Shown here piece by piece: positions 1 through 64,000 of a stretch of DNA of 64,000 nucleotides. Each line of letters opens with the position of its first letter. The first letter of the stretch is position 1. The notes under the pieces are model-generated. The model worked only from the letters and a program-made list of their open reading frames with translations. It did not search any database and was not told where the DNA came from. Source of the DNA: a virus. The translations under genes were made by a program, and so were the position numbers. The DNA lies in IMG/VR virus record IMGVR_UViG_3300037478_000708, positions 1-64,000 of that record, one strand, 5' to 3'.

Positions 1-25
1 GGTCGCCCGCTCGGCCAGTGAGCGC

Positions 26-52
26 TGTCCAGTGACACGCTGTCACTGGACA
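26..52. repeat. Dispersed palindrome copy 1 (TGTCCAGTGACA-CGC-TGTCACTGGACA)
   Basis: Perfect 12-bp inverted arms with a 3-nt centre; the same core recurs 7 more times in the window. Confidence 0.95.
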
Positions 53-56
53 CGGC

Positions 57-88
57 TGTAGACGGGGCCCCTCGCCGCGTGGCAATCT
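57..88 (+). promoter_or_regulatory. Putative promoter TGTAGACG-N18-CAATCT upstream of the 147 ORF
   Basis: Same TGTAGAC -35-like box as the other promoters in the window; weaker -10. Confidence 0.45.
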
Positions 89-146
89 GCGTCGGTTCCA
101 GAGCCGATTTCGCCTCTGCCCGCAGATCACGCGACGAGGAGACGCG

Positions 147-2258
147 ATGTCCGAGAAGCCCATCTACCGCAAGTCCCTGTCCTCCGCCCGAAAGCTCGGT
201 GAAGCCTTCCGCCGCGTCACCCGGCCCCTGAAGGGCGTTCCCGGCCTGGCGGAGCGGATCGGGCAGCTCAGCCTGGACGATCTCCCCGAGGATGAGCAGC
301 GGCACCACACGGGCTACGTAGGGGCGATCCTCGAGTTCGCGGCTCAGCACGCGCAGGGCTACCGCACCGGCTACGTGTCGGGCTCGGACGACGAGGAGAA
401 GAACGTCAACCGCAACGACCTGCGGGCCTTCGCGCAGCACTTCCTGAGCAAGAAGCCGGAGTATTCGCGCTCCAAGAGCGGGCTCGCCGCGTCGCAGATG
501 GAAGCCTGGCTCGTGGAGGCCGGCGGCACGCTCTTCCAGCAGTTCGTCGAGACCGTCATCGAGCAGGGTACGCGTTTCCTGGCCGTGTTCGAGGGCAAGC
601 TCGACATGGAGGAGCTGCGCAAGCTGCGCTCCGCGACCGGGAGCTTCATGCGCTTCGAGACGCTCATCAAGGCCGGCGAGACCAACGGCGGGGAGATCTT
701 CGAGTTCACGGTTCTCGACTGCACGGCCGCGCCGACCAAGGAGCGCGACGTCTACCCGCAGCTCAAGGGGAACGATCCGTCCGTGAAGGACAAGAGCGAC
801 GACGTTCGCTTCTCCGGGATGGGTCCTGTGGAGTCGTTGCTCCCCTCGAACCGCGACGAGTACGACCGCGTGTACGAAGAGGGCGGGCTGCCGCGCGAGG
901 CGCTCCTCGCGATCGCGGGCGCGGACGTCTTCGACAACTGCGTCGAGGTCGACAAGAAGCAGTTCGTGAGCGATCCGAACGGCGTGGCCTGGACGTCGGA
1001 GGACGGTTACACGTGGCTCCCCGAAGTCGATCAGATCGACGAGGCGGGAGGCTACGAGGCGGACGACGACGAAGACGAGGTGGACGACTACGGCTACGAC
1101 AAGCCGGAACAGGAGCCGCGCAACTACCGCGAGGCCGAAGACTCGGCGCGCACCTGCTCCCGCTGTCGCTACTACCGGCACGAGGGCAGTGACATCGGCT
1201 ACTGTCACCTGTACGCGACGCCCGTCGAGCCGGCGTGGACGTGCGACTCGTGGGAGGCGCGGCAGGAGGGCCTGATCGAGTCCGCGGAGGACGCGGCCGT
1301 GCAGTCCGACTACGGGGCTTGGACCGTCGTGCAGGAAGCCGAGCAGGTGATCGTGACCGTGGGAGAACGTGCCTGGCTCGTTCCGCACGGCTACGAAGAG
1401 GTGGTCGAGGGCATCGCGAGCATCGGGGAGATGTATCCCGAGCTGCCGAGCGAGCGCGACGTCATGGTCGAGGCGTACCTGCGCGACTACGCCGAGGAAG
1501 CGGGCGTTCCCTGCGGACGGCCGGCGCTCACGGAAGACGTCGAGTGCCGCACGGACGAGCGGGACGCGATCGTCGAGGCGAACAATCAAGAACGGCTTCA
1601 GTCACGGGTGGGCGACGTCCGCGAGGAGGCCGAGGAGATCGTGCGGGAGACCTATCCGGACGTCGCCGAAGGAAGCGAGCAGTGGGACCAGCTCTGCGAA
1701 GGGCTCGCGCGGTCTCTCCGCCGCGAGCTGAGCGAGCGAGGAAAGGTGGTTCCGGCGCTGGCGTTCCCGGACGAAGAGCCGACGACGCGCAAAGGCGCGT
1801 TCAAGGTCTCGTCGAAGGCGCTGAGCATGTTCCGGGAGGCCGGTATCCTCTCGCGTCCGAGCGACGCCGTGTTCAAGAAGGTGCTCCGCGTCGTGGACGA
1901 GATCCCGCGGAACGAGCTGCCGAAGCTCTTCGGCGTGACCTCGCCGGGTGCCGCGGCGATCCCGGACGCACAAGACGTCCTGGCCCGACAGCCGCGCCGG
2001 GCCTTCCAGATGTTCCTGCGCAACGTGCAGCGCGTCTCCCCGCGACTGCATAAGGTGCTCCAGCAGATCGGTCAGGAAAACGCCTCGCTGATCTTCTACG
2101 CCATCACCGAGCGCCTGTCCGGCGAGGACATGGCGAACATCATCTTCCGCCGCTACTTCGCGACGCAATCCGACCATCACAAGGCCGTTCCCGTTCGGAA
2201 CATCGAGAGCGTCGAAGAGGCCGACGATGACGAGGAGGGGGACGGAAAAAAGCCGTAA
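147..2258 (+). CDS. Large acidic multi-module protein (short, 703-aa form); contains a CxxC-x10-C-x10-C HiPIP-like/Zn module at about 1120-1255; probable head-associated protein
   Basis: GAGGAG RBS, genome-typical codon usage, ESVEE linker at 2205-2219 like those of the giant ORFs. Confidence 0.8.
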   Translation: MSEKPIYRKSLSSARKLGEAFRRVTRPLKGVPGLAERIGQLSLDDLPEDEQRHHTGYVGAILEFAAQHAQGYRTGYVSGSDDEEKNVNRNDLRAFAQHFLSKKPEYSRSKSGLAASQMEAWLVEAGGTLFQQFVETVIEQGTRFLAVFEGKLDMEELRKLRSATGSFMRFETLIKAGETNGGEIFEFTVLDCTAAPTKERDVYPQLKGNDPSVKDKSDDVRFSGMGPVESLLPSNRDEYDRVYEEGGLPREALLAIAGADVFDNCVEVDKKQFVSDPNGVAWTSEDGYTWLPEVDQIDEAGGYEADDDEDEVDDYGYDKPEQEPRNYREAEDSARTCSRCRYYRHEGSDIGYCHLYATPVEPAWTCDSWEARQEGLIESAEDAAVQSDYGAWTVVQEAEQVIVTVGERAWLVPHGYEEVVEGIASIGEMYPELPSERDVMVEAYLRDYAEEAGVPCGRPALTEDVECRTDERDAIVEANNQERLQSRVGDVREEAEEIVRETYPDVAEGSEQWDQLCEGLARSLRRELSERGKVVPALAFPDEEPTTRKGAFKVSSKALSMFREAGILSRPSDAVFKKVLRVVDEIPRNELPKLFGVTSPGAAAIPDAQDVLARQPRRAFQMFLRNVQRVSPRLHKVLQQIGQENASLIFYAITERLSGEDMANIIFRRYFATQSDHHKAVPVRNIESVEEADDDEEGDGKKP

Positions 2259-3622
2259 GCCCCGACTCCGGGAAGAAGGGCAAGGAGTCGGGGCAGAAGG
2301 CTCCGGGTGACGACGAGGAAGAAGAGGACGACGAAGAGGCCGAGAAGAAGGACAAGGACGACGAGAAGGTCGACAAGGCCAAGAGCGGCGAGAAGGAAGG
2401 CGCGGTTCCCTCCGAGCCGGAGACCGACGATCGCATGGACGATCCGCCGTTCTACCGCGACGACGTACAGGCGTACTACGACATGCGCGTCGCGTCGGGT
2501 GACTCGCAACCCGAGGCCATGTCGAAGACGAAGCGGCACTTCAAGCTGCGCGCGCTGATCGTCACGCCGACCGGCGAAGTGCGCTCGCCGGGCGTGGTCG
2601 ACGATCCGAGCCCGCCCGAGACCGCCGCTCCGCCGCCGGAGGGGGGCGAGGAAGAGCCTCCGGAGGGTGAAGAGGGTCCGGACAAGGGGGACCCGGGTTC
2701 CCAGATTGGGGACGAGGACCCGCACGGGTCGGATCCCAAGAAGGGGAAAGAGGAGGCTGCGCTCGACGCGCGCTGGCTCGCGTTCCTCTCAGGCGAGTCG
2801 CCCGTCGACGCGTTCGAGGCCGAGGAGGCGTGGGAGGCGCCGGATCTCGAGGAGCATTGGCGGCCGGCGCACCTACCTAAGCGCAACCGTCGGGCACACG
2901 TCGCCGAGAACGTCACGCGCGAACAGGCGCGGCTGTACGAGAAGTTCCAGCGGCTCGTGAACATGCGGGCGGGTGAGCTGCGGGCGCACCTGCGCTCGGA
3001 TGCCCTCGCGGAGACCATCGCCGCCGCTCGTCGCCAGAAACGGGGGCCCCTCGTCGAGGGCAAACGCATGGCTCGCTACGTGCTGCTCATGAAGGCGACG
3101 CCCGTGCACGAGTGGACCGCCGAGCTGTGGGAGCAGTGCCGGCAGGTCGTGTCGTTCATCGAACGCACCCGCCGCAACAACACGCCGTTGCTCGACGAGA
3201 ACGGCCGCGCGACGCGGAAGCTCATGGCGCTCCGGACGTGGGGGCACAACCCGACGGTTCCGGCCTACGTCACGGAGGCGGAGATCGAGCCTCTGCTCGG
3301 GCACCGGCAGGTGCTTCACCGCTACATCGATGCGACCCCGGGCATCGGCCTGGTCGCGTTGATGGCCGAGCGCAAGGCTCCGGCATGGGACGCGCTCAAG
3401 AAGGGCAAGGTGTCTCTGACGGATGAGGAGCGTTCCGCGGTGCTGCAGCGCAAGGCGGTTTGGCATCATGGGCGCAATGGGGAGGAGACGCCTGCGGTGT
3501 GGAAGACGCAAGTCGGCGGCGAGACGTGGTTCGTCACGAACACGCATCGCCTGTACCAGGCGTCGCCGACCTTGGAAGGCGCGATAGGTCGTTACCATAA
3601 GGTCGTCAAGCAGACGGCCTGA
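147..3622 (+). CDS. Frameshift-extended product (~1158 aa) adding an acidic linker, a DUF3140-like domain (FQRLVNM..EL..LRTWGHNP) and a C-terminal phage domain (TNTHRLYQASPTLEGAI)
   Basis: The -1 frame from 2252 reads AVSPDSGKKGKESGQKAPGDDEEEEDD... with native codon usage into MDDPPFY (2435). Confidence 0.75.
2232..2294 (+). promoter_or_regulatory. -1 programmed ribosomal frameshift signal: SD-like GGAGG, slippery A_AAA_AAG (2246-2252), 6-nt spacer, 11-bp stem 2259-2269/2284-2294
   Basis: All three dnaX/IS3-type elements are present; the -1 frame is open and continues into ORF 2435..3622. Confidence 0.85.
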
Positions 3623-3646
3623 CCCAAGATGTTCGGAGAAAGCCAG

Positions 3647-3928
3647 ATGAAGAACCTGTACCTCGTGACCGCGTTGGCGGTCTTCTCCCTGTTCGCGTCG
3701 TCGTGTCGCAGCCTCGCGGCCGTGACCACGCCGGACGCGCTACAGGACATCCCCATGAAGCAATCGCTCCTGTTGGAGTCGGCGATCGAGTCGATCGAAG
3801 CGGGCAGCTCCTCCTGGGTGGCCGAAGACGGGAACGTGCTCCGTGAGCAGATCCTCGGCGTTCTCAGGGCCGACAAGGACGCCTGGGACGAGCTGGATCG
3901 TTTCTACAACCCGGGCGTCGAGGAGTAG
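3647..3928 (+). CDS. Putative lipoprotein (possible o-spanin-like)
   Basis: MKNLYLVTALAVFSLFASSC signal peptide ending in a lipobox-like Cys; GGAG RBS. Confidence 0.55.
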   Translation: MKNLYLVTALAVFSLFASSCRSLAAVTTPDALQDIPMKQSLLLESAIESIEAGSSSWVAEDGNVLREQILGVLRADKDAWDELDRFYNPGVEE

Positions 3929-3934
3929 CGTTCC

Positions 3935-4573
3935 ATGACGAAGACGAAGTACGACGAAGGTCGCGAGGCGTTCGCGGCCGGCACCGCGGCCGAGGGGAAC
4001 CCCTACGGCGGGGCGTCGAAGGCGCATAGCGAGTGGCTCCGCGGGTGGTCCGACGCGAGCCTCGAGGCCGAAGAGGGCGCTGCGCCCGCGGAGGCGCCCC
4101 CGGCGGCCGTCGAGCCCCTGGCGGAAGCGCCCCCGGCGGCCGTCGAGCCCCCGGTGGAAGAGCCCCCGGCGAAGCCGCTCGGTGAGGCCGGCTACGATCG
4201 CATCATGGAGCTGCTCGAGCACCCGCCTCTCGGGGATCTGCCCGACGGCGTGGTTCTCCCGCCCGATGGGGAGGTCCCCGAGGATCTCGCCGCGTGGCTC
4301 AAGGCGTGGAAGCAGCCGCTCGCGTTGCTCACCGTCGACACCGCGCTCCGGGCGGTGTCCTTCCGGATCAACGGTGCGTCCCGCGGTCGCCTGCGCGAGC
4401 TGTACCGGGGCATGTCTCCGGAACAGGTGTCGGCGGCCATGCAGGCGAACGCCGACGTGATCGCGGGGTTCGCCGATCAACGCGCCGCCGAGGCCGGGCT
4501 TCTCAACTCCATGCAGACGGCGCTCACGGAGAAGGCCGCGAGCTACCTGCTCACGGCCTTGTCGCTCGTCTGA
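3935..4573 (+). CDS. Hypothetical protein with N-terminal Rmf-like motif (YDEGREAF..G..NPY..EWLRGW) and a duplicated EAPPAAVEP
   Basis: Motif recognition; tandem near-duplicate at about 4091-4150. Confidence 0.55.
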   Translation: MTKTKYDEGREAFAAGTAAEGNPYGGASKAHSEWLRGWSDASLEAEEGAAPAEAPPAAVEPLAEAPPAAVEPPVEEPPAKPLGEAGYDRIMELLEHPPLGDLPDGVVLPPDGEVPEDLAAWLKAWKQPLALLTVDTALRAVSFRINGASRGRLRELYRGMSPEQVSAAMQANADVIAGFADQRAAEAGLLNSMQTALTEKAASYLLTALSLV

Positions 4574-4656
4574 CGTTCCGTGACCCTCGCCCGCCGGGTC
4601 TTCCGCGGGCGAGGGCTCACTTCCTCTGAGTCCCTCACAACCGAAGAAGCCCATCG

Positions 4657-4881
4657 TTGTCCACGAACTTCTCCTCTCTGCGGCTTCCGAAGAGGTTCAG
4701 TGCGGCGGCACTCGCTTCGGTCCTGTCGTACCTCGGTCTGCGCGACGGATTGTCGGCGGAGCAGATCTTGCTCGTTACCGGGCCCCTGTACGTCTTCATC
4801 GGGTCGCAAGGTATGGCGGACCTGGGCAAGGAACGGGCGCGCATCATTCACGCGCCAACTGAGAAGGAGTCGAGCCAATGA
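4657..4881 (+). CDS. Small membrane protein, holin-like
   Basis: 74 aa, two hydrophobic segments, charged C-terminus, overlaps the next gene (ATGA). Confidence 0.4.
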   Translation: MSTNFSSLRLPKRFSAAALASVLSYLGLRDGLSAEQILLVTGPLYVFIGSQGMADLGKERARIIHAPTEKESSQ

Positions 4882-5441
4882 CGCCGGAAGACACCGTTCC
4901 GAACGCAGAGCGCTCTCATAGGAAGAGTACCTTCCTCTCCGAACAGGGAACCTGGGTGAACCTTTCTCTTGCCATCGTGATTCTCGTCTCGACGGCGACG
5001 GCCGTCGCCGTTTTTGTTCGTGGCATGTCCAAGGTCGACGCGGTGACCCGCACCGCCGATCAGCTACAAGCCTCGGCCGAGAGCACGAACAAGGTTACGT
5101 CGGAGCTGAACCAGAACCTCGTCATCGTGCAGGGCGATCTGCGGAATCTCTCGGAGAAGATCGGCGGCTTGCAGGCGGACAACAAGCAGTCCGAGCGAGA
5201 TGCGCAGGAGCACGCCGCGAAGGTCATCCGCATGGAGACGGAGCTGCAAACGCACAAGGAACGGATCTCCGCGTTAGAGGCCAACCTGCGCGCAGCGGAA
5301 GCGTCGATGCAATCCTCGGTCAAGTCGATGGAGGCGGCGCTACAGAGCGCCGTCAAGTCCCTGGAGGCGCGACTCCTCAGTCTCGAGATCGGTGCGAGTC
5401 GTCGCAGCGGTGGCTCGAACGGGAACGGAGGCGCCGAATGA
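4878..5441 (+). CDS. Single-TM coiled-coil protein (possible i-spanin-like)
   Basis: N-terminal TM helix followed by a long heptad coiled coil. Confidence 0.5.
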   Translation: MTPEDTVPNAERSHRKSTFLSEQGTWVNLSLAIVILVSTATAVAVFVRGMSKVDAVTRTADQLQASAESTNKVTSELNQNLVIVQGDLRNLSEKIGGLQADNKQSERDAQEHAAKVIRMETELQTHKERISALEANLRAAEASMQSSVKSMEAALQSAVKSLEARLLSLEIGASRRSGGSNGNGGAE

Positions 5442-5475
5442 AGTCGGGCGTTCTCTCGAGCCGGCGTAGCGGACG

Positions 5476-5925
5476 GTGATACGCTTGCGTCGTCGATCGG
5501 ACCGCACGAGCCTGCGGCTGCTCATCGTTCTTGCGCTGCTCAACGCCGGCCTTGCTGTGTTCGGCATCGTTTTCTACCGTTACGTTGTGGATCTCGAGAG
5601 CCGCGTCTATTACATGGAGCGCAGCATGGAACTCCGACCTGTCACGCGAATCACGACGTCCGACGGACGTCAGCGCACGACCTACCGGGCTCCGGACGAA
5701 ACGTCGGAGGACTACGCGCAGCGCGTGCTCGCGCTCGCGACGTCGGGCGAACCCGCAGGTCACCTGTGCACCACGCTTACAGGCTGTCTTCCGGACGGCG
5801 AGACTACGCTCGAGCACTGCACTCCGTACGTCGGCGAGAGCGCGTCGAATACGGTGAAGGCGCAGCACGAGGCGGACGTCGCGGCGCTCTGCGCGACGCT
5901 CGAGTGCGCGGACTGCGGAGACTAG
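5476..5925 (+). CDS. Membrane-anchored Cys-rich hypothetical protein
   Basis: TM segment LLIVLALLNAGLAVFGIVFY; 6 Cys. Confidence 0.5.
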   Translation: MIRLRRRSDRTSLRLLIVLALLNAGLAVFGIVFYRYVVDLESRVYYMERSMELRPVTRITTSDGRQRTTYRAPDETSEDYAQRVLALATSGEPAGHLCTTLTGCLPDGETTLEHCTPYVGESASNTVKAQHEADVAALCATLECADCGD

Positions 5926-5956
5926 CGCGCCTCCGCAGCCGTTCCAGGCGCGACTA

Positions 5957-6005
5957 AAGTTGAACCCGAGAAAGGTTCGACTTTCGTTCCTGCCCTCGGT
6001 AGTCT
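5957..6005 (+). promoter_or_regulatory. Hairpin AAAGTTGAACC/GGTTCGACTTT overlapping putative promoter TCGACT-N17-TAGTCT that starts the accessory cluster
   Basis: Imperfect inverted repeat; -10-like box 11 nt before ATG 6016. Confidence 0.4.
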
Positions 6006-6015
6006 CCCCGCCAGC

Positions 6016-7329
6016 ATGGGCGACGCAACGGGCGAGACGGGGCTGCGGCTAGAGCACGTTTTTCTGTACGGGCTTCAGGTGCCCGCACTGTGCGGCAAGG
6101 CGCTGGGGTGCGACGTGCCCCGCTACGGGTGCTGTCACTACACCGAGGCGCAGGGGCACGCGGAGACGTGCTCCGCGGAGGTGCGGGTGGTGCACATCGA
6201 GGCGGCGCTCGCACGCTCGGGCATCGCCTTCGTGCGGATCACACGAGAGGATGAGCGTATGCGCTGGCTTGCCGGCACGGAGCCGCCGACGGAAGCCGAC
6301 CGTGCGTGGTTGGCCGAGTTCCTGGGTTACGCGCCGGGTGTGGTCCTGCAGGAGGACGCGGCCCTTGTCGACGTGCTCGCGCCGTTCGCGTTCCTGCTCC
6401 GGGAGGCCGCGAGGGTGCGGGACTTCACGCGGCAGATGTCGGTGGAGCTGCCGCGGCTCGCGGGACCGCTGTGCGGCGGCGGGTTCGATCTCGAGGCGGA
6501 AAGAGCGGACGTCGAGCGTTACGCCAACCTCATCGGTCGGGCGCTTGCCGAGGGCGGCTCCGCGGAGGTGCGGATAGGCGACAAGAGAGTCGGCGTCTTC
6601 CTGCCGGATCCTGAAGCGCCGGGGGGCTACCGTTGGGTTCCGGAAGAGGGCTCGTGAGATGGGGTACCCGCTCGATCTGGACGAGTACAGCGACGCGCGG
6701 ATCCATGAGGAGATGCAGCGGCGGTGGTCGTGCAAGCGCGCGCACGTGTGCCCCTACTGCAATACGCGCCTGGACAGCGGGCACCCGTGCAAGCTCCGCG
6801 AGCACAACGAACCCGTTCCCGCGGACGTGGCACAAGAAGCCGTGCTCCAGTCCATCGCCGCGGAGATCGACAGTCGCCTTCCGAGCCGGCGTGGCTTCGT
6901 GCTCGTCGTGACGCGGTTCGGCACGCCAGGCGTCGACGCAGACGAGAACGCCCTAGCTAGTTACGTGTCGAGTCTGTCCGCGTCGGAGGTGCCGAAGATG
7001 CTCCGCGGCACGGCCGCCTACATCGAGGAACGTGAGCAGCAGCGAAAGAGGAACGGAGAATGACGACGCATCGGTACAGCTTGGAATTCCGCGCAGGCGT
7101 TCCGAGTCACGTGGATCTGGCGATCTCCGCGGTGGGCGAACTCAACCCGAAGTACGTTCGTCGTATGGGGCCCGGAGAGCCGATGCCGCACGAGGTCGTC
7201 TGGGAGTTCGACACTCACGCGCAGGTTGAGCAGGCCATCGCCAGGCTTCGTGGCGCCATGCTGCACGAAGTCCGTGTCCGTCCGGTTACGGACGTCAGTT
7301 CGGGAGGACTGCCCGGGACGGTACTCTAG
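6016..7329 (+). CDS. Three hypothetical proteins (6016-6657, 6659-7063, 7060-7329)
   Basis: Abutting or overlapping ORFs with native codon usage. Confidence 0.65.
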
Positions 7330-7331
7330 GC

Positions 7332-7352
7332 CCAGTGACACGCTGTCACTGG
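7332..7352. repeat. Dispersed palindrome copy 2
   Basis: CCAGTGACA-CGC-TGTCACTGG, 4 nt before the HNH start codon. Confidence 0.95.
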
Positions 7353-7356
7353 ACGG

Positions 7357-7857
7357 ATGGACGCACCGAGCGAAACAGAGCGATGGAAGCCGATTCCCGA
7401 GTTCGAGGGGTTCTACGAGGCGTCCACGCTCGGCCGCATTCGCTCCGTGGAGCGCGCGCTTCGGATCCGCTCCAGGCACGGAACCTACTACACGCGCCGC
7501 TACCCCGGGTGCGTCATCAAGCCGTCGACGCGGGGCTATCGCGGGCAGTACCTCTTCGTCAACCTCCAGCGCGCGGGTCGGCAGTTCTCCGTGTCCGTGC
7601 ATCGCGCCGTGCTGCTTGCGCACGTCGGACCCCCGCCGTTTCCCGAGGCCGAGGTCTTGCACGGGCCGAATCACGACCCTGCGGACAATCGCCTCTGCAA
7701 CCTGCGCTGGGGTTCTCACGAGGAGAACAACGATGATCGGAACCGCGTCAATGGCTACGTCACCTACGCCGAGCTGCTCGCACGCGCTCGCGCCTCGGGA
7801 GAGGTGGGGGGCGGGTTCGAGAGCGATCTCTGTGAGGCGGAGAGCGTTCCGTTCTAG
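7357..7857 (+). CDS. NUMOD4-HNH homing endonuclease
   Basis: WKPIPEFEGFYEASTLGRIRS (NUMOD4); VHRAV...H.....DNRLCNLRWGSHEEN (HNH). Confidence 0.9.
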   Translation: MDAPSETERWKPIPEFEGFYEASTLGRIRSVERALRIRSRHGTYYTRRYPGCVIKPSTRGYRGQYLFVNLQRAGRQFSVSVHRAVLLAHVGPPPFPEAEVLHGPNHDPADNRLCNLRWGSHEENNDDRNRVNGYVTYAELLARARASGEVGGGFESDLCEAESVPF

Positions 7858-7860
7858 CCG

Positions 7861-8346
7861 ATGATCGTCATGGCCGGACTGCCCCGCTCGGGTAACCACG
7901 TCATCCGCGAGCATATCCTCCGCTGCATTCGCCGGTGGCGTGGGCTGGACGAGTCGAAGCCGCACGAGAAGGTCGCGATCTGGCACGGCACGCAGCAGCC
8001 TCCGCGCTTCGACGAGAAGCGCACGCGCTTCGTGATCCCTGTTCGCGACCGACGTTGGCAGCAAGCCTCGCTGCACGGCAAGCCGGAGCTGAAGCCCGCG
8101 CAGTTCCCGACCGACGGCTGCATCAAGGGCGTCATGCGCGCGGTGCTCGCGCTCAACGCGTCCGTCTACTACCTGAGCTACGAGGCGTTCGTCGCGGATC
8201 CCAACGGGGTGACGCAGGATCTCATGCGCTGGCTCGGCTACCCGTGGGTGCCCTTCCCCGAAGGTCCGGCCAGCCCGCTGCTTCCGCATAGCGGACCCCC
8301 GTTCGACGGCAACGAGAAGTACCGGTGCGCCGCACCCCAAAAGTAG
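7861..8346 (+). CDS. Sulfotransferase-like P-loop protein (copy A)
   Basis: GLPRSG PAPS-binding-like loop; LSYEAFVADP..LMRWLG C-terminal pattern. Confidence 0.55.
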   Translation: MIVMAGLPRSGNHVIREHILRCIRRWRGLDESKPHEKVAIWHGTQQPPRFDEKRTRFVIPVRDRRWQQASLHGKPELKPAQFPTDGCIKGVMRAVLALNASVYYLSYEAFVADPNGVTQDLMRWLGYPWVPFPEGPASPLLPHSGPPFDGNEKYRCAAPQK

Positions 8347-8360
8347 GAGAGCCCCCAATC

Positions 8361-8717
8361 TTGGAAACACTCACGATCTCCATCTCCCCCAAAGAGCGGA
8401 AGAAGCTCACCGCGCTCCTCACTCCGCTGAACGATCAGATCATCCTCGCCGTCGACGCGGCGGAGTCGCGGACTCGCGGAGGGCTCATCCTGCCGGAGAG
8501 CGCCGCCAAGACTCCGGAGACCGGAACGATCGTCGCCGTGGGTCCCGGATCCGTGAACCCGATGACCGGTGAGCGTGTTCCGCTCGCCGTCGTGGTGGGC
8601 GACCGTGTGATCTTCGGCCGCTACGCGGGCTACGAACTCGTGTACAACGGGCATGCGCTCAAAGCCATGCGCGAGGCCGATCTCGTCACCGTGCTCAACG
8701 GCGAAGGTGAGGCGTGA
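8361..8717 (+). CDS. groES: Co-chaperonin GroES (Cpn10)
   Basis: PLNDQI..TRGGLILPESA..GTIVAVGPG..VGDRVIFGRYAG..MREADL; AGGAG RBS before TTG. Confidence 0.92.
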   Translation: METLTISISPKERKKLTALLTPLNDQIILAVDAAESRTRGGLILPESAAKTPETGTIVAVGPGSVNPMTGERVPLAVVVGDRVIFGRYAGYELVYNGHALKAMREADLVTVLNGEGEA

Positions 8718-8748
8718 AGGTCGCGAAGAAGCCGCCGAGGGAGCTTGC

Positions 8749-11630
8749 GTGAACAGGTTGCCTTCGATCAGGCCCTCGGATGTCTCCGAGGGGATGTACA
8801 GTGGCGAGTGCGCGAGCTGCCAGGCCAACTGCATCGGCTACGGTCGGCTGGGACGCCTGACGTTGTGCGCGGACTGCAAGCGCCTGGCGCCATTCGTGCG
8901 CACGGTGCGCGATGAGACCGGTGCGAAGGTCGGAGCGCGGTACGTTTCGCAGGACGAGTTGCTCGACAAGCTGTTCGACGCGGGTGTGCGGAGGGCCCGG
9001 TCATGACCAAGGTGTTCGTTTACCGGCCGAGTTCCGGACGCGAGGACTGCGCGGCCGTCGTCTATGACGAGGAGGGCAACGTGCTCGGCGCGCACATCTC
9101 TTCGTCGCTGGAGTGGGCTCGGCATGACGTGGCCCGTTTCATCCCCGAAGGGGCGGAGGCCGTGTGGTGCATCGGTCGGGCGGCCTTGGAGGCGCGGATC
9201 GAAGCGGGTGAGCTGCGCAACCTGTCCTTTGCGGAGCAGGGGGACTGCCGGGGGCCGTCGTGACGCCTGGACCGATCTCCGACTCCTATCCGGGTCCGCC
9301 GGACCCCACCGAGACGCTCAACTGCGCCTTCTGCGGCTTTCAGTACAGCGGCCCCAAGCCCGTCTCCAGGGACGTCCTTGCGGCGCACGTCAGGGTGTGC
9401 CCCGAACACCCGCTTGCTCAAGAGCTGGCGGAGTTGCGTGAACAGCTCACCTGCCCGATCTGCGCGGGGCAGCCGCACGCGTCCCTCTTGCCGTGTGCCT
9501 GCAAGGGTACGAACAAGATCACCGAAGCCTTCGCGTACGTGCATCGCGAGTGGGGCCGGCTGGCGGCTGCGGAGAACGTCAGGCGGCAACTGGGAGAGCA
9601 GTGATGTTTTCCGGCTTCGTTTCATCCGTCCGACCTTCGGTGGGGTAGGGTTACCAAGTGAAGTTGAATCCCGAGGAAGACGCGACTCTCGCCGCGCGCA
9701 GCGCGCCGATTCTGGAGCGACTCCGAGCGGCCCTGGAGTGGATGACCTCCGCCGATTCCGACTGGGAAGACGGCGAGGTCGGCGTCGGTCACGGGTTTCG
9801 TGTCCGAGCCCACGAGGCGGTGGAGCACCTGCGCGCGCTCGACGTGCTTCTCAGAGGGAAGGATTTCCCTGAGCTGTTGCGTCGTCTGGTCGTTTGTCCG
9901 GAGTGCTCCCGCGAAGCGGGTCCCGGTGTTTCAGTGAGCTACGAGCCTCCGGGTTGCTTGACGCATGGAGGAGCAGACGTGGCGCTGCACTGTCTCCTGC
10001 GCGCGGACTGGTCGACTCCGTGGGAGTGCTCCAATGCGCTTCACAAGCCCGTGCCTGTGACCGGCACCCCTTCGGAGGGGTGGTTCTGCGGCCTCTGCTG
10101 GTCCGATTGGCAGGATCCGGAACTCGGCATCGCGTCGATTACGATGGAGGCTCGGCTCAAGGCGTACGCTCGCCGCGCGTTGGCGAAGCACACAACGCTC
10201 GCCGTGGAGGCGGAGCGGGCGCGTGCAGCGCAGCACACCGCGGGTCGCGCCCTGATCGCAGCGTGCGAGGTCGACCTCGACACCCGTCGCTGTCGGCCGG
10301 AGACGCTGCTCGCGCTCAACCTCGCTCGTCAAGCGTTTCCCGAGATCCGTCCGGCTGAACGTGACGTCTACGATCCCGACGCCGCGTTACGCGTGGCCTC
10401 TGCCTCGTGGTGAGCGACGCTATCCACCCCCCGCTGAACCACAACTTGACTCCACAACAAACGAAGGAACGTTAGATGAAAGCACTTCTCACCGCGGCAC
10501 TGCTCGCGTTCGCCAGCCCCGCGCAACCCCCGAGGGACAACGAGGCCCTGCCCCCGGTCCTGATCCTGTCGGTGCCGGGTGAGCCCGGCTTCGAGCCCGG
10601 TACGACGGCCGAGGTCGGCGATCTCTTCGTGGACCGGGATGGCTTCGTTCAGATGGTCTTCGTGTCCGCTCCGCACGTCGGCATCGAGCTGGGCTGCTGG
10701 TACAGCGAGCACGACTGGTTCGGCTACGGAACCGGCGGCGACTGGGGTCCGTACGCGGTCGATTACGTCCTGTACTCGCCCCTGCTCCGCTCGTGGATCC
10801 GGCAAGTCCTGGCGGGCGCCGGGCAGTCCACCACACCCGACTGCCGCTAGGGAGGCGTCAGGGCGATGAGTGAGGCGGACCTGGCAGATCTGCGCAAGGC
10901 GGCTGAGATCTGCGCAGAGCACGACAAGGACGCGCTGACCGTCCACGGCCGTACGGTGCTCGCGCTGTTCGCGGAGCGCGACGAACTGGCCGAGCGGCTG
11001 CGTGGATGGGGCGACGCGAAGGATCAACTGGCCGCTGCGGATTCGGGCCGGGTTGCGCTCGTCGCCGGTCGTGCGGCGATTCTGTCGGCGCTGGAGGCAG
11101 CGCGGGATCAAGCGCACGCCGACGCTGAAGCCTCTTCCGCTACGGGTATCGATCCGTCTCAATGGACCCGGGTCGAGAAGGCGTGCGTCTCGGCCCTTTC
11201 CGCGCTCGAAGCGACCACGGATGCGGTGAGCCCCGCTGAGGCGGTGCGGGAGCAGGTCGAGCGGCTGGAGCGGTGGCTCCTCGATCGCGTGGCCGAAGGT
11301 CGGCGACTCGTCGAGAGCGCGTCGATGCGATACGTGAACGGCGGGCGGGAGGTTGACCTCGAGAAGCTCGTGCAGGAGGGCGGCAAGCTCCGCGGCTACA
11401 AGGAAGTCGCGGACTACATACGGCGGCACGTCACGGTGACCGTTCAGACGGTTGCCGCGCGACACCCTCCGCCGCACCATCTCTATCTCGTGTGGCGCAA
11501 GGGTCGCGAGTTCACGGCGACCCCGTGCTACGGCATGCACGCGCCGCGGTGGGTCGTTCGGAAGTCGGATGGAACCGAGGATCCCCCCATCGCGATGGAG
11601 GATACGGATCGCTGGAGACCGGTGACGTGA
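8749..11630 (+). CDS. Cluster of small hypothetical proteins (8749-9006, 9003-9263, 9260-9604, 9658-10413, 10476-10850 with signal peptide, 10866-11630); several CxxC motifs
   Basis: Chained ATGA/GTGA overlaps; codon usage. Confidence 0.6.
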
Positions 11631-11926
11631 AGACGGACCGAGAGATCGTGCGGCTCTACCGCAGCGGCCTGTCGCTCGAGCGGATCGGTCGGCGTGTCGG
11701 GAAGGACCACTCCTGGGTCTGGCGCCGTCTCAAGGCGTTGGGCGAGCCCCGGCGCTCGCACAAGGAGGCCCTCCGTGGGCTGCCTCGGGTCCGTCGCCCC
11801 GACGTCACCGTGGAGGGTGTGCGGCGACTGCGTGAGCGCGGCTGGAGTGTTCGGAAGATCGCGGAGCACTTCGACGCGTCCTACCGCACCGTGTACAAGC
11901 GACTGGAGGCGTGTGATGCGAGCTAG
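11627..11926 (+). CDS. Tandem helix-turn-helix protein
   Basis: LYRSGLSLERIGRRVG..WVWRRL and LRERGWSVRKIAEHFDASYRTVYKRL. Confidence 0.75.
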   Translation: MKTDREIVRLYRSGLSLERIGRRVGKDHSWVWRRLKALGEPRRSHKEALRGLPRVRRPDVTVEGVRRLRERGWSVRKIAEHFDASYRTVYKRLEACDAS

Positions 11927-12257
11927 GACCGGCGAGCAATACGCCGTCAAGCACTTGCGCCGTACGCTTGCCTGGTTCCGTCGACAGGAGCCCCGTCGCG
12001 TGAACGGCCGCATCGTCTCGCGCCGGCAGCGTCGGCTCGAGCGCGAACGAGCACGACGCATTCTCTTCCTGCCGTTCGTGCAGCCGCTCGTGCGAGCGAC
12101 CTTCCGCGGGGTCTCCGGGTTGGTGTACGTGAGGCCGCTGAGGACAGGACGGCTCTCCGCCAGCGAACCGAACTTGCAGAACATCCCGACGGGGACCACG
12201 CGCAGTCGGGAACTTCTCGAGGCGTTCAAACCGGCGGAGGAAATCGATGGGGCTTAG
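11916..12257 (+). CDS. Small protein carrying an isolated family-A DNA polymerase motif
   Basis: TGRLSASEPNLQNIP..T..RELLEAF at the C-terminus; no other PolA motifs. Confidence 0.6.
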   Translation: MRARTGEQYAVKHLRRTLAWFRRQEPRRVNGRIVSRRQRRLERERARRILFLPFVQPLVRATFRGVSGLVYVRPLRTGRLSASEPNLQNIPTGTTRSRELLEAFKPAEEIDGA

Positions 12258-15200
12258 CGTCTCGCGCGGCGCCCCGCCGATCTGGTGGCCGATCGCACGG
12301 TTCCGATGGCGGCGCCGGAAGCGTGTTCTACGCGCGAGGGCTCTTGGCGAGTTGTCCGTGTTCAGCATGCCGACCGTGCGCGCGCCGTTCCCGACGCTGC
12401 GTGCAGCCGACCTCTCGAATGCGCAGCCGCTCGCAGAGCGGTCGCTTGAGGACGCGCTCCCGTGGAGCGTGGTGCGTCGACGTACACGCTGGTACGCGCG
12501 TCTGTGGCGCTGGGCCAAAGGATCGAAGCCGGAAGGGTGCTGCCGGTGAAGACCGCGATCGGAACGCCTGATCCCGAGCCGCGGAAGAGCCGCGAGGAGA
12601 TCCTGGCGCGTGTGAGGGCAGTTCTCGGACTAAAGACAATGGCCGGTAACGTCACGATGCTCGTGCGGTTCCTTGATGGGACGATCCGCTTCGGCCACTA
12701 CCAGGCGACAGCCGACGTGCCGGGATGCCGTCTGTACGAGACCGCCGAGGAGGTGAAGGCGCAGGGCAACTCGGGCTGGTTCGACGAGCCCGAGCATGAC
12801 CCGAGCGTGCCGGAGGTCGAGGTCGAGCTGTACGTGCCGTACGGCGGCGGCTTCCACTGGTCCGGCCGGGCCCGCGGCCTGTGGCTGGTCGACAGCGGCC
12901 ACCGCTGCGACGAGCGCGATCCCTTCTCTCACTGGATCGAAGGCTTGCAGGACGGCACCCCCGACTGGGTGCCGGAGGAGTTCCGCTGATGCTCGACCCC
13001 GAGGAACGTGCCGCGGACCTGGCGGAGCTGCAGCGGCTTTGCGAGAAGCTCGGCGTGACCGTCGTTTTCCCCCCGCAAGCGAGGAAGACAGTGGTGCGCA
13101 AGGGAGAGCCGGAGGCGCCGACATGGGGCGGTGCCGTGCTTGAAGTGTTGTCGTGGCTTCGCACGGCGTTCTTCTTGGTGGTCGCAGTCTTCTTCGTCGG
13201 GGTGACGCTCGGGGCGCTGACGCGCTTGTTCACGTTCGGATGGTCGGTCGGGCAGGAGTGGCGCCCTTGACCGATCTCAGGAGCGAGTGCTGCAACGCAC
13301 GGGTCGACCTGATGCGAGACGGCTCCGGTCGGTGCCGCTGCGCCGCGTGCAAGCGGGAATGGACGGATGAATCGATGAGCAGACGCAACGAAGCGGGCGA
13401 CTGGAAGCGCACGGGTGAGCCGCGCTACTCGGTGGAGCTGCTGTCCACCGGCCGCTGTCGTGTGGTGAGCGGCGGGTCGATGACGTTCACCGAGGCGCAA
13501 GCCCTAGCCGAGCAGAAGAACCGCGAGCGCGACGAAAGGGACGTGCGTGCCAGCGAGCCCTGGCCGGGTGCGGCTGAGGGGAGTTTCGATGCCTGACCGA
13601 GAAGCCGAAATCCTCCGTCGCAGCCGTGCGCTCGCGGAGGTGCGGGCCCTCCTTCGTGAGATCGACCGTGGCGTGGAGCACTTGGTCTATGTCCCGGCGC
13701 TGCACGCACTGCGCGGGCGGGTTCAGGGGCAGGCCCGTCGCGCCGTGTCCCTCCTGTCCACGCTCGCGCCCGCCCCGCCGCCGAGCGCGCCCGGAGTGGA
13801 TGCCGGATACGAGGAGCGCCCGGACCCCGTTACGGGCGAGCCCCTGTACCGCCCGGCCGCTCCGGCTCCGGACAACGACATTGAGCGTGTCGATTGGGAC
13901 TTCCGCGCGCCGAGCCCCGCCCCGGTCCGCTCGGGTTCGATCAAGGTCTGTCTGGTCCCCGCCCCGGCGCGGAGCGCGGAGCCCGGCAGCGCGGTCGCGC
14001 GCGTGGTCGCATGCGCCGCCGAGGTCGAGGTCATCACCGACGCCGAGGAGCAGGCCGCCCTCGCCGAGATCGCCGCCCTGCGCGCCAAGCTCGCCGAGAC
14101 GCAAAGCGTGCTTGGTGCGGTTATCGTGGAGCGTGATGCCGTGCAGGCGACTCTGAGCCAGGTAGATGCTCAGCTCGCCGCCGCCGAGTCCCGCGCGCAC
14201 GTGGCGGCCGAGGCGATGCGGGAGGAGTGCGCGGCGATCGTGCGCACCGCGCCTGTCAAGTGGAACACGCGTCACGACCCGCAGGACCATGAGGATAGGG
14301 TGCGCCAACGTCTCGCTGCTCTCGTCGAGGAGCTGCCGCTGCCCGCCTCGCCGCCGCCCGCGCGCAACAAAGAGATTCCGATGCGACTTGAGATCCGATG
14401 CAGCCAGGTGCAGATCCGCCCGTCCGACACGAGTGGCGTCATCGTCGAAGCCGAGGTGTGCGACGCCGAGGCTTTGCGAGATCAGGTGCTTCGGGAGCCC
14501 GACGACGACGCGGACGACTGGCCGCTTGCAAAGCGGTATGGCGAGGTGCAGGAGCGCCTACGTGTCGCCGAGGCCCGCGCCAGGCAACTAGAGAGGGACC
14601 TCGCCATCGCGCATCGCGCCCTTGCGGAGGCAGGCAAGCGATTCTCGAGCGGGGACATGGAGGGCACGCGCCTGCTCCTGTGCGACACCAACGCGCAGGC
14701 GAACGCTGCGGCCTTGCCCACCGCGCCGGAGCCGGGGCTCCCATCTGCCTGGGTCCGTGAGGTTGACGCCGCGATCGAGCAGGGACGGCGAGACCTCGCC
14801 GCGGTTCAGCGATCGCGCGGCGCCCGGGTGTTCCAGGCCGCGCCGGAGCCGGGGCTCGCCGAGGCGGCGCGGGATGTCGTGACCGCGCTGCGTCAGGTTC
14901 TCGGCTGGCGCGAGTTGCGCAACTCGAACGACGACATTCCTATTGAGCGCATCGAGGAGATCGCCTCGACTGCCCTACGCAACTACGACGCCGCCCTGGC
15001 GTCCAGCGACCCCGCGCGCGGAGCGGAGGGGAAGTGATGGGAGTCATCCTCGACAGCAGTGGCCCGCTTCACGCGGAGGTGCGTAGCCGCTCATTCGTCA
15101 TCTTCACCGACTTCGGGAAGGAACGCCTGGAACTCGACGACGCCGATATGGAACACCTAGAGCGGATGATTCAGCGCATCCGCGAGCACGCGCCGGACCG

Positions 15201-18200
15201 GTTCTCCGCGACCGCGCGCGGCGGGGAAAACGAGGTGCAACCGTGAGGGTCGAAGTCTCCAGTCCGTCACGCAAGGTTGACTGCCGCGACCGCGCGAGTC
15301 GTCTTCTTCTTCGCGCAGATGACGAGATCGTGCAGGAAGTCCTCGCCGCGATTGCGGAGACGTTCCAGCGCTGGCGCTCGGATCAACCCGGATCTTTCGC
15401 GGCATTTCTCTGCGACGAGGAAGAGCGTCGCGCACGGCAGAACGAGGTCTCCCCGTGAGCGTGCCGCTCGGCGACCGCCGCGACTGGCAACTCTGGGTCG
15501 CGATCATCGCGCTCGCCATTGGCTTGCTGGTCCAAACGCTGCGGCAGGAACGCGACGAAGACCGCTTCGAGCACATGCACAATCGCTTGCGCGCATTGGA
15601 GGCCAGATGAGTGCCGCGTCAGACGATCCCGGCGACCGCCGCGAGGAACGCGAGGCCGCGATGCGCGACGCGATCGAGCGTCGCATCCCGCCGAACCGGG
15701 CTGTGCTGGACGCAATGCGCGCGGACTGGCGGGAGATTGACGCTCTCCGTGACCAGCTTCGTGGCGAGCTATCCCGTCCGCGTCCCAACGAGACTGTCGC
15801 GGAGCGGGAGGAGCGCGGCGCGGCGATGACGGAAGCGTACGTACAGGCATTCGGAGCCCGCGCCGAGCCCGCGCTGCCCGGCGACTGCCACGAGAATCTC
15901 GAACTCGACGCGCTGGAGCGGGAGCTGAACGGACGGCTCGAGTGGTCGGTGCGGACGTGGGATAAAGTCCGCGCGCTGGTCCGCTCGGCCCGCGAGCGGG
16001 ACCGGCTCGAGAGTGACGTGAAGGTCGCGGTGCGGGGGCACACGCCGGAATGCTCGGCCATGAGGGACTTCCTGGGCACGGCGAGTGAAGACCCCGGATG
16101 CGACTGCGGCTTCCAAGAGGCCACCGCTCGGGGAGTCGGGCAGATCGTGCAGTCTCAGCTCGCCGCGCTGCCCGCGCTCCGGGCCGACGTCGAGCGGCTG
16201 CGGGCGGAGCGGGACGAGGCGCAAGACGAACGCGATCGGGCGATCGAGAGCGCGCGCAAGCTCACCGTCCAGCTCGAGACGGAGGGGCGCGAGGGAAAGG
16301 GTGGAGCATGAGCTACTCGTACGAGTACCTCTTGGAGGAAGCCGCGCGCTTCTGGGCCGCGTGTGGCACGCGCGCCGTGATGTTCAACCCCGACGCCCGA
16401 GAGGCCGCGCTCAAGGCTTTCTGCTACGTCGCAGTGCGGTGTTTCGATCCGCGGGCGCAGGCCGTCTTCGAGTCGCATGTCGTCAACTTCCAGTGCCGCT
16501 TGCTGCACGTTCAAACGAGAGAAGAGGTGAGCTGTGGGTGACAGGACCCGAGGGCTCTACGGGAAGTTCCGAGTCGAGCGTACGGACGGCTCGAGCGCGC
16601 CGGGAGAGAAGCATGCCGGGTGCGACTACTTCACGCTCGACTTGACGCACGACCCGTTCGCGGCTCCGGCGATCGCGGCCTACGCGGACGCGTGCGCGGC
16701 TGAGTACCCGTCGCTCGCGCGCGACCTGCGCGCCAAGCTGTGCGCGGAATGTGGCGGCGCAGGCGTCCTCGATTCAGGCGGTTTCACCCCCGGGGGCGAG
16801 GCGATCAACGTTCCGTGCCCCGCATGCTCTAAGCCACCTCCTGCAAGCGCCGCGCGGGGAACCAAGAGCGACCGGCGTTGTTGGAAGTGCGGAGCGTACG
16901 AGGTCTACGTCGAGACGATCGGGGACGGCTGCGACAAGCGGGTCACGTGCCACGGCTGCGGCTACTCGTACTCCGTGGATGGAGCCGACTCGTGAGCAAG
17001 CTCCTGACTCGCATCGGGCACGTCCCGGTCGGCGGCGTCTACTGGACGGACAAGCTCGACGGCGGACCGTTCCGGCTGCTCTCGACCGACGAGCCTGCGC
17101 GCAAGCCGATGGATCCGACCGGCCGCCGGTACGACGAGGGCAAGTCGTTCGCCGTCGCGCTGCGCGTGGACGATGGTGGGCTGGTCACGATGGACGCGAC
17201 GCACCCCGCCTGGGTGCTGCCGCAGCGGAAGGTCTCCCCGTGAGAAAGCCGAGACGAGTGACCGTGACGCTGGAGATCGAGTCGTTCGCCTCGCTGAGGG
17301 ATCTGCGCTCGCGCGAGTGGTGGCAGGCCCTCGTCAAGGCGTCGGACCGTGTGCACCAAGCGGAGGCTAAGGTTGTCACCCGCAGCCGAAGACCTGAGCG
17401 CCGTCGCTCCGATGAGGATCTCATGGATGAGGTCGGCGGCTGGCCGGAGAACGTTGGATGAACGGACACATCGGAACCGCACTCGCGCTGACCGCCCTGC
17501 TCTCCCCGGACTACCCCGGACGCGCAGGCCCGGCCAGGATCGGCTCGAAGACCAAGCGCTCGCGCAAGCGCAGGATGAAGGCCAAGGCCGCCCGCAAGAC
17601 GAGAGCGAAGCAGCGGAGGACGCGATGAGCGAGACGGTGAACGTGCCGCTTGTGGGCGGTCCCTTGCACGGGCAAGTGCGCACCGTGCCGCGGGAGTTGG
17701 AGGGGGAGCCGTTTGTCGTCTTCCCCCTGCCGCCGTTCCTCTCGCCGTTCCCGCGAATCCCCCCGTTCAAAACGGTCGTCCCGCTCGAAACGGCCATCTA
17801 CTTCCGCGCGCAGACGGCAGTTCCCGGCGGAGATCGTTACGTTTACTTCCGCCACTACGACGTGACCGAGACGCAGGCGGTGGCGATGCTCTTCCGACTC
17901 ATGTGGGAGCGCTTCCTGACCACCGTCGAAGCGGCCAAGGCGCCCGCGAGCGGAGGGTGAGCGTGTCCACGGAATCGCGTGCTTTGGCTCAAGCCGTTCC
18001 CGCGGCCCTAAGCCTCCCCCCTAGCCGCCCTAGACCCCCTGTGTTTTCTCGCCTCTTTCTTTGGACCCTGCGGGCCCTGTGCAGTCGCGACAAGGATGTC
18101 CGCCGGCTCTACTGGCTCTTGCGGTACGCGCCGCTTCAGGGGCCGCATCGGAAGGCTCTCGAGCCTCTCCGCGGAACGGAGCTTTCGGATGACGCGCGGC

Positions 18201-18919
18201 TGCTCGTGCGTACACTGTTCGCGGTCTACCGTCCGACGTAAGGAGACCTCGCCAATGAACCTCGACGACGTGCTCGCGCCCAAGCCGCTGTGGGGTCTGC
18301 TCACCCCCGATCAGGTGGACTTCTTCCACGACCGGTGGCAAAGGACACCCGCTGCGCGCAGCACGTGGCGGCCGACGTTCGTACTCGACGAGTGGCTCGA
18401 GGAGTACGCGTTCCAGTGCTGGAGGGGCGGCTGCCCCGCGGACAAGCAGGACGCCCGCACTCTGCTTCGTCGGTGCGTGGAGACCGAGGCACGCAAGCGC
18501 GGATGGAAGACGCGGCTGCGCGCTCAGCTCTTCCTGCATGCCGTGTTCCGCAAGGGCCCCGTGTTCGACCGCGGTCTTCCTCGTTCCTGGGACCAGCTCT
18601 ACGTCGACATGCGCGCGGACGGATGGTCCCACGAGCAGTCTGTGCGCAAGACGGTCTACGAATGATGGACTACCTCGTCGAAGACGGCGACCTCGCCGAG
18701 TACACGCTCGAGCAGAGCTTCACGCTCGGCGTGGAGTGGGAGCGCGTGCGGCAACGTCTCGATCGTCTCGACCGCGGTGACGCGCGGGTCTTCGAGGAGG
18801 TCGTGCACCGACGCAACGTCGATCGCCTCGTGGCCTTCGTGGAATCCCGGGGCTATCACGCGAGCGTCGACACGCTCGACTACGACAACTGGGTTCGTCT
18901 CCGGGTGCGGCCGGCGTGA
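12247..18919 (+). CDS. Run of about 16 small hypothetical phage genes (e.g. 12546-12989, 12989-13270, 13589-15037 coiled-coil, 15607-16311, 16534-16995, 17625-17960, 18255-18665, 18662-18919)
   Basis: Tightly coupled start/stop overlaps; typical phage accessory motifs (GLYGKFRVERTDG..DLTHDPFA; VGGPLHG). Confidence 0.6.
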
Positions 18920-19200
18920 AGCGCATCTTCAAGTATCGGTTGTTGCCGGGGGCCGAGCAGACGATCGAGATGCCGGAGGGAGCTGAGGTTCTCTCCGTGC
19001 AGGCGCAGCGCAACGTCGCGAACCTGTGGGCGCTCGCGGACGAAGAAGCGCCCCTGCGGGGGTACGCGTTCTTCGTGTGCCCCACCGGTGAACCTGTGCC
19101 GGAAGGGCTCGTGTACGTCGGTACGTTTCAGCTCGCCGACGGTCGCTACGTCTACCACCTGTTTCAGCGCCCCGCGGCCGAGGGGCACGCGGCGTGCTAG
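18916..19200 (+). CDS. Conserved small phage protein (MKRIFKY..LSVQAQ..LWA..YVGTFQ..VYHLF type)
   Basis: Recognisable widespread phage motif pattern. Confidence 0.65.
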   Translation: MKRIFKYRLLPGAEQTIEMPEGAEVLSVQAQRNVANLWALADEEAPLRGYAFFVCPTGEPVPEGLVYVGTFQLADGRYVYHLFQRPAAEGHAAC

Positions 19201-19242
19201 GGTCGGGGACCTCCCTTCCAGGCCAACCCGGAGACCTAACCC

Positions 19243-19434
19243 ATGACGCTCTCGCTTCTCTTCTGGCTCCTGATGCTCCTGTGGCTGATCTTCGGCGCGT
19301 TCCCGCTCGTCCGCGGCGACGTCCCCGGCGAGCCCGCGAAGCGCTCGTGGTCCGGCATGGGCGGGGCGCTCCTGCCGTTCCTGGCCGTCGCCGTGCTCGG
19401 CTGGCATGTCTTCGGACCGGCCATCCAGGGGTAG
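19243..19434 (+). CDS. Small two-TM membrane protein
   Basis: GGAG RBS; two hydrophobic helices. Confidence 0.65.
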   Translation: MTLSLLFWLLMLLWLIFGAFPLVRGDVPGEPAKRSWSGMGGALLPFLAVAVLGWHVFGPAIQG

Positions 19435-19605
19435 GTTCGGTGCACGGCCGCCATCCCGACGAAGGCAGCTCCGCGTTCAACCCCGCGGCGGCGTGGTGTG
19501 CTGAGTGCCGTGCCGCTCTCCGAATCGTCGGAGTTCGCTTCTACTCTTCGGAGGGCGGCCCTTACTGCTCGGAGAGCTGTCGGGACGCGGCGACCGAGCG
19601 CCGGT

Positions 19606-19632
19606 TGTCCAGTGACACGCTGTCACTGGACA
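19606..19632. repeat. Dispersed palindrome copy 3
   Basis: Identical 27-mer to copy 1; intergenic before 19658. Confidence 0.95.
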
Positions 19633-19657
19633 CGTTCCGGATCGTGACGCACGACGG

Positions 19658-19990
19658 GTGAAGCTCTTCCTCGTGGAAGATGGCGGCGAGGAGACCTGGG
19701 TCAGCGCCGCGCACGTCGGCCGTGCCGTCGAGCTGGTTGCGAAGGATCTCGGGTACAGCCGTGCGGACTACTGCAAAGAGTTCCCGGAGCACGTTGTTCG
19801 CGAACTGCCGCCGACGAAGTTGGTGACTCTGCGCAGCGACTCCATATGCCGGCCAGACGAACTTGCGGCCTGCGGAATCGAGGTGGATTGGGTTCCGTCT
19901 GACGCGCTGGCGCAGGTACGATTCTCCGCCCCTGCGAGGTCATGGGCCGAGAAGAGTCCGGACCAGATCGTTGGGAGCACGTACGACTAA
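19658..19990 (+). CDS. Hypothetical protein
   Basis: ORF with native codon usage. Confidence 0.55.
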
Positions 19991-20013
19991 CCCCCCGAAC
20001 GACGAGGCGAGCG

Positions 20014-20244
20014 ATGAACTTCTCCGCAGCCCTGGAAGCGTGCAAGAACGGCGACCGCGTGCGCCGGCAAGGTTGGAACGGCAAGGGCATGCACGTCGAG
20101 CTGCAACGCCCGGATGAGCACTCGAAGATGTCCCTGCCGTACCTCTTCCTTCGCACGGTGGACGGTGACCTCGTTCCGTGGGTCGCTTCCCAGACCGACC
20201 TCCTCGCCGAGGACTGGGACACGGTGGGGGAGCCCCTGGCGTGA
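20014..20244 (+). CDS. DUF2829 / Tad2-like (Thoeris anti-defence 2 family) protein
   Basis: [25 protein letters not shown]...PYL...[15 protein letters not shown], the family signature; GAGG RBS. Confidence 0.8.
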
Positions 20245-21031
20245 TGGAGGCCGTGATCGTCTGCGAGGCGTGCTTCAACGCGATGCAGCCCGTGCGGGCG
20301 CTGTACGTCGCGCTTCTCGGGCCGCCGCGCTGCGCGGTCTGCGACGTCGAGCTGACCGTCGGCAAGGATCAGTACCGCTGCGTGTACGCACACGACGCAA
20401 CGGCGCACCGTTCGCGCGTCGCCTCGCGATAGGATGGGCGCGTGAAGATCGTCAACGGCATCGTCATCCCTGACCTGCTCGACCTGCACCTGTCGGAGGA
20501 CGCGCAGGCGTACCCGACGTACTGGTTGCTCGAGCGCTACTTCACGGGGCCGTGGGATTCGCCCACCGTGGACACGCTCATCGAACCGATCCGCGCCAAG
20601 GTCGAGCCGACGCAAGACCTCTCTCAGCTCGACGAGACTGACGAGCGGATCGTCACGACGCTGAACGCGCTCTACAACTCCGACTTCGACGCGTTCTCCC
20701 GGAGCACGGGCACGTCGTTGGCGACGTTCAGTCCCGGCTTCCCGTCCTCCACGACCTTCGGCGTCGTCCTGCCCGCGTTCAGCTCATGACCCCCCAAGCG
20801 ACCAAGCTCTACTGCTGCTTCCACCACTGCGCCGACGATTGCGTCGACGACGGACAACACGGTCCGCACGGCAACTGCAAGGCCGACGCCGAGTTCGAGA
20901 TCATCGAGCAACGAACCGATCTGCATCCGGCGGACAACAGCACGCACGCCTGTCGTGCGCACGTGGGCGAGATGCTCGGCAGCACGAAGATGGACCCGCC
21001 CACGCGATCGTGGGTCGTGGTCGAGCTGTAG
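20244..21031 (+). CDS. Three small hypothetical proteins (20244-20432, 20442-20789, 20786-21031)
   Basis: Coupled ORFs; Cys/His-rich. Confidence 0.55.
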
Positions 21032-22323
21032 TGGCGGCGAAGAAGAAGGCGAAGCGCGTCGGCGGAGCCCGTCTCCGAGGCAAGGCGCGGGGAGACGTGC
21101 CCAAGCTCGCGCTCGACGTCCGCGAGGGCGACTGCCTCGAGATCATGCGCGAGCTACCGGACGCGTGCTTCGATTCGGTCGTTACAGACCCGCCGTACGC
21201 TCTCGAGTTCATGGGGCAGGGCTGGGACAAGGTGCTCCCCTCGGCCGAGGTCTGGGCTGAGTGCCTCCGCCTCGCCAAGCCCGGCGCGATGATGTTCGTA
21301 TTCGGGGGCACGCGCACGTACCACCGACTCACGTGCGCGATCGAGGATGCGGGCTGGGAGATCCGCGACTGCTTGAGCTGGATGTACGGGCAGGGCTTCC
21401 CGAAGTCGATGGACATCGGGAAGGCGATCGACAAGGCGGCGGGAGCGACGCGTGAAGTGACGGGCGTGAACCCCACTTTCCGGCCGAACACGACGAACAA
21501 CGAGAGGGGTTTGCGCGACCGGCGCGTTCACGGTCTCCTCACTGCGCCCTCGACCGACGCCGCGAAGCAATGGGACGGCTGGGGCACGGCGCTCAAGCCC
21601 GCCTGGGAGCCGATCGTGCTCGCGATGAAGCCGCTCGACGGGACTTTCGCCAGCAACGCCATTCAGCACGGCGTTGCGGGGCTCAACATCGACGGCTGTC
21701 GCGTCGGTCTCGGTCACAACAACGGCCACGGCCGCGACGGTGAGGAGAGCGCCGAGGATCAGTACAGGGACTACGGGAGCACGAGCTTCACGGGCAAGCC
21801 CGGTCCGCGCGGGGGTGGTCCCAACGGACGCTTCCCGGCCAACGTCGTGCTCGACGAGATCGCATCCATGATGCTCGACGAGCACACCGGCGAACTGCGG
21901 TCGGGGACGATGCTCGCGGGCACGAAGCGCGCTGCGCAGGACGAGCCGGGCTCCGTGTGTTACGGCACGTACGGCGGCAACGTGTCGCAACGAGATCTCC
22001 TTGCGAACTCCGGCGGCGCCTCGCGGTTCTTCTACACGGCCAAGGCGACGCGTGCCGAGCGCACGGCCAACGGCCGCGTGAGGAACAACCATCCCACGGT
22101 GAAGCCGCTGGAACTCATCCGCTGGATCGTGCGGCTTACGAAGACGCCGACCGGCGGGACGGTGTTCGACCCCTTCGTCGGTTCGGGCACGACGCCCGTT
22201 GCCTGCGCGCGGGAGTGGCGGCATTGTCTGGGCATCGACAAGTGGGCCGAGGCCGTGCGCATCGCGCGCAGGCGTTTGGAGTACGAGCGCTTCATCGCCG
22301 TGGCGGAACCGTGGGCGGCGTGA
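21031..22323 (+). CDS. DNA N6A/N4C methyltransferase, beta class
   Basis: GDCLE..DSVVTDPPY (motif IV), HPTVKP, DPFVGSGTT (motif I). Confidence 0.92.
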   Translation: MAAKKKAKRVGGARLRGKARGDVPKLALDVREGDCLEIMRELPDACFDSVVTDPPYALEFMGQGWDKVLPSAEVWAECLRLAKPGAMMFVFGGTRTYHRLTCAIEDAGWEIRDCLSWMYGQGFPKSMDIGKAIDKAAGATREVTGVNPTFRPNTTNNERGLRDRRVHGLLTAPSTDAAKQWDGWGTALKPAWEPIVLAMKPLDGTFASNAIQHGVAGLNIDGCRVGLGHNNGHGRDGEESAEDQYRDYGSTSFTGKPGPRGGGPNGRFPANVVLDEIASMMLDEHTGELRSGTMLAGTKRAAQDEPGSVCYGTYGGNVSQRDLLANSGGASRFFYTAKATRAERTANGRVRNNHPTVKPLELIRWIVRLTKTPTGGTVFDPFVGSGTTPVACAREWRHCLGIDKWAEAVRIARRRLEYERFIAVAEPWAA

Positions 22324-22749
22324 AGCGGACGCGGCAGTCGAAACGCAAGCGACCGCGCTGTCCGCGCTGTCGCAAGCAAGGTCGCGTGTCGCTCAAGGCA
22401 GGTGTCGCGCTCGAACCGGCGGATGACTGCTTCTCGGGCACACCGTCGACGACGGAAGCGCGCCTCGTGCGCGTGTGGAAGTGCCCTGGCTGCGGCTACT
22501 CGATTCGGAGAGACTGAACGTGGTGACCAAGAGAACCCGAAGCGAGACGCGCACCGTGAAGTGCCCGCGCTGCGGCGTCTCGGTTCAGCTCGTGGTGACG
22601 CGCGAGAGTGCGGGCCCCGTTCCCGCGGCGGCCTTTCTCCTCGCGACCATCGCGTACGTGTCCGTGTCGCTCTTCGCGTACTCCTGGCGCAACCCGGAGC
22701 TGACGTCGATGCAGGTGCTCCGACACGTGGGGGACGCGGTGCTGTGGCG

Positions 22750-23472
22750 ATGAACAACGCGGCCGTCCTGTGGCGGGGGCCGAGCGCGATCGACGGCGTG
22801 GAGGTCGCGCTGGTCGTGAGCGGGCTCACCGAGCCGAGCGCGAACACGAAGACCGGCGACATGATCCAGACGTGGGTCATGCGCACGGACATGCACCCGG
22901 TCGAGGCGAAGCTCACCGGGCAGGACACGACGATCTGCGGGGACTGCCCGCTCGCGAGCGGCTACGGCTGCTACGTCAACGTGCACTGGGCTCCGGCCGC
23001 GCTCTGGCGCGAGCTGCCCTCCATGCCCGAGCTGGGCGTCATCCCTACGCGCGGCCGTCCTGTGCGCGTGGGCGCCTACGGAGACCCCTCCGTCGTGCCG
23101 ATCGAGGTCTGGCAGCGCATCCTGCCGCGCCGCTGGACCGGCTTCACGCACCGCTGGCGCGAGCAGGCTGTCCAGCCGTTCCGGGCATTCTGCATGGCGA
23201 GCACGGAGGACACGGCCAGCACGCGCGAGGCGTGGGCGAAGGGCTGGCGCACGTTCCGCCTGCGGCCGGCGGGCACGCCGCTCCTGTCGGCTGAGATCGA
23301 TTGCGTGGAGCGAACCCACGGCATCCAGTGCGCGGACTGCGCGCTGTGCCGGGGTAACCGACTCGGCGCGAAGAGCGTGAGCATCGAGGCGCACGGGACC
23401 ACGGAAAAGATGGCGGCAAGCGTGAGTCGCGGACTTGAGCTGATCCGAGCGGGTCAGCTATCCTCCGCATGA
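22750..23472 (+). CDS. Conserved Cys-rich phage protein, possibly Fe-S/radical-SAM-related
   Basis: NTKTGDMIQTW..CGDCPL..CYV..VRVGAYGDP..CADCALC..HG. Confidence 0.6.
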   Translation: MNNAAVLWRGPSAIDGVEVALVVSGLTEPSANTKTGDMIQTWVMRTDMHPVEAKLTGQDTTICGDCPLASGYGCYVNVHWAPAALWRELPSMPELGVIPTRGRPVRVGAYGDPSVVPIEVWQRILPRRWTGFTHRWREQAVQPFRAFCMASTEDTASTREAWAKGWRTFRLRPAGTPLLSAEIDCVERTHGIQCADCALCRGNRLGAKSVSIEAHGTTEKMAASVSRGLELIRAGQLSSA

Positions 23473-23951
23473 AGAGTCCAAACATGATCGAAGAGCGGAA
23501 CCCTGTGTCGGAACGTGCGGTGGAGATCGCCGCGCAGGTCATGGACCTCAAAGAGACCGAGGTGTTCGTGCTACGCATGCCCGAAGGCATGCGCGTCACC
23601 GAAGGAGACTTTCAACGTTTCCGTGACGAGCTGCGTCGGCTCCTGCCCGAGGCCGTGCGGTCGACGGTGCGGGTGATCGTCCTGCGCGCAGGGATGCAGC
23701 TCGAGTCCCTCGACGTGGGCACGCTGGCGGAGCTGGGTCTGCGCAAGGCGAGCGCCTACAAGCCGCCCGCGCATCTCTTCCCCGCCGGCCCGCTGCGTCA
23801 GGCAGCGCGTGCAGGTTGGAATTCGGCCTTCGGCGACGCGCGGGAAGCGGACCTGTGCGTGAACACCGCGCGAGCGGAGCTTGAGCAGGAGTTCGCGATG
23901 CGCACGAAGCTCCCGGTCGTCGAAGCCCCGCCGCCTCCCGCGCCGCTCTAG
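23469..23951 (+). CDS. Hypothetical protein
   Basis: Coupled to the upstream gene; converges on a minus-strand gene. Confidence 0.55.
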   Translation: MKSPNMIEERNPVSERAVEIAAQVMDLKETEVFVLRMPEGMRVTEGDFQRFRDELRRLLPEAVRSTVRVIVLRAGMQLESLDVGTLAELGLRKASAYKPPAHLFPAGPLRQAARAGWNSAFGDAREADLCVNTARAELEQEFAMRTKLPVVEAPPPPAPL

Positions 23952-24421
23952 GCGCGGCGCAGCGAACGCGGGGCCTTGAGCGCGAGCCCGATGAGCAGGC
24001 GGAGGTACTCCGCGCGCTTTTCGAGCCCCGCGCAGAGGATCCGGTTGGCCGCGATGCCCGTGCTGGGCTCGGCCGCGTCGAGCAACTCGTTCTCGAGCTT
24101 GATGCGCGCGGACTCGGCGACCAGCGCAGGGCACTGGCCGGGCTCGAGATCGACGTAGCCGGCCTCACGGTAGGCGACGTCGAGCGCGGCGAAGTAGCGG
24201 GCCGCGTCTTCGTCGTTCATGAGGTAGGCCCGTTTCGGGTCCGTGATGCGCTCGGGCTCGCCCCACCGCGAGTCGCGCATGAAGACGGAGCTGTCGAGGA
24301 TGGCGCGTTGGATCCGGTCCGCGCGCTCGCGTTCGACCTCCGCCGTGGCACGGGCGGCGAGGAGCACGGGCACGAGGGGCGTGATGGCACGCACGAGAGC
24401 CTTCTGGTTGATGTTTTTCAT
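23948..24421 (-). CDS. Hypothetical protein (minus strand)
   Basis: ATG with purine-rich GAAGAGAG leader; native codon usage on the minus strand. Confidence 0.7.
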   Translation of the reverse strand: MKNINQKALVRAITPLVPVLLAARATAEVERERADRIQRAILDSSVFMRDSRWGEPERITDPKRAYLMNDEDAARYFAALDVAYREAGYVDLEPGQCPALVAESARIKLENELLDAAEPSTGIAANRILCAGLEKRAEYLRLLIGLALKAPRSLRRA

Positions 24422-24506
24422 GACGCTTCTCTCTTCGGCAGGTTGGACGGGGTAGCTTTAGCGAAAGTTTGAACCCTCCCCGGGTCCTCTCCAAAGGAAT
24501 CGCACC

Positions 24507-24989
24507 ATGAAGTTCTTTCTCTTCCTCCTCGCCGCTCTGACGATCTTCGTGGGGGGCGTCGCCCTCTTCGCCCAAGACTGCGGCGGCTGCGGGCCCTACA
24601 CGGTCAAGGACTCCGACGAGCAGCCGGTCAGCGTGATGCAGGTCGCGAGCGCGAACTCGTGGTCCGTGGTCACCGCGATGGCGCTCGCTCCAGGCGTGTG
24701 TGGACCGGGCACGGGAACGACCTGCACCGAGCAGATCTCCCCGGCCACGCTCGAGCTGAGGATCGAGTCGTCGGTCGACCCGCTGGAGTTCGTGGTCGTC
24801 AACGCGGCGACGGTCGGGGTGATCCTGCCGCCGTCGGGCTACTCGCTCATCCTCGATACGCTCACGCCGAAGTGCGAACACCTGTCGCAGTCGCGGGCGT
24901 TGGTGTACCTCTTCGACGCGGTGACGTACGAGATCATCGAGCAGGACTGGCTCGTGTTCGGCGCGAAGTCCTGTCCGCTGCCCGACTGA
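24507..24989 (+). CDS. Secreted/periplasmic Cys-containing protein
   Basis: AAGGA RBS; N-terminal signal peptide; 6 Cys. Confidence 0.7.
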   Translation: MKFFLFLLAALTIFVGGVALFAQDCGGCGPYTVKDSDEQPVSVMQVASANSWSVVTAMALAPGVCGPGTGTTCTEQISPATLELRIESSVDPLEFVVVNAATVGVILPPSGYSLILDTLTPKCEHLSQSRALVYLFDAVTYEIIEQDWLVFGAKSCPLPD

Positions 24990-25050
24990 GGGCAATGGCG
25001 AAGCGCATGAACGGACGGTTGGGGGCTCGGCACACGTGTAGGGCCGAGCC

Positions 25051-25081
25051 TGTAGACCCGTCCTAGGGGCAGCGGTAGGCT
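25051..25081 (+). promoter_or_regulatory. Putative promoter TGTAGACC-N17-TAGGCT for the giant ORFs
   Basis: Recurrent motif with 17-bp spacing. Confidence 0.6.
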
Positions 25082-25105
25082 ACGCGGGAGTCCAAGCTCC
25101 TCCGC

Positions 25106-25126
25106 CCGGTGACAGCGTGTCACTGG
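25106..25126. repeat. Dispersed palindrome copy 4 (inverted, centre GCG)
   Basis: CCGGTGACA-GCG-TGTCACTGG between the promoter and ATG 25146. Confidence 0.9.
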
Positions 25127-25145
25127 CACGACCCCGCCGAGCCCA

Positions 25146-28100
25146 ATGCCCGCGACGACCTTCCAACGCGCCGTCAGGAACGTTCGCCACGTATCCGAGA
25201 TCGACAGCGGTTCGCCGCTCTCGGCCGTCGTGGGGCGTGCCCTGGCGGCGCTAGGAGGCGAAGAGCCCGAGGTCGTCTACGAGGTCGACGGTGGTCACGT
25301 CGTTCAGGGAGATACGCAGGCCGTCTTCCTGGGAGACGACGGCGAGCTTGCGGTCACCGACATGGACCTCGGCGAGTCCACGGATCGCTACGTGGACCTC
25401 CTCAAGCAGGGCTTCATGCGTCGGGCGCTGAACCCGCCCAAGCCCAAGCCCAAGGCCGAAAAGAAGGTCCGTCCGATCGTCGCGTGCAAGGACTGCCAGG
25501 ATTGGCACCGAGAGGGCAAGCACACGAAGTCGGCCGCGGAGCGCAAGGCGAACCGCAAGGCCAAGAACGAGGCCGCGGTCGGCGTGAGCGAGCTGCCCGC
25601 CGGGCTCGGCGTGCCGCGCGCGCAGATGCCGCAGATCCAGTCCGGCCTCGTGCCGGAGTTCCTCGCGCACCTGTCCGAGAACGGCGTGCGCGTCAAGCGC
25701 GGTCAGCGCAAGGTCGGCAGCTTGAAGCCGACGCAGGACGGCGTGACCTCCGTCAAGGCCGAGGCGCTCGCGCGCACCGCTCCGAAGGACAAGCTCCGCC
25801 TGCCCGTCATCGTGAGCAGCGACGGCTACATCCTCGACGGACATCACCGCTGGGCCGCACTCGTGAGCATCGGTGAGAACGAGCGCATTCAGACCTACGA
25901 GGTCGCCGTGCCGATGCGCAAGCTCTTGGAGCTGGCCCGACGCTTCGAGAAGGTCGGCTACAAGGAACACGGTGAGGCGATCGAGGATGCGGAGCACGTC
26001 GACGAGTTCCTCGCTCTAGGGCTCCCGACCAAGCTGCTTCCGCTCAAGGGCGAGCTGGCGCGGCTGGTTCGATCGCAGCGCGGTCCTGTTTCGGTCGAGC
26101 AAGCCCGCAACTATGTCGCGACCGATCCCTACGTGCGCTTCGATCCGACCGAGCAGGAGATCGTCGCCGCGCTCAAAGCCCTGGGGGGTCGGCTGCGCGG
26201 CAAGGCGTTCGTCTTCGAGAACGTTCCGATCGAGGAGGAGATCTCGCGTGCGCAACTCGCCTCGTTGGAACGCGCGCTCGACAAGATCTTCGCCGCGGCC
26301 GGCATCGACGTCGAGTTCACCAAGCACTTCCACGAGCGCGTCAACGATCCGCGCAACGGGAAGCCGATCACGGTCGAGGAGCTGGCCGGGATCTTCCGCG
26401 AGGTCTGGTCGAAGCACCGCAAGACGCTGGAGTCAGTGGACGTGGACTGGAGGGCCATCATCCACGACACGACGTCGGCGATCAACATCCCCGTCGTGCT
26501 CGACTACGACCCGCGCAAGGGCGAGGTCGAGCTGGTCGCAAAGACCGTCATGCGCCGCAAGGCGTTCATGGCGCGCGAGCCGCGACTCAACGTGACGAGC
26601 GGCGTGGCCGAGCGGGGAGAAGTCGACGAGGCTGCGGAACGTTCCAAGGTGCCCGGTCTCCGGTTCGACGTGCGCAAGCAATGGCCCGGCTACGCCTTCA
26701 AGGTGGTTCACGTTCCGTCGGGGCTGCCGATTTGGGGTTCCGATCTGACGAGCGTCAAGCTCGCGACGTGGGCGGGCTCCAACGTCGTCAAGGACATCCG
26801 CAAGGTGGTCAAGGCGGCCAACGCGCACTTTGCGCGGTTCGACTGGGACAAGCCGCAGGGGGAGCTGGACCTCGTGGGGGCGAAGCGTCTCGCGCGGGAA
26901 TTCTCGCTCAAGTTTCGGGAGGAGGCCGTACCGCAGAGCATCAGTTCGGTTCTGGTGAACGAAGCTCGGAACGTCGACGAGGCGTACGCGGCCTTCGACC
27001 ATACGCACGCTCCCGCCGGAACCTCCGCGCGGGAGAACTTCCCGAAGTTCATCCTGACGGGGCTCTACGACTCGCCTGCCGTTGCGCGGCAGGCCGGGCA
27101 GTACGTGCGCAGGGTCAGCGTCGAGCCGGGTGTCTCTTCGACGCGGGAGTGGAACCGCATGAGCGACGCGCAGATCAAGGCGCTCTACAAGAAGCTCGGG
27201 CTTTCCGCGTCCGGACCGACGATCGGTACGACGAACACGTTGCCCGGTCAGCCGGTCAGCGAGCACGAACTCGCAGTGGATGAGGGCGTCTACGACCCGT
27301 TCGCGCTCAAGGCCGTCTTCATGACGGGTGGCGCGGGCAGCGGCAAGAGCTTCGTCTCCGAGAAGATGTTCGGCGGGATGGGCCTCAAGGTCGTCAACTC
27401 CGACGCGGCGCTCGAGCGCGCGATGGCGAAGGCCGGGCTCGATCTCAAGAAGGATCTCGGTCTCGAGCAGGTGCAACGCGAGGGCGGCATCCGCGATCAG
27501 GCCAAGCTGCTCACGTCCAAGAAGCTCGACGTCTACGTGAAGGGTCGTCTCGGGCTCATCATCGATAGCACGGCCGCGACGAGCGCGAAGGTCACGCGGC
27601 AGGTCGACCGTCTCCGCGCGCTCGGCTACGACGTCTGCATGGTGTTCGTGAACACGAGTCTCGAGACGGCGCTCGCGCGCAACCGCGCTCGGGCACGCGT
27701 CGTGCCGGAGCGCATCGCCACTGCGGATTGGAGGAAGATCCAAGAGAACCTCAAGACCTACCGCACGCTGTTCGGTCCGGCCAACTTCCGCGAGGTGCAC
27801 AACGACGAGGTGCTCACGCCGCGCGAGGTCGTCTCGCGTCTCGTGCCGCAGCTCACGCGCGTCGCCATGTCGCTCCTCAACCGGCCCGTCCAGAATCCGA
27901 TCGGCAAGAAGTGGGTCGCGGACGAGATCGCGGCGAAGAACCGCCAGACCGCGCGGCCGGGTCACGCCCAACGGATGCTCGCGGCGAGCATCGAAGACGA
28001 GGGGGAGCCGCTCTTGGCTGAAGCCTTGAAGAAGTCCAAGGTGGTTCCTGGGGTGGCGTTCGAGACCGAGAAAATTGGGTCCTACACCTACTTGACCGTG

Positions 28101-31100
28101 CGGCACATTCCGTCGGGTAAGGCCATCTATTCACTCACACGCGGACCGATTCCGGGAGTGCGGAAGACCGTTGCTGTCGTGGAGAAGATCCTCAAGCGGA
28201 TGGATTGGAATGTGCCGGAGGATCAGCTTGACAAGAAGACCGCTGTTCGTTTGGCGGCGGAGATCGGGCAGAAGATCCCGCTCGACGTCTACGGCAATTA
28301 CGAGATCCGCGAGTCCGCGCTCGACGAGGACATCGTTCTCCTGCTCGGCGGTCTCGGTGCGGTGGCCTTCGGGGGGCTCCTCGGCGCGCTCAGCGTGAAG
28401 GCCAAGAGGCTCGTGCAGGAGATCCGGGCGCTTCACAAGCGCGGGCAGATGAGCGCGGCCGAGCAGGCTCTCTCCAAGATGAGCGCGAGCGACCGCGAGA
28501 AGATCAATCAGCTCTTCGCACGCGAGACGCGTCGCCTACGCAACGAGGACAGCTTTTGGCTGTTCCCCAACGGCGAGCACGTGCCGGACCGTCCGGATCG
28601 CGTGAGCGACACGCGGGCGCTCGAGCGCGCCACTCAGCGGGTCAAGAAGGGCGACGTGAACGAGTCGATGGCGACGGACAAGCGCATCGCCGCGATGGCA
28701 ACGCGTCTCCTCGATCGCATCGACAAGTTGCAGGCGCAGTACGTCAAGCTCGAGAAGGACGTCCGCGCGGAGCACGAGAAGCGCGCGAAGCAGGTGGAGG
28801 CGATCCGAAACGCTCACGGAGGCGTCGGTGTTCCGGATCTGCCCGCCGCGGAGAAGGCCAAGGTCGACGCGCTCTGGGCCGAGCACGACCACAAGCGCGC
28901 GGAAACGTGGTGGGACAAGAAAGGCGACCCGATCGTGCAGCGTCTCGCCAGGCTGCTCGAGATGGCCACCGCGCCGACGTTCTCCTCGAGGTGGTCCAGC
29001 ATCTACCAGCACTACTTCGTGGTCGGTGGCGTGGGCAAGCTCGACACGAAGCAGATTCGCACCGATCTCCGCACGCTGCACCTACGGCCGTTCTCGAACG
29101 AGTTCTACGAGCGGGTCGTGCGCGGTCGCGCCAAGGTCGGCGTTGCCACACTCGCGGTCGGTGACCACTTCGCGATCGATCGCGGTCTGGAAACCGGGTA
29201 CTACGTCGTGCAGGCGATCACGCCGAAGCGAACGCAGGTCACGGCGCGCAATCTCGACACCAACGAGCAGATCAAGGTGCGCGGCAAGGAAGAGGTGATT
29301 CCGCTGTCGCAGCACGAGGCGACGCAAGGGGTTCGGATCCACAAGGCGTACACGAAGCGGCTGGCGCAGATCGCCGAATCGCTCGACGAGGACAACATGG
29401 ACGAAATCTGGGTCACGCTGAGCCGAGAGGAAGCCGCGGAAGAAGCGGAGCTGGATCTCGTCGAGCACGAGTGCATCGTCATGGACGAACTCGCCGAGAC
29501 GATCGAGTACGGCTTGAGCCTTCTCGACGTCGATCAGCTCAACACCTTCTTCGGTCTCAAGGCGGAGGAGTTCGAGACGGCCGTGGAAGAGGGCGACTTC
29601 GAGCGCGCCGAGCTGATCGCGCTCGGGCTGCTCGAGGGCCTCCCGCTCGACGAGTACCGCCGCATGACGCTGGGCTCCCGCATGCGTCGGCTGCGTGCCC
29701 GTCGGATCGGTGTCACCAAGGCCGTCCGCTCCGGCCAGACCACCCGCGCCGAGCTGAGGCGGGAGAACCGCAAGCGACGGATGAAGCGCAGGCGCAGCCC
29801 CACGATGAAGATGCGCGCCAAGCGCTACCTCCGGAAGACGCGGATGCGTCAAGCTCGACGCCGGCCGCTGTCGATCGCGAAGGAGTCGCTCGACGAGTAC
29901 GGCCGCCGTCGCTCCTCCGGAGGGGACCCGCGTTGGATCAAGGCGAAGTACGCCGGCACCGACGCCAAGGGCCAGCCCTTCAAGAAGGGCGAGGAGGTGC
30001 TCTACTACCCCCACGGCAAGAAGATCTACGCGGGCGAGAACGCCAAGTCCGCGTGGCGCGACTTCCTGTCCATGCGCGGCGACGAAGAGGGCACGCCGTA
30101 CGCGGAGAGCCTCGACGAGGGACCGTTCGACGCGTCTTTCATGCTCGAGGATCTCAACGAGGACTACGAGGTCCCCTCGGACTACGTGCTCACGCGTGTC
30201 ACGAGTCACCGTCATCGCGATCAGCTCCGCAGCGCGTTCGGTGACGATGCCATCTCCGTGATGGCTTGGAAGCCGGGTCAGAATTTCATCGTCGATGGCG
30301 TCGAGGCGTTCGTCGTTCCGAAGGCGCGGTTCGACGAGGAGGTCTCCAACATCGGCTACGGTCCGGGCAAGCGGTACACCCCGCTCAAGCGGAAACCGGC
30401 CCTGATGCGCGGCAAGTACCGCATCGGGGTCTGGATGGGTACGAACACGTACCGCGACAACCAATGGCTCAAGTCGCGCGGCTTCCGCCGCCTGGAGTTG
30501 GACGAATCGCTCGCGCCGATTCCCGGGGATCAGTACCGTTACAACCAGGCTGTGAAGTCACTGCACAAGCGGCGTCCGACGAACTTGTCGCACGAAGAGT
30601 CCGTGCGCATCTTGGCGTGGGACCACGGGAAGGGGAGGGCCTTCATCGTGGATCTGCTTACGAAACGGGCAGGCTATTCGGAAGCAGCGGCCAATGCGCT
30701 GATCGACAAAGTTACGAAGGGCGACATTGATGAGAGCTACGGAGTGCCGTCTGAGGCCGTGGACGAGGTGGCTCCGCCCGGCTTCGAGGGCGCGGTCAAG
30801 GCGATGAAGAAGTCCGGCGACGTCGACAATCCCTACGCGCTCGCGTGGTGGATGAAGAAGCGCGGGATGAAGTCGCACAAGAAGGAGTCGGTCGAGGAGG
30901 CGAGTCCGCACGAGGCGATCAAGGTCGGCGATCAGGTCGTGACGAAGGAGGGCGTCGATCCTTCCGGCTTGATCGGCAAGGTGACGAAGCTCGAAGGCAA
31001 TCGGGCGGTTGTCCAGTGGGGTCGCGGCCGTTCATCCCCGTCGCTCCATGCGCTCCGCGACCTCCTGTCGGCTACGAAGAAGGACAGGAGCAGCACGCGA

Positions 31101-32090
31101 GGGCTCCGTAGGCTCGAGTCGGTCGAGGAGCAGTCCGGTGACTACCGCGCCACGATTCAGATGAACATCGAATGGGACGGCTCGCAGTACACCGTCGAGC
31201 TGCCCCAGAATCTCGGCCCCGCCGGCACGTGGCCGCAGAACGTGTGGGAGTTCGACACCTACGAGGAAGCGCTGGCGTTCGCCAAGCTCTACGAGCAGTA
31301 CGAGCGCTTCTACACGGTCGTCTGGAACCTCTCGCCCGAAGACACCGTGCGCTTCTCGCAGCCCGGCACCAAGCCGACGGCCTACGACGCGGAGTCGCGC
31401 GCATCCGTTCAGCTCAGCGAGGATGCGGTTCGCGTGCCTCCGATCGGGCCCGCGGAGGACAAGCGCTTGCGTTGGGCGAAGACGCAGTGGAAGGAGCGCA
31501 CGATCACCAAGGTCGGGCAGGAAGTGATCGCCTACGTGGGGCGCACCGCGATCGCGTCGGGGCTCTCGATGCGCGACCTCATCCTCAAGCTCAAGCTCTA
31601 CGGGTTGGAGCCGCGCACGTTCCGGCGCGTCGGTCGGTGGGAGTTCGACACCTACGAGTCGGTCGAGGAGGCCGACGCCTACGACAACGGCAGGGCGCCC
31701 AAAGGCGTCAAGCAGTTCACGAGCTTGAACGACGCGGCCGTGTACGACGACGCCTACAAGAAGGGCTCGACCGAGATCTGGTACGCGATCGACGCGGGCA
31801 TCGGTGCGCTGTACATGGGCCTGGACCATCTTCGCAAGTACGAGCCCCGTGCGATTCCGACCGCGGCGACCCTGGCGAAGACGCACGTGCGAGTGGGTAA
31901 GATCGCGGAGACTCGGCCCGAGCGGATCTTCGGCCTCATGCAAGGTGAGCGGTGGAGTCCGCAGGGAGAAGCGCGTACGCTGATCCGCAAGCTCGGACTG
32001 CGCCACACGTCGATGAACGTCGGCGACGTCATCAAGGTCGGGGGCAAGGTGCTGTTCGTGGACCGCGTGGGCTTCAAGAAGCTGGACTAG
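25146..32090 (+). CDS. Giant modular protein 1 (2314 aa), putative head-packaged polyprotein: ParB/Srx-like module, FTKHFHERVNDPRN module, P-loop kinase, Arg-rich core-like segment, SH3/KOW-like modules, YodL-like C-terminus
   Basis: DGHHRW (~25835); GGAGSGKS (27327-27350); HTSMNVGDVI..VDRVGFKKL; modules separated by ES[LV][DE]E / xDE linkers. Confidence 0.85.
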   Translation: MPATTFQRAVRNVRHVSEIDSGSPLSAVVGRALAALGGEEPEVVYEVDGGHVVQGDTQAVFLGDDGELAVTDMDLGESTDRYVDLLKQGFMRRALNPPKPKPKAEKKVRPIVACKDCQDWHREGKHTKSAAERKANRKAKNEAAVGVSELPAGLGVPRAQMPQIQSGLVPEFLAHLSENGVRVKRGQRKVGSLKPTQDGVTSVKAEALARTAPKDKLRLPVIVSSDGYILDGHHRWAALVSIGENERIQTYEVAVPMRKLLELARRFEKVGYKEHGEAIEDAEHVDEFLALGLPTKLLPLKGELARLVRSQRGPVSVEQARNYVATDPYVRFDPTEQEIVAALKALGGRLRGKAFVFENVPIEEEISRAQLASLERALDKIFAAAGIDVEFTKHFHERVNDPRNGKPITVEELAGIFREVWSKHRKTLESVDVDWRAIIHDTTSAINIPVVLDYDPRKGEVELVAKTVMRRKAFMAREPRLNVTSGVAERGEVDEAAERSKVPGLRFDVRKQWPGYAFKVVHVPSGLPIWGSDLTSVKLATWAGSNVVKDIRKVVKAANAHFARFDWDKPQGELDLVGAKRLAREFSLKFREEAVPQSISSVLVNEARNVDEAYAAFDHTHAPAGTSARENFPKFILTGLYDSPAVARQAGQYVRRVSVEPGVSSTREWNRMSDAQIKALYKKLGLSASGPTIGTTNTLPGQPVSEHELAVDEGVYDPFALKAVFMTGGAGSGKSFVSEKMFGGMGLKVVNSDAALERAMAKAGLDLKKDLGLEQVQREGGIRDQAKLLTSKKLDVYVKGRLGLIIDSTAATSAKVTRQVDRLRALGYDVCMVFVNTSLETALARNRARARVVPERIATADWRKIQENLKTYRTLFGPANFREVHNDEVLTPREVVSRLVPQLTRVAMSLLNRPVQNPIGKKWVADEIAAKNRQTARPGHAQRMLAASIEDEGEPLLAEALKKSKVVPGVAFETEKIGSYTYLTVRHIPSGKAIYSLTRGPIPGVRKTVAVVEKILKRMDWNVPEDQLDKKTAVRLAAEIGQKIPLDVYGNYEIRESALDEDIVLLLGGLGAVAFGGLLGALSVKAKRLVQEIRALHKRGQMSAAEQALSKMSASDREKINQLFARETRRLRNEDSFWLFPNGEHVPDRPDRVSDTRALERATQRVKKGDVNESMATDKRIAAMATRLLDRIDKLQAQYVKLEKDVRAEHEKRAKQVEAIRNAHGGVGVPDLPAAEKAKVDALWAEHDHKRAETWWDKKGDPIVQRLARLLEMATAPTFSSRWSSIYQHYFVVGGVGKLDTKQIRTDLRTLHLRPFSNEFYERVVRGRAKVGVATLAVGDHFAIDRGLETGYYVVQAITPKRTQVTARNLDTNEQIKVRGKEEVIPLSQHEATQGVRIHKAYTKRLAQIAESLDEDNMDEIWVTLSREEAAEEAELDLVEHECIVMDELAETIEYGLSLLDVDQLNTFFGLKAEEFETAVEEGDFERAELIALGLLEGLPLDEYRRMTLGSRMRRLRARRIGVTKAVRSGQTTRAELRRENRKRRMKRRRSPTMKMRAKRYLRKTRMRQARRRPLSIAKESLDEYGRRRSSGGDPRWIKAKYAGTDAKGQPFKKGEEVLYYPHGKKIYAGENAKSAWRDFLSMRGDEEGTPYAESLDEGPFDASFMLEDLNEDYEVPSDYVLTRVTSHRHRDQLRSAFGDDAISVMAWKPGQNFIVDGVEAFVVPKARFDEEVSNIGYGPGKRYTPLKRKPALMRGKYRIGVWMGTNTYRDNQWLKSRGFRRLELDESLAPIPGDQYRYNQAVKSLHKRRPTNLSHEESVRILAWDHGKGRAFIVDLLTKRAGYSEAAANALIDKVTKGDIDESYGVPSEAVDEVAPPGFEGAVKAMKKSGDVDNPYALAWWMKKRGMKSHKKESVEEASPHEAIKVGDQVVTKEGVDPSGLIGKVTKLEGNRAVVQWGRGRSSPSLHALRDLLSATKKDRSSTRGLRRLESVEEQSGDYRATIQMNIEWDGSQYTVELPQNLGPAGTWPQNVWEFDTYEEALAFAKLYEQYERFYTVVWNLSPEDTVRFSQPGTKPTAYDAESRASVQLSEDAVRVPPIGPAEDKRLRWAKTQWKERTITKVGQEVIAYVGRTAIASGLSMRDLILKLKLYGLEPRTFRRVGRWEFDTYESVEEADAYDNGRAPKGVKQFTSLNDAAVYDDAYKKGSTEIWYAIDAGIGALYMGLDHLRKYEPRAIPTAATLAKTHVRVGKIAETRPERIFGLMQGERWSPQGEARTLIRKLGLRHTSMNVGDVIKVGGKVLFVDRVGFKKLD

Positions 32091-32092
32091 AG

Positions 32093-35000
32093 ATGCCGAA
32101 GAACATCCAAGGGCTGACGGGCGAGATCGTGACGTACATGATGCGGGGGCGCCGCACGCCGTCGGATCTCCGGACGCACTTTCGCCTGTCCGTCAAGACG
32201 GCGCAGCACGTCTACGACCTCGAGCCCGACGCCTTCGGCCCCTCCGGTAGGGGCCGGCAGTGGTACCACACGCAGGTCGGGGCGCTCCTCAAAGCCCCGG
32301 ACGCGTTCGAGGCGGAGATCCCTGCGACCCCGCACCGGTCCAGCCTGAACGAGGTCGCCGCCGGGGCGCTGCGCGCTTCCGTGAGCCCGCTGGCCGAGCA
32401 CGAGCTGTCCGAAGGCATCGCGGACACGCATCAGGTCAAGATCGCCACGCGCACGCTGCAGCTCTCGGCGATGGGCGCGAAGATCATGGGTGGCATGGAC
32501 CACGCGGGCGCGGTCAAGGTGCTCCGCGCGAACGGCTGGCCGGACACGAAGATCAAGGCCGCCCTCAAGAAGCACGGCCACGCGGACCCCGACGTCAAGA
32601 AGTGGCTCGGCGAGTCCAGTGACACGCTGTCACTGGACGAGGCCCGTCCGGAGCCGATCAAGGTCCCCGAGACGGTCTACAAGGAGAAGCTCGCCAAGCT
32701 GTCGTCGAAGGACAAGGAAGCGCTGCGCAACGTGACGATGGCGTCGCGTGGAGACCACCGGCTGTTCAAGCCGCTGGACGCGGACGGCGCCGCACTCATC
32801 AAGCGGCTGTTCGGCGAGGTGACCGAGACGCACGTCGGACGCGGGCCGCAGAAGCGGGAGAGCGCCGCGGAGGGTGCCGGTGTAGGAAGTCCGTCGCGCA
32901 CCGGCTCGCACGCGATCGTCGAGGGTGTGCTGCGTGTGAACGACCGCATTCGCGAGCGCGAACTGCTCGGGGAAGCCGGCGGCGCGGGTCAGGAGGCCCC
33001 GAAGGATCCGAAGTGGGGCACGCCCTACGGCTTGCCGATGCTCCACCCGAGCGGGACGGCGATTCGCATGCGCCGCAAGGGGCAGCGCGTTCGTTTCTTC
33101 GACCTGAATGGCAAGCAGGTCGGCCCCGAGCACGCCAACGTTGCGCCGGCCGTCGCGTGGGCGATGAGCAAGGGTTTCGTCACGGAGAGCGTCGACGAGG
33201 CCGGCAAGCCGCTCAAGGTGAAGTGCGGGCAGTGCGGCAACGTCTTCGCGACCAACAAGGACTACCCCAAGTGTCCGAAGTGCGGCAGCAAGGACGTCGA
33301 CCTGCCGGAGTCGGTCGACGAAGCCGCGAGCAAGACGGTGCTCGGCAAGTACAAGCAGAAGACCGTCACGCTGCGCGACTACGGCGATGGAGACGTGGAC
33401 ATCCTCGTCGGGTCGCTGGCCGTGCCTCTGGACACTGCGAAGAAGAAGGGGATCGCGCCTCCGAAGAATCCGCGTGACCTCGCTCAGGTGAGCGCGTTCT
33501 TGGACAAGGCGCTCCCGATCCTGTTCCCGGCGAAGGCGGGGTTCTCGATCGAGTCCGTGGACGAGGCGTCCGGGACCACCGTTCGCGCGGCGGTGCGGCT
33601 CGACTGGTTGAAGGGCGCGACTGCGGGCGTCACGCCGGACGAGAAGGTCGTGGTCTTCCGCTCGTCCGACTACGACAACAAGGGAACCGTCAGCGGTTCC
33701 TACGCCGTTCTCGGGCGCTCTTCGCAGCGCGACCTGTTCTCGTCGCTTCACCTCGAGTGGAACTCCGGCTTCACCCTCGACCGGGGGCAGCACGCGCAGA
33801 ACCGCAAGCGGGCGGAGCAGGCGTTCAAGAAGCTGCCGACCAGCGAAGCCAACGACGACAAGACCGACGACCTGCCCGCGAAGGCCGAAGCCGACCTCAA
33901 GGCCAAGGCGAAGGAGATGGGCGCGATCAAGGTCTCCGGCAAGGGCCCGAGCGTGAACGCGACGTTCGACGACAAGAAGAAGGCGCAGGCGTTCCTCGCG
34001 CACGCCGAGAAGGTCGGCAAGGCCGCGATGCGCCGCTCGGGCGACGAGGAGTACACGGTTCACATCGACGAGTCGGTCGAGCGGTACGCGGGCGCGAAGA
34101 TGGTGGGCGGTTCCGGGGCGGTACCGTTCAGCGCGCTCAAGGTGGGCGCTCAGTTCCGCTTCCCGAAGTCCGACGAGATCAACACGAAGACCTCGGAGGC
34201 GGGCAGCTACAAGACGGCGAACGGACGCAAGTTCAAGACGGGCAAGCACGCGGCGGTCATCCCCGCGAAGTCGGACGAGTCGCTCGACGAAGCCGCCGGA
34301 ACGATCGTGCGGACCTTCTCCTCGGGGTACGTGGCGCTCCGCCTGCCCAGCGGCATCACCGTGCTCGCGCGGGACACGGGGGATGGTGAGCCCATCGCGC
34401 ACGCGAACGTGGCGCAGGCCAAGAAGGGTCTCGCCCGGTTCCTGAGCGCGAACCCCTCGGTGAACGCTCGCGTGCGCGACGCGAAGCGGCCGTTCTACAT
34501 CCTCGTCGAGGACGTCAGCGAGAGCCTCGACGAAGCCGCTCCCAAGAAGAGCAAGGGCCACATCGCGTTCCTCGGCGACTTCGAGTACCTCATCGTCGGT
34601 ACCGACCTCGCACGCGCTCCGATCAGCAACGTCATGGACGTGCGCACGGGGAACCGCCTCGCGCGCTTCGAGGCGACCAAGGCGGCGGCCGACACCGCGA
34701 TGAAGATCGCGTTCCAGGCGTTCGGCAAGCCGGTCGACCCGAAGGCGATGCAGCGCATGCGCAAGCTCCTCGGAGAGAGCCTCGAGGAAGACATCGACGA
34801 GGATGTGCGTCCCGGGCAGATGTTCGTCGTCGTCGACGTGTCGGTGCGCGGCGGGAAGATGATCGGCGAGATCTACACCGGTGCGGCGAGGGCCGACGCG
34901 GCGGCGAGCAAGCTGAAGGCGCGTGGGCAAAACGTGCAGGTCATCGACGCGCTCTGGTACGAGCCCGCCCGTCAGAAGCTCATCAAGTCGGGGCTCGTCG

Positions 35001-38000
35001 GGGAGGACGCGGAGCCCCGCGTGCTCGCACTTGGGGACGGTCGCTATGCCGTCGATCTGGGCGAAGGCGAGGCGCTGGTCAAGATCGTGGACACGCTCGA
35101 GGAAGCGATCGACGAAGCCGGTCGTCTCGCGGTCAAGTGCATGGAGTGCGGAAAGAAGTTCAAGACCGCTTCCATGCTCCCCGACTGCCCGAAGTGCGGC
35201 GGTTCGGACATCGAGCCCGACTACGACGCGCCCTCCGCGAAGAAGAGCTACGCGGCCGGCAGGACGCGCAAGCGTTCCGTCGGACACGAGTCGATCATCG
35301 AAGGCGCCGTGCCGAAGGTGGGCGATCGCGTCGCGCTTTCTCGCGACCACCTCCGCGGCACCGGCAACCAGACGGGTACCCTGCCGCAGTTGCGGGGAAC
35401 CGTGACCGCGGTCAGCGGTGCGGGCATCGCGACCGTCGACTGGGGTCGCGGGGTGAAGTCCCCGCGCGTGAACGTGAAGAACCTCGTCGTGCTCGGCAAG
35501 GGCGACAGTCTCCCCGTGGAGTCCGCCGACGAGGGGCTCGCGCCGCTCGAGGTCACCGTCACGGACGTCTTCGACAACGGCGCGTGGTGTCACCCGCGCT
35601 ACACGGTCAACGTTCGCACGAACAACAACGAGGACTACACGTTCGGCATGTTCGAGCCCGGCACGGAGCCCGCGGCGCTCCAGACCGTCGAGGACTTCCC
35701 GAACTTCACGAACTTCATCAAGGGCGCCGCTCGCCCCGGCGAGTACATGGAGCGCGTCGAAGTCGCCGCTCTGCCCGACGTGCTGCGCACCCAGCTCCAG
35801 ACGCTTCTCGCGCGGGCCGACACCTACGACCGCACGATGGAGTTCGATGAGGCCGCCGACGAGTCGGCGATCCGCAGCTTCGACGTCATGGCGCAGATGC
35901 GCTGGGAAGAGACGCTCAAGCCCGGCGCGAAGGTGATGGTCTACTGGACCGCGGGCAGCTTCGGGCACTACCAGGGGAAGGCCACGGTCAAGTCGCTGAA
36001 CAAGTCGAGCGTGACTGTTACGCTCGACCACGATGTTCCCGATCGGAGCCGTCTCGGTGGCGCCGGTTACGCGAAGGGCAAGAAGATCAACGTGCCGCGC
36101 GTCATGGCGAACTACGGCCGCAACACGTGGTCGATGGGCTTCAACGCGGTGCACCCGCTCGGCGGGCCGCAGGCGTTCATGGAGGGCGCGGTCGACGAGT
36201 TCACGAGCGCGGCCGTGCCTTCCGTCGGCAACCTGCATCCCTGGGCGCATCCCTACGGCAGCGAGGTCGAGTTGATGGACGAGCCCGACGAACTGGACGA
36301 CGAACAGCTCGACGCGCGCGGCAACATCGAGCCGATCGACGAGGCGATTCAGCCGACGGTTGCGGGCTTCCGGATGTTCGTGGTCGGTGCGCTGACGCAG
36401 TGGGACAAGCAGCAGGAGGTGCGCGCGTCGAAGAAGCCCGGCGGCAGTCACAGCCCCTACGCGCTGTCGCTCTACCTCGAGGCGCTCCACCGCGGGGAGA
36501 AGAGCAGCACCATGCGCGGGGTGAAGCCCGACTCGATGGATCCCGAAGATCTGCGCAAGTTCGCCAAGATGCTCGGCGAGCAGTTCTTCTCCGACATGCC
36601 CCCGATCCGGAAGACGCTCAAGGCGATCGACGCGTACCTCGCGTCGGGCAAGGCGCCGAAGTACCCCGGCTCGAGCAGCCGCTCACTTCGGAGCGAATCC
36701 CGCGATGAGACTGCACGTCTCGCCAAGGGGCTCGTCTACACCGCGGTCGCCGCGGCGGAGGACGGCCGGCTGACGGAAGCCGTCGCCAAGCTCCGGGCCG
36801 CGGGCGAGACGCTCGACGAAGACGCCCTCGAGGGCCTGCTTCCCGAAGACGTCGTGGAAGCGCTCAACGAGTGGGCAGACGAGAACGACGTCGACGACGC
36901 GATCGTCGAAGGCTACGCGGTCGCGCTTCGGCTCGGCCTGGACGACCACGTGTACGGCCTCGACGAAGCCACCTCGGCGGCGAAGCTGCTCGACACGGCC
37001 GACAGCAAGCTCATCTCCGAGCTGCGCAAGGGACTCGTCAAGGTCGGCGCCGCCGCCAAGGAAGCGAAGCGCGGTCAGGCCGAGATGGAGAAGCGTCTCG
37101 GTGTGGGCAAGAGCACGGCCAAGGATCAGCTCAAGATCGTGGTCAAGGAACTGGAGGCGTACCGCACCCTGCTCGATCAGATCATCAAGCAGGCACAGGT
37201 GGCCGAGAGCGTCGACGAAGACCTCGCCGAAGCCGGGTCGCTGCACGACGCGCTCCTGAACCACTTCGTCCGCAACCGCGGGCGCTCCTACACGGCGAGC
37301 GAGATCGCGCGGCTCTTCTCCGCGTCCACCGCGGAGTCGATGAAGACGCTCTCCTCGCTCGTCAACGAGGGCACGCTCATGTTCCGGCGCGGCGAGGGCT
37401 ACTCCCTGCGCGGCAATTCGAGCGCGCTGCGCATCCCCGCCAGCCTGCACGGTTCTCGCGTGGGCAACTTCGTGAACCAACGCACGGAGGAGGCGGAGTT
37501 GGACGAGGTGCGCAACTCCGGTCGCCCGACGAACTGGCGGGGCAGCGGCGAGGCGGGTCGAGACGCTCTCCAGGCCCGCGGTTCGGCGAAGACCAAGGCC
37601 CGCTTTCAGGTCACGCAGCTCGTGGCCAAGAGCGGCACGACGCCCGCGGTGCTCGCCGACGTGTCGAAGCTCTCCACGTCGATGCCGGCGCTCAAGTACC
37701 GGGGCAAACCGGGCGAGAGCTACGACATCGTGTACAAGGGCCGGGTCATCGGCACGCTGCGCTCGTCAGGGAGCGGCTCGCTGCCCTGGACGGTCAAGCG
37801 CAAGGACGGCACCAAGCTCTCCGACGTCGGCTTCGGCTCCGTGCACCACGCCGTCACGCGCGCCCTGGCCGACGCTCTCGGCGACGCCTGGGGCAACGCG
37901 GAAGAGTCCGCGGATGGCCTTGGTGAAGGACTGGGGCGCAAGGTCTTCTACACCCGGGATGGCGTCGGTTCGTCGAAGTACACCGTCAACTACCACGATG

Positions 38001-39811
38001 GGAAGACCACGCATTCGGACGGCAGCCCGTTCTACGGGATCTTCGTTTTCCCGAACAAGGCGAAGCGCGACCAGAAGATCCGTGAGCTTTTGAAGCAGGG
38101 CTACGAAGAGGTCAGCTCTGCGGTTCACGAGACCACGACCTCCGGCACGGTCGGCGGCTACCGCCGCGGCAAGCTCGAGCAGCCCGAGAACAAGGGCCGC
38201 ACGGGCGGCATCCGCGACGACGGCCCCGGCAAGAAGGGACCGCGTTCGGTGTGGTCGCCCGACGCCATCGCCAAGGTGCTCGAGCAGATGCGCGAGGCTC
38301 TGCCCGGCCACTCCGACGAAGAGCTGCTCGAGCTGCTCGACGAGGCCCCCGAGGAAGGCGCCCGGAAGGACGTCACCGTCTTCGGGGACGGCAAGGGCAA
38401 GTGGTTCGTGGCGGATCCCTTCGGCAAGCAGGAGCGCTACGCCACGAAGACAGAGGCCGTCCAGGCTGGTCGGGATCTCGCGCAGCACGAGAACTGGGGC
38501 TTCGTGGTCAGCGACCCCGACGTCACCCTCGCGAGCGAGTCGATCGACGAGGCTCCCGAAGACCTCCGCGAGATCGATCCCGTCGACACCATCCAGCGGG
38601 GAGACAAGGTGACGATCCTGATCCCGGCCGGGCTCGGCAGGCAGGGGCAGGAGTGGAAGCCCAAGGCGGGCAAGGCCGTCATGCGCGGTCCGCACGGGTG
38701 GGTCCTCAACATGGGCGGTGCCCACGGAACGCCCGGCGTCGCCTCCTCGCGCAACATCGTGAAGGTGCAGCGCGGCGGGAAGACGCTCTACCACAACCCC
38801 CGTCCGGATGTGCTCGGCGAGTCCGTGGACGAGGCGGGTGCGGACAACCGGCGTCCGGTGAAGCTCGGGCCGATCGAGAAAGAGCTGCTCATGCAGCTCC
38901 GCGAAGAGCGCGGCAAGCACGGCATCGAAGAGCTGATCGCCGCGAGCCCGATGCTCAAGAAGCTCCCGTATCAGGACGTGCTCGTCGCCGCGCAGAATCT
39001 CGCGACGCTCGGTCTCATCGGCGGCAACGGCCGCGGGATCGTCCTGCCCTTCGGCGAGTCCGAAGACGCGGGTCTCGACGAGGCGTCCGTGCCGGTCAAG
39101 GGTCACGACACGGTGACGGAGGTCGGCTTCGCCCGCGGCACGTACTACTACGTCTCCAAGAGCGGTCTCAAGAACTCGGTCGCGGTCAAGCGCAAGGACC
39201 GTGCATCCGCCCGCGAGCGGTTCCGGCAGATGCTCCGCAACGAGGCGAACGTCAAGGACGCCGACGCGCTCATCAAGCAGATCGACGCCAAGCTCGGCGA
39301 GTCCCGCCAGTGGGCGCGCTACGAGGTGCAGCTCGACGAAGAGTTCTTCGATCGCTACGACGCGCTTGGCATCGAGCGGCCCGATCCGAAGACGATGTGC
39401 CACGGTCAGTGCGAAGGCACCGGCTGGGTGCCGATCGGGCCTCCCGAAGGCCGCGTGCCGGAAGGCCGTCTGTTCTGCCCCGCCGACAACGAGGAGCCGT
39501 GGCGTACGCTCTGGCTCGAGGCGGAAGAGAAGGATCCGACCGACGATGGGTACCACATCGTCAAGTGCCCCGACTGCGAGGGCACGGGCAAAGATCAGGG
39601 CGACGCCTCTCACGGCGAGCGCCGCCGAGCGCAGAAGACGGAACGCACCACGATCGAGTTCCCCGAGTCCGCCCTGGAGACGTACGTACTCGCCGCGCAG
39701 GCCGCGGGGCTCGCGGAGGACGATCCGTGCTTCGTCTTCGAGGACGGCCGCTTCACCGCGGAGCTGCCCGCCGACGTGGCCCCGCGCATCATGGAACTCG
39801 TCGCTCAGTGA
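32093..39811 (+). CDS. Giant modular protein 2 (~2572 aa), putative head-packaged polyprotein: two Zn ribbons, SH3/KOW-like modules, winged helix, DUF2188-like module, C-terminal CxxxC/CxxC module
   Basis: ATG 2 nt after the stop of ORF1; at least 9 exact ES[VLI][DE]E linkers plus many variants. Confidence 0.85.
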   Translation: MPKNIQGLTGEIVTYMMRGRRTPSDLRTHFRLSVKTAQHVYDLEPDAFGPSGRGRQWYHTQVGALLKAPDAFEAEIPATPHRSSLNEVAAGALRASVSPLAEHELSEGIADTHQVKIATRTLQLSAMGAKIMGGMDHAGAVKVLRANGWPDTKIKAALKKHGHADPDVKKWLGESSDTLSLDEARPEPIKVPETVYKEKLAKLSSKDKEALRNVTMASRGDHRLFKPLDADGAALIKRLFGEVTETHVGRGPQKRESAAEGAGVGSPSRTGSHAIVEGVLRVNDRIRERELLGEAGGAGQEAPKDPKWGTPYGLPMLHPSGTAIRMRRKGQRVRFFDLNGKQVGPEHANVAPAVAWAMSKGFVTESVDEAGKPLKVKCGQCGNVFATNKDYPKCPKCGSKDVDLPESVDEAASKTVLGKYKQKTVTLRDYGDGDVDILVGSLAVPLDTAKKKGIAPPKNPRDLAQVSAFLDKALPILFPAKAGFSIESVDEASGTTVRAAVRLDWLKGATAGVTPDEKVVVFRSSDYDNKGTVSGSYAVLGRSSQRDLFSSLHLEWNSGFTLDRGQHAQNRKRAEQAFKKLPTSEANDDKTDDLPAKAEADLKAKAKEMGAIKVSGKGPSVNATFDDKKKAQAFLAHAEKVGKAAMRRSGDEEYTVHIDESVERYAGAKMVGGSGAVPFSALKVGAQFRFPKSDEINTKTSEAGSYKTANGRKFKTGKHAAVIPAKSDESLDEAAGTIVRTFSSGYVALRLPSGITVLARDTGDGEPIAHANVAQAKKGLARFLSANPSVNARVRDAKRPFYILVEDVSESLDEAAPKKSKGHIAFLGDFEYLIVGTDLARAPISNVMDVRTGNRLARFEATKAAADTAMKIAFQAFGKPVDPKAMQRMRKLLGESLEEDIDEDVRPGQMFVVVDVSVRGGKMIGEIYTGAARADAAASKLKARGQNVQVIDALWYEPARQKLIKSGLVGEDAEPRVLALGDGRYAVDLGEGEALVKIVDTLEEAIDEAGRLAVKCMECGKKFKTASMLPDCPKCGGSDIEPDYDAPSAKKSYAAGRTRKRSVGHESIIEGAVPKVGDRVALSRDHLRGTGNQTGTLPQLRGTVTAVSGAGIATVDWGRGVKSPRVNVKNLVVLGKGDSLPVESADEGLAPLEVTVTDVFDNGAWCHPRYTVNVRTNNNEDYTFGMFEPGTEPAALQTVEDFPNFTNFIKGAARPGEYMERVEVAALPDVLRTQLQTLLARADTYDRTMEFDEAADESAIRSFDVMAQMRWEETLKPGAKVMVYWTAGSFGHYQGKATVKSLNKSSVTVTLDHDVPDRSRLGGAGYAKGKKINVPRVMANYGRNTWSMGFNAVHPLGGPQAFMEGAVDEFTSAAVPSVGNLHPWAHPYGSEVELMDEPDELDDEQLDARGNIEPIDEAIQPTVAGFRMFVVGALTQWDKQQEVRASKKPGGSHSPYALSLYLEALHRGEKSSTMRGVKPDSMDPEDLRKFAKMLGEQFFSDMPPIRKTLKAIDAYLASGKAPKYPGSSSRSLRSESRDETARLAKGLVYTAVAAAEDGRLTEAVAKLRAAGETLDEDALEGLLPEDVVEALNEWADENDVDDAIVEGYAVALRLGLDDHVYGLDEATSAAKLLDTADSKLISELRKGLVKVGAAAKEAKRGQAEMEKRLGVGKSTAKDQLKIVVKELEAYRTLLDQIIKQAQVAESVDEDLAEAGSLHDALLNHFVRNRGRSYTASEIARLFSASTAESMKTLSSLVNEGTLMFRRGEGYSLRGNSSALRIPASLHGSRVGNFVNQRTEEAELDEVRNSGRPTNWRGSGEAGRDALQARGSAKTKARFQVTQLVAKSGTTPAVLADVSKLSTSMPALKYRGKPGESYDIVYKGRVIGTLRSSGSGSLPWTVKRKDGTKLSDVGFGSVHHAVTRALADALGDAWGNAEESADGLGEGLGRKVFYTRDGVGSSKYTVNYHDGKTTHSDGSPFYGIFVFPNKAKRDQKIRELLKQGYEEVSSAVHETTTSGTVGGYRRGKLEQPENKGRTGGIRDDGPGKKGPRSVWSPDAIAKVLEQMREALPGHSDEELLELLDEAPEEGARKDVTVFGDGKGKWFVADPFGKQERYATKTEAVQAGRDLAQHENWGFVVSDPDVTLASESIDEAPEDLREIDPVDTIQRGDKVTILIPAGLGRQGQEWKPKAGKAVMRGPHGWVLNMGGAHGTPGVASSRNIVKVQRGGKTLYHNPRPDVLGESVDEAGADNRRPVKLGPIEKELLMQLREERGKHGIEELIAASPMLKKLPYQDVLVAAQNLATLGLIGGNGRGIVLPFGESEDAGLDEASVPVKGHDTVTEVGFARGTYYYVSKSGLKNSVAVKRKDRASARERFRQMLRNEANVKDADALIKQIDAKLGESRQWARYEVQLDEEFFDRYDALGIERPDPKTMCHGQCEGTGWVPIGPPEGRVPEGRLFCPADNEEPWRTLWLEAEEKDPTDDGYHIVKCPDCEGTGKDQGDASHGERRRAQKTERTTIEFPESALETYVLAAQAAGLAEDDPCFVFEDGRFTAELPADVAPRIMELVAQ
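32614..32638. repeat. Dispersed palindrome copy 5, in frame inside a polyprotein linker (ES-SDTLS-LDE)
   Basis: GTCCAGTGACA-CGC-TGTCACTGGAC. Confidence 0.95.
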
Positions 39812-39825
39812 CACGCTGTCACCGG
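39806..39825. repeat. Dispersed palindrome copy 6; supplies the TGA stop of giant ORF2
   Basis: CAGTGACA-CGC-TGTCACCGG. Confidence 0.9.
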
Positions 39826-39835
39826 TTGACCCGGG

Positions 39836-39867
39836 TGTAGACAGGTGCCCACGCAGGTCTTTACTAT
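39836..39867 (+). promoter_or_regulatory. Putative promoter TGTAGACA-N18-TACTAT
   Basis: Recurrent motif upstream of AGGAG RBS and ATG 39911. Confidence 0.6.
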
Positions 39868-39910
39868 CTCCCTCGACACACGGTCCGCAGATACGCCCTA
39901 GGAGCCACGT

Positions 39911-41356
39911 ATGCCGATTCAGTTCAAGCCCAAGTCCTCCAAGCAGGAGGAGGAGCGGACCTCCGCCGAGCGGAGCCTCCTGCTCTTCACGGAGTCCGGC
40001 GAGCTGACCCTGGCGGGCCAGACGATCGCCGACTTCCTCGAGACGGTCGACTTCGAGGACGTCACCACGTCGCCGGAGGCGGAGGCGTTCCTCTTCAACC
40101 CCGACGTCACCGCAGACGATCCCTACGCCGACCTCGCGGAGGAGGGCGACGAAGAGGACGGTGACGAGGAGAAGGTCGCCGCGGACGCCGACGACGAGGA
40201 GGAAGACGACGAGGAGGAGGAAGACGACGACGAGGACGCCGACGAGAGCGCGCCGCAGGTGGTCCTGCCCGGCGAGGTCGCCGCTCGCCTGGCCGACATG
40301 GACGACCTGTCGGAGATGTTCGGCTTCTACCTCGACAAGCTCGGCGAGAAGGACGAACTCACGCTGAGCGAGAAGGCGACGCTCGCGGTCTTCGCGGACT
40401 ACCGCGACGACGAGGGCGGGCTCACCGACGAGGGCAAGCTCGCGGTCGCCAAGCACCTCGCCGCGGTGCTCTCCGAGGGCATGCTCGTCGAAGACGCCGA
40501 GTTCATCGACGAGAAGTTCCTCTCCAAGGGCCAGCGGATGAAGCGCGCGCGCATCGCGCGGAAGCCGAAGGCCGGCAAGAAGCGGATGGAGCTGAAGAAG
40601 CGCCGCAAGAAGCGCAAGCGCATGAAGGCCAAGGTGCTCCGCCAGGAGCGCAAGTTCCGCCGCAAGCGCAAGACGCGCCTCAAGATGCTCTCCCGCGAAC
40701 GCTCGTCCCACGAGGGCAGCGGCGAGAACGGCAAGGCCGAGGGTGTGATGATCTTCGGTCACGCGACCGGCATCGACGGCGCGGACTTCCGCGCGAGCCT
40801 GGCCGAGACGCCCGACCTCGAGTTCACCCGGGACGATCTCATCGCGCTCGACGCGCAGATGGGCAACGTCGTCGAGTGCCCCGAGTGCGAGGCTTCGAGC
40901 CCCTTCACGGCGCTGCTCGCCGTCGACGAGAAGAAGAAGAAGATGCCGCCGGCCTTCCTGAAGAACATCAAGGGCAAGAAGGGCAAGAAGGACGCCGACG
41001 GCGACAACGACGGCTCCGAGAAGGGCGAGAAGGACGAGGCCGCCGACGAAGCCGTCTCGCTGACGTGCCCGAAGTGCGAGCACGAGTTCCCCGTCGACGA
41101 GGCACGCGAGAAGCTCAAGGGGGCGAAGTACAACCACCCCGCGGCCAAGAGCGCGCGTGCGTCGGAGGCTCTGGCCAAGGAGACCTCCAAGGAGAAGGCC
41201 GCCGCGAAGAAGACCGGCAGCAACGAGTCCGCCGGTGGGCCGTTCTCGATCGTCTCCGGGCGCCCCGACCTCAGCGAGGGCCACAGCCTCGCGGCGCGGT
41301 CGCTCGGCGCGATGGGTCGGCTCAAGCCGAAGCCTCTCACGGAGGCCGCCGACTAG
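39911..41356 (+). CDS. Acidic/basic prohead-core-like protein with a split Zn-finger (CPEC..CPKC)
   Basis: D/E tract, then FIDE followed by a K/R tract reminiscent of T4 gp67/gp68 core proteins; many LxE sites. Confidence 0.55.
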   Translation: MPIQFKPKSSKQEEERTSAERSLLLFTESGELTLAGQTIADFLETVDFEDVTTSPEAEAFLFNPDVTADDPYADLAEEGDEEDGDEEKVAADADDEEEDDEEEEDDDEDADESAPQVVLPGEVAARLADMDDLSEMFGFYLDKLGEKDELTLSEKATLAVFADYRDDEGGLTDEGKLAVAKHLAAVLSEGMLVEDAEFIDEKFLSKGQRMKRARIARKPKAGKKRMELKKRRKKRKRMKAKVLRQERKFRRKRKTRLKMLSRERSSHEGSGENGKAEGVMIFGHATGIDGADFRASLAETPDLEFTRDDLIALDAQMGNVVECPECEASSPFTALLAVDEKKKKMPPAFLKNIKGKKGKKDADGDNDGSEKGEKDEAADEAVSLTCPKCEHEFPVDEAREKLKGAKYNHPAAKSARASEALAKETSKEKAAAKKTGSNESAGGPFSIVSGRPDLSEGHSLAARSLGAMGRLKPKPLTEAAD

Positions 41357-41413
41357 AGCCTCACGGAAGCAAGCTGGGCTAGTTCTCTCCGAACAGTCTT
41401 GCGCGCCATGCTT

Positions 41414-41454
41414 GGGCCTCCCCGTCTCGCCAACGGGGAGGCCCCCTTCTTTTC
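41414..41454 (+). terminator. Intrinsic terminator between convergent genes
   Basis: Perfect 12-bp stem GGGCCTCCCCGT/ACGGGGAGGCCC followed by CCTTCTTTTC. Confidence 0.8.
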
Positions 41455-42019
41455 AGCCGCGCGTGTCTTCCTCGTCTCGCTCCGCGTCCCGCTCCTTCTC
41501 TGCCCGCGCTATGCGGGCGCGGAGGTGGGGCTCGTGTCGCGCCACGTCCCGTTCCCGTTGGAGCTGGTCGCGCTCCACCTTGAGCTGATGGGCCTCGCGT
41601 TGGAGACTCAGGTTCGCGTCGCTGAGCCTCTGCGTGTACGTCCGCTCCGCCGCCAGAGCTTCGCGCAGTCTGACGACCTCGACGTGGACGTCCGCCGATT
41701 GGATTTCCTCCCAGAGGGAGTTCAGGGCTTCATTGGCGATGCCCGCGATGATGCGGTAGTGCGAGCGGCGCTCGTCGCCGTGGAGGGCGTGCTGAGCTAA
41801 GCCGCGGATCCGCTCCAGTGCGCCGGCCATCCGTGGCGCTCCCGCGAGCAGGCGTGCATTGGCCGCCTGTCCTGCCTCGTCGTTGTACGGATACTCGACC
41901 TTGGCGATGAGGTTAGGGGTGTCGCCGATCCGCGATCCGTCCTCGGCGTAGTGCGTTGGTCGGTCGTGGATCTCGTTCCCGTTGGCGACGACCCACTCCG
42001 CGTCCGCCTGTTGCTTCAA
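41453..42019 (-). CDS. Hypothetical phage protein (ANARLLAGAP motif, coiled-coil C-terminus)
   Basis: TTG start overlapping the upstream stop; GGAGG RBS on the minus strand. Confidence 0.65.
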   Translation of the reverse strand: MKQQADAEWVVANGNEIHDRPTHYAEDGSRIGDTPNLIAKVEYPYNDEAGQAANARLLAGAPRMAGALERIRGLAQHALHGDERRSHYRIIAGIANEALNSLWEEIQSADVHVEVVRLREALAAERTYTQRLSDANLSLQREAHQLKVERDQLQRERDVARHEPHLRARIARAEKERDAERDEEDTRG

Positions 42020-42252
42020 TGCCGCGCCTCCTCCGGCTCGAACGCATACCCGCAAGCGGTGCAGAGGTAGGCGAGCCTGTTGCCCGACTGACCGTTGTCC
42101 TCGACCTCCGTGCCCGGTCCGCAGTCGGGGCACTCCGGTTCGGCGGCCAGTTGGGCGGCAGCGGAGCGCAGGAGATCCTCGCGCCCGGCAAGCAGACACT
42201 CGATCGCGTACTCGTCGGCGTACATGGCTTCCCTCTCGTTCGTCGTTGCCAT
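42016..42252 (-). CDS. Small Zn-ribbon protein
   Basis: CPDC..CTAC; purine-rich leader. Confidence 0.65.
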   Translation of the reverse strand: MATTNEREAMYADEYAIECLLAGREDLLRSAAAQLAAEPECPDCGPGTEVEDNGQSGNRLAYLCTACGYAFEPEEARH

Positions 42253-42334
42253 GCTCTTCTCTTCGACGGAACCATATCCCGTTCTGAAGGCATTCGGGCT
42301 GGTTTTTTCAAGCGCGCGTCGGCAAGATTTTCCC

Positions 42335-42769
42335 GTGCCCGACAGCCCTCCGAATCCGCAGCTCCCGCCCGCTTCTACGACCCGGGTCGACGTGCGCGCT
42401 CAGGCGAGCGGCTTCTTCGCCCAACGCCGTCGCGGCGTCGTGCAGGAGCGCGCGCCCGGCTCGCTAAGCCGCGCGGACATCGATCGACTCATGGAGCGGG
42501 CCTACGCCGACGAAGCCTCTCCGGATCCCCCGGTCGCCCCGCAGAGGATCGAGAAGCGCCGGCCGCCGGCCGCGGAGCCCGTCGCCCGCCGCATGAGCCT
42601 TGCGCAGCTCGTTGCGCGCCTGCACGAGGCCAAGATGCGCAAGCGGACGCTTGCGGAGTCCGGCGACCCGGACGGCCCGGACGCGGCCTCCTGGGATCCG
42701 GGCGACGTCGTGCAGGGCGCACGGATCGCCGCAGGGGCGCTGGCACATCAACGCCGGAGGAACGGCTGA
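42335..42769 (+). CDS. Hypothetical protein
   Basis: GTG start; TGATG coupling to the next gene. Confidence 0.5.
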   Translation: MPDSPPNPQLPPASTTRVDVRAQASGFFAQRRRGVVQERAPGSLSRADIDRLMERAYADEASPDPPVAPQRIEKRRPPAAEPVARRMSLAQLVARLHEAKMRKRTLAESGDPDGPDAASWDPGDVVQGARIAAGALAHQRRRNG

Positions 42770-43422
42770 TGCGGCTCCGAGACTTCCTGTTCACCGACCC
42801 CGGGCACGCTCCGCTCGCGCACCTCTACGGGCTGCCCGTGCGCTTCCAGGGGCACGACGGCACGGTCTACAACGAGCGTGAGGCCCTGCGCTACCGGCAT
42901 TTCCTTTCGGATCCGATGAACGAGGGTCTCGACGAAGGCTTCCGCGACAACCTCGGGCGGTACTTCACCGAGGAGGAGGTCGATACGATCTTCCGCGGGA
43001 AGTCGCCGGATTACGTCATCGACCACGCGACCTGGCTCGCCCGCCACTACGAAGAGGACGACACCGAGCCCGTCGACGCGGTTGCCCTCGACGAGCTGGA
43101 CGAGATCCTCAAGGGTGGGGAGAACGTCCCCTCCGGCTACGACAAGCTCGCGATCAGCCGGCTCGAGAACGGCAAGTACCCCGGTCGGGCGGAGGACGGG
43201 AAGGGCTTCTGCTTCCACTGGGCCGATGGCCGCGGTGTCTGCGGCTTCCGCTTCCGGAACGACGCGCTGCGTTGGGCGAAGGCCGAGCCGCGGGACATCG
43301 TGCGCTTCTGGTACGGCGAGCCCACGGCGCCGAGCGGCAAGTTCCGCTTCCGTGTGCGCGAGCGCTACCGCGCGGACGAGTCGATCACCACGTTCTCCGA
43401 GCTTCTGGCCCGGCGCGGGTAG
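42769..43422 (+). CDS. Hypothetical protein with LDE linkers (possible internal head protein)
   Basis: MNEGLDEG, ALDELDEI and ADES motifs. Confidence 0.65.
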   Translation: MRLRDFLFTDPGHAPLAHLYGLPVRFQGHDGTVYNEREALRYRHFLSDPMNEGLDEGFRDNLGRYFTEEEVDTIFRGKSPDYVIDHATWLARHYEEDDTEPVDAVALDELDEILKGGENVPSGYDKLAISRLENGKYPGRAEDGKGFCFHWADGRGVCGFRFRNDALRWAKAEPRDIVRFWYGEPTAPSGKFRFRVRERYRADESITTFSELLARRG

Positions 43423-43632
43423 CGCCACGTAGACCCTCCACGCGCTGCGGGCGTTTTCAAGCGGGAAAGCTGTAGACATTGCGCTGCTACCTCTGCAAAA
43501 AGGGCATTGCGGGAGGCGAACCCCGCGTGACGCACAAGGCACCCGTCAACGGCCGGCTGCTGCCGAAGACATCGCATGCTGCGTGCGTCGCGGCTGCGCG
43601 GAAGCGTGGGTACGTCCGACCGCGGACGACCC

Positions 43633-44859
43633 GTGGCAAAAGCTAAGAAGCGCAAGACCGAGAAGTACGCACGCGTGACGATCGAGCGGCACGCGCTCGA
43701 GAGCATCGTCGACGCCGGCTACAACCCCCGGCTCATCTCGCAGGAGGCGCTCGACGGCCTGTCGCAGAGCCTCGTCGACCTCGGTCTCCTGACGCACCTC
43801 GTCGTCAACCGAACGCGCGAGGGCCTCGTGCTGGTCGGGGGACATCAGCGCCGCCGGATCCTGCGCGAGTCCGGCGTGACCGAGGTCGACTGCATCGTGG
43901 TCGAGTTCGACCCCGACCGCGAGAAGCACGCGAACTACAGCCTCAACAACCGCGAGATCCAAGGCGAGTTTGTTCCGGAGCTGCTCAAGTCCGTGCTACA
44001 GCGGATCCGGGAGAGCGTCGGAGACGACCACAAGAAGCTCTTCGCGCGCCTGCGGTTCGACTCGCTCTACCGCTCCGTCCTGCGCCAGCTCGCTCACGTC
44101 GAGCCGAAGGCGAAGGGCAGCGTGACGCGCGGCAAGGTGCGCGACGACGACATCCCGAACCTGTCGCGCACGCGAGCGGTCTCCGAGGACGGGCAGCTCT
44201 ACGCGCTCGGCGACCATCGGCTCTACTGCGGCAAGGTGACGCAGCCGGGGAGCTTGACGGTGTTCGACGTCGAGCGCGCGGACATGGGCTTCCTGCGACT
44301 CTGCCAGGACGATCCTTTCACGTCCGAGTTTCTGGAGGTCGTGCTCGGGCACCAACTTCAAAACACGGAGGGGGTGGTCTACGTCGCGGGTCACTTCGAT
44401 TCGATCGCCGACGTGCAGGGTGCCTTCGAGGCGATGGGCGGGCACTGGAGCAACACGCTCATGTTCTTCCCGAAGGAGGCGAAAGGTCGACGCGACGATC
44501 CCTATCGCGACGTCGTGGTTCCGGTGCTCTACGGCTGGCGGGAAGGCTCCGATCACGGCTTCTACGGCGGGCGTCGACAGGCGAACGTGGCGCACCTCGA
44601 GGGGCTTCCACCGAAGACCGACGTCGCCGTCGAGATCGTGCAGCTCGCGATGGAGAACAGCTCGCGGCCGGGAGACGTCGTGCTCGACGCGATGCTCGCT
44701 CACGGCGCAACCCTGATTGCCGCCGAGAAGCTCGGTCGCAAGCTCATCGGCTACGTGCACTCGGCGCGCGAAATGGATCGCATCCGTCACCGGTGGACGC
44801 GGTTCGTGCACGGCCCGCGCGCTGACTGGCGCAAGAAAACCACGGAGGTACCGACTTGA
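43633..44859 (+). CDS. ParB-N domain fused to a degenerate (probably inactive) DNA methyltransferase
   Basis: YNPR..VGGHQR (ParB); DPPY replaced by RLCQ; FxGxG replaced by MLAHG. Confidence 0.75.
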   Translation: MAKAKKRKTEKYARVTIERHALESIVDAGYNPRLISQEALDGLSQSLVDLGLLTHLVVNRTREGLVLVGGHQRRRILRESGVTEVDCIVVEFDPDREKHANYSLNNREIQGEFVPELLKSVLQRIRESVGDDHKKLFARLRFDSLYRSVLRQLAHVEPKAKGSVTRGKVRDDDIPNLSRTRAVSEDGQLYALGDHRLYCGKVTQPGSLTVFDVERADMGFLRLCQDDPFTSEFLEVVLGHQLQNTEGVVYVAGHFDSIADVQGAFEAMGGHWSNTLMFFPKEAKGRRDDPYRDVVVPVLYGWREGSDHGFYGGRRQANVAHLEGLPPKTDVAVEIVQLAMENSSRPGDVVLDAMLAHGATLIAAEKLGRKLIGYVHSAREMDRIRHRWTRFVHGPRADWRKKTTEVPT

Positions 44860-45257
44860 ACGCGCTACGACGCCTACGTGCCCTGCTCGCAGATCTGCCC
44901 CTGAGTGACCTGCAGCTCAATCCGGTGTCAGGAGTCGTGAATCAGATCGAGTCGGAGATGCTGGAGGGTGCGGCGGCCGTGCTCGCACTCGGCTCCCTCC
45001 AGCAGATGATCGACGTGCGCTTCTTTGGGCACAGCCGGCCGTGCCCAATCTGCGCGCAGCACAAGACGCACGCGACCACGTGCTACGTGCGCAAGGCGAC
45101 GGGCTGGGATCTGCTCGACGAGACCGAGGCAACGATTCGCGAGAACGACGAGCTTCGGCGCGCGCTGGCGCGGCACCTGCCGCACAACGGCAAGACGATC
45201 CTCGCGGGGCAGCCCTACCGAAGCCTGAAGGACCGCGCTCGTCTTCACGGGGGGTAG
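44856..45257 (+). CDS. Hypothetical protein (CPIC..H..C)
   Basis: Coupled ORF. Confidence 0.55.
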   Translation: MNALRRLRALLADLPLSDLQLNPVSGVVNQIESEMLEGAAAVLALGSLQQMIDVRFFGHSRPCPICAQHKTHATTCYVRKATGWDLLDETEATIRENDELRRALARHLPHNGKTILAGQPYRSLKDRARLHGG

Positions 45258-45352
45258 ACGCCCGCCTCCTCGATCGAGAAGATACGCGTCCTGCCTGGAG
45301 TCCACACCTTGAACCTCCCACCCTTCCGCATGGCGCGGAACTGGAGCGCTTG

Positions 45353-47239
45353 ATGCCCGACGCAGCACACCCCGATTCCGTGAAAGAGCTGGACGAGTTC
45401 GCAGCCGGCGTGACGCTCTCCCAGCTCGCGATGTCCAAACCCGATCCGCTGACCGCGGACTACGTGGCGCAGTGGGCACGTGGGCTGGTCGAGATGACCG
45501 CGGCCGGTCGACAGCTCATCGACGCCCTGTACGCCGCGCTGGAGCCCAAGTACGTGCAGTTCGCGTATCGTGCGGGCTTCGGGGAGGTCCCGAACGCGAT
45601 GCAGAACCTCCAGATGGAGCTGGAGGACATCATCACGGAGATCTCCGTGCCGGAGGTCAACTACCCCGCGCTCTCGCACGAGTACCTCGAGGGCAAGGAC
45701 GCGGTGGGCTTCGTCGTCAAGGCGTTCACGGCCTTCTACGAGACGATCGGCAGCCCGCCCCCGAAGACGCTTCAAGCGCTGCCGGGTGGCACGGTGCTCT
45801 GGACCCTGATGCAGGGCATCGCGCAACTGAACCTCCACACGGCCGACCTCGGCTGGATGATCGACAAGTTGTGGGGTCCGGAAGAGCCGCCGGTGGATCC
45901 GCCGGCCGGAGGGGGCGGGTCGCCGTTCACCCTGCCGGGTGAGCCCTGGCACGACGAGAACCCGACCGAGCCCCTGATGGTGCCGTCGGGCTCGAACCCG
46001 CTCGTCTACGCGCTCGACGAGGCGAAGAAGGAGCACGCGGGCAAGACGTTCACCGAGGCCGACGTCATCCACGTCTACACGCAGCCCTACAACGGGCTCG
46101 GTCTCGGGATCGGTGCGACGGGCTGGACCCCGCTGATCTCCTACGCGCCGTGGTGGGGCGCTGCGCTGCTCGTGCTGCACGGGCAGGGTGCCGACCAGTC
46201 GATCATCCAGCCGAACGGTGGCGGCGGCTGGGGCTCCTCCTGGGGCTTCGAGCCGCACCCCGGCTGGACGGGTCGGATGGTGCTCGTCGGCTTCAAGCTC
46301 ATCGCCTCCGGCGGCAACGCGATCAGCGGTGGGCTCTACGGCTCGCAGACCGAGAACCCGCTGCGCGAGCTGCACATCGTCGCGAGCGAGTTCTGGGACG
46401 GCCCCGAGCGCTGCACGCGGCCGGTGTCGCTCAACCAGGCGTCGATCACGTTCCACCGCTGCAAGGCGCGGCTGCCGAAGTCGAAGGAGCACTTCTGCTA
46501 CAGCCGTAACCCCTACGGTCCGGCCGGCATGAACGACTGCGACATCGACGGTCTCGGTGCGCAGCCCTGGCAGGAGGTCGCGCGCCCGAGCGAGGGTCCG
46601 ACCTACCCCGTCGACGAGACGGTCATCACGGGGCTCGTCGCGCGGCACTACCACCAAGACGCCGGCCGCGCGGGGAGTGCCGTCACGCAGGCGGGCTCCG
46701 GGCGCATCTTCCGCGTGAAGGACTCGACGTTCGTCGACGTCGACCGCTCGGAGGAGAACCCGCCGGCTTGGGGCTCGGGCCTTCAGTCCTACGGGTGCCA
46801 CGTCACCTACACCGGTGGCATGGACAACTTCCGCCCGCTCCCCGGGGGCTTCGCCAACAAGGGCGTCTACTACGAGAACGTCGACTTCGTGCACAAGGAT
46901 CCCAACCGCACGCTCGTCACGTTCAACTCGGTCGAGACCGTGCGCATGACGGGCTGCGGGATCTGGGGCACCAAGGGTGTCGCGGTCGCGTCCGACCCGG
47001 GCGAAGGCGGCATCGTCGGCGATCTGGAGATCTCCGGCTGCAACACGCCCGAGGCCAGGGCGCGCATCCTCGCCAAGAGCGCCGAGCTGGATCTCGGCGT
47101 GACCGAGGAGCATCTGGTCGAATCGACCTTCCGCTTCGGGTCCGACAAGAACAAGGCGGAGACCGGCATCGCGATCTCCAAGGGGTTCAAGGTCAAGGAC
47201 ACCGCGATCGTCGGCGCGTTCTCCGGTACGCCCGGCTGA
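45353..47239 (+). CDS. Large protein with helical N-terminus, Pro/Gly hinge and beta-rich (possibly beta-helix) C-terminal domain
   Basis: GGAG RBS; composition; cUUCGg-like hairpin after the stop. Confidence 0.6.
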   Translation: MPDAAHPDSVKELDEFAAGVTLSQLAMSKPDPLTADYVAQWARGLVEMTAAGRQLIDALYAALEPKYVQFAYRAGFGEVPNAMQNLQMELEDIITEISVPEVNYPALSHEYLEGKDAVGFVVKAFTAFYETIGSPPPKTLQALPGGTVLWTLMQGIAQLNLHTADLGWMIDKLWGPEEPPVDPPAGGGGSPFTLPGEPWHDENPTEPLMVPSGSNPLVYALDEAKKEHAGKTFTEADVIHVYTQPYNGLGLGIGATGWTPLISYAPWWGAALLVLHGQGADQSIIQPNGGGGWGSSWGFEPHPGWTGRMVLVGFKLIASGGNAISGGLYGSQTENPLRELHIVASEFWDGPERCTRPVSLNQASITFHRCKARLPKSKEHFCYSRNPYGPAGMNDCDIDGLGAQPWQEVARPSEGPTYPVDETVITGLVARHYHQDAGRAGSAVTQAGSGRIFRVKDSTFVDVDRSEENPPAWGSGLQSYGCHVTYTGGMDNFRPLPGGFANKGVYYENVDFVHKDPNRTLVTFNSVETVRMTGCGIWGTKGVAVASDPGEGGIVGDLEISGCNTPEARARILAKSAELDLGVTEEHLVESTFRFGSDKNKAETGIAISKGFKVKDTAIVGAFSGTPG

Positions 47240-47324
47240 TTCAGCACTTCGGCGGGGGGCGTGCTTTCGGGCGCGCTCCCCGCTACGCTCTCGCGCATCT
47301 CCCTACCAACGAGGGCGTGAATCA

Positions 47325-48569
47325 ATGCCGGCGCAGATCAGGACGGAGTTGGAGGTCGCGAAGCTCGATCTCCGCAGACTTGAGTTCGCGGCCTACAACC
47401 CGCGGACCATCTCCGCCGAAGCGCGGCGGGGTCTGCACGAGTCGCTGGAGTCGCTCGGCCTGCTCGAGCTGCCCATCGTCAACGTGCGCCACGACCCTCC
47501 CAGGATCGTCAGCGGGCACCAACGGGTACGGGAGCTACTCGACGCCGGCTACACGCACTCGGACGGCGTTGTCGTGCGCATGGATGACACGGCCGAGATG
47601 GTCGCGAACGTCGCGCTCAACAACCACGCCGCGCAGGGCACGTTCGACCCGGTGCGCGCGCTCGCGAACGTCGAGAGGGTTGCGAAGACCTTGCCTCGCC
47701 CCGACTACACGCGCTTCGAGCAGCTCAGCCAGAAGCTCCGCGAGCAGGCGCGTAGGGCGCAGGCCAGCTCGAACCCGCGGGCCGAAGACGCCGTGTCCGA
47801 AGAAGCGGAGGCGGCTGACTCGGAGATCGGGCAGGTCTACTACCTCGGCGAGAGCGTGCTCTACTGCGGTGACTACCGAGACGGGCTCGCGGCCATTCTC
47901 AAGCGCAAGAAGGTCGACGTCGCGATCACCGATCCGCCGTACAACATCGCCTACACGAGCGGGAAATGGTTTCGCAACGACAAGCTGCGCGAAGAGATCG
48001 AAGGGGATGAGCAGGATCCCGCTGCTTGGACGGAGTTCGTGCGGGACTTCTGCGCGGCGCTCCTGAAAACGGTCAAGGGTGCGATCTACCTGTTCACGGC
48101 TGCGCAGGAGATGCACGAGGTTCAATCCGCCTTCGTGGAAGCCGGCGGAGACGTGCACCGCTGGATCGTGTGCGCGAAGGACGCGCATCCGCTGTCGCCG
48201 AGCGACTACCACCCGCAGTACGAACTCGTGCTCTACGGAGGTCGCGCGCGCACGGAGGTCGCCTACTTCGGGAAGGCGAAGACGAACGTCGTGCCCACGA
48301 AACGTCCGACCAAGAACGAGCTGCACCCGGCGCAGAAGCCGGTGAAGCTCATTCGCGAGTTCGTCGAAGACTGCACCGACGTCGGTGACACGATCCTCGA
48401 CCTCTTCGCGGGCTCGGGCACCGTGCTCTGCGTGGCCGCAGAGCTAGAGCGCATCTGCTACTCCTGCGAGATCGACCCGGCGAACTGCGACAAGATCCGG
48501 AGGCGCTGGACCGAGCAGGTGCACGGGAAGGGAGCGGACTGGCGAAACCTGACGCAGGTGAAAGTGTGA
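47325..48569 (+). CDS. ParB-N domain fused to a DNA methyltransferase with intact motifs
   Basis: YNPR..VSGHQR; TDPPY; HPAQKP; DLFAGSG. Confidence 0.9.
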   Translation: MPAQIRTELEVAKLDLRRLEFAAYNPRTISAEARRGLHESLESLGLLELPIVNVRHDPPRIVSGHQRVRELLDAGYTHSDGVVVRMDDTAEMVANVALNNHAAQGTFDPVRALANVERVAKTLPRPDYTRFEQLSQKLREQARRAQASSNPRAEDAVSEEAEAADSEIGQVYYLGESVLYCGDYRDGLAAILKRKKVDVAITDPPYNIAYTSGKWFRNDKLREEIEGDEQDPAAWTEFVRDFCAALLKTVKGAIYLFTAAQEMHEVQSAFVEAGGDVHRWIVCAKDAHPLSPSDYHPQYELVLYGGRARTEVAYFGKAKTNVVPTKRPTKNELHPAQKPVKLIREFVEDCTDVGDTILDLFAGSGTVLCVAAELERICYSCEIDPANCDKIRRRWTEQVHGKGADWRNLTQVKV

Positions 48570-49042
48570 TCCTCGTCAGCGGACTCCCTTCCAGCGGCAA
48601 TCGGCTGATCGCGGAGCACATCAAGCGCGGCGTTGCGGCAGCGCGCTCCGAGGAGTTCGTGCAGATCTGGCACGGGGATAACGAAGCTCCGAACGTCACG
48701 CGGCCGGAGGGAGAGCGTTTGGCCGTCGTCATGCCCGTGCGCGGTGAGTCGTTTCGGCTGCGCTCCGTCGACGAGCGCCTGCGCAGAGGTGAGGGGGTCC
48801 TGCCGAGCGACGTCGCGCAGATGCGCGCCAATCTCGTCCGGTTTCTCAGTTGGAACGACTGCCCTGTCTACGTGCTCAGCCTGGAGGGGCTCGCGCAGAG
48901 TCCGGAGGCCGAAGGGCGTCTTCTCTTCACGTATCTCCGGCTGCCTTGGGTACCCTGGCCAGCCGCGTTCTCTTCGGATCCGCGCAGGCCCGAGCTAGGG
49001 CGGGTCTACGATCCGAACCGACGCTACGGCCCCGTCCAGTGA
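48566..49042 (+). CDS. Sulfotransferase-like P-loop protein (copy B, paralog of 7861)
   Basis: GLPSSGN..EHI..IWHG..PVR..WVPWP shared with copy A. Confidence 0.55.
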   Translation: MILVSGLPSSGNRLIAEHIKRGVAAARSEEFVQIWHGDNEAPNVTRPEGERLAVVMPVRGESFRLRSVDERLRRGEGVLPSDVAQMRANLVRFLSWNDCPVYVLSLEGLAQSPEAEGRLLFTYLRLPWVPWPAAFSSDPRRPELGRVYDPNRRYGPVQ

Positions 49043-49058
49043 CAGCGTGTCACTGGAC
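49034..49058. repeat. Dispersed palindrome copy 7 (inverted), spanning a stop codon and abutting the next ATG
   Basis: GTCCAGTGACA-GCG-TGTCACTGGAC. Confidence 0.95.
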
Positions 49059-49703
49059 ATGCACCACCTCACATCGGAGGTTGCCTTGATCGACTGGAAT
49101 GACTACGCCGCGAGCGCGATGCGCACCGCGGTCGACTACCCCGGCCGGGGAATGAAGCTCGGATTGCTCTACACGACGCTCGGCCTGCGCGGAGAGAGCG
49201 GCGAGGTCGTGGAGCAGGCCAAGAAGCTCCTGCGCGACGACCACACGGCGATGACGGACGCGCGGCGACAGGGGTTTCTGGGTGAGCTGGGAGACGTGTG
49301 CTGGTACGCCGCGGCGGTGGCGAGCGAAGCGCGACTCAGCCTGGGCTACTGCCGAATCAAGTCACCGCTCGACGCGTCCGCTCTGGACTATCCCCTGCGC
49401 GGGTCGGAGATCGGGCTCTGCGCTGCGTCCGCTCGGCTGCACTCGGCGTGCGCCAAGGTCGGGGACTTTGCGTTGACGGTCATGAGCTACGCCGTAGCTG
49501 ACGGCGAGCACTGGTACGACGTCAGTCAGGGGCGCCGCGTGCGCGGGCTCGTGGCGACGGGGCTCGGTCAGGTCATGTTTTGGGTCGGAGCTGTCGCGGA
49601 AGAGGCGGGCTTCACACTCGATCTGACGCTGCGGACCAACCTCGCCAAGTTCGCGTCTCGCAAGGACCGCGGCGTTCTTCACGGCGACGGCAGCACTCGC
49701 TAA
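49059..49703 (+). CDS. mazG: MazG-like nucleotide pyrophosphohydrolase
   Basis: LGLRGESGEVVEQAKK..ELGDVCWY..NLAKFASRKDRGVLHGDG. Confidence 0.85.
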   Translation: MHHLTSEVALIDWNDYAASAMRTAVDYPGRGMKLGLLYTTLGLRGESGEVVEQAKKLLRDDHTAMTDARRQGFLGELGDVCWYAAAVASEARLSLGYCRIKSPLDASALDYPLRGSEIGLCAASARLHSACAKVGDFALTVMSYAVADGEHWYDVSQGRRVRGLVATGLGQVMFWVGAVAEEAGFTLDLTLRTNLAKFASRKDRGVLHGDGSTR

Positions 49704-49712
49704 CCTCGGCTC

Positions 49713-50819
49713 ATGTTCGTTCCCAAGGCCATCCGCGAGCAGGCCCACCGGGCGCTCGCTGCGCACAAGCAGCGTCCGATCCGCGACGTCGGCGGGGTCT
49801 CCGTGGCGGAGAAGCTCATCGCGGGTGACGTGGATCTGGAGACCGTCGCGCGGATGCGTCGGTTCTTCGAGGTCAACGGGTCGACGTTCGACGACTCGCG
49901 CTACCTGCAACACACCGAGGCGAACAGTCCGCTCGTGCGTTCGTGGATGTTGCACGGAGGGACCGCGGCTAGGACGTGGGCTGAGTCCGCCTTCGCGCAA
50001 GCGGTAGCCGAGGGCCGGGTCGAAGCAGACCAGTGGATCGAGCTGCTGCGGACGTCGCCGGACAACATCTACGAGAAGCTCAACTTCGGCGCGTGGAAGT
50101 GGGAGTACGGGATGGACGCCGGCCAGGCGGCGCGCTTCGTGGCCGAGTACACCAAGGCCCACCGAGTCGACTTCCGTTTCGATCGCGCGTTTGGTGAGAG
50201 CGCCGACGCGGTGAAGCGAGCGCTGATCCGTCGAGTCGAAGGAGAGAACCCGTTCAAGTTGCTCGCGCGGGCCGTGGGCGTTCCGCACCTGCAGGAGGCG
50301 GCGCGGCTCGACCTGCTCGAGCATCGGGGATCGCTGGGACATCCCAGTCCGAACTGGCCGGAGTTCATTGCCTTCTTCGCGCTCTCGACGCATGACTCGC
50401 AGGCGGCGAAGCAGATCGTGGAGGGCACGACCTACCCGTGGCGCGGGCGCGAGCCCCAGCCGGTGATGCGCTACGTCGAGCCCGTCGCGGACTATGTGAC
50501 CTTCTTCCATCCGCGCGGCGCCTGCTACGAGCGCAACGCTCCCCCGGGGCTCCTGTCCAAGGTGGACCGGCTCATCTGGGAGGCGTTCGAGGACGAGATC
50601 GTCAGCGAGAACACCGCGCGTAACACGCTGCACGACGCGCGTCGCTGGCTCGCGAAGCACGGGCACGCGCAGGGAGTCGCGCATACGCTGCTCGAGGCGT
50701 GGCACCGCCGGGAGTGGAGCTGGTTCTTGGATGCCCTTCCCCTGGACTCGCCGGTTCGGCCCCGCTTCGCCGCGTTCGCCGAGAAGGTGGAGGGGACCTG
50801 GCTGGCCGGGGGGTTGTAG
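49713..50819 (+). CDS. Hypothetical protein; N-terminus resembles a phage head-morphogenesis-associated domain (TVARMRRFF..WMLHGG..WA)
   Basis: Motif recognition. Confidence 0.55.
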   Translation: MFVPKAIREQAHRALAAHKQRPIRDVGGVSVAEKLIAGDVDLETVARMRRFFEVNGSTFDDSRYLQHTEANSPLVRSWMLHGGTAARTWAESAFAQAVAEGRVEADQWIELLRTSPDNIYEKLNFGAWKWEYGMDAGQAARFVAEYTKAHRVDFRFDRAFGESADAVKRALIRRVEGENPFKLLARAVGVPHLQEAARLDLLEHRGSLGHPSPNWPEFIAFFALSTHDSQAAKQIVEGTTYPWRGREPQPVMRYVEPVADYVTFFHPRGACYERNAPPGLLSKVDRLIWEAFEDEIVSENTARNTLHDARRWLAKHGHAQGVAHTLLEAWHRREWSWFLDALPLDSPVRPRFAAFAEKVEGTWLAGGL

Positions 50820-50845
50820 ACGCGGCGGTAGCTACGTCCTAGACT
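50815..50845 (+). promoter_or_regulatory. Putative promoter TGTAGACG-N17-TAGACT for the head module
   Basis: Recurrent motif with 17-bp spacing. Confidence 0.65.
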
Positions 50846-50907
50846 CCAGCTCTCCAAGGGCGCCAGCCCGCACCTTCACTCGGAAAATCCCATCGAGGAG
50901 CCCGACA

Positions 50908-52032
50908 ATGCCGTTGACCCAATCCGCCGTACGCGCCGTCTACGACTTCGGCGCCCCTAGCGCCGAAGGAATCGTGCTCGGCTTCCGCGTGCGCAACCAG
51001 ATGGGGGGCAAGCTGAACCTCATCGTGGAGAACCCGATCTCGAGTCGGCCGGCGACGCCCGGCTTCGAGAACACGGGGCTCCAACTGCCCTTCACCTACT
51101 CGATCCAAGTCGCCCCGGTCGTCGCCGCGACGGGTCTGCCCGACACGTTCGCCGACACGAGCGCGGCGGCGAACCTCGAGGCGGTCGTGGACGTCGTGGC
51201 GACCCCCGGCTGCCACAACTCGCACACGATCCTCCTGCGGCCGAACGTCGACGCCTTCGTCGCGGTCATCGCCTCCGGCGGCGCCCGCGGTCAGCTCATC
51301 GTCGACAACGACCACATCCTCGACTTGTGGCGGACCACGAACCCGGCCGGCGACGGCGGCGGCACGCCCGACCTCACCCCGGTCTAGGGCTCCTAGCTGC
51401 CTGACGCTGGTGCTCTCCTCCCGGGGCTTCGGCTCCGGGAGGACCCTCTCGGGAGCGCCGGTACGGATCGGAGGTCGAGAGGGACGCTCACCTGACTTCG
51501 GAGTACGACGATGCCCGCCGCCAATCCGTTCTACGCAGTGCTGCCGCGCCACACGCAGTTTCAGATCGGTCGAGATCTGCTCGCGTCGCAGGCCAACAAC
51601 CCGCTGGTCGGCATCATCAAGCGCGAGGGCGTGCTCGAGCGCGCCGCAGGCGACCCCGCAACGACCGAGCAGGCGCCCGCGCGGATCCCGCTCTTCTGCT
51701 GCGTCGCCAACCACGGAACGGCCGACTTCACGCTGGAGGTCCGCCAGTCCTCGAACAACAACTCCGACGGCGAGGACCCGGACACCGGTGGGACCGGTCC
51801 GCTGACCCCGGACGCCTACGCGGCGGCTCAGGTGCGCGTCGACGGTGCCGACGTCGCGAGCGGCGACATCACGGTCGTTCCCGGCGGGCGCGTCGTGTTC
51901 TTCATCGAGTGGGACGAGGGCTACGACGACTACCTCAAGTTCGACGTGGCGGAGGAAGTCGCCTTCGGCGAGCTGACGGTCTCTCGCTTCAACGGCTCGA
52001 TCACGATCCGTCAGCGCGAAGGGGTCATCTAG
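50908..52032 (+). CDS. Two beta-rich putative virion proteins (50908-51387, 51511-52032)
   Basis: GAGGAG/GGAG RBSs; strongly biased codons; located just upstream of the protease and MCP. Confidence 0.55.
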
Positions 52033-52041
52033 GAGGACGCG

Positions 52042-52667
52042 GTGGAGGGATCAGGTCTCACGCCGGGCATCAAGAACGCGATGGCGCGCGGGGACGTGCA
52101 CTCCTTGTGCAAGTGCGGCTTCCCGCTGCCCAAGTACCCTGGTCGCTACCCGAAGAACTGTCCGCACTGCGGCGAGACGCGCGCGGTCAAAGAGGCCGCC
52201 GATCGAGAGGACGACGACGGGATCGAAGACGAGGACGAGTTCGCGTGAAGAACCCGCTCGGGTTCCTCGCTCCTCAACGTGGACGCGCGCCGGTGCCGTC
52301 GCAGTTGCCGGGACAGTTCTTCGTGCTGGAGTACGACCGCGAAGCGGGCGCCTTTCGCTTGCATGTAGACGACGCGGATCACAGTACCTACGATCTGCCC
52401 GACGACAGCGCCTCCCTCCAGACGCTCTTCCGAGCCCTTACGACCTCCGCAGGAGTACCTCTACAACCGACGCAGATCGACCGCACGATCGACATCGCTC
52501 GCGAGCTGGGGATGGCCCAGTACATCCCGACGCCCGGCGAGCTTGTCGAAGACCGCGTGCTCTCGATCATTCCCCGCGGCCCGTCGCAACAGGGGCTTCA
52601 GTTCGATGAAGACGAAGACCAAGAAAGCTGGCTCGCGAGCCTCCGGCCTCTCGGAAGCCGCCGCTAA
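52042..52667 (+). CDS. Small Zn-ribbon protein (52042-52248) and hypothetical protein (52245-52667)
   Basis: CKCG..CPHCG; GTGA overlap. Confidence 0.55.
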
Positions 52668-54222
52668 GCCCCGACTGCTCTGCGAAGGGTGGCTCGAAGA
52701 GGGCTGCGAAGGCACGGATGGCCTGGTCTTCCGTCCCGAGCGCGCCTACGTCGTTCAGCCGGCCGCCGAGGGCACCGACGCCCGTTCCCGCGTCTGGTTC
52801 GCCTACGGGAGCGATCGGCAGCTCGACGAGAGCTTCGGTCCGATGCAGGTCGTCGAGAACTACGACGAGCTGGATCTGGAGGAGCGCCAGGTCGACGGCA
52901 CGACGGTCAAGCTGCCCCGCGGTGGGCGCTGGATCGTCGAAGGGCCGGCGCAGCGCTCGGACGTCAAGAACGCGAACAAGCGGATCTACGGCCGCACGAT
53001 CTGGGAGAAGCTGATCGCCGACCCCAAGTCCTACGTGCAGGAGTCGATCCGCGAGCGGCAGATGGTCGGGCATCTCGAGCACCCGAAGGACGGCCGCACC
53101 GACCTCAACGAGACCGCGCTCCTCACCACCAAGGCCGTCCTACGCGAAGACGGCGTGGTCTGGAACCAATTCGAGCTGCTCGACACGCCGAAGGGTCTCA
53201 TTCTGCAAGAGCTGACGCGCAAGCGCGTGAAGTGGGGCGTCAGCTCGCGCGGGACCGGCACGGTCGGCGACGACGGTCACGTCAGCGAGACCGACTACGT
53301 GCTCAAGACGTGGGACGCGGTGGCGTCCCCGAGCACGCCCGGCGCGCACCCGGCGCTCGTGACGGGCAAGGGCGTGACCGAGAAGAACGCCACGGAGACC
53401 GTCTCCGTGGACGAGGGGGAACTCGAAGCTCTTCTTACCTCCCTGGACGAGCTGGCCGCGACCGACGTCGACGGCCTCTCCGACCGCGCGCGACTCCGTT
53501 CCCAGATCCTCGACACCCTCGAGTCCCTCGACGAGAACATGCTCCAAGCGGTTCTCCTCAAGGATCAGGGCTGGTCGAAGATCAAGCTCGCCCTCGAGAA
53601 GGCGCGCGAGCCGGAGGGCGGAGCGTTCGACGCGGCTATCGAAGAGGCCCTCGCAAGCGGTGAGGGTCAGGATGGTCTGGGCGAGGGGATGGAGGAAGTC
53701 TTCGATTCCCTTCAGGAGCAGGTGTCCGATCTCGTGACCGAGAACGACGACCTGCGTACGCGACTGGAAGCTGCCGAGTCCGCGCGCGAAGCGCAGGCGG
53801 AACGGCTGGCCGAAGCGGAAGGGGAGCTGACCCAACTCAGGGTCGAGCGTGACCTTGCGCGCGAGCTTCTGGCAGAGACCCCGACGCGCAACGTCGGGGA
53901 TGTGTCCGCTGCGGTGGACGAGGTAATCAGCGAAGCGCCCGAACTGGAGCGATTCCGCGATCTCATGGAAGACGCGCAGTCGCCCGAGCAGGTCCGCAAC
54001 TTCGCCGAACGCCTCGTTCCGATCGTCAAGCCGAAGCCCGCTCCGAAGGAGCCGGTGGAGGAGACGGTCAAGCCGAAGCGGCGCGAGCGGACCGCTCTCC
54101 CGGTGGGGATGGCCTTGGACGAGACCGCGAACGTGAAGCGGTCGAAGCCCAGGACCGCGATCGATGAGTCCTCGGGGGCTCGGATCGTGGCGGCCATGCC
54201 TGCCTTCAAGAAGACCTCGTGA
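52606..54222 (+). CDS. T4 gp21-like prohead protease fused to a C-terminal acidic coiled-coil scaffold-like region
   Basis: KNANKRIY, GHLEHP, LDTPKG, GVSSRGTG, WDAVASPS; then ~270 aa of acidic helical region with VDE/ESLDE/LDE/IDE sites; exact start uncertain. Confidence 0.9.
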   Translation: MKTKTKKAGSRASGLSEAAAKPRLLCEGWLEEGCEGTDGLVFRPERAYVVQPAAEGTDARSRVWFAYGSDRQLDESFGPMQVVENYDELDLEERQVDGTTVKLPRGGRWIVEGPAQRSDVKNANKRIYGRTIWEKLIADPKSYVQESIRERQMVGHLEHPKDGRTDLNETALLTTKAVLREDGVVWNQFELLDTPKGLILQELTRKRVKWGVSSRGTGTVGDDGHVSETDYVLKTWDAVASPSTPGAHPALVTGKGVTEKNATETVSVDEGELEALLTSLDELAATDVDGLSDRARLRSQILDTLESLDENMLQAVLLKDQGWSKIKLALEKAREPEGGAFDAAIEEALASGEGQDGLGEGMEEVFDSLQEQVSDLVTENDDLRTRLEAAESAREAQAERLAEAEGELTQLRVERDLARELLAETPTRNVGDVSAAVDEVISEAPELERFRDLMEDAQSPEQVRNFAERLVPIVKPKPAPKEPVEETVKPKRRERTALPVGMALDETANVKRSKPRTAIDESSGARIVAAMPAFKKTS

Positions 54223-54274
54223 TCCGAGGGCGCCCGCAAGGGCGGCCCTTCAAACGCAAGTACACACTACGACC

Positions 54275-55774
54275 ATGATTCTCTCCAATCAGGGTATCTA
54301 CGAAGGTATCCTCGAAGCAGGGGCGCGTCTCGCGGAGACGCCGGAGGCCGAGGGCGGCTGGGCGGAATACTTCGCCGAGACCGACGAGGCGGACATGCGC
54401 ATCGAGGATCCGATCCTCCGCGCGCAGACCGCCATCCTGCTCGAGAACGCCAAGCGCGAGATGGCGCAGAGCCTCCCGCGCTCCGTCGTGCAGGGGCGCG
54501 TCCGTCTCGACGAGACCACGCGCTCGGCGCTCGTCGGCGGCTTCTCCGACTACCTGTTCCCCATCATCCGCGCCGGGTTCCCCACGAACCCGGTGAACGA
54601 GCTGGTCTCCGTCCAGCCGACGACGCGGCGCACCGCCACGGTCGTCTACTGGAACTGGATCGTCGGCACCAACAAGGGCACGTTCACGCAGGGGCAGAAG
54701 CTCTTCGACGCGAACACCGGCAAGCAGACCCGGGACATCAACTTCTCGAACGAGGTCATCCAGGGTGAGCCCCTCGTCGCGCTCGGCTCGGCCGGCGCAA
54801 CCGCGAGCGGCACGCTGGCCTTCCACGACGGCGGGGGCATCCGCCCCGGCACCGTGGCGCTCTCGCTCCAGATCACGACCGGCCCGGCCACGGTCGTCTT
54901 CGTCGACAACGGCAACGGCGCGTTCATCGGTACCGGCGTGACCATCTCGGCCTCGTCGATCAACTACCAGACGGGCGCGTGGTCCATCACGCTGAACCTC
55001 GAGACGTTCACGACGTCGGCGGCGAACACCGCGACCTACCGCTACGACAGCGAGGGGTCGACGATGACGCCGCAGGTGGACGTGCAGATCGTCACGAACA
55101 CGGTGCAGACCGAGCGCCGTGCTCTGAAGATCAACTACTCGAAGGAGGCGATGCAGGACGTCATGTCCGAGTTCGGCATCTCCCTCGAGCCGAACCTCGT
55201 CGCCGGTGCGGCCGAGCAGATGAACTACGAGATCGCTCGCCAGATCCTCGCGGAGATCTGGCAGGTCGCTCCCGTGGCTTCGTCGTTCGACCTCAAGGTG
55301 CCGTCGGGCATCTCGCAGCAGGAGCACTTCCGCGACCTGATCTTCAACATCCAGACGGCCTCCAACTCCATCTGGGCCCGCACCCAGAAGGCGTACGGCA
55401 ACTGGATCACGGTCGACCAGGGCTTCGCCACGCTGATCGAGTCGCTGCCCGCGAGCCTCTTCGTGCCGGCTCCGATGCCGCCGAGCGTCCACGGCCTGCA
55501 CTTCATCGGCACGCTCCTCAACCGCTTCCGCGTCTACAAGGATCTGCACCTCGACAAGGAGCCGGGCGCCGCGGAGCTGGGCAACATGCTCATGGGCTAC
55601 AAGGGCCAGAACTTCTTCGAGGCCGGTTTCGTCTGGGCTCCGTACCAGCTCATGTACACGACGAACCCGCTCGAGACCGCCGACTTCCTCACGCAGCGCG
55701 GCCTGGCGTCGCGCTACGCGACGAAGATGGTCAACCCGGACATGTACGCCCGGATCAACCTCATCACGACCTAG
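54275..55774 (+). CDS. Major capsid protein, T4 gp23-like, with a beta-rich insertion domain
   Basis: TAILLEN, VSVQP, RALK..S.EAMQD, EIARQIL, GYKG..FEAGFVWAPY, RYA; LDE at residues 78-80. Confidence 0.93.
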   Translation: MILSNQGIYEGILEAGARLAETPEAEGGWAEYFAETDEADMRIEDPILRAQTAILLENAKREMAQSLPRSVVQGRVRLDETTRSALVGGFSDYLFPIIRAGFPTNPVNELVSVQPTTRRTATVVYWNWIVGTNKGTFTQGQKLFDANTGKQTRDINFSNEVIQGEPLVALGSAGATASGTLAFHDGGGIRPGTVALSLQITTGPATVVFVDNGNGAFIGTGVTISASSINYQTGAWSITLNLETFTTSAANTATYRYDSEGSTMTPQVDVQIVTNTVQTERRALKINYSKEAMQDVMSEFGISLEPNLVAGAAEQMNYEIARQILAEIWQVAPVASSFDLKVPSGISQQEHFRDLIFNIQTASNSIWARTQKAYGNWITVDQGFATLIESLPASLFVPAPMPPSVHGLHFIGTLLNRFRVYKDLHLDKEPGAAELGNMLMGYKGQNFFEAGFVWAPYQLMYTTNPLETADFLTQRGLASRYATKMVNPDMYARINLITT

Positions 55775-55785
55775 GTCGTGATGTG

Positions 55786-55846
55786 ACGCCCCTTCGGGGG
55801 GAGGGGTGTTTCAATGCGGGGCCGTCTTCCTTCGGGAGGGCGGCCC
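55786..55846 (+). terminator. Tandem hairpins after the MCP, including a cUUCGg stem at 55819-55846
   Basis: GC-rich stems between convergent genes. Confidence 0.55.
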
Positions 55847-55855
55847 CGGTCGCGT

Positions 55856-56074
55856 CTAGCAGAGGTCTCGGAACGACGCGTCGCGCAGGGCCGTTACGTA
55901 CTTCGCGGTCGTCTGCCACGATCGCAGGCAGGTCAGGCAACGCACGCGCGAGCGCCGCGTCAGCGCCGTGCGGCCCTCGGGCGTGAAGCCGCGGTTCCGC
56001 TGCACGACGACCCAGCGCCGCTCTCGGACGGGTTTCTTGCGCTCGAAGCACCCGCAGTAGGTTCCACGTTTCAT
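55856..56074 (-). CDS. Small Cys-containing hypothetical protein
   Basis: CGC..CLTC; fills the gap on the minus strand. Confidence 0.5.
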   Translation of the reverse strand: MKRGTYCGCFERKKPVRERRWVVVQRNRGFTPEGRTALTRRSRVRCLTCLRSWQTTAKYVTALRDASFRDLC

Positions 56075-56147
56075 TGCAGCGTCGCTTCAGCCGGATTCTA
56101 CATAGTGCACAACTCAACCGAGCGCGTGCAGGGCGGTCGGGCGAGCC

Positions 56148-56176
56148 TTGACGGTCTCTCCGCACCGGTCTAGCGT
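56148..56176 (+). promoter_or_regulatory. Sigma70-like promoter TTGACG-N17-TAGCGT, probably leaderless
   Basis: ATG 56183 lies 7 nt after the -10 box. Confidence 0.6.
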
Positions 56177-56182
56177 GGTGCG

Positions 56183-56359
56183 ATGAAGATCGAGGTGATC
56201 TTCCGCAACGAGACGTCTTGCGACGAGCATGGCTTCGCGCGTCAAGCCTTGTCGCTCCTCGAGCGCATCGCGACGGCGATCGAATCTTTGGCTCCGCCGA
56301 CGGAGCGCGTTCCCACTACGCTGGCCGTAACGTACGGCCCACCTGAACCCGAGGAGTAA
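56183..56359 (+). CDS. 58-aa hypothetical protein (absent from the ORF track)
   Basis: MKIEVIFRNE..PEPEE; its end supplies the GAGGAG RBS of the next gene. Confidence 0.55.
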   Translation: MKIEVIFRNETSCDEHGFARQALSLLERIATAIESLAPPTERVPTTLAVTYGPPEPEE

Positions 56360-56365
56360 CTACAC

Positions 56366-56716
56366 ATGGCCGAACCCATCACCATGACTTCCGCTCAGCG
56401 TGTCCCGGTCGGACTCACGATCTTGGACGCCGGGGGCGAGAAGTTTCAGACGAAGGCCGACCTGCCCGAGGGCACCGTCATCACGTTCGAGTCCTCGAAC
56501 CCGAACGTCGTCGGCATCGAAGAGTTGCCGAGCGGCCTGAACGCCTGGCTGACGAGCGATGACGTCGGCACGTCGAGCATCACGGTCCGCGCGCTCAAGC
56601 CGGACGGCACCGACATGCCGGGTTCCCCCGACGTGACCGAGGTCACCGTCCAGCACGCGGACCCCGACAGCCTGAACGTGACGTTCGGTGCGCCCGAGGA
56701 CGAGGTGGTCGCTTAG
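56366..56716 (+). CDS. Ig-like (Big-type) domain protein
   Basis: ITFESSNPNVV..GTSSITV..EVTV pattern. Confidence 0.6.
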   Translation: MAEPITMTSAQRVPVGLTILDAGGEKFQTKADLPEGTVITFESSNPNVVGIEELPSGLNAWLTSDDVGTSSITVRALKPDGTDMPGSPDVTEVTVQHADPDSLNVTFGAPEDEVVA

Positions 56717-56810
56717 CCCGAAGCTAAGTTCGAGCACGCGTGGCGGGGCGGGCGTTCCGTGCGTCCGCCCCTCGTCTGTTTCAACCACTTTAGGAAAGCG
56801 CGGCCGTCTC

Positions 56811-56963
56811 ATGGGACTGATCCTTCTCATCCTCCTGATCGTCCTCTTGCTCGGCGCCGTCCCTCGTTGGCCTCATAGCCGGCAGTGGGGCTACGCTCCG
56901 AGCGGAGTGCTGACGCTCCTGCTCGTGATCGTCCTGATCCTGTTCCTGCTCGGGTACGTCTGA
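56811..56963 (+). CDS. DUF3309-like small membrane protein
   Basis: LLLGAVPRWPHSRQWGYAPSG signature. Confidence 0.8.
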   Translation: MGLILLILLIVLLLGAVPRWPHSRQWGYAPSGVLTLLLVIVLILFLLGYV

Positions 56964-56975
56964 CCTTCGCGCGGA

Positions 56976-57203
56976 TCATCGCAGGTGCGGAGGGAGCCAA
57001 CGAGGGATGCCCTTCCCCTCGAGGCAGGGTGGGCAGTCCATGTGGATCCAGTACAGGTCGGGTTGGTTGAACCACTCGCCGCAGGTGAGACAGCGCCTCG
57101 GTTGCGGGCGCTCCGTGCGCGGCAGCTCAAGTGCGGGCTTGCGCTTCTTCGCGACCTTGCGAGCAGGCTTCTTGTAGGCGCTGCGCTTCTTGGCGGGGCT
57201 CAT
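56976..57203 (-). CDS. Small basic Zn-finger protein
   Basis: K-rich N-terminus; CLTC..CPPC. Confidence 0.5.
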   Translation of the reverse strand: MSPAKKRSAYKKPARKVAKKRKPALELPRTERPQPRRCLTCGEWFNQPDLYWIHMDCPPCLEGKGIPRWLPPHLR

Positions 57204-57211
57204 GTCGCTGT

Positions 57212-57232
57212 CCAGTGACACGCTGTCACTGG
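57212..57232. repeat. Dispersed palindrome copy 8
   Basis: CCAGTGACA-CGC-TGTCACTGG between divergent genes. Confidence 0.95.
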
Positions 57233-57274
57233 CGTTCCGAGGCCGAACCCTACCGCGCGAACGCGCGGCGGGCC

Positions 57275-57305
57275 TGTAGACCCCGCGATTTTCCGCACCT
57301 ACACT
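57275..57305 (+). promoter_or_regulatory. Putative promoter TGTAGACC-N17-TACACT for the neck module
   Basis: Recurrent motif with 17-bp spacing. Confidence 0.65.
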
Positions 57306-57354
57306 GCTCGGGAACCGGCGTGGCAACGCACGCCCAATCCCACAGGAGCCTTCA

Positions 57355-58170
57355 ATGCCTTCTTCGACAGTCGCCGAGCGGTACGTCAACCTCGGCAAGA
57401 CGCGCACGGTCATCCAGGGTCCCGATGGGCAGACGATCGTGGTGCTGCCCTTCGACGACGTGTTCCACGAGTTCGCGCACAAGCGCAACGGCACCTACGT
57501 TCTCGAGGGGGAATTCTGGCGGCGCTACGTCTCGACGGCGGGCCCGCTGCATCCCTTTCCCCGTCCCGAGCAATTCGGCCGGACGTCATTTCCGCCTCTT
57601 GTGGCGCGGCACGCGAGCGGCGTGCTCGTGGATGTGGAGACTGGCGCGGCTGTCTCTTCGCCTGATTCGCTGGCTGCTCTCGCAGCTAGTGGAAAGATTC
57701 GTCTTGCTGGGGACGTCCTGACCCCCGAAGGCAAGATCCGCCGCACGCTCCCGAACGGGGAGATCGAGCTGGTCGACGACACCCCGGAGAACCGCACGCG
57801 TCTGTCGGAGGAATCGGGCGTCGTCAACGAGCGCAACCCGCAGATCCGTGACGGGATCACCGCCTGGCTCGAACGGATGCACGTCTCCACCGCTGAGGAG
57901 TTCGCGGCGCTGTCCGACGACGTGCTGCTCAAGATCCCCGGCGTGTCTCACGAGGCCCTGCCGCACATCCGCGCGAACATGACGGAGTACCTGCGCGCGA
58001 AGGAGCGCCTCGCCGCAGTGATTCCCACGCCGCCCGGTGAGACGGCCGCAACGGCGACGCGTTCGATCGACGACCTCTTCGACGACAGCGCGGATGCGGT
58101 CGACGCACCCGTTCCGAAGAAGAAGAAGGCCGCGAAGAAGAAGGCCACCAAGCGGAAAGCCGCGGACTGA
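57355..58170 (+). CDS. Hypothetical protein with an HhH-like motif (LLKIPGV) and K-rich tail
   Basis: AGGAG RBS. Confidence 0.6.
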   Translation: MPSSTVAERYVNLGKTRTVIQGPDGQTIVVLPFDDVFHEFAHKRNGTYVLEGEFWRRYVSTAGPLHPFPRPEQFGRTSFPPLVARHASGVLVDVETGAAVSSPDSLAALAASGKIRLAGDVLTPEGKIRRTLPNGEIELVDDTPENRTRLSEESGVVNERNPQIRDGITAWLERMHVSTAEEFAALSDDVLLKIPGVSHEALPHIRANMTEYLRAKERLAAVIPTPPGETAATATRSIDDLFDDSADAVDAPVPKKKKAAKKKATKRKAAD

Positions 58171-58186
58171 TCGGGAGTAGATCGCG

Positions 58187-58966
58187 ATGCCGAACACGTC
58201 ACTGACGCTGGAGAAGATCGGGAAGCGCATTCAGACGCGCCTGGGATCGTCGAGTGTCCTCGTCGAGATGGAGGACGACGACACGAAGGAGTGCGTCGAG
58301 CAGACCTTGGAGGTCTACAACCAGATGCGTCCCGGCAAGCGCCGCGCCGGCATCGCGGTCACCGTGCAGCAGAAGCGTTACGTGCTCGTGCAGTCCGACG
58401 GCACGACGCCCTTCCCAGGCATCGCGGGTGTCGTCGACGTGCAGTTCATCACGCGGCGCACCCAGCCCGCGCAGGTCGACCCCTTCGATCCGTTCGACAC
58501 GGCGCTCGCCGGCACCACCCTGGGCTCGGGTGCCGGCGAGACCTACGGAGAGATCGCGCAGCGTCTCATCTACTCCGAAGACGCCGCGCGAGTCGTGGAC
58601 GGTGAGCCCGACTGGGAGTGCATGTGGGAGGGCCCGGAGCTTGTGCTCTACCTCGACATCCCGCGCTCGCACATGCAGGCGGCGATGGAGTACAGCGTCT
58701 ACTACTCGCCCGACAATGCGAACGACACGGGCATGCAGCTCATCCCGCAGGGCGACGTGGACTGGTTCATGCGCCACGCGACGGCCGTGGCCAAGACGAT
58801 CGTCGGCCGCATCCGCATGAAGCACGGCGGCACCGTCAACCCCGACGGAGGCGTCGACGAGATCGACGGTCAGGGTCTCCTTCAGGAGGGTGCCGAAGAG
58901 ATGAACACGCTGCGCGAGGAACTGGAGCGTCGCCGCGTGCCGCTGGCTCCGACTTCGCCCGAGTAG
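58187..58966 (+). CDS. Neck/head-tail adaptor, T4 gp13-like
   Basis: TRLG..VEM..; W..HATA.AK..GRIR.K..G..GQ.LLQEG.EE..L.EEL; position after the MCP. Confidence 0.75.
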   Translation: MPNTSLTLEKIGKRIQTRLGSSSVLVEMEDDDTKECVEQTLEVYNQMRPGKRRAGIAVTVQQKRYVLVQSDGTTPFPGIAGVVDVQFITRRTQPAQVDPFDPFDTALAGTTLGSGAGETYGEIAQRLIYSEDAARVVDGEPDWECMWEGPELVLYLDIPRSHMQAAMEYSVYYSPDNANDTGMQLIPQGDVDWFMRHATAVAKTIVGRIRMKHGGTVNPDGGVDEIDGQGLLQEGAEEMNTLREELERRRVPLAPTSPE

Positions 58967-58971
58967 CCCTC

Positions 58972-59583
58972 ATGGTCAAGCGCAAGCCCCGCAAGCCGCA
59001 GATCCCGAACGCCCGTGCGATCTTCGCGCGCGCGAAGCGGGTCGCGGAAGACGTCCTAGTCGAGGGGCTGGAGGACTGGGGCGACGAGATCCGCGACGAG
59101 TTCGTCGAGCGCATCGAAGAGCAGTCCTTCGCCAGCTTTCAGGAGATTCTCTATCCGGAGAGCGGGACCAACCTGTCGCCGTCCTGGCTCGATCGGAAAG
59201 AAGCCGCGGGGGCGGACCTGCGCACGATGATCGCGACGGGGCACTACATCGACTCGATTCGCGTCTTCAAGCGACACGACCGCAAGGAAAAGAAGTGGGT
59301 CATTCGCATCGGTTTCCACCACTCCGCGAAGCCGCGCGATCTCGAGGGGAGGACGGTGGACATCGAGATCCCCGGCACCGGCATCAAGGGGCTGACGGCG
59401 CTCGCGATCGTGCATGAGCTGGGCTCCATCAAGGCCAACGTGCCCGCACGGCCGCACTGGGGTCCGCATCGCGCGCTCGTGCGCAAGGATGCGCGCAAGA
59501 AGCGTCGGGAGCTGCGTCGGGAGATCTCCGAGGCGCTGCGCGGGGACGCCAAGCTGAAGGAGCTGGCCGTCGGCCGGAGATAG
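58972..59583 (+). CDS. Putative neck/virion morphogenesis protein
   Basis: IATGHYIDSI..LAIVHELG...VPARPHW. Confidence 0.6.
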   Translation: MVKRKPRKPQIPNARAIFARAKRVAEDVLVEGLEDWGDEIRDEFVERIEEQSFASFQEILYPESGTNLSPSWLDRKEAAGADLRTMIATGHYIDSIRVFKRHDRKEKKWVIRIGFHHSAKPRDLEGRTVDIEIPGTGIKGLTALAIVHELGSIKANVPARPHWGPHRALVRKDARKKRRELRREISEALRGDAKLKELAVGRR

Positions 59584-59588
59584 GTCTC

Positions 59589-60230
59589 ATGGCACAAACC
59601 GGTCTGCCTCCGTACGTCCCCACGAAGTTCCTGCACGAGACGACCTTCCCCAAGGCGTTCGGGCGGGATCTTCAGATGCAGATTCGTCTGATCGAGGAGC
59701 GCTGGCGGCGCTTCTACCTGCTGCTCGACTACTACCCGCTGCTCCAGATGACCGGCATCGCGTCCACGCCCGATGCCCGTACGGCCGGCATCCCCGCGCC
59801 GATCGCACCTGTCGATCCTGCCGGCGGTGGATTCGATCCTCTCTGGGGCGAGTCGGTCGATCGTGACATGGCCGACGCGGGTCAGTGGGATCAGCCGCAT
59901 CTCTCAGGCGGAGCGCTCGACGCGACGACCGAAGCGGAGGGCTTCGCGGCGCCCGTGCAGCTTCACTTTCAGGTGCAGGGTGTCGCAACGCCAGGAGACA
60001 AGAAGCGCCTCCAAGAAGCGTACGGCTTCGACGACGTGCGCGACGTCGTGCTCGTGACGCCTGCGACCTTCTTCGACGCGATCGGGTTGCGCGCGAAGGA
60101 GGGGGACAAGTTCGTCTTCGACGGCGAGGAGTACGTCGTCATCGAAGACCGCGGCGCGGGGCGCTGGAAGAACACCAACATTCGGCTCTATCGCGCGCTC
60201 AACGCGGAGCACAAGCGTCTGGGAAGCTGA
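59589..60230 (+). CDS. Head closure protein, gp14-like
   Basis: DPLWGE..YGFD..EGDKFVF..YVV; synteny. Confidence 0.55.
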   Translation: MAQTGLPPYVPTKFLHETTFPKAFGRDLQMQIRLIEERWRRFYLLLDYYPLLQMTGIASTPDARTAGIPAPIAPVDPAGGGFDPLWGESVDRDMADAGQWDQPHLSGGALDATTEAEGFAAPVQLHFQVQGVATPGDKKRLQEAYGFDDVRDVVLVTPATFFDAIGLRAKEGDKFVFDGEEYVVIEDRGAGRWKNTNIRLYRALNAEHKRLGS

Positions 60231-60421
60231 AACGAACATGGCCAACCGAACCATTCGTCTGCTACAGAAGATCGCGTCGTCTACGCGCCTGACGGTCGCG
60301 TCGCTCTCGAACGAGGTGTCGTTCCTGCGCAACGAGGGCTTGTCGGCCCGCGAGATCGAAGCAGAGCTGCGCGACAAGTACCTCGACGGACCGCGCGCGA
60401 TTCACTATCGGTCGTGAGTCC

Positions 60422-60877
60422 ATGCCTTCCACGATCAGCTCAGCGCGCCTTTTCCGAGGTCGCACGATCAAGATCCACTCGGTCAACCGGGTCGAGGTCA
60501 TGCTGGATCTCGACTTCGACACGCTGCGCAACAAGACGTTCGCGCTGCCCGAGCTGGAGTTCGACGCGGCCGAGCTGAGCGAAGATGCGCTGAGCCGCGC
60601 GCAGCACTGCCTCGTCGTGCTGCTCGGAGGCAAGCGCGTGTTGGTCGAGCCGCCGATCGCGCTTCGGGATCAGTGGGGTGCGCGGGTCGACCTCAGCGCT
60701 CGGATCTATCTTCTCGGACGCGTTCACGGTCGGCCGATCGGGTACACGGTCGGGCTGCCGGAGCACCCGGACCCCGCGCTCGAGGTGTCGCCCTTCTACA
60801 ACTGGATTGCGTCACGTGGATTCGACGTGGCCGACGTGAAGGCCGTCCTGAACGGCGGAAGGGGCCCGCGTGGCTGA
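60422..60877 (+). CDS. Hypothetical protein, possibly a degenerate SNase-like fold
   Basis: VEVMLDLDFD resembles the DxDLGF strand of phage thermonucleases, but the DGDT motif is absent. Confidence 0.4.
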   Translation: MPSTISSARLFRGRTIKIHSVNRVEVMLDLDFDTLRNKTFALPELEFDAAELSEDALSRAQHCLVVLLGGKRVLVEPPIALRDQWGARVDLSARIYLLGRVHGRPIGYTVGLPEHPDPALEVSPFYNWIASRGFDVADVKAVLNGGRGPRG

Positions 60878-62537
60878 TCGACCCGGACACTCGTTCGAGG
60901 ACACGCTGCGCCTGCACGACGCCGCGTTCTATTCGTTCTGGGACGCGCTTCACGTGGACTACGGGAACCTGGGCCTCGGGCTCGGAGACAACCTCGAGAG
61001 TCCGTTCGCTCCGATCGACCGCAACGACTTCCCTATCCTGCGCGTCTTCGCCTCCCCTCAGCGCGCGGTTGCGCGCGTCGTGGACACGCTCATGCACACG
61101 GGCTGGCTCGCCGGTGCCGACGCCGCCGCGCAGGCCGCGAGCGCGGTGGTGCTGCGGGAGAAGGCGATGGAGGACTTCGCGATCCTCCCCCTGCCCCTGC
61201 TCACGATCTTCCGCGACGATCCGGTCGACCGGCCGGAGGACCAGGGCATCCCGAAGGTCTTCCGCAAGCAGTGCTTCGACGAGTCCACGGGCTCCTATCA
61301 GACGCAGCGTTGGCCGGGGGCGTGGGACATTCCCTACCGCGTGACGTGCTGGACGATCAAGCGCTACACGCTGGAGTTCATCCGCGAGTGGTTGATGTCG
61401 CAGATCGGCAAGCCCGGCGTCAGCGGAGGCGAGGTGCTCATCCCGGTGGACCACGGTGCTCCGTGGGGCGTCATCCGCCAGACGCTCACGCTCGACGGCA
61501 TGGGAGATCAGAGCGCTCTGGAGGGAGACGCGGACGCGCGCATGATCCGCTCGGAGTTCTCGTTTCGGCTCAAGGGCTGGCACTTCCAGCGACCGCTCCC
61601 CGTGAAGGGTGTCGATCCGTCGCTCCCGGGCGCGAGCACGGGGCAGGTGCCCGCGATCCAAGACCTGAACTTTCAGGAGACCGTCTTCCTGCCCGGTGCG
61701 GCGCTGGGTATCGAACTGGATCCGCTCGACTTCGGTGGGGACCCGGCTCTCGTCCCGCCGAAGCCCGTCGGGCTGAACATGTTCTCGTTCTTCATCGACA
61801 CCTCGCTCATCCCGACGCATTGGCCGAAGCTCGGGAACGCGAGCGTGCGCAGGGGCAACATCTCGCCGAGTGGCAAGAAGCCGGTGCCGACGCTGCGCAT
61901 CGAGGTGCAGGACCCGACGGACGAGGTGCTCGTTTCCAACCGCACCGTGCCGCTCGACGCGGACGCCTTGGCCATCCTGACGATGATCTGGGACTACAAG
62001 GCGACCGACGCGACGCAGCTTCTCGTTGCGCACAAGCCGCCGGGAAGCGGTCAGCCGTTCGCGAGCGGCTACGTGCAGGATCTTCCTGCCGCCGTTTCGT
62101 GGACGCACGGACAGGTCTTCGCGCTCATCGACGAGCCCGTCTACTCCGTCTCCGTCGCCGGCACGGGCACGGCCGCGCCGGCCAAGCTGGACCTCTCGCA
62201 GATCGATCTGCGCCACGTGCGCTCGCCCGCGACGAAGACGTTGCCGGACACCTCGGTCCCCGGGGGCGGGCAGACGGTGCACACGTTTGGAACCGGGACG
62301 CCGCTCGAGGACCGACCGCACCTCGCCGTCGTGGTGTTCACCGGCACGCCGGCCGCCGATACGATCGACGTCAACGGCGAGCTGTATGCGGTGGACCCCG
62401 CGGAGCGGACGGTGGGGCTGGTTGCGATCTTCACGCCGTCCGGCGGCGTGGCGACGGTCACGGTGCCGGACACGATCCCTGCGCTGAGCGTCTACGTGCA
62501 GCGCTACAGGGGCCCCTGGAACGGGACGGAGGTCTGA
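60870..62537 (+). CDS. Tail terminator (gp15-like) with a long beta-rich C-terminal extension
   Basis: LPLL.I.R..WDIPYRVTCW..RMIRSEFSF.LKGW; position before the sheath. Confidence 0.55.
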   Translation: MADRPGHSFEDTLRLHDAAFYSFWDALHVDYGNLGLGLGDNLESPFAPIDRNDFPILRVFASPQRAVARVVDTLMHTGWLAGADAAAQAASAVVLREKAMEDFAILPLPLLTIFRDDPVDRPEDQGIPKVFRKQCFDESTGSYQTQRWPGAWDIPYRVTCWTIKRYTLEFIREWLMSQIGKPGVSGGEVLIPVDHGAPWGVIRQTLTLDGMGDQSALEGDADARMIRSEFSFRLKGWHFQRPLPVKGVDPSLPGASTGQVPAIQDLNFQETVFLPGAALGIELDPLDFGGDPALVPPKPVGLNMFSFFIDTSLIPTHWPKLGNASVRRGNISPSGKKPVPTLRIEVQDPTDEVLVSNRTVPLDADALAILTMIWDYKATDATQLLVAHKPPGSGQPFASGYVQDLPAAVSWTHGQVFALIDEPVYSVSVAGTGTAAPAKLDLSQIDLRHVRSPATKTLPDTSVPGGGQTVHTFGTGTPLEDRPHLAVVVFTGTPAADTIDVNGELYAVDPAERTVGLVAIFTPSGGVATVTVPDTIPALSVYVQRYRGPWNGTEV

Positions 62538-62839
62538 TGACCAATCGCAAGCGCTGCATCTGCCTCGGGCGCTCGGTCAACGAGCTGCTCGCGGCCTGGT
62601 ACGGCCGCGCCCGCAAGCGCATCGCGGCCGGCGTCGTGAACGGGCAGCCCCCGCCGGACATGAACGAGCTGCGTCTGACGGTCACGCTCATCCGCGCGCT
62701 GTCGGAGGGCCGCGAGAAGGGCCCGTTCCAGGCGCGCTTCCGCAGCCTGGATCACCACCTCGTCGATTGTCCCTGCTCCCCGAGCTATCGGACGCCGACG
62801 GCGGCTGTAGACACGGCCCCATCCGGCCACCTAGACTGA
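62537..62839 (+). CDS. Hypothetical protein
   Basis: TGATG coupling; CIC..CPC. Confidence 0.5.
   Translation: MTNRKRCICLGRSVNELLAAWYGRARKRIAAGVVNGQPPPDMNELRLTVTLIRALSEGREKGPFQARFRSLDHHLVDCPCSPSYRTPTAAVDTAPSGHLD
62806..62837 (+). promoter_or_regulatory. Putative promoter TGTAGACA-N18-TAGACT, probably leaderless to ATG 62845
   Basis: Recurrent motif; ATG 8 nt after the -10 box. Confidence 0.6.
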
Positions 62840-62844
62840 CGCCC

Positions 62845-63177
62845 ATGACCGAGGATCAGGTCAACCCCGTCGACGAGGAGGGTGACGCGAGCCGTTCGCG
62901 CCACCGTCGCCGCCGATCAGCGCCTTCGGGACTCACGCCTTCTATGTCGCAACGACCGCAACGACCGGTTCCGCGTCCAGCCCCGACGGTTCGTACCCTT
63001 ACGCTTCGCAACCGGAGCGCGACCCTCATTCAGGTTCCCGTCCTCAACGACGACGGTTCCAAGCGGAACATCCGGCTCGGCAAGGGCCAGACCGCGCAGG
63101 TGCTTGAGGACCGGCTGACTGACCATGCCATGCGTCTCGTCAGTCTCGGTCGCATCTCCATCCGTCCGATTCGGTAA
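62845..63177 (+). CDS. Small hypothetical protein preceding the sheath
   Basis: ORF MTEDQVNP.. Confidence 0.55.
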   Translation: MTEDQVNPVDEEGDASRSRHRRRRSAPSGLTPSMSQRPQRPVPRPAPTVRTLTLRNRSATLIQVPVLNDDGSKRNIRLGKGQTAQVLEDRLTDHAMRLVSLGRISIRPIR

Positions 63178-63195
63178 GGCCCACGAGGAAACGAC

Positions 63196-64000
63196 ATGGC
63201 ACAGAGCCCCGGAATCATCACTAGCGAACTTCAGTTCGTTCCGACGACCCCGACGCTTGGCTTGACCCTGCCCGTGATCGTCGGGGGGGCGACGAAAGGT
63301 CCGGTCGGAGTGCCGCTCTTGCTGCACAGCGAGACGGACATGATCCGGGAGTTCGGCTCGCCGCTCGCAGACGACTTCGGCCTGCTCTCCGCGGTGGAGT
63401 ACCTGAAGCAGGGGACGCAGTTCTTCTACCTGCGCGTCGCCGATCCGGACGTGGTGGAGACCGCGACCGTCAGCGTGGCGGGGCCGGAAGGTCTTGCCTC
63501 CACGGGCTCCGTGGCGCTGTCGGGTCAGCCGGACGACGGCGACAACATCGTCATCTCCGACGGCACGCTCGCGATCACGTTCGAGTTCGACATCGCGCAG
63601 GCGGCCACGGGCTCGCTCGTCTTCTCCGGCGGCGTTCCGGTGGACGCAGAAACGATCGTGCTGGAGGACGGGACCAACCCGGCCGTGACGTTCGAGTTCG
63701 ATGACGCCGCCTTCGCTACCGGTGAACTGATCCTCGCCGGTCAGCCCACCGACGGCGATACCTGGCGCATCTCCGACGGTCTGGTCATCGTCGACTTTGA
63801 GTTCGACAACGACGCGTCGGTCGTGGAGACGCCGACGCTGCGGCAGGTCGTCATCGGCGCGACGCTGAACGACACGCTCACGAACCTGCTGAACGCGATC
63901 AATGCCGGGACCTTCACGTTCGGCATTACCGCCTCGAACGTGCAGGCCGACCGCATCGATCTGACGAACGACGTGCTCGGCGTCGCCGGCAACGTGGCCA
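63196..64000 (+). CDS. Contractile tail sheath protein (gp18-like), 5' part; runs off the window
   Basis: MAQSPGIITSE..IVGGATKGPVGVP..EFGSP..EYL..YLRVA; GAGG RBS. Confidence 0.88.
   Translation, partial: MAQSPGIITSELQFVPTTPTLGLTLPVIVGGATKGPVGVPLLLHSETDMIREFGSPLADDFGLLSAVEYLKQGTQFFYLRVADPDVVETATVSVAGPEGLASTGSVALSGQPDDGDNIVISDGTLAITFEFDIAQAATGSLVFSGGVPVDAETIVLEDGTNPAVTFEFDDAAFATGELILAGQPTDGDTWRISDGLVIVDFEFDNDASVVETPTLRQVVIGATLNDTLTNLLNAINAGTFTFGITASNVQADRIDLTNDVLGVAGNVA

Follow-up and report, generated by a model that had tools for sequence, protein, structure and literature searches.

A 25-bp palindrome repeated at even intervals along a T4-type phage genome, and an orphan ParB-family protein as its candidate reader

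The window analyzed here covers the opening 64 kb of a record of 156,008 bp from an uncultured, T4-type phage (G000), nearly all of whose genes are co-directional. Eight copies of a palindrome are found in the window (Table 1). They lie between genes, close to TGTAGAC promoter boxes or start codons, over stop codons, and in one case inside a giant open reading frame. Two genes for DNA methyltransferases related to ParB_N proteins are located in the same stretch, and a gene for a ParB-family protein is found elsewhere in the genome.

Table 1. Copies of the palindrome in the window, and ParB-related genes of the phage.
Feature	Position	Strand	Core and centre	Context or description	Counterpart in relatives
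Copy 1	27..51	.	32-46, CGC	7 nt upstream of TGTAGAC box, upstream of gene 147-2258	G018's own palindrome at matching place, between g155542 and g147 homologues
Copy 2	7330..7354	.	7335-7349, CGC	Ends 7 nt before ATG of HNH endonuclease gene 7357-7857	G018 site directly before g7861 homologue; no HNH gene there
Copy 3	19607..19631	.	19612-19626, CGC	Surrounding coding signal weak, ambiguous	
Copy 4	25104..25128	.	25109-25123, GCG	48 nt downstream of TGTAGAC box; 22 nt upstream of ATG of 2314-aa ORF	G004 site at 1028, matching region
Copy 5	32614..32638	.	32619-32633, CGC	In frame inside 2572-aa ORF 32093-39811	
Copy 6	39803..39827	.	39808-39822, CGC	Over TGA stop of 2572-aa ORF; 10 nt upstream of TGTAGAC box	
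Copy 7	49034..49058	.	49039-49053, GCG	Over stop of ORF 48566-49042; ATG 5 nt after core	G004 site at 25611, syntenic junction
Copy 8	57210..57234	.	57215-57229, CGC	42 nt upstream of TGTAGAC box of gene 57355-58170	
ParB_N + N6/N4 DNA methyltransferase fusion	43576..44859	+		No HTH	
N6/N4 DNA methyltransferase	47325..48569	+		Weak ParB_N-like N-terminus; no HTH	
ParB_N+HTH protein	Genome 132,092-133,399, outside window			ParB/Noc/KorB-type putative CTPase	

The core of the palindrome, GTGACA-CGC-TGTCAC, is invariant in all 8 copies of the window and in all 17 of the genome, where none is expected by chance (for the exact 15-bp core in the window, the expectation is 0.07). The pattern CCAGTGACA-NNN-TGTCACTGG is exact in six of the eight window copies, with one mismatch in one copy and two in another. 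The 21-mers in the window start at 29, 7332, 19609, 25106, 32616, 39805, 49036 and 57212, and the 21-mer pattern is absent from 100 dinucleotide-preserving shuffles. Symmetric conservation spans 25 bp (G-Y-CCA-GTGACA-CGC-TGTCAC-TGG-R-C), and there is no conservation beyond 5 nt on either side of the core when the sites are aligned in gene orientation. Moreover, degenerate copies of the core with one or two mismatches are absent from the whole genome, as compared to 17 perfect ones, and GAC-N5-GTC alone is not enriched beyond these 17. The orientation of the palindrome is free, the centre on the + strand being CGC in six and GCG in two of the window copies (10 and 7, respectively, in the genome). 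Most of the copies (14 of 17) are in non-coding DNA, which makes up 12% of the genome. Each site holds about 35 bits of information, at which level the motif is expected to be absent from any host genome.

The original prediction listed eight copies in both orientations with a conserved centre, four near TGTAGAC boxes, two over stop codons and one inside a coding sequence. All of these are present, and the family is larger than was seen; the coordinates had been off by 0-3 nt, only because 21- or 27-bp versions had been counted. The four distances are 7, 48, 10 and 42 nt from edge to edge, and the two stop codons belong to ORF 31952-39811 and ORF 48566-49042. The intragenic copy (32616-32636) is read in frame as E-S-S-D-T-L-S-L-D-E-A, in a linker of the 2572-aa ORF, and two sites of the relative G004 are likewise located inside its giant ORFs. 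On the minus strand, there is a possible start codon 11 nt to the left of copy 8.

The copies are far more evenly spaced than at random. The coefficient of variation of the gaps among the 17 genome copies is 0.40, compared to 0.92 for random placement (P ~8e-5), and none of the random sets restricted to intergenic DNA (0 of 100,000 and 0 of 20,000) is as even as the observed copies. This whole-genome test bears out the fairly regular spacing first noticed in the window. The sites occur every 9 kb on average, with a largest gap of at most 17 kb, and every 2-4 kb in relatives. Over-even spacing is also observed in three larger relatives (96-143 kb of sequence), G013, G014 and G008, which have 33, 45 and 21 sites, respectively, for the related motif T[GA]AC[AG]-N3-[TC]GT[CT]A (0-2 in reversed-sequence controls). 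The role of the palindrome looks genome-wide or structural rather than that of a classical operator, in line with the original proposal: the spacing is even, the orientation is free, copies are forced into giant ORFs both in this phage and in G004, and no fixed distance to promoters or start codons is kept.

A lattice of the same kind is present in related uncultured phages. The closest relatives, G004 and G018 (60-85% amino-acid identity), have 12 sites whose places correspond to copies 1, 2, 4-7, 9, 11, 12 and 14-16, but their palindrome is CTGGAC-N5-GTCCAG, and only the core GAC-N5-GTC is common to the two sequences. In G001, the orientation is flipped at a syntenic site, with flanking proteins that are only 37-51% identical. 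The positions of the sites are kept across relatives with 40-70% protein identity, and in many relatives a palindrome is found after the tail-tube gene. The sites are conserved in place, and their sequence has turned over in concert among the relatives. Together with the 17 evenly spaced copies, the different sequences at matching places make it most likely that the palindromes are docking sites for a phage DNA-binding protein. The sequence appears to behave as a dyad-symmetric site in double-stranded DNA, which agrees with the dimeric protein originally suggested.

The ParB_N+HTH protein is the best candidate for this protein. It matches PF02195 (ParB_N) with 57.4 and 54.7 bits (cut-off 26.3) and TIGR00180 with 67 bits (cut-off 58.45). 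The CTP-binding motifs are IAGERRLEAA (GERR box) and AIAENSEDGRSNL (ENxxR box), and, within the GERR and ENxxxxR motifs, Gly167, Arg169, Arg170, Glu206, Asn207 and Arg212 do not vary among 26 orthologues. The helix-turn-helix (HTH) directly follows the N-domain, and residues 134-319 are aligned with Spo0J (1vz0) and Noc (7ng0) by phmmer. In the AlphaFold model, pLDDT exceeds 90 for residues 110-320, and a Foldseek search with this model recovers ParB, Noc, Spo0J and KorB (E values of 5e-9 to 3e-7). The best matches in the Protein Data Bank are Spo0J, Noc, CTP-bound ParB and KorB, and the predicted fold has a TM score of 0.73 (on target) with KorB (8qa9). Residues 346-434 are confidently predicted to form a three-helix C-terminal domain (PF23552 is not in the precomputed Pfam lists of the orthologues), and the N-terminal tail is 85 residues long, lysine-rich and disordered.

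The phage ParB is an orphan without a ParA, unlike the ParB of a ParABS partition system. A search of the genome with PF13614 finds no ParA, while 14 of 14 control genomes are matched, and none of the 26 orthologues contains the ParA-binding motif [LFI]G[KR]G[LFI]. The ParB gene is located within a conserved RecA / 5'-3' exonuclease / Mre11-Rad50-like module, and orthologues are present in G013, G014, G015 and G018, all of which have lattices. The ParB gene itself is followed by copy 16, which starts 65 bp past the stop codon. A site of G018 is found about 70-90 bp after the stop of its orthologue, and in G013, G014 and G015 one site each lies no more than about 250 bp from the 5' end of the gene. 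On the other hand, the presumed recognition-helix residues do not simply track the type of site in five lineages. No palindrome family of this type was found in the distant, complete genome G011, though it has a ParB orthologue (26% identity, with GHRR for GERR), and none is recognizable in two 20-kb loci with ParB orthologues (G017 and G019).

ParB-family proteins were already among the binders suggested in the original prediction, but its individual candidates are not supported. The two methyltransferases in the window are unsupported as readers since they lack an HTH, the polyproteins yielded no ParB module, and the tandem-HTH protein (11627-11926) has no homologue in the 98%-complete G013, which retains the lattice. 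Among about 30 other proteins, including those checked that are conserved in relatives, no convincing sequence-specific DNA-binding domain was found in a scan that covered about two-thirds of the proteome. Conserved proteins of unassigned function, for example g120710, g142877 and g149244, could be the true reader.

We propose with moderate confidence that the palindromes may form a grid of high-affinity loading sites for the orphan ParB/Noc/KorB-type CTP clamp. A ParB dimer would read the 25-bp dyad through its two HTH domains, close as a ring via its N-terminal domains once CTP is bound, and then slide off the site, whereupon further dimers would load at the same place. With a spacing of about 9 kb and no gap above 17 kb, the whole phage chromosome would be within reach of the clamps, and the lysine-rich tail would add non-specific contacts with DNA. 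We infer the identity of the reader and its action as a clamp as well as the purpose of the grid, which may be to organize or compact replicating phage DNA, or to mark it as self. Alternatively, the clamps may silence or activate distant promoters, as KorB and BisD do. Against a ParB reading, the site, at 25 bp, exceeds both parS (16 bp) and OB (13 bp) in length, and a symmetric dimer leaves the invariant, non-palindromic centre CGC unexplained.

The sites could instead be operators of another dimeric phage regulator, either a global repressor or activator or a stoperator-type roadblock protein, that controls transcription units genome-wide, which we consider possible but rather unlikely. The strong enrichment between genes is consistent with this, as is the presence of the palindrome within 50 bp of 5 of the 10 TGTAGAC-N18-TAnnCT promoters. 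In this phage as well as in G013 and G014, several sites precede start codons by 5-22 nt, and the left half TTGACA in G014 sometimes coincides with a plausible -35 box. However, the distances to promoters and start codons are heterogeneous, at least a third of the sites in relatives are intragenic, and neither the even spacing nor the sites in giant ORFs would be expected of operators. No other conserved HTH protein was found, the one at 11627 being missing from G013. Stoperators of Cluster A mycobacteriophages are many copies of a short repressor site, mostly between genes, and so resemble the palindrome as one short site repeated along a phage genome. They are asymmetric and oriented with transcription, whereas the phage sites form a palindrome with no fixed orientation and with even spacing.

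In an extension of the clamp grid, the virus would use the lattice to cover its whole chromosome with sliding ParB clamps. The clamps would carry or license other ParB-fold enzymes, in this phage the two ParB_N-methyltransferase fusions, via their N-domains, so that in lytic infection phage DNA alone would be processively modified or sequestered as self. A phage ParB without a DNA-binding domain has been reported to activate a DNA dioxygenase (bioRxiv 10.1101/2025.08.14.668559). We regard this extension as unlikely.

It is quite improbable that the palindrome is a promoter-type element for a phage-specific transcription or sigma factor, with the spacing keeping genes near a start site. An ATG follows five copies in this phage by 5-11 nt, so that the transcripts there could be leaderless, roughly one in four of the G013 sites is 11-22 nt before a Shine-Dalgarno sequence and ATG, some G014 sites directly follow terminators, and the co-directional genes would also be in keeping with such an element. 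On the other hand, a perfect palindrome has no direction, there is no second conserved element at a fixed distance on either side of the sites in four genomes, a separate, complete promoter follows three copies by 7-15 nt, and many sites are distant from any start codon.

The even spacing, the location of the ParB gene among recombination and replication genes, and the GAC-N5-GTC in the core could also suggest an enzyme that acts at intervals (such as a topoisomerase, a site-specific nickase, or an initiator of recombination or replication) and produces regularly spaced nicks, origins or domain barriers. Motif-linked nicks are known in phages (PMC11780129). However, such motifs are normally strand-specific rather than palindromic, there is no enrichment of GAC-N5-GTC outside the 17 copies, and no nuclease is linked to the sites, the sole adjacent HNH gene being an insertion that is missing from G018. 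This explanation is very unlikely.

Even less can be said for hairpins in RNA or single-stranded DNA (terminators, processing sites or stabilizers) homogenized by gene conversion, which we consider highly improbable. The unit of this phage folds at -12.6 to -18.8 kcal/mol, several copies are right behind stop codons, and a palindrome follows the tail-tube gene in many relatives. But no U-tract or T-run follows any copy, as an intrinsic terminator would have, and for the homologous sites of G008, G013 and G014 the folding energy is only 0 to -5.9 kcal/mol, too weak for an RNA hairpin. Moreover, the sequence is conserved and not pairing alone, some copies are in frame within genes, and where real terminators are found at G014 sites, some lie ahead of the site and do not overlap it.

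A selfish or host-derived REP/MITE-like repeat without function for the phage, a scenario raised at the outset, is scarcely credible: the copies are identical and mostly intergenic, but the 19-mer has only single, chance-level matches in 39 bacterial and 41 metagenome contigs, no many-copy host genome was found (39 single matches in unrelated taxa among 185,579 species genomes, the number expected by chance), only 25 bp are common to the copies with no flanking element, their positions are kept among diverged relatives (40-70% protein identity), and their even spacing runs counter to random insertion.

The proposed ParB clamp grid can be compared with several known systems. KorB of the IncP-1 plasmid RK2 belongs to the ParB-family CTP clamps. 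Its loading site is a short palindrome, OB (core TTTAGCGGCTAAA), from which it slides to distant promoters (PMC11790492). It has the partners IncC (a ParA), KorA and TrbA (clamp-locking), while no ParA was found in the phage, and its replicon is a plasmid rather than a lytic-type T4-like phage. The OB sites are scattered round RK2, some beside promoters and some far from them. The phage sites, in comparison, are 25 bp long and significantly evenly spaced, and we are not aware that the evenness of OB spacing has been tested. The N15 genome, a linear plasmid-prophage, also has several inverted-repeat sites (IR1-IR4) for a ParB-family protein, SopB (PMC7205306). However, N15, as a low-copy plasmid prophage, depends on partition and encodes SopA, and it has four sites and no lattice, whereas neither a ParA nor a plasmid-type partition locus was seen here. 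The IR sites of N15 are dispersed.

Noc of Bacillus, among the best matches of the phage protein in both sequence and fold, is an orphan ParB paralogue without ParA that has many dispersed palindromes (NBS) and spreads from them. The NBS serve nucleoid occlusion, for which they mark a bacterial chromosome, and a membrane-targeting helix is present in Noc where the phage protein has its lysine-rich, disordered tail instead. Chromosomal ParB-parS systems appear to share the domain order (CTPase N-domain, HTH and, as predicted for the phage protein, a C-terminal domain), and they share the GERR motif and a palindrome near parB. On the other hand, parS sites are clustered around the origin and function together with ParA, whereas the phage sites tile the whole genome and the orthologue family lacks the ParA-binding motif. 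The enterobacterial matS (GTGACRNYGTCAC), a dispersed organizer site that works with MatP, has GTGAC/GTCAC arms as well. The likeness to matS that was first noted is superficial, as the arms are 5 bp apart in the phage and 3 bp apart in the 13-bp matS, and a search with PF06303 found no MatP in the phage.

Eight matches to the 21-mer CCAGTGACA-NNN-TGTCACTGG, each with at most two mismatches, are found in the window, while 100 dinucleotide-preserving shuffles give none. All eight have the 15-bp core, GTGACA-NNN-TGTCAC, without a mismatch. The whole 156,008-bp record of this phage (G000), whose first 64 kb are the window, contains 17 exact cores (copies 1–17, to be referred to as the lattice), with no matches to the reversed pattern of the core. 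Allowing up to three mismatches adds a single match, which is at chance level, and the palindrome family is therefore all-or-none. In an alignment of the copies, 25 bp are symmetrically conserved (G-Y-C-C-A-GTGACA-CGC-TGTCAC-T-G-G-R-C), with no conservation outside. The 3-nt centre on the + strand is CGC in 10 copies and GCG in the other 7. As the genes are almost all on the + strand, the centre has no fixed orientation relative to them. The original prediction had placed copies near TGTAGAC promoters, over stop codons and inside a gene. Four copies are indeed located 7–48 nt from TGTAGAC boxes, two overlap stop codons, and the 2572-aa ORF contains one in frame.

The copies are spaced more evenly than expected by chance. 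The gaps between them have a mean of 9.2 kb, a minimum of 2.8 kb and a maximum of 16.9 kb, and their coefficient of variation (CV) is 0.40, versus 0.92 under random placement (P about 8e-5). This value was reached in none of 100,000 trials confined to intergenic bases, and in none of 20,000 trials drawing from the real intergenic regions with the intergenic-to-coding split kept. Non-coding DNA makes up 12% of the genome and holds 14 of the 17 copies. The gene calls for G000 are GC3-based; high-GC shadow ORFs defeat self-trained gene calling.

The record has a GC content of 66.7% and is rated complete in IMG/VR. Its genes are those of a myovirus and include T4-type baseplate, tail-tube and capsid genes as well as a replication/recombination module (DnaB, polymerase, RecA/UvsX, 5'-3' exonuclease and Mre11/Rad50-like genes). 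Cultured phages are all distant: no isolate has a major capsid protein with more than 32% identity, and a megablast search with 20 kb of the window finds no match among them. The relative G018 joins both ends of the record, with a homologue of g155542 followed by one of g147 (genes named by start coordinate). This makes the genome circularly permuted and copy 1, despite its position at 32, an ordinary internal site.

Other features of the genome and its relatives are listed in the table. TGTAGAC is a promoter family, with a -35-like box that differs from TTGACA. All ten boxes on the + strand are upstream of + strand genes, mostly structural, and all 11 minus-strand matches are intragenic. Two paralogous genes both match one same gene in G004, G005 and G018, and the palindrome adjoins both of them as well as their homologues in relatives. 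A homing-endonuclease gene separates copy 2 from the first of these paralogues. In G018 the site is directly before the homologue of that paralogue, without the HNH gene, indicating that the endonuclease is a recent insertion.

Features of the phage genome (G000) and of related or other contigs
Sequence	Position	Feature	Observation
G000	57, 25051, 39836, 43471, 50815, 52364, 57275, 62806 (window); 81268, 89487 (genome)	TGTAGAC boxes, + strand (n=10)	TAnnCT 17–19 nt downstream of most; unclear at 89487
G000	2435-3622	395-aa protein, neighbour of the 212-aa protein	DUF3140 domain
G000	3935-4573	212-aa protein	N-terminus resembles ribosome modulation factor (PF04957, 26.4 bits; cut-off 27.9)
G000	7357-7857	Homing-endonuclease gene	NUMOD4 + HNH_3
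G000	7861-8346	First paralogue	No convincing Pfam match; weak sub-threshold Sulfotransfer_3
G000	25146-32090	Giant ORF, 2314 aa	Zeta-toxin/AAA_33 kinase-like domain, residues 722-874
G000	32093-39811	Giant ORF, 2572 aa	HypA-like zinc ribbon; weak sub-threshold DUF7130 and DUF2188
G000	48566-49042	Second paralogue	No convincing Pfam match
G000	132,092-133,399	ParB gene	Outside the window
G014 (L238-L239)	2361-27620	11 consecutive sites, in first 28 kb	Nearly periodic, gaps 1.9–3.0 kb
G011 (L132-L139)	13661, 26625, 62673, 119576, 138352, 149225	Examples of ~45-bp inverted-repeat element	GTCAAGGGGTA...TACCCCTTGAC
G002 (L013)	248-266 (G002:32227-32241)	Single perfect 27-bp palindrome, GCTGCAGTGACACGCTGTCACTGCAGC	Same 19-bp core and centre
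G019 (L154)	9071-11185	Two tandem ParB paralogues, side by side	No palindrome family recognisable in 21-kb locus

The invariant 19-mer CRGTGACACGCTGTCACYG is present in two other contigs in IMG/VR, one of which (G001) is a true relative. This 16.7-kb contig encodes proteins 26–51% identical to those of G000, with 37–51% for the two sides of the site. At the place of copy 9, where the tail-tube gene is followed by the baseplate gene, the contig has an exact core that is flipped with respect to the genes. A search with a tail-tube probe reveals that other relatives hold a different palindrome at this junction, and each of these forms a dispersed family in its own genome. In G004, G005 and G018 (60–85% protein identity), CTGGAC-N5-GTCCAG is found 7, 3 and 5 times, respectively. 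In G008, G013, G014 and G015, TTGACA-N3-TGTCAA or the looser T[GA]AC[AG]-N3-[TC]GT[CT]A is found 21, 33, 45 and 4 times, and the reversed-sequence controls for the looser pattern give 0–2 matches. The register GAC-N5-GTC is common to all the variants. The spacing is also over-even in G013 (CV 0.53, conditioned P 1e-4), G014 (0.52, <5e-5) and G008 (0.60, 0.014).

The 12 sites of G004 and G018, which jointly cover about 146 kb, match the places of G000 copies 1, 2, 4–7, 9, 11, 12 and 14–16. The positions of the sites have thus been kept while their sequence was replaced in concert between relatives. The 14-kb pair of giant ORFs has in-frame sites in both G000 and G004, located at different places, as expected from a limit on gap length and not from an operon-boundary signal.

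Other repeats were observed further away. The distant complete relative G011 (155 kb, 38% GC) contains an inverted-repeat element of its own, dispersed in about nine whole or half copies, often directly before genes. In more distant relatives (loci L112-L120), runs of GTCAA with a spacing of ~10 nt are found downstream of the tail-tube homologue, just before the ribosome-binding site of the baseplate gene. The phage on the G002 contig (66 kb, terminal repeats) is unrelated and has no ParB orthologue.

Several alternative readings of the palindrome were considered. A conserved RNA hairpin is consistent with the folding energies of the G000 copies (-12.6 to -18.8 kcal/mol), yet the homologous sites in G013, G014 and G008 give 0 to -5.9 kcal/mol; in addition, no T-run follows the palindrome at any G000 copy. 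For a composite promoter, alignment of the G000, G013, G014 and G008 sites in gene orientation reveals nothing conserved further out than the palindrome and the symmetric bases directly beside it. A gene-start signal is at odds with the variable distance to the nearest start codon downstream, which can be as short as a few nt or extend to kilobases, and in relatives at least a third of the sites lie inside genes. With these three readings set aside, the palindrome points to a symmetric protein that recognises double-stranded DNA. A sigma-70 -35 element is rejected for G000, as no TAnnnT is seen by inspection at the right distance past GTGACA. A link to homing endonucleases is rejected because an HNH gene is next to just one copy, and in G018 the site is present but the gene is missing. 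A host repeat is dismissed since CRGTGACACGCTGTCACYG has only single matches, at about chance level, in 39 contigs of unrelated bacteria and 41 metagenome contigs, and a matS/MatP system since no MatP is encoded. A search for other enriched intergenic 7-mers returned only GTGA stop/start overlaps. Overall, the lattice very probably consists of sites at which protein binds double-stranded DNA and has a role in covering the genome.

A PF02195 profile search of the genome finds three proteins. Two of them are encoded in the window and combine a ParB_N head with an N6/N4 methyltransferase, a fusion reported to be typical of phages (PMC12704722). They were proposed as binders in the original prediction, but have no HTH. 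Its other candidates fare no better, as the polyproteins show no detectable ParB module and G013, which is 98% complete, lacks the tandem HTH protein at 11627.

The third is an orphan ParB/Noc/KorB-type protein (ParB), with a disordered lysine-rich tail of about 85 residues, a ParB_N domain containing GERR and ENxxxxR motifs, an HTH and a confident helical C-domain. It passes TIGR00180, its sequence aligns to Spo0J and Noc, and its predicted fold matches the structures of Noc, KorB and CTP-bound ParB. No ParA was found in the genome, and none of the 26 ParB orthologues has a ParA-binding motif. The orthologues form a distinct family (138–308 bits, versus at most 70 for cellular ParBs), and a tblastn search with ParB against 50,697 phage records reveals no cultured orthologue, only domain-level matches of about 35% or less.

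The ParB gene is present in the same module in G013, G014, G015 and G018. A palindrome is located 65 bp past this gene in G000, and the same junction is occupied in G018; in G013, G014 and G015 there are sites near the 5' end of the gene. On the other hand, G011 has a ParB orthologue and no palindrome family of this kind, no family is recognisable in two short loci with orthologues, and the recognition-helix residues are not sorted by site type, among five lineages only. The evidence that ties ParB to the palindrome is circumstantial, and we give this candidate about an even chance of being the reader. Possibly, some other conserved phage protein of unknown function has this role.

ParB-type clamps function in chromosome and plasmid segregation and, as recognised more recently, in long-range gene control on plasmids and ICEs. 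The nearest working model for the lattice comes from RK2, where the ParB-family CTP clamp KorB is loaded at OB palindromes, slides and acts at a distance (PMC11790492). Action over long distances is also described for BisD of ICEclc (PMC12409273). Phage N15 also has several ParB-family sites on one genome, but unlike the lattice phage it has SopA and plasmid maintenance (PMC7205306). What is new here is that a lytic-type phage has such sites without ParA, that they tile its genome with statistically supported evenness, that some of them are intragenic, and that their sequence has switched in concert between close relatives. No published description of such a lattice was found in the literature.

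Even, position-conserved and concertedly switching sites in a ParA-less, lytic-type, T4-like clade point to a different use, whole-genome coverage of the viral chromosome. If ParB is the reader, these phages would be a natural system for how far clamps travel, and the spacing of 2, 4 and 9 kb by lineage may report their range. They would equally be a natural system for how ParB-site specificity is switched without loss of the whole site set, and for what phages gain by coating their own DNA.

What the first reader, a model, noticed from the sequence alone, without database searches (positions are those of the whole stretch)
2232..2294. Textbook -1 programmed ribosomal frameshift joining two annotated ORFs in a non-tail-chaperone gene
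Seen: frame 0 ends GGA AAA AAG CCG TAA. The heptamer A_AAA_AAG (2246-2252) uses an AAA Lys codon, rare in this gene, where AAG dominates. An SD-like GGAGG lies 7 nt upstream. A perfect 11-bp stem (GCCCCGACTCC 2259-2269 / GGAGTCGGGGC 2284-2294) starts 6 nt downstream. The -1 frame is open with native codons (AVSPDSGKKGKESGQ..DDEEEEDDEE..) into ORF 2435..3622, whose ATG has no evident RBS. Established: this is the dnaX/IS3 frameshift architecture. Inference: 703-aa and ~1158-aa isoforms at a fixed ratio, the long one adding DUF3140-like and other modules. An ESVEE linker directly precedes the shift, suggesting a third, stoichiometry-controlled polyprotein.
Basis: partly seen in the sequence, partly recalled or inferred. 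Interest (0 to 1): 0.8.

Follow-up and report, generated by a model that had tools for sequence, protein, structure and literature searches.

The report
Conserved -1 frameshift in phage gene
An uncultured high-GC phage almost certainly uses a classic "slippery sequence plus hairpin" signal to make a 703-residue and a 1158-residue version of one protein of unknown function; the signal is kept in about ten relatives, while other relatives encode the long version as one ordinary gene.

Summary
ORF1 (147-2258) ends GGA AAA AAG CCG TAA. A_AAA_AAG (2246-2252) is in the canonical register. A perfect 11-bp hairpin (2259-2294) starts 6 nt downstream. The -1 frame is open from 2231 to 3622 with no ATG, GTG or TTG before 2435.

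Comparative data make a programmed -1 ribosomal frameshift the best reading by far (about 0.9):
- Ten metagenomic relatives with DNA, plus five with only protein or gene-table data, keep ORF2 in the -1 frame.
- They use three different canonical heptamers: A_AAA_AAG, A_AAC_CCU and G_GGA_AAG.
- Each heptamer is followed within 0-1 codons by the 0-frame stop, then by a hairpin whose sequence differs between lineages.
- In three relatives with DNA the ORF2 ATG is lost, yet the conserved protein motif upstream of it remains.
- The 183-nt "gap" has coding-type GC3, and its length changes only in multiples of three.
- At least seven more distant orthologues, one of them in the same gene order, encode ORF1 and ORF2 as a single ORF.

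The protein's function remains unknown. It contains a DUF3140-like module and a widespread 85-aa C-terminal module. The "ESVEE polyprotein" idea is not conserved. This is a new, clean member of a known kind of recoding. The scan had no earlier look-alike.

The parts
147..2258 (+). ORF1, the zero-frame product (703 aa). It has a conserved N-terminal region of about 450 aa, a HiPIP-like Cys4 insert (about residues 337-366), a helical C-terminal region, and an acidic tail ending GDGKKP*.
   Evidence: Homologues are 46-53% identical over the full length, and all end KK[APQR]*.
2234..2238 (+). SD-like GGAGG, 7 nt 5' of the heptamer. It is a possible upstream stimulator.
   Evidence: It is only partly conserved in the A_AAA_AAG clade (G-rich). 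L005 and L012 (A_AAC_CCU group) have AAGGAG 11 nt upstream. Inferred, not shown.
2246..2252 (+). Slippery heptamer A_AAA_AAG, in register with ORF1.
   Evidence: It is identical in L006, L007, L010/L011 and L019. It is replaced by A_AAC_CCU (L005, L012, L020, L021) or G_GGA_AAG (L022) at the same place.
2256..2258 (+). Zero-frame stop TAA, one codon after the heptamer.
   Evidence: A stop lies 0-1 codons after the heptamer in all 10 relatives with DNA.
2259..2294 (+). Stimulatory hairpin: 11-bp perfect stem (2259-2269 / 2284-2294) with a 14-nt loop. It starts 6 nt after the heptamer.
   Evidence: A hairpin is predicted at the same position in every relative, with at least 5 different sequences. 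Two of the 6 basal pairs show compensatory double changes.
2252..2434 (+). Linker translated only in the -1 frame. It is Lys/Glu/Asp-rich and predicted disordered.
   Evidence: GC by codon position is 0.72/0.36/0.85, against 0.69/0.42/0.89 in ORF1. There is no start codon. Length varies only in multiples of 3 among relatives. pLDDT is below 50.
2435..3622 (+). Annotated ORF2 (395 aa from ATG), the C-terminal part of the transframe protein. Module a is about 2447-2590, the DUF3140-like helical module about 2942-3217, and the widespread C-terminal module c about 3383-3619.

Best explanation
This is a programmed -1 ribosomal frameshift. Ribosomes translating ORF1 reach A_AAA_AAG (2246-2252) with tRNA-Lys in the P and A sites. 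They are slowed by the 11-bp G+C-rich hairpin that begins 6 nt downstream, possibly helped by the upstream SD-like GGAGG and the nearby zero-frame stop. Most ribosomes read CCG and terminate at TAA, giving the 703-aa protein. A fraction slips back one base, reads GCC GUA AGC and onward, and continues through a disordered Lys/Glu-rich linker into ORF2. That gives a 1158-aa protein which adds three modules: a small conserved module, a DUF3140-like helical bundle, and an 85-aa C-terminal module found on many other proteins.

Shown by sequence and comparison: the signal, its register, its conservation, translation of the linker in the -1 frame, and the existence of the same long protein as a single ORF in orthologues.

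Inferred: that slippage is ribosomal, its efficiency, any role of the SD-like element, and the biological purpose. The likely purpose is a set ratio of a short form lacking the C-terminal modules to a long form carrying them.
For: 1. Canonical signal in the correct register.
2. All eight close ORF1 homologues end KK[APQR]*, although the flanking residues vary.
3. In every relative with DNA or a gene table, ORF2 lies in the -1 frame. Gaps from stop to ATG are 140, 146, 158, 176, 194, 197 and 200 nt, all equal to 2 mod 3.
4. There are three heptamer types at the homologous spot: A_AAA_AAG (window, L006, L007, L010/11, L019), A_AAC_CCU (L005, L012, L020, L021) and G_GGA_AAG (L022). Each is followed by a stop within 0-1 codons and a hairpin of lineage-specific sequence. 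RNAalifold keeps 6 basal pairs in 9 of 9 sequences, 2 of them with compensatory changes.
5. In L005, L012 and L020 the ORF2 ATG codon is Ile or Thr, and the first start lies after the invariant D[DE]P[PE][FY]YR[DN]D motif. ORF2 therefore cannot be made by ordinary initiation there.
6. The linker has a coding-type codon-position GC profile in the -1 frame only.
7. P0015, P0016, P0017, P0020, P0021, P0028 and P0033 are single ORFs colinear with ORF1 plus ORF2. P0016 is syntenic (Thy1 ... 174 aa ... gene ... 87/206/152/100 aa).
8. An independent Logan re-assembly at 12.9x is identical over 1800-2800.
9. No promoter-like or terminator-like site lies between the ORFs.
10. In E. coli, A_AA.A_AA.G and G_GG.A_AA.G are among the most efficient heptamers and C_CC.U is a shift-prone A-site tetramer. 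Functional hairpins start 4-10 nt after the motif (PMC4066793).
Against: There is no direct expression evidence. No protein, ribosome-profiling or RNA data exist, so efficiency could be low.

In the A_AAA_AAG clade, L021 and L022, ORF2 keeps an ATG with a GGAG 12 nt upstream in the A_AAA_AAG clade. Some independent initiation of a 395-aa ORF2 cannot be excluded.

The SD-like stimulator is only partly conserved. High-GC hosts often carry a tRNA-Lys(CUU), which lowers slippage at AAG (PMC4066793). The host is unknown, and the phage encodes no tRNA.

The hairpin in L006, L007 and L010 has a C.A mismatch where the window has A-U.
Confidence: 0.9

Rival explanations
1. Two independent genes. ORF1 terminates at 2258 and ORF2 is initiated on its own at ATG 2435. 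The heptamer and hairpin are incidental, or serve mRNA stability.
For: An ATG preceded by GGAG at -16..-13 is conserved in the A_AAA_AAG clade. Gene callers annotate two genes everywhere.
Against: The ATG is absent in L005, L012 and L020, although the conserved motif upstream of it is kept. The linker is coding-like and changes length only in multiples of 3. The frame relation is -1 in all relatives. The heptamer, stop and hairpin are conserved with three interchangeable canonical heptamers. Fused orthologues exist.
Confidence: 0.05
2. The frame change happens at the RNA level. RNA polymerase stutters on the A6 run and inserts an extra A in some transcripts, giving a long-form mRNA.
For: A6 is a homopolymer. 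Transcriptional slippage produces dnaX gamma in Thermus (PMC5009743).
Against: Known slippage-prone runs are longer, about 8-9 or more (own knowledge). Four relatives use A_AAC_CCU and one uses G_GGA_AAG, which have no run longer than 3. Exact codon register and a hairpin 6 nt downstream are features of ribosomal, not transcriptional, slippage.
Confidence: 0.03
3. Sequencing or assembly indel, or a recent pseudogenising mutation, in what is really one continuous 1158-aa ORF.
For: Distant orthologues are single ORFs. The break lies at a homopolymer.
Against: The same A6 is recovered in an independent re-assembly at 12.9x. The identical GGAAAAAAG-NNG-TRA arrangement occurs in 5 other lineages of about 50% protein identity, from different samples. 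Non-homopolymer heptamers sit at the same site in 5 more.
Confidence: 0.02

Closest known systems
E. coli dnaX gamma/tau frameshift cassette, and the 'reversed' dnaX arrangement of some bacteria
   Same: The heptamer A_AAA_AAG is identical. There is an upstream SD-like element and a simple downstream stem-loop a few nt after the heptamer. Two products share an N-terminus, and the long one carries extra C-terminal domains. As in the reversed dnaX genes described in PMC5009743, the zero-frame stop lies directly after the shift site and the long form comes from frameshifting. A single-ORF version exists in relatives.
   Different: The protein is unrelated: there is no DnaX or AAA+ clamp-loader domain and no Rfam match to any frameshift element. 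The gene is in a phage. SD spacing is 7 nt rather than about 10 nt. Efficiency is unknown.
IS3-family (IS911, IS3) orfA-orfB transframe transposase
   Same: A_AAA_AAG or related heptamers, an upstream GGAG, a downstream hairpin or pseudoknot starting 4-10 nt after the motif, and an orfA stop close to the heptamer. The fusion protein is the frameshift product (PMC4066793).
   Different: There are no HTH or DDE transposase domains and no inverted repeats. It is a syntenic single-copy phage gene with no paralogue in the genome.
Lambda G/GT-type tail assembly chaperone frameshift
   Same: It is a conserved -1 PRF near the 3' end of a dsDNA-phage gene, giving a short and a C-terminally extended protein. 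Slippery sequences differ between lineages at the same position.
   Different: ORF1 is 703 aa against about 140 aa. It is not located between the tail tube and tape-measure genes; the neighbours in relatives are ThyX and small unknown ORFs. There are no Pfam or PHROG chaperone hits. An unchecked first-stage note places this genome's tail chaperone elsewhere (e1-5828155).
Carboxysome CsoS2A/CsoS2B frameshift
   Same: A -1 PRF with a 3' stem-loop inside a long, largely disordered multi-module protein. It yields two isoforms, and only some homologues use frameshifting (PMC5009743).
   Different: In CsoS2 the frameshift gives the short form. The protein and biology are unrelated.

Membership tests
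Canonical -1 programmed ribosomal frameshift site | X_XXY_YYZ heptamer in the zero-frame register, inside the overlap of the two ORFs | tested here: met
   A_AAA_AAG is at 2246-2252. The overlap window is only 2231-2258.
Canonical -1 programmed ribosomal frameshift site | Stable RNA structure starting 4-10 nt 3' of the heptamer | tested here: met
   An 11-bp hairpin starts 6 nt downstream, at -27 kcal/mol. Such stems are rare genome-wide.
Canonical -1 programmed ribosomal frameshift site | Phylogenetic conservation of the signal and of the -1 ORF relation | tested here: met
   Ten relatives with DNA, three heptamer types, a stop and hairpin always present. Proteins end KKx*.
Canonical -1 programmed ribosomal frameshift site | Demonstrated transframe protein and measured efficiency | not testable with these tools
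   No RNA or proteome data are available. Only a DNA run holds the sequence.
dnaX or other Rfam frameshift elements (sequence-family membership) | Match to a curated covariance model | tested here: not met
   cmscan of 2000-2600 at E <= 1 gave no hit. It works like dnaX but is not a homologue of its element.
IS3-family transposase orfAB | HTH and DDE transposase domains | tested here: not met
   Pfam, PHROGs and NCBIfam gave no such hit for ORF1 or ORF2.
Phage tail assembly chaperone G/GT | Small chaperone protein upstream of the tape measure; chaperone family hit | tested here: not met
   ORF1 is 703 aa, has no PHROG or Pfam hit, and has ThyX-side synteny.
DUF3140 (PF11338) | Pfam match above the gathering threshold; same fold | tested here: met
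   26.4 bits against a cut-off of 25, E = 9.7e-6, residues 232-323 of the -1 product. The AF2 module matches an Atlas DUF3140 cluster: TM 0.73 by target, 100 aa aligned, rmsd 2.8.
HiPIP-like 4-Cys domain (in ORF1) | C-x2-C ... C ... C-x2-W pattern with a significant profile or fold match | tested here: inconclusive
   Cys 337, 340, 353 and 366 are conserved. The PDB profile hit to HiPIP has only E = 0.86. The Atlas match has TM 0.44 over 60 aa on a poor model.

The most novel reading that the evidence does not exclude
ORF1/ORF2 may be an expandable multi-module 'cargo' protein, perhaps virion-packaged or injected. Its conserved N-terminal domain of about 300 aa would act as the anchor. The same domain heads a giant ORF of more than 1600 aa, with inserted modules and S-x-D-E-A linkers, in another phage (L013). 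The frameshift would set how many copies carry the C-terminal DUF3140 and module-c payload. The family has flipped repeatedly between a hard-wired fused gene and a PRF-split gene, using three interchangeable heptamers. That would make it a natural experiment in tuning isoform ratio.
Probability: 0.15. Interest if true: 0.65.

Novelty: new member of a known kind. Interest (0 to 1): 0.5.

Why it matters
It adds a well-supported -1 PRF family outside the tail-chaperone, capsid, IS and dnaX classes, in an uncultured phage lineage with no GenBank phage relative.

The family is unusually informative for recoding. Homologous sites use three different canonical heptamers and several hairpins, and close relatives alternate between split and fused genes. 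It could therefore serve as a benchmark for PRF predictors, and as a system for asking why a fixed short-to-long ratio is selected.

Practically, annotation pipelines call two genes in all relatives and leave a 140-200 nt 'intergenic' gap that is really coding.

Tried and rejected
- Function searches led nowhere. Pfam, PHROGs and NCBIfam give nothing for ORF1, and only DUF3140 for ORF2. PDB sequence profiles give nothing significant.
- AF2 of ORF1 was poor (pLDDT 52), so its BFVD search is meaningless.
- AF2 of ORF2 was good for its modules, but Foldseek/PDB and VIA-align wide gave no convincing match (best Z 5.8, helical). ESM Atlas feature searches were blank.
- Cluster names for module-c proteins are uninformative.
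- blastn and tblastn against 50,697 GenBank phages gave no match.
- No RNA holder was listed for the region, so nothing can be said on expression.
- The only run that could be laid is Logan contigs of the probable source sample, so the agreement is not independent of the sample.
- Capsid, portal and terminase Pfam models do not hit the genome, so I could not place the gene relative to a structural module myself.
- The other two AAAAAAG sites in the genome were rejected as PRF sites. The one at 134460 is intergenic. The one at 130844 is in register in a Lys-rich tail but has no hairpin, and the -1 frame ends after 17 codons.
- ESVEE as a conserved cleavage linker before the shift is not conserved in homologues.
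- No paralogues of ORF1 or ORF2 modules occur elsewhere in the genome.
Full report
**1. Observation**

The window is bases 1-64000 of a 156,008-bp, 66.7% GC IMG/VR virus record. ORF1 (147-2258, 703 aa) ends GGA AAA AAG CCG TAA. The heptamer A_AAA_AAG (2246-2252) sits in the X_XXY_YYZ register. GGAGG lies at 2234-2238. A perfect 11-bp stem (2259-2269 / 2284-2294, 14-nt loop) starts 6 nt after the heptamer.

The -1 frame opens at 2231, only 25 nt before the stop. It runs to 3622 with no ATG, GTG or TTG before 2435. Slippage therefore gives a 1158-aa protein with the junction GDGKK/AVSPDSGK.

- AAA is used 2 times against AAG 27 times in ORF1.
- AAAAAAG occurs only three times in the genome.
- Perfect stems of 11 bp or more start at 34 positions on both strands.
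- No promoter-like or terminator-like site lies between the ORFs, and no Rfam family matches.

**2. The 'gap' is translated in the -1 frame**

GC by codon position for 2252-2434 in the -1 frame is 0.72/0.36/0.85. That is the profile of ORF1 (0.69/0.42/0.89) and ORF2 (0.71/0.47/0.86). The other two frames give non-coding profiles.

**3. Relatives**

ORF1 has eight close homologues (46-53% identity, full length, 545-763 aa). All end KK[A/P/Q/R]* although the preceding residues vary.

In every contig with gene calls, the DUF3140 gene follows 146-200 nt later in the -1 frame. Stop-to-ATG gaps of 140, 146, 158, 176, 194, 197 and 200 nt are all 2 mod 3.

DNA was obtained for ten relatives:

| Loci | Signal |
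|---|---|
| L006, L007, L010/L011, L019 | A_AAA_AAG, one codon, TAA or TGA, then a hairpin GCCCCG(N)CUCC...GG(A/G)G(N)CGGGGC |
| L005, L012, L020, L021 | A_AAC_CCU, one codon, UAG or UGA, then different hairpins (for example GGCCCUCC/GGAGGGCC, GCCCCUCGUCG/CGACGAGGGGC) |
| L022 | G_GGA_AAG, immediately UAG, then yet another hairpin |

All hairpins fold at -22 to -35 kcal/mol and start at or within about 8 nt after the heptamer. On an alignment of nine sites, RNAalifold keeps six basal pairs in 9 of 9 sequences, two of them with compensatory double changes.

In L005, L012 and L020 the codon aligned with the window's ATG 2435 is Ile or Thr. The first possible start lies after the invariant D[DE]P[PE][FY]YR[DN]D motif. 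In those phages the conserved N-terminal part of ORF2 can only be reached from ORF1.

**4. Fused orthologues**

A profile search with the ORF2 alignment found 776 representative clusters. P0015 (1077 aa), P0016 (1241), P0017, P0020, P0021, P0028 and P0033 are single ORFs. They align colinearly with both the ORF1 N-terminal 450 aa or so and ORF2.

P0016 lies in the same gene order as the window's relatives (ThyX, 174-aa gene, the gene, then 87/206/152/100-aa genes). It has no in-frame slippery site at the junction.

On a tree of the ORF1-like region, fused and split forms are interleaved. L020 (split) is sister to P0016 (fused), and P0017 (fused) is sister to L005/L012 (split), both with SH-aLRT of at least 99. 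At least three changes of state are forced. The tree is unrooted, so the direction of change is not established. The homologous 'heptamer-N3-stop-GCCCC hairpin' and the shared K-[KP]-x-[VL]-[SG]-P junction peptide suggest one old PRF cassette that was later lost by fusion at least twice.

**5. Artefact check**

An independent Logan assembly of the run that holds the sequence gives an identical sequence over 1800-2800. That run is probably the source sample, and depth is 12.9x. Combined with section 3, a homopolymer error is excluded. No RNA run holds the region.

**6. What the proteins are**

ORF1 has no family hit. It carries a conserved N-terminal region, a HiPIP-like Cys4 insert (weak evidence only) and a variable helical C-terminus. 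The AF2 model was poor.

The -1 part was modelled at pLDDT 74. It has these parts:
- a disordered linker (residues 1-67)
- a small module (68-115)
- a second low-confidence stretch
- a DUF3140-like helical bundle, supported by Pfam at 26.4 bits against a cut-off of 25 and by an Atlas DUF3140 cluster at TM 0.73
- an 85-aa alpha/beta C-terminal module

That C-terminal module alone accounts for most of the 627 clusters at E < 1e-10. It usually sits at the extreme C-terminus of proteins of 94 to about 2000 aa, including nucleotidyltransferase and D12 methylase fusions. No solved structure matches convincingly.

The ORF1 N-domain also heads a giant ORF of more than 1604 aa in L013, with about 670 aa of extra modules inserted between S-x-D-E-A linkers. 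Function is unknown. A packaged or polyvalent-protein role (compare PMC5512222) is speculation.

**7. Mechanism and comparison**

The signal is that of E. coli dnaX and IS3/IS911. In E. coli, A_AA.A_AA.G and G_GG.A_AA.G are among the most efficient heptamers, C_CC.U is a shift-prone tetramer, and functional hairpins start 4-10 nt after the motif (PMC4066793). The ORF arrangement, with the zero-frame stop right after the site and the long form made by frameshifting, equals the 'reversed' dnaX genes described in PMC5009743.

This is not a homologue of any of these: there are no DnaX, transposase or tail-chaperone domains and no Rfam hit. The SD-like element is canonical in the window, and in L005 and L012 it is AAGGAG 11 nt upstream. 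Elsewhere it is only G-rich, so its role is uncertain.

**8. Verdict**

This is a real, conserved -1 PRF (about 0.9) in a new phage gene family: a new member of a known kind. The ESVEE/polyprotein inference is not supported by conservation. Interest is moderate. It is a very clean new recoding family with natural split and fused variants and heptamer turnover, but the mechanism is textbook and the protein's function is unknown.

Noticed in passing
window 3935-4573 (+): The N-terminus (residues 5-41) of a 212-aa ORF two genes downstream of the frameshift gene hits Pfam RMF, ribosome modulation factor. E = 7e-6 and 26.4 bits, just under the 27.9 cut-off. This is a possible phage-encoded ribosome-hibernation-like domain.
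   Followed up: no
genome 130844-130850 (outside the window; G000:C1): A second in-register A_AAA_AAG lies in the Lys-rich N-terminal tail of the gene at 130770-131999. The -1 frame stops 17 codons later and there is no strong hairpin (-12.8 kcal/mol). It is probably not programmed.
   Followed up: partly
genome 134460-134466 (outside the window): The third AAAAAAG lies in a non-coding stretch just upstream of an ORF ending at 136205, whose first Met in the printed translation lies about 30 nt after the heptamer. The apparent 'zero frame' there has non-coding GC3. It is not a frameshift site.
   Followed up: yes
L013:2654-7465 (Ga0307928_10001964): A giant ORF of more than 1604 aa begins with the ORF1 N-domain. 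About 670 aa of unrelated modules are inserted between ORF1-like segments, separated by STDEA, SQDEA or SLDES linkers. The ORF1 scaffold appears expandable into a polyprotein.
   Followed up: partly
window about 3383-3619 (C-terminal module of ORF2) and proteins P0037-P0161: This conserved module of about 85 aa has the motif ..AVWHHG..PAVWK..W[FY]V[TS]NTHR.Y.. It is found in several hundred representative clusters, nearly always at the extreme C-terminus. Partners include nucleotidyltransferase (PF01909) and D12 DNA methylase proteins. It is not in Pfam.
   Followed up: partly
L017 against L020; P0017 against L005/L012: Close relatives differ in whether the gene is fused or split by PRF. The tree forces at least 3 state changes.
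   Followed up: partly
ORF2 relatives, alignment A2 columns about 188-196 (window about 2770-2800): Relatives carry ES[LIV][DT]EA between module a and the DUF3140 module. This is the same motif that first-stage notes report as the linker of the giant ORFs at 25146-39811. The window itself has a degenerate EEAALDA.
   Followed up: no
window 25146-32090 and 43576-44859: The 2314-aa ORF contains an AAA_33/Zeta-toxin-like kinase domain at residues 722-874. The 427-aa ORF combines a ParB N-terminal domain with an N6/N4 DNA methylase domain.
   Followed up: no

Follow-up and report, generated by a model that had tools for sequence, protein, structure and literature searches.

Two adjacent giant phage proteins built of small modules joined by a linker that resembles a capsid-protease site

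The presence of two enormous adjacent genes among the head genes of a phage raises the question of what such proteins are made of and what they could be doing there. We have analyzed a stretch of 64,000 nucleotides (the window) from the genome of an uncultured phage (156 kb, circular map, 136 predicted proteins). A previous reading, made from the letters of the window (the sequence-only reading), had described two adjacent ORFs totalling about 4900 aa, and this is indeed what is found: P1 (25146..32090; like all the features of the window given below, on the plus strand) has 2314 aa and P2 (32093..39811) has 2572 aa, the ATG of P2 being located 2 nt past the stop of P1. Together they make 4886 aa, vs 39,311 aa in the remaining proteome, and a pair of copies, one of each, amounts to ~540 kDa. 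On the circular map they are located between the portal (G000 146952-148073; PF07230, Portal_T4, 145 bits, over the cut-off) and the prohead protease, i.e., in a head-gene neighbourhood. The possibility of artefact ORFs due to high GC was ruled out by the GC3 values (0.88–0.90; 0.88 for P1) and by the existence of homologues.

As to what they are made of, P1 and P2 are fusion arrays in which ~40 (about 35–45) unrelated small proteins, with a median length of ~90 aa, have been strung together. The joint between them is a linker with the consensus acidic (L-G)-E-S-[VLI]-D-E then Ala. The 15 sites at which the sequence-only reading had placed the strict form, E-S-[VLI]-[DE]-E, were all exact and all within P1 and P2. 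Six belong to P1, ESLDE at 29376..29390, 29883..29897 and 30105..30119 and ESVEE at 30885..30899, 31116..31130 and 31656..31670, the last one immediately 5' of the P1 C-terminal cap. The nine of P2 are ESVDE at 33185..33199, 33308..33322, 33551..33565 (the start of a homology block with the relative G001), 37205..37219 and 38819..38833, ESLDE at 34277..34291 and 34520..34534 (model pLDDT <50), ESLEE at 34775..34789 (pLDDT <50, with a tandem DIDE site next to it) and ESIDE at 38537..38551 (EAIDE in G001). The variants that had been listed along with them are present too, ~15 in P1 and ~20 in P2. Ala occupies the P1' position (Glu-Ala bond) in 9 of the 15 strict sites, and tandem double sites occur.

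Such a density is far from what chance would produce. The strict motif is 40-fold denser in P1 and P2 than elsewhere in the proteome, with 15 sites in 4886 aa vs 3 in 39,311 aa (Fisher p 2.6e-12), and shuffled sequences gave a mean of 0.05 strict sites and a maximum of 1 (2000 shuffles). For the core motif [VLI]DE, about 32–33 were observed in P1 plus P2 vs about 4.6–4.8 expected (in P2, 21 vs 2.4, p 2e-13). When all the proteins of the phage were ranked by [VLI]DE excess three of them stood apart, in first place P2 (p 2e-13), then the protease-scaffold (p 1e-6) and then P1 (p 2.5e-6); for the fourth in rank p was already 0.002. The accessory genes at 3.6–25 kb (the sequence-only reading had seen no linkers in those at 6–24 kb) contained 0 strict sites and 6 [VLI]DE vs 4.9 expected. 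The Ser of the strict sites is encoded by TCG, AGC or TCC, and since the codon family switches (TCN/AGC) between sites it is the peptide that is under selection and not a repeat in the DNA. We have thus discarded that a repeat or a recombination signal at the DNA level is what primarily gave rise to the motif, the Glu codons being also variable.

Self-BLAST of P1 and P2 revealed no internal paralogy at E<=1e-3, so that the modules are unrelated, as had been claimed, and internal module duplication can be discarded at this threshold. Their description as mostly basic is only loosely correct: it stood for 28 of the 44 segments, with a pI >7.5 (vs 34% of the other proteins), and fell for the remaining 16, acidic or neutral; the overall pI of P2 is 6.4, not basic. 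The Lys content was 7.1% in the modules vs 3.6% in other proteins. The borders of the domains coincide with the linkers in AlphaFold models, with pLDDT values <50 at the linkers and of 89–98 within the modules, which are in this way predicted to be independent folding units joined by disordered linkers. An exception was the terminal site TLEE/AIDE (P2 1001–1008), modelled as a helix with a pLDDT of ~80. Disordered and acidic linkers, as those modelled, would keep basic modules soluble and independent also in a protein that is never cut, and the giants could then be uncleaved polyvalent proteins, the linker an inherited flexible acidic spacer or recombination joint, and its likeness to sites in the MCP and scaffold a coincidence.

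Single modules also exist as separate genes, another expectation of the sequence-only reading that was borne out: 6 of the ~12 modules tested have standalone homologues of 43–140 aa, beginning or ending at linkers. In P1, a ParB/Srx-like module with a DGHHR motif (25593..25994, aa 150–283; recognised by PHROG and tblastn, with no Pfam match) corresponds to a gene of its own (138 aa) in Aeromonas phage CC2, the module at 26241..26594 (aa 366–483) matches the standalone 125-aa family phrog_14518 and also the C-terminus of phiM12_458, and a P-loop kinase (AAA_33 / Zeta_toxin; 27285..27926, aa 714–927) has its counterpart in a separate gene of Pelagibacter phage HTVC008M (220 aa). In P2, standalone homologues were found for the modules at 34073..34291 (aa 661–733; P0081, 75 aa), 34535..34789 (aa 815–899; P0057, 71 aa, P0145 and P0062) and 34802..35104 (aa 904–1004, pLDDT 89–97; P0031, 78 aa, P0083 and P0029). 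A zinc-ribbon module (35117..35272, aa 1009–1060) has dozens of them (43–92 aa), a Tudor/SH3-like beta-barrel (35864..36199, aa 1258–1369) has homologues of 97–110 aa, and a helical module (36344..36697, aa 1418–1535) has many, of 118–140 aa, that start directly after the linker. Between these two last modules there is an acidic spacer (36200..36343, aa 1370–1417) with 3 further sites and low pLDDT that is missing in the standalone homologues. There is one junction where the N-terminus of the standalone homologue is homologous to residues that precede the linker, and a cut there would miss the exact end of the ancestral protein. The standalone homologues sit in arrays of small accessory genes.

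The biochemical type is recognisable in only 3–4 of the ~40 modules (P-loop kinase, ParB-like, zinc ribbons), to which a possible winged helix may be added, and for this reason we treat the "effector arsenal" of the sequence-only reading as a hypothesis. Searches by fold provided no clue to function: Foldseek against the PDB gave nothing at E<=1e-3 and a search of the ESM Atlas no usable match; BFVD provided weak matches, all to small uncharacterised SH3-like phage proteins, and VIA-align a generic Tudor/SH3 barrel (Z 7.6).

In the relatives of these giants the modules are found swapped, inserted or permuted at the linkers, and the N- and C-terminal caps are kept. Of the alignments, those of two modules (A2, A3) were good, and a 57-sequence MAFFT alignment (A1, 700 aa, nine modules) was misaligned and excluded. 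The P1 C-terminal cap (31671..32087) is terminal also in G001a and P0020, the P2 N-terminal cap (32093..32641, aa 1–183) is N-terminal in G001b and P0003-P0006, and the P2 C-terminal cap (39644..39808, 55 aa) is found in six other giants with 70–74% identity, always terminal. Of the ends of the homology blocks shared with relatives, 46% are located 8 aa or less from a site (16% in the null), a proportion reached in 0 out of 5000 placements made at random. The motif is enriched in the giants of G001 (36 vs 3.6 expected) and G002 (31 vs 4.6 expected, plus 15 [VLI]NE vs 2.0) and in many database giants; G003 has a 3304-aa ORF with no motif enrichment and was rejected as a further example. A word-indexed search with the N-terminal cap retrieved only one additional giant, and tblastn across 50,697 sequenced phage genomes found no relatives of P2. 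Judging from these comparisons, the linker is an in-frame joint for the exchange of modules between phages. Exchange at the linkers would be expected as well of giants that remain uncleaved.

The gene for the prohead protease (52606..54222) carries a Peptidase_S77 domain (52930-53388; PF03420, 54–57 bits, over the cut-off), the sole S77 protease in the genome, fused to a tail that is acidic, scaffold-like and with abundant [VLI]DE. In an alignment to T4 gp21 (5JBL) the H in LEHP, the S in SSRG and the D in WDAV fall at the catalytic positions, the triad of gp21 being His/Ser/Asp. The motif recurs in the protease-scaffold (7 [VLI]DE vs 0.5 expected) and once in the gp23-type major capsid protein (MCP; 54275..55774, PF07068, 156 bits, over the cut-off), two coincidences noticed already in the sequence-only reading. 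The L-D-E of the MCP (54506..54514) is its single [VLI][DE]E and lies at the predicted maturation site, at the end of the propeptide, and 13 relatives have an equivalent [VLI]-[DN]-E, often doubled. As to a covariation of linker and protease specificity, the comparison was only weakly informative: in G002, [VLI]-N-E is used in the giants and also close to the MCP site. T4 gp21 cuts at L/I-X-E, and gp22 is cut at Glu-Ala (PMC9026906). The E-S prefix of the strict linker is not found at the MCP site, so that the linker may hold information beyond that of a protease site, and the absence of this prefix speaks for giants that stay whole, as does the vRNAP of N4, which is packaged unprocessed (PMC5512222). 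However, a mere spacer does not need a fixed sequence of five residues kept across Ser codon families and diverged phages, no protein besides P1, P2 and the protease-scaffold shows enrichment of the core motif, and the tandem double sites resemble the redundant cleavage sites of phiKZ propeptides (PMC9026906). We consider it unlikely that the giants are uncleaved.

The reading that we favour, and that we hold to be somewhat probable on the analysis presented here, is that P1 and P2 are capsid-loaded chains of modules cut at the linkers by the phage's own S77 prohead protease. The chains would be probably loaded into the capsid and cut there, because the linker matches the likely site of the capsid-maturation protease. 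The linker would be a cleavage site of this T4 gp21-type protease, cut after the Glu in [L/I/V]-x-E; the chains of P1 and P2 would co-assemble into the prohead core, with the terminal caps as possible targeting or anchoring elements, and cutting in the prohead would yield many small, mostly basic proteins of the size of the T4 internal proteins, which would remain in the head together with the DNA and might pass into the host when it is infected. The same standard linker would serve phages as the joint for exchanging modules in frame. The proposal of the sequence-only reading, a polyprotein cut in the prohead into early effectors, stood as regards the modules, the shared linker, the motif in MCP and scaffold, the gp21-type protease and the standalone homologues, for which there is now support from statistics, homology, predicted structures and the comparison of genomes. 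That the chains are incorporated into the prohead, cut by the S77 enzyme and delivered at infection, and that they act as early effectors, is what we infer by analogy with gp21, the internal proteins and Alt of T4. The caps and the location between portal and protease are only suggestive of head targeting, and against cutting and packaging must be counted the volume cost of each pair of copies and the lack of a recognisable capsid-targeting sequence.

The linkers might also be cut in the cytoplasm by a different protease, which could be a Glu-specific one of the host or one of the phage that has escaped recognition, the giants being then polyproteins for expression and not cargo. Of the 136 predicted proteins the majority lack annotation, leaving room for such a phage protease, and a T4-like capsid-targeting sequence (CTS) or other head-targeting signal was not recognised in P1 or P2, the search for a CTS covering both N-termini. 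Against this, no peptidase family was found embedded in P1 or P2 at E<=0.5, MPTase-PolyVal (PF18818) had no match anywhere in the 156-kb genome, in which there is a single S77 protease, the motif agrees with the specificity of S77 enzymes and with the sites in the MCP and scaffold of this phage, and the two genes are located among head genes. We regard cutting by another enzyme as very unlikely.

Even if the chains enter the head and the prohead protease cuts them, their products could be mainly prohead core or DNA-condensing internal proteins, like those of the phiKZ inner body or T4 IPIII, rather than effectors. The modules are rich in Lys and Arg, and a segment of P1 (29655..29897, aa 1504–1584) is protamine-like, with a net charge of +28 and a pI of 12; binding of nucleic acids would suit the zinc ribbons, the possible winged helix and the Tudor/SH3-like barrels, and enzymatic domains are few. 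Yet the kinase and ParB-like modules are enzymes, the small accessory gene arrays that hold the standalone homologues are typical of early, host-takeover regions, and the fast turnover of cassettes suits an arms race more than a structural role. A mainly structural or DNA-condensing function appears improbable to us.

In eukaryotic RNA viruses, a viral protease processes a single translation product, at standard linker sites, into proteins with unrelated functions. P1 and P2 are alike in having unrelated proteins joined by standard linkers, here putative sites for a viral protease, but the proteases of the RNA viruses are unrelated and embedded in the chain, and the aim is expression from one ORF, not the pre-loading of a DNA phage capsid. 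A close case is that of the internal proteins of T4, which on ejection act against the defences of the host (PMC9026906, PMC3012670, PMC5694885). T4 IPI-III and Alt (processed by gp21, MEROPS S77) share with this phage the protease and MCP families, a scaffold with many cuts and, as predicted here, cleavage after the Glu of [L/I/V]-x-E, often Glu-Ala, into small (8–20 kDa) basic products. However, T4 has one gene per internal protein, and each of these proteins carries a capsid-targeting propeptide of 10 aa and is cut once, whereas here ~40 units are distributed over two polypeptides, the standard linker is longer and neither N-terminus looks like a CTS. In phiKZ and SPN3US, S80 prohead proteases cut many head-internal proteins after Glu (S/A/G-x-E or A-x-E), with redundant sites (PMC5694885, PMC10052503). 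Their inner-body and ejection proteins have in common with P1 and P2 the short motif ending in Glu and the redundancy, but the cuts strip N-terminal propeptides of separate gene products, not chains of dozens of unrelated proteins.

The polyvalent proteins of phages and conjugative elements (Iyer, Burroughs, Anand, de Souza, Aravind 2017), for which delivery along with the DNA and processing into separate units have been proposed (PMC5512222), are similar long chains of disparate domains, with late or virion gene context, ParB-like and kinase modules and mosaic architecture. Here we have found kinase, ParB-like, zinc-ribbon and Tudor-like modules and many uncharacterised ones near head genes; among the hallmark domains (DdrB-like ParB, ART, PBECR, vRNAP, SNF2 and others) there is only the ParB/Srx-like module (with no Pfam match), plus the Zeta/AAA_33 kinase. 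Polyvalent proteins have 2–15 domains and their release has been proposed via an embedded zincin MPTase, whereas the present chains have ~20 or more modules each, no embedded peptidase and a repeated linker that matches a capsid protease acting in trans. Our searches of the literature on motif strings and phage polyproteins gave nothing relevant and found no paper describing such chains. The design of P1 and P2 extends those of polyvalent proteins and T4 internal proteins in a form that we have not found described.

More tentatively, and as something plausible though short of probable, in a clade of environmental phages with T4-type capsids a large part of the small accessory genes may have moved into capsid-loaded polyproteins, from which the protease would free ~40 ready-made proteins per pair of chains that enter the host before any phage gene is expressed, the linker doubling as a universal in-frame joint for cassettes; this would be a general and undescribed route by which phages bring in an immediate-early programme in the form of proteins. 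Since the linker marks their borders, the modules are a ready-parsed catalogue of small uncharacterised phage proteins, and they are candidates for anti-defence and host-takeover screens because their standalone relatives sit in early-gene arrays. The design of linker and caps suggests a route to load chosen proteins into phage heads in phage-bacterium systems of the laboratory. If the chains are cut and injected, the identity of linker motif and capsid-protease site would provide a rule, readable from sequence, for finding phage cargo proteins in metagenomes, and a single capsid would deliver dozens of pre-made proteins, far above the three internal proteins plus Alt of T4.

We have analyzed two giant ORFs of an uncultured virus (record of 156,008 bp, 100% complete by CheckV estimate; the window is its first 64 kb), both on the + strand, that carries nearly all the genes of the window (G+C 67%). 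P1 (25146-32090, 2314 aa) is followed by P2 (32093-39811, 2572 aa), whose ATG, at 32093, lies 2 nt past the P1 stop. The T4-type portal gene is located at 146.9-148.1 kb of the record, so that on a circular map the giants have the portal on one side and the protease-MCP pair on the other. This pair consists of a protease-scaffold ORF (52543-54222, probable start 52606), with a Peptidase_S77 domain (T4 gp21 family) and an acidic, coiled-coil-like tail after it, and the gp23-type major capsid protein (MCP, ORF 54275-55774). Two ParB_N-DNA methyltransferase fusion genes (43576-44859 and 47325-48569) lie between giants and protease, and the same pair comes after the giant of an unrelated contig, L044. 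Immediately after P2, a 481-aa protein (39911-41356) is poly-acidic in its N-terminal region and carries a Lys/Arg block of protamine-like type, two CxxC pairs that are zinc-ribbon-like and three [VLI]DE triplets vs 0.44 expected; possibly it is one more protein of the head interior. In the ORF 45041-47239 (732 aa), a start at an internal Met gives first 15 residues that end in E-L-D-E (45353-45400); judging from the sequence, if this start is used they would form a short N-terminal propeptide resembling the T4 capsid-targeting sequence.

P1 and P2 are chains of unrelated small proteins, each folding independently, joined by a standard, disordered linker that is selected at the protein level. 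The 15 linker sites of the strict form E-S-[VLI]-[DE]-E claimed by the sequence-only reading were all found in P1 and P2 where it had placed them. Shuffled P1+P2 contained a mean of 0.05 (maximum 1), and the rest of the predicted proteome (39,311 aa) only 3, a 40-fold enrichment in the giants (Fisher p 2.6e-12). The Ser codon at these sites varies (TCG, AGC or TCC), indicating that the motif is conserved at the protein level, and Ala comes next in 9/15. The enriched part was the core triplet [VLI]-D-E, with 32 seen vs 4.8 expected in P1+P2, whereas [VLI]-E-E was hardly enriched (9 vs 5.7). When all 136 predicted proteins of the genome were ranked by [VLI]DE excess, the outliers were P2 (21 vs 2.4 expected, p 2e-13), the protease-scaffold (7 vs 0.5, p 1e-6), where repeats of the motif had also been described, and P1 (12 vs 2.1, p 2.5e-6); the next protein had a p of 0.002. 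The accessory genes (3.6-25 kb), in which no linkers had been noticed, had no strict site and no excess of [VLI]DE (6 vs 4.9 expected). Of the three strict sites elsewhere in the proteome, one reads ESVEE followed by Ala (2205-2219); in the product of gene 147-2258 (703 aa) it occupies residues 687-691, and it is located 13 nt upstream of a putative -1 frameshift signal (2232-2294). In the putative long frameshifted form of this product, the site would be a linker right where the two parts join.

The core motif is present not only in the scaffold but also at the predicted MCP maturation site. The MCP has a single [VLI][DE]E, at the position given by the earlier reading (54506-54514) and just ahead of the gp23 fold's conserved start; in 13 relatives [VLI]-[DN]-E is kept and a second site nine residues upstream is often present. 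T4 gp21 cleaves after Glu in L/I-X-E; it makes many cuts in the scaffold gp22, at a Glu-Ala bond, and takes short propeptides off the internal proteins and Alt (PMC9026906; PMC5694885). When the S77 protease was aligned with T4 gp21 (5JBL), His, Ser and Asp fell on the catalytic positions. This enzyme would cut the linkers. Cutting by another protease is a rival explanation; the genome gave no other S77 match, and none to PF18818, the zincin peptidase that polyvalent proteins carry.

Residues 361-1560 of P2, used as query in an exhaustive HMMER search, had 319 matches. Standalone homologues of 43-140 aa were found for 6 of the ~12 modules of this stretch, specifically residues 661-733 (homologues of 75 aa), 815-899 (67-96 aa), 904-1004 (70-123 aa), 1009-1060 (dozens of zinc-ribbon proteins), 1258-1369 (97-110 aa) and 1418-1535 (118-140 aa). 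In the alignments they start right after or stop right before a linker, the outcome for which the earlier reading had proposed to look, and the 48-aa acidic spacer 1370-1417, with three further sites, lacks any counterpart in them. One homologue belongs to a run of ~30 small co-oriented ORFs, including a separate Zeta_toxin-domain gene, and a second to a comparable accessory array, which makes the giants resemble arrays of this kind fused together. The P-loop kinase and ParB-like modules of P1 are separate genes in the cultured Pelagibacter phage HTVC008M and Aeromonas phage CC2, respectively, and its module 366-483 is the standalone family phrog_14518. No internal paralogy was detectable within P1 and P2, in agreement with modules described as unrelated. 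The predicted products have a median length of ~90 aa; 28 of the 44 are basic, as had been said of most modules, and the other 16 are not. The Lys content of P1+P2 is twice the proteome level, and the nameable modules are only the kinase, ParB-like and zinc ribbons, along with what may be a winged helix and a segment resembling a protamine. Alternatively, the cargo could be mainly structural or DNA-condensing. Inside a 354-aa module of P1, the hydrophobic, Gly/Leu/Ala-rich stretch 1062-1088 (28329-28410) looks like a single transmembrane helix.

Two AlphaFold models, each on a clean two-module alignment, showed domains at pLDDT 89-98 separated by linker-bearing segments at pLDDT <50. The proposal that module boundaries coincide with linkers stood for ESLDE, ESLEE-DIDE, AVDE and LMDE, all in such segments; EPIDE fell in a stretch at 60-64, and TLEE/AIDE, at a construct end, was in a predicted helix (pLDDT ~80), a mild counter-example. 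Fold searches gave no functional lead, module 1258-1369 matching only a generic Tudor/SH3-like barrel. The linker might also be a spacer, the chains staying uncleaved.

Relatives found via the capsid protein have giants of the same design: G001 (MCP identity 87%; 2020 + 2508 aa; [VLI]DE 36 vs 3.6 expected), G002 (61%; four giant ORFs of 657-1626 aa; [VLI]DE 31 vs 4.6 and [VLI]NE 15 vs 2.0) and G004 (50%; 1396 aa; [VLI]DE 4 vs 1.5). In database giants the pattern is even cleaner, some with tandem double sites; P0018 (1242 aa) has ten sites, 9/10 strict, at intervals of 75-218 aa. The homology blocks shared with the relatives are patchy and permuted in order, and 46% of 48 block ends lie <=8 aa from a site vs 16% when randomly placed (0/5000 trials equalled). 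In the tail colinear between P2 and its G001 counterpart the junction motifs are retained and one module is swapped out; besides, the latter has an extra Lys-rich module of ~50 aa exactly at an ELLDE linker where P2 has none (L035, G001, 13900-14100). Cassettes are thus exchanged at linkers, while the terminal modules stay in place. Seven P2-type giants have in common an N-terminal cap (~150 aa) and a C-terminal one of 55 aa (70-90% identical), and P1-type giants and a third type each have their own. The P2-type N-terminal cap is internal in the database giants P0007 (~residue 760) and P0022 (~residue 1090); P0007 starts with the P1-type N-terminal cap, so the two chains appear fused into one in some phages.

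The nearest published concepts are the T4 internal proteins with Alt and the polyvalent proteins (Iyer et al. 2017). The former are alike in protease family and site type, but each has its own gene and targeting peptide. Polyvalent proteins, with 2-15 domains, were explicitly likened to RNA-virus polyproteins, and processing by an embedded zincin peptidase was proposed (PMC5512222). P1 and P2 differ in having no such embedded peptidase and in carrying an explicit linker that matches a trans-acting capsid protease; we found no published description of such linkers in the literature searched. We lean slightly towards cutting in the prohead. The chains would be built into the prohead, with a possible targeting role for the conserved caps, and the cut products would remain in the head and then enter the host.
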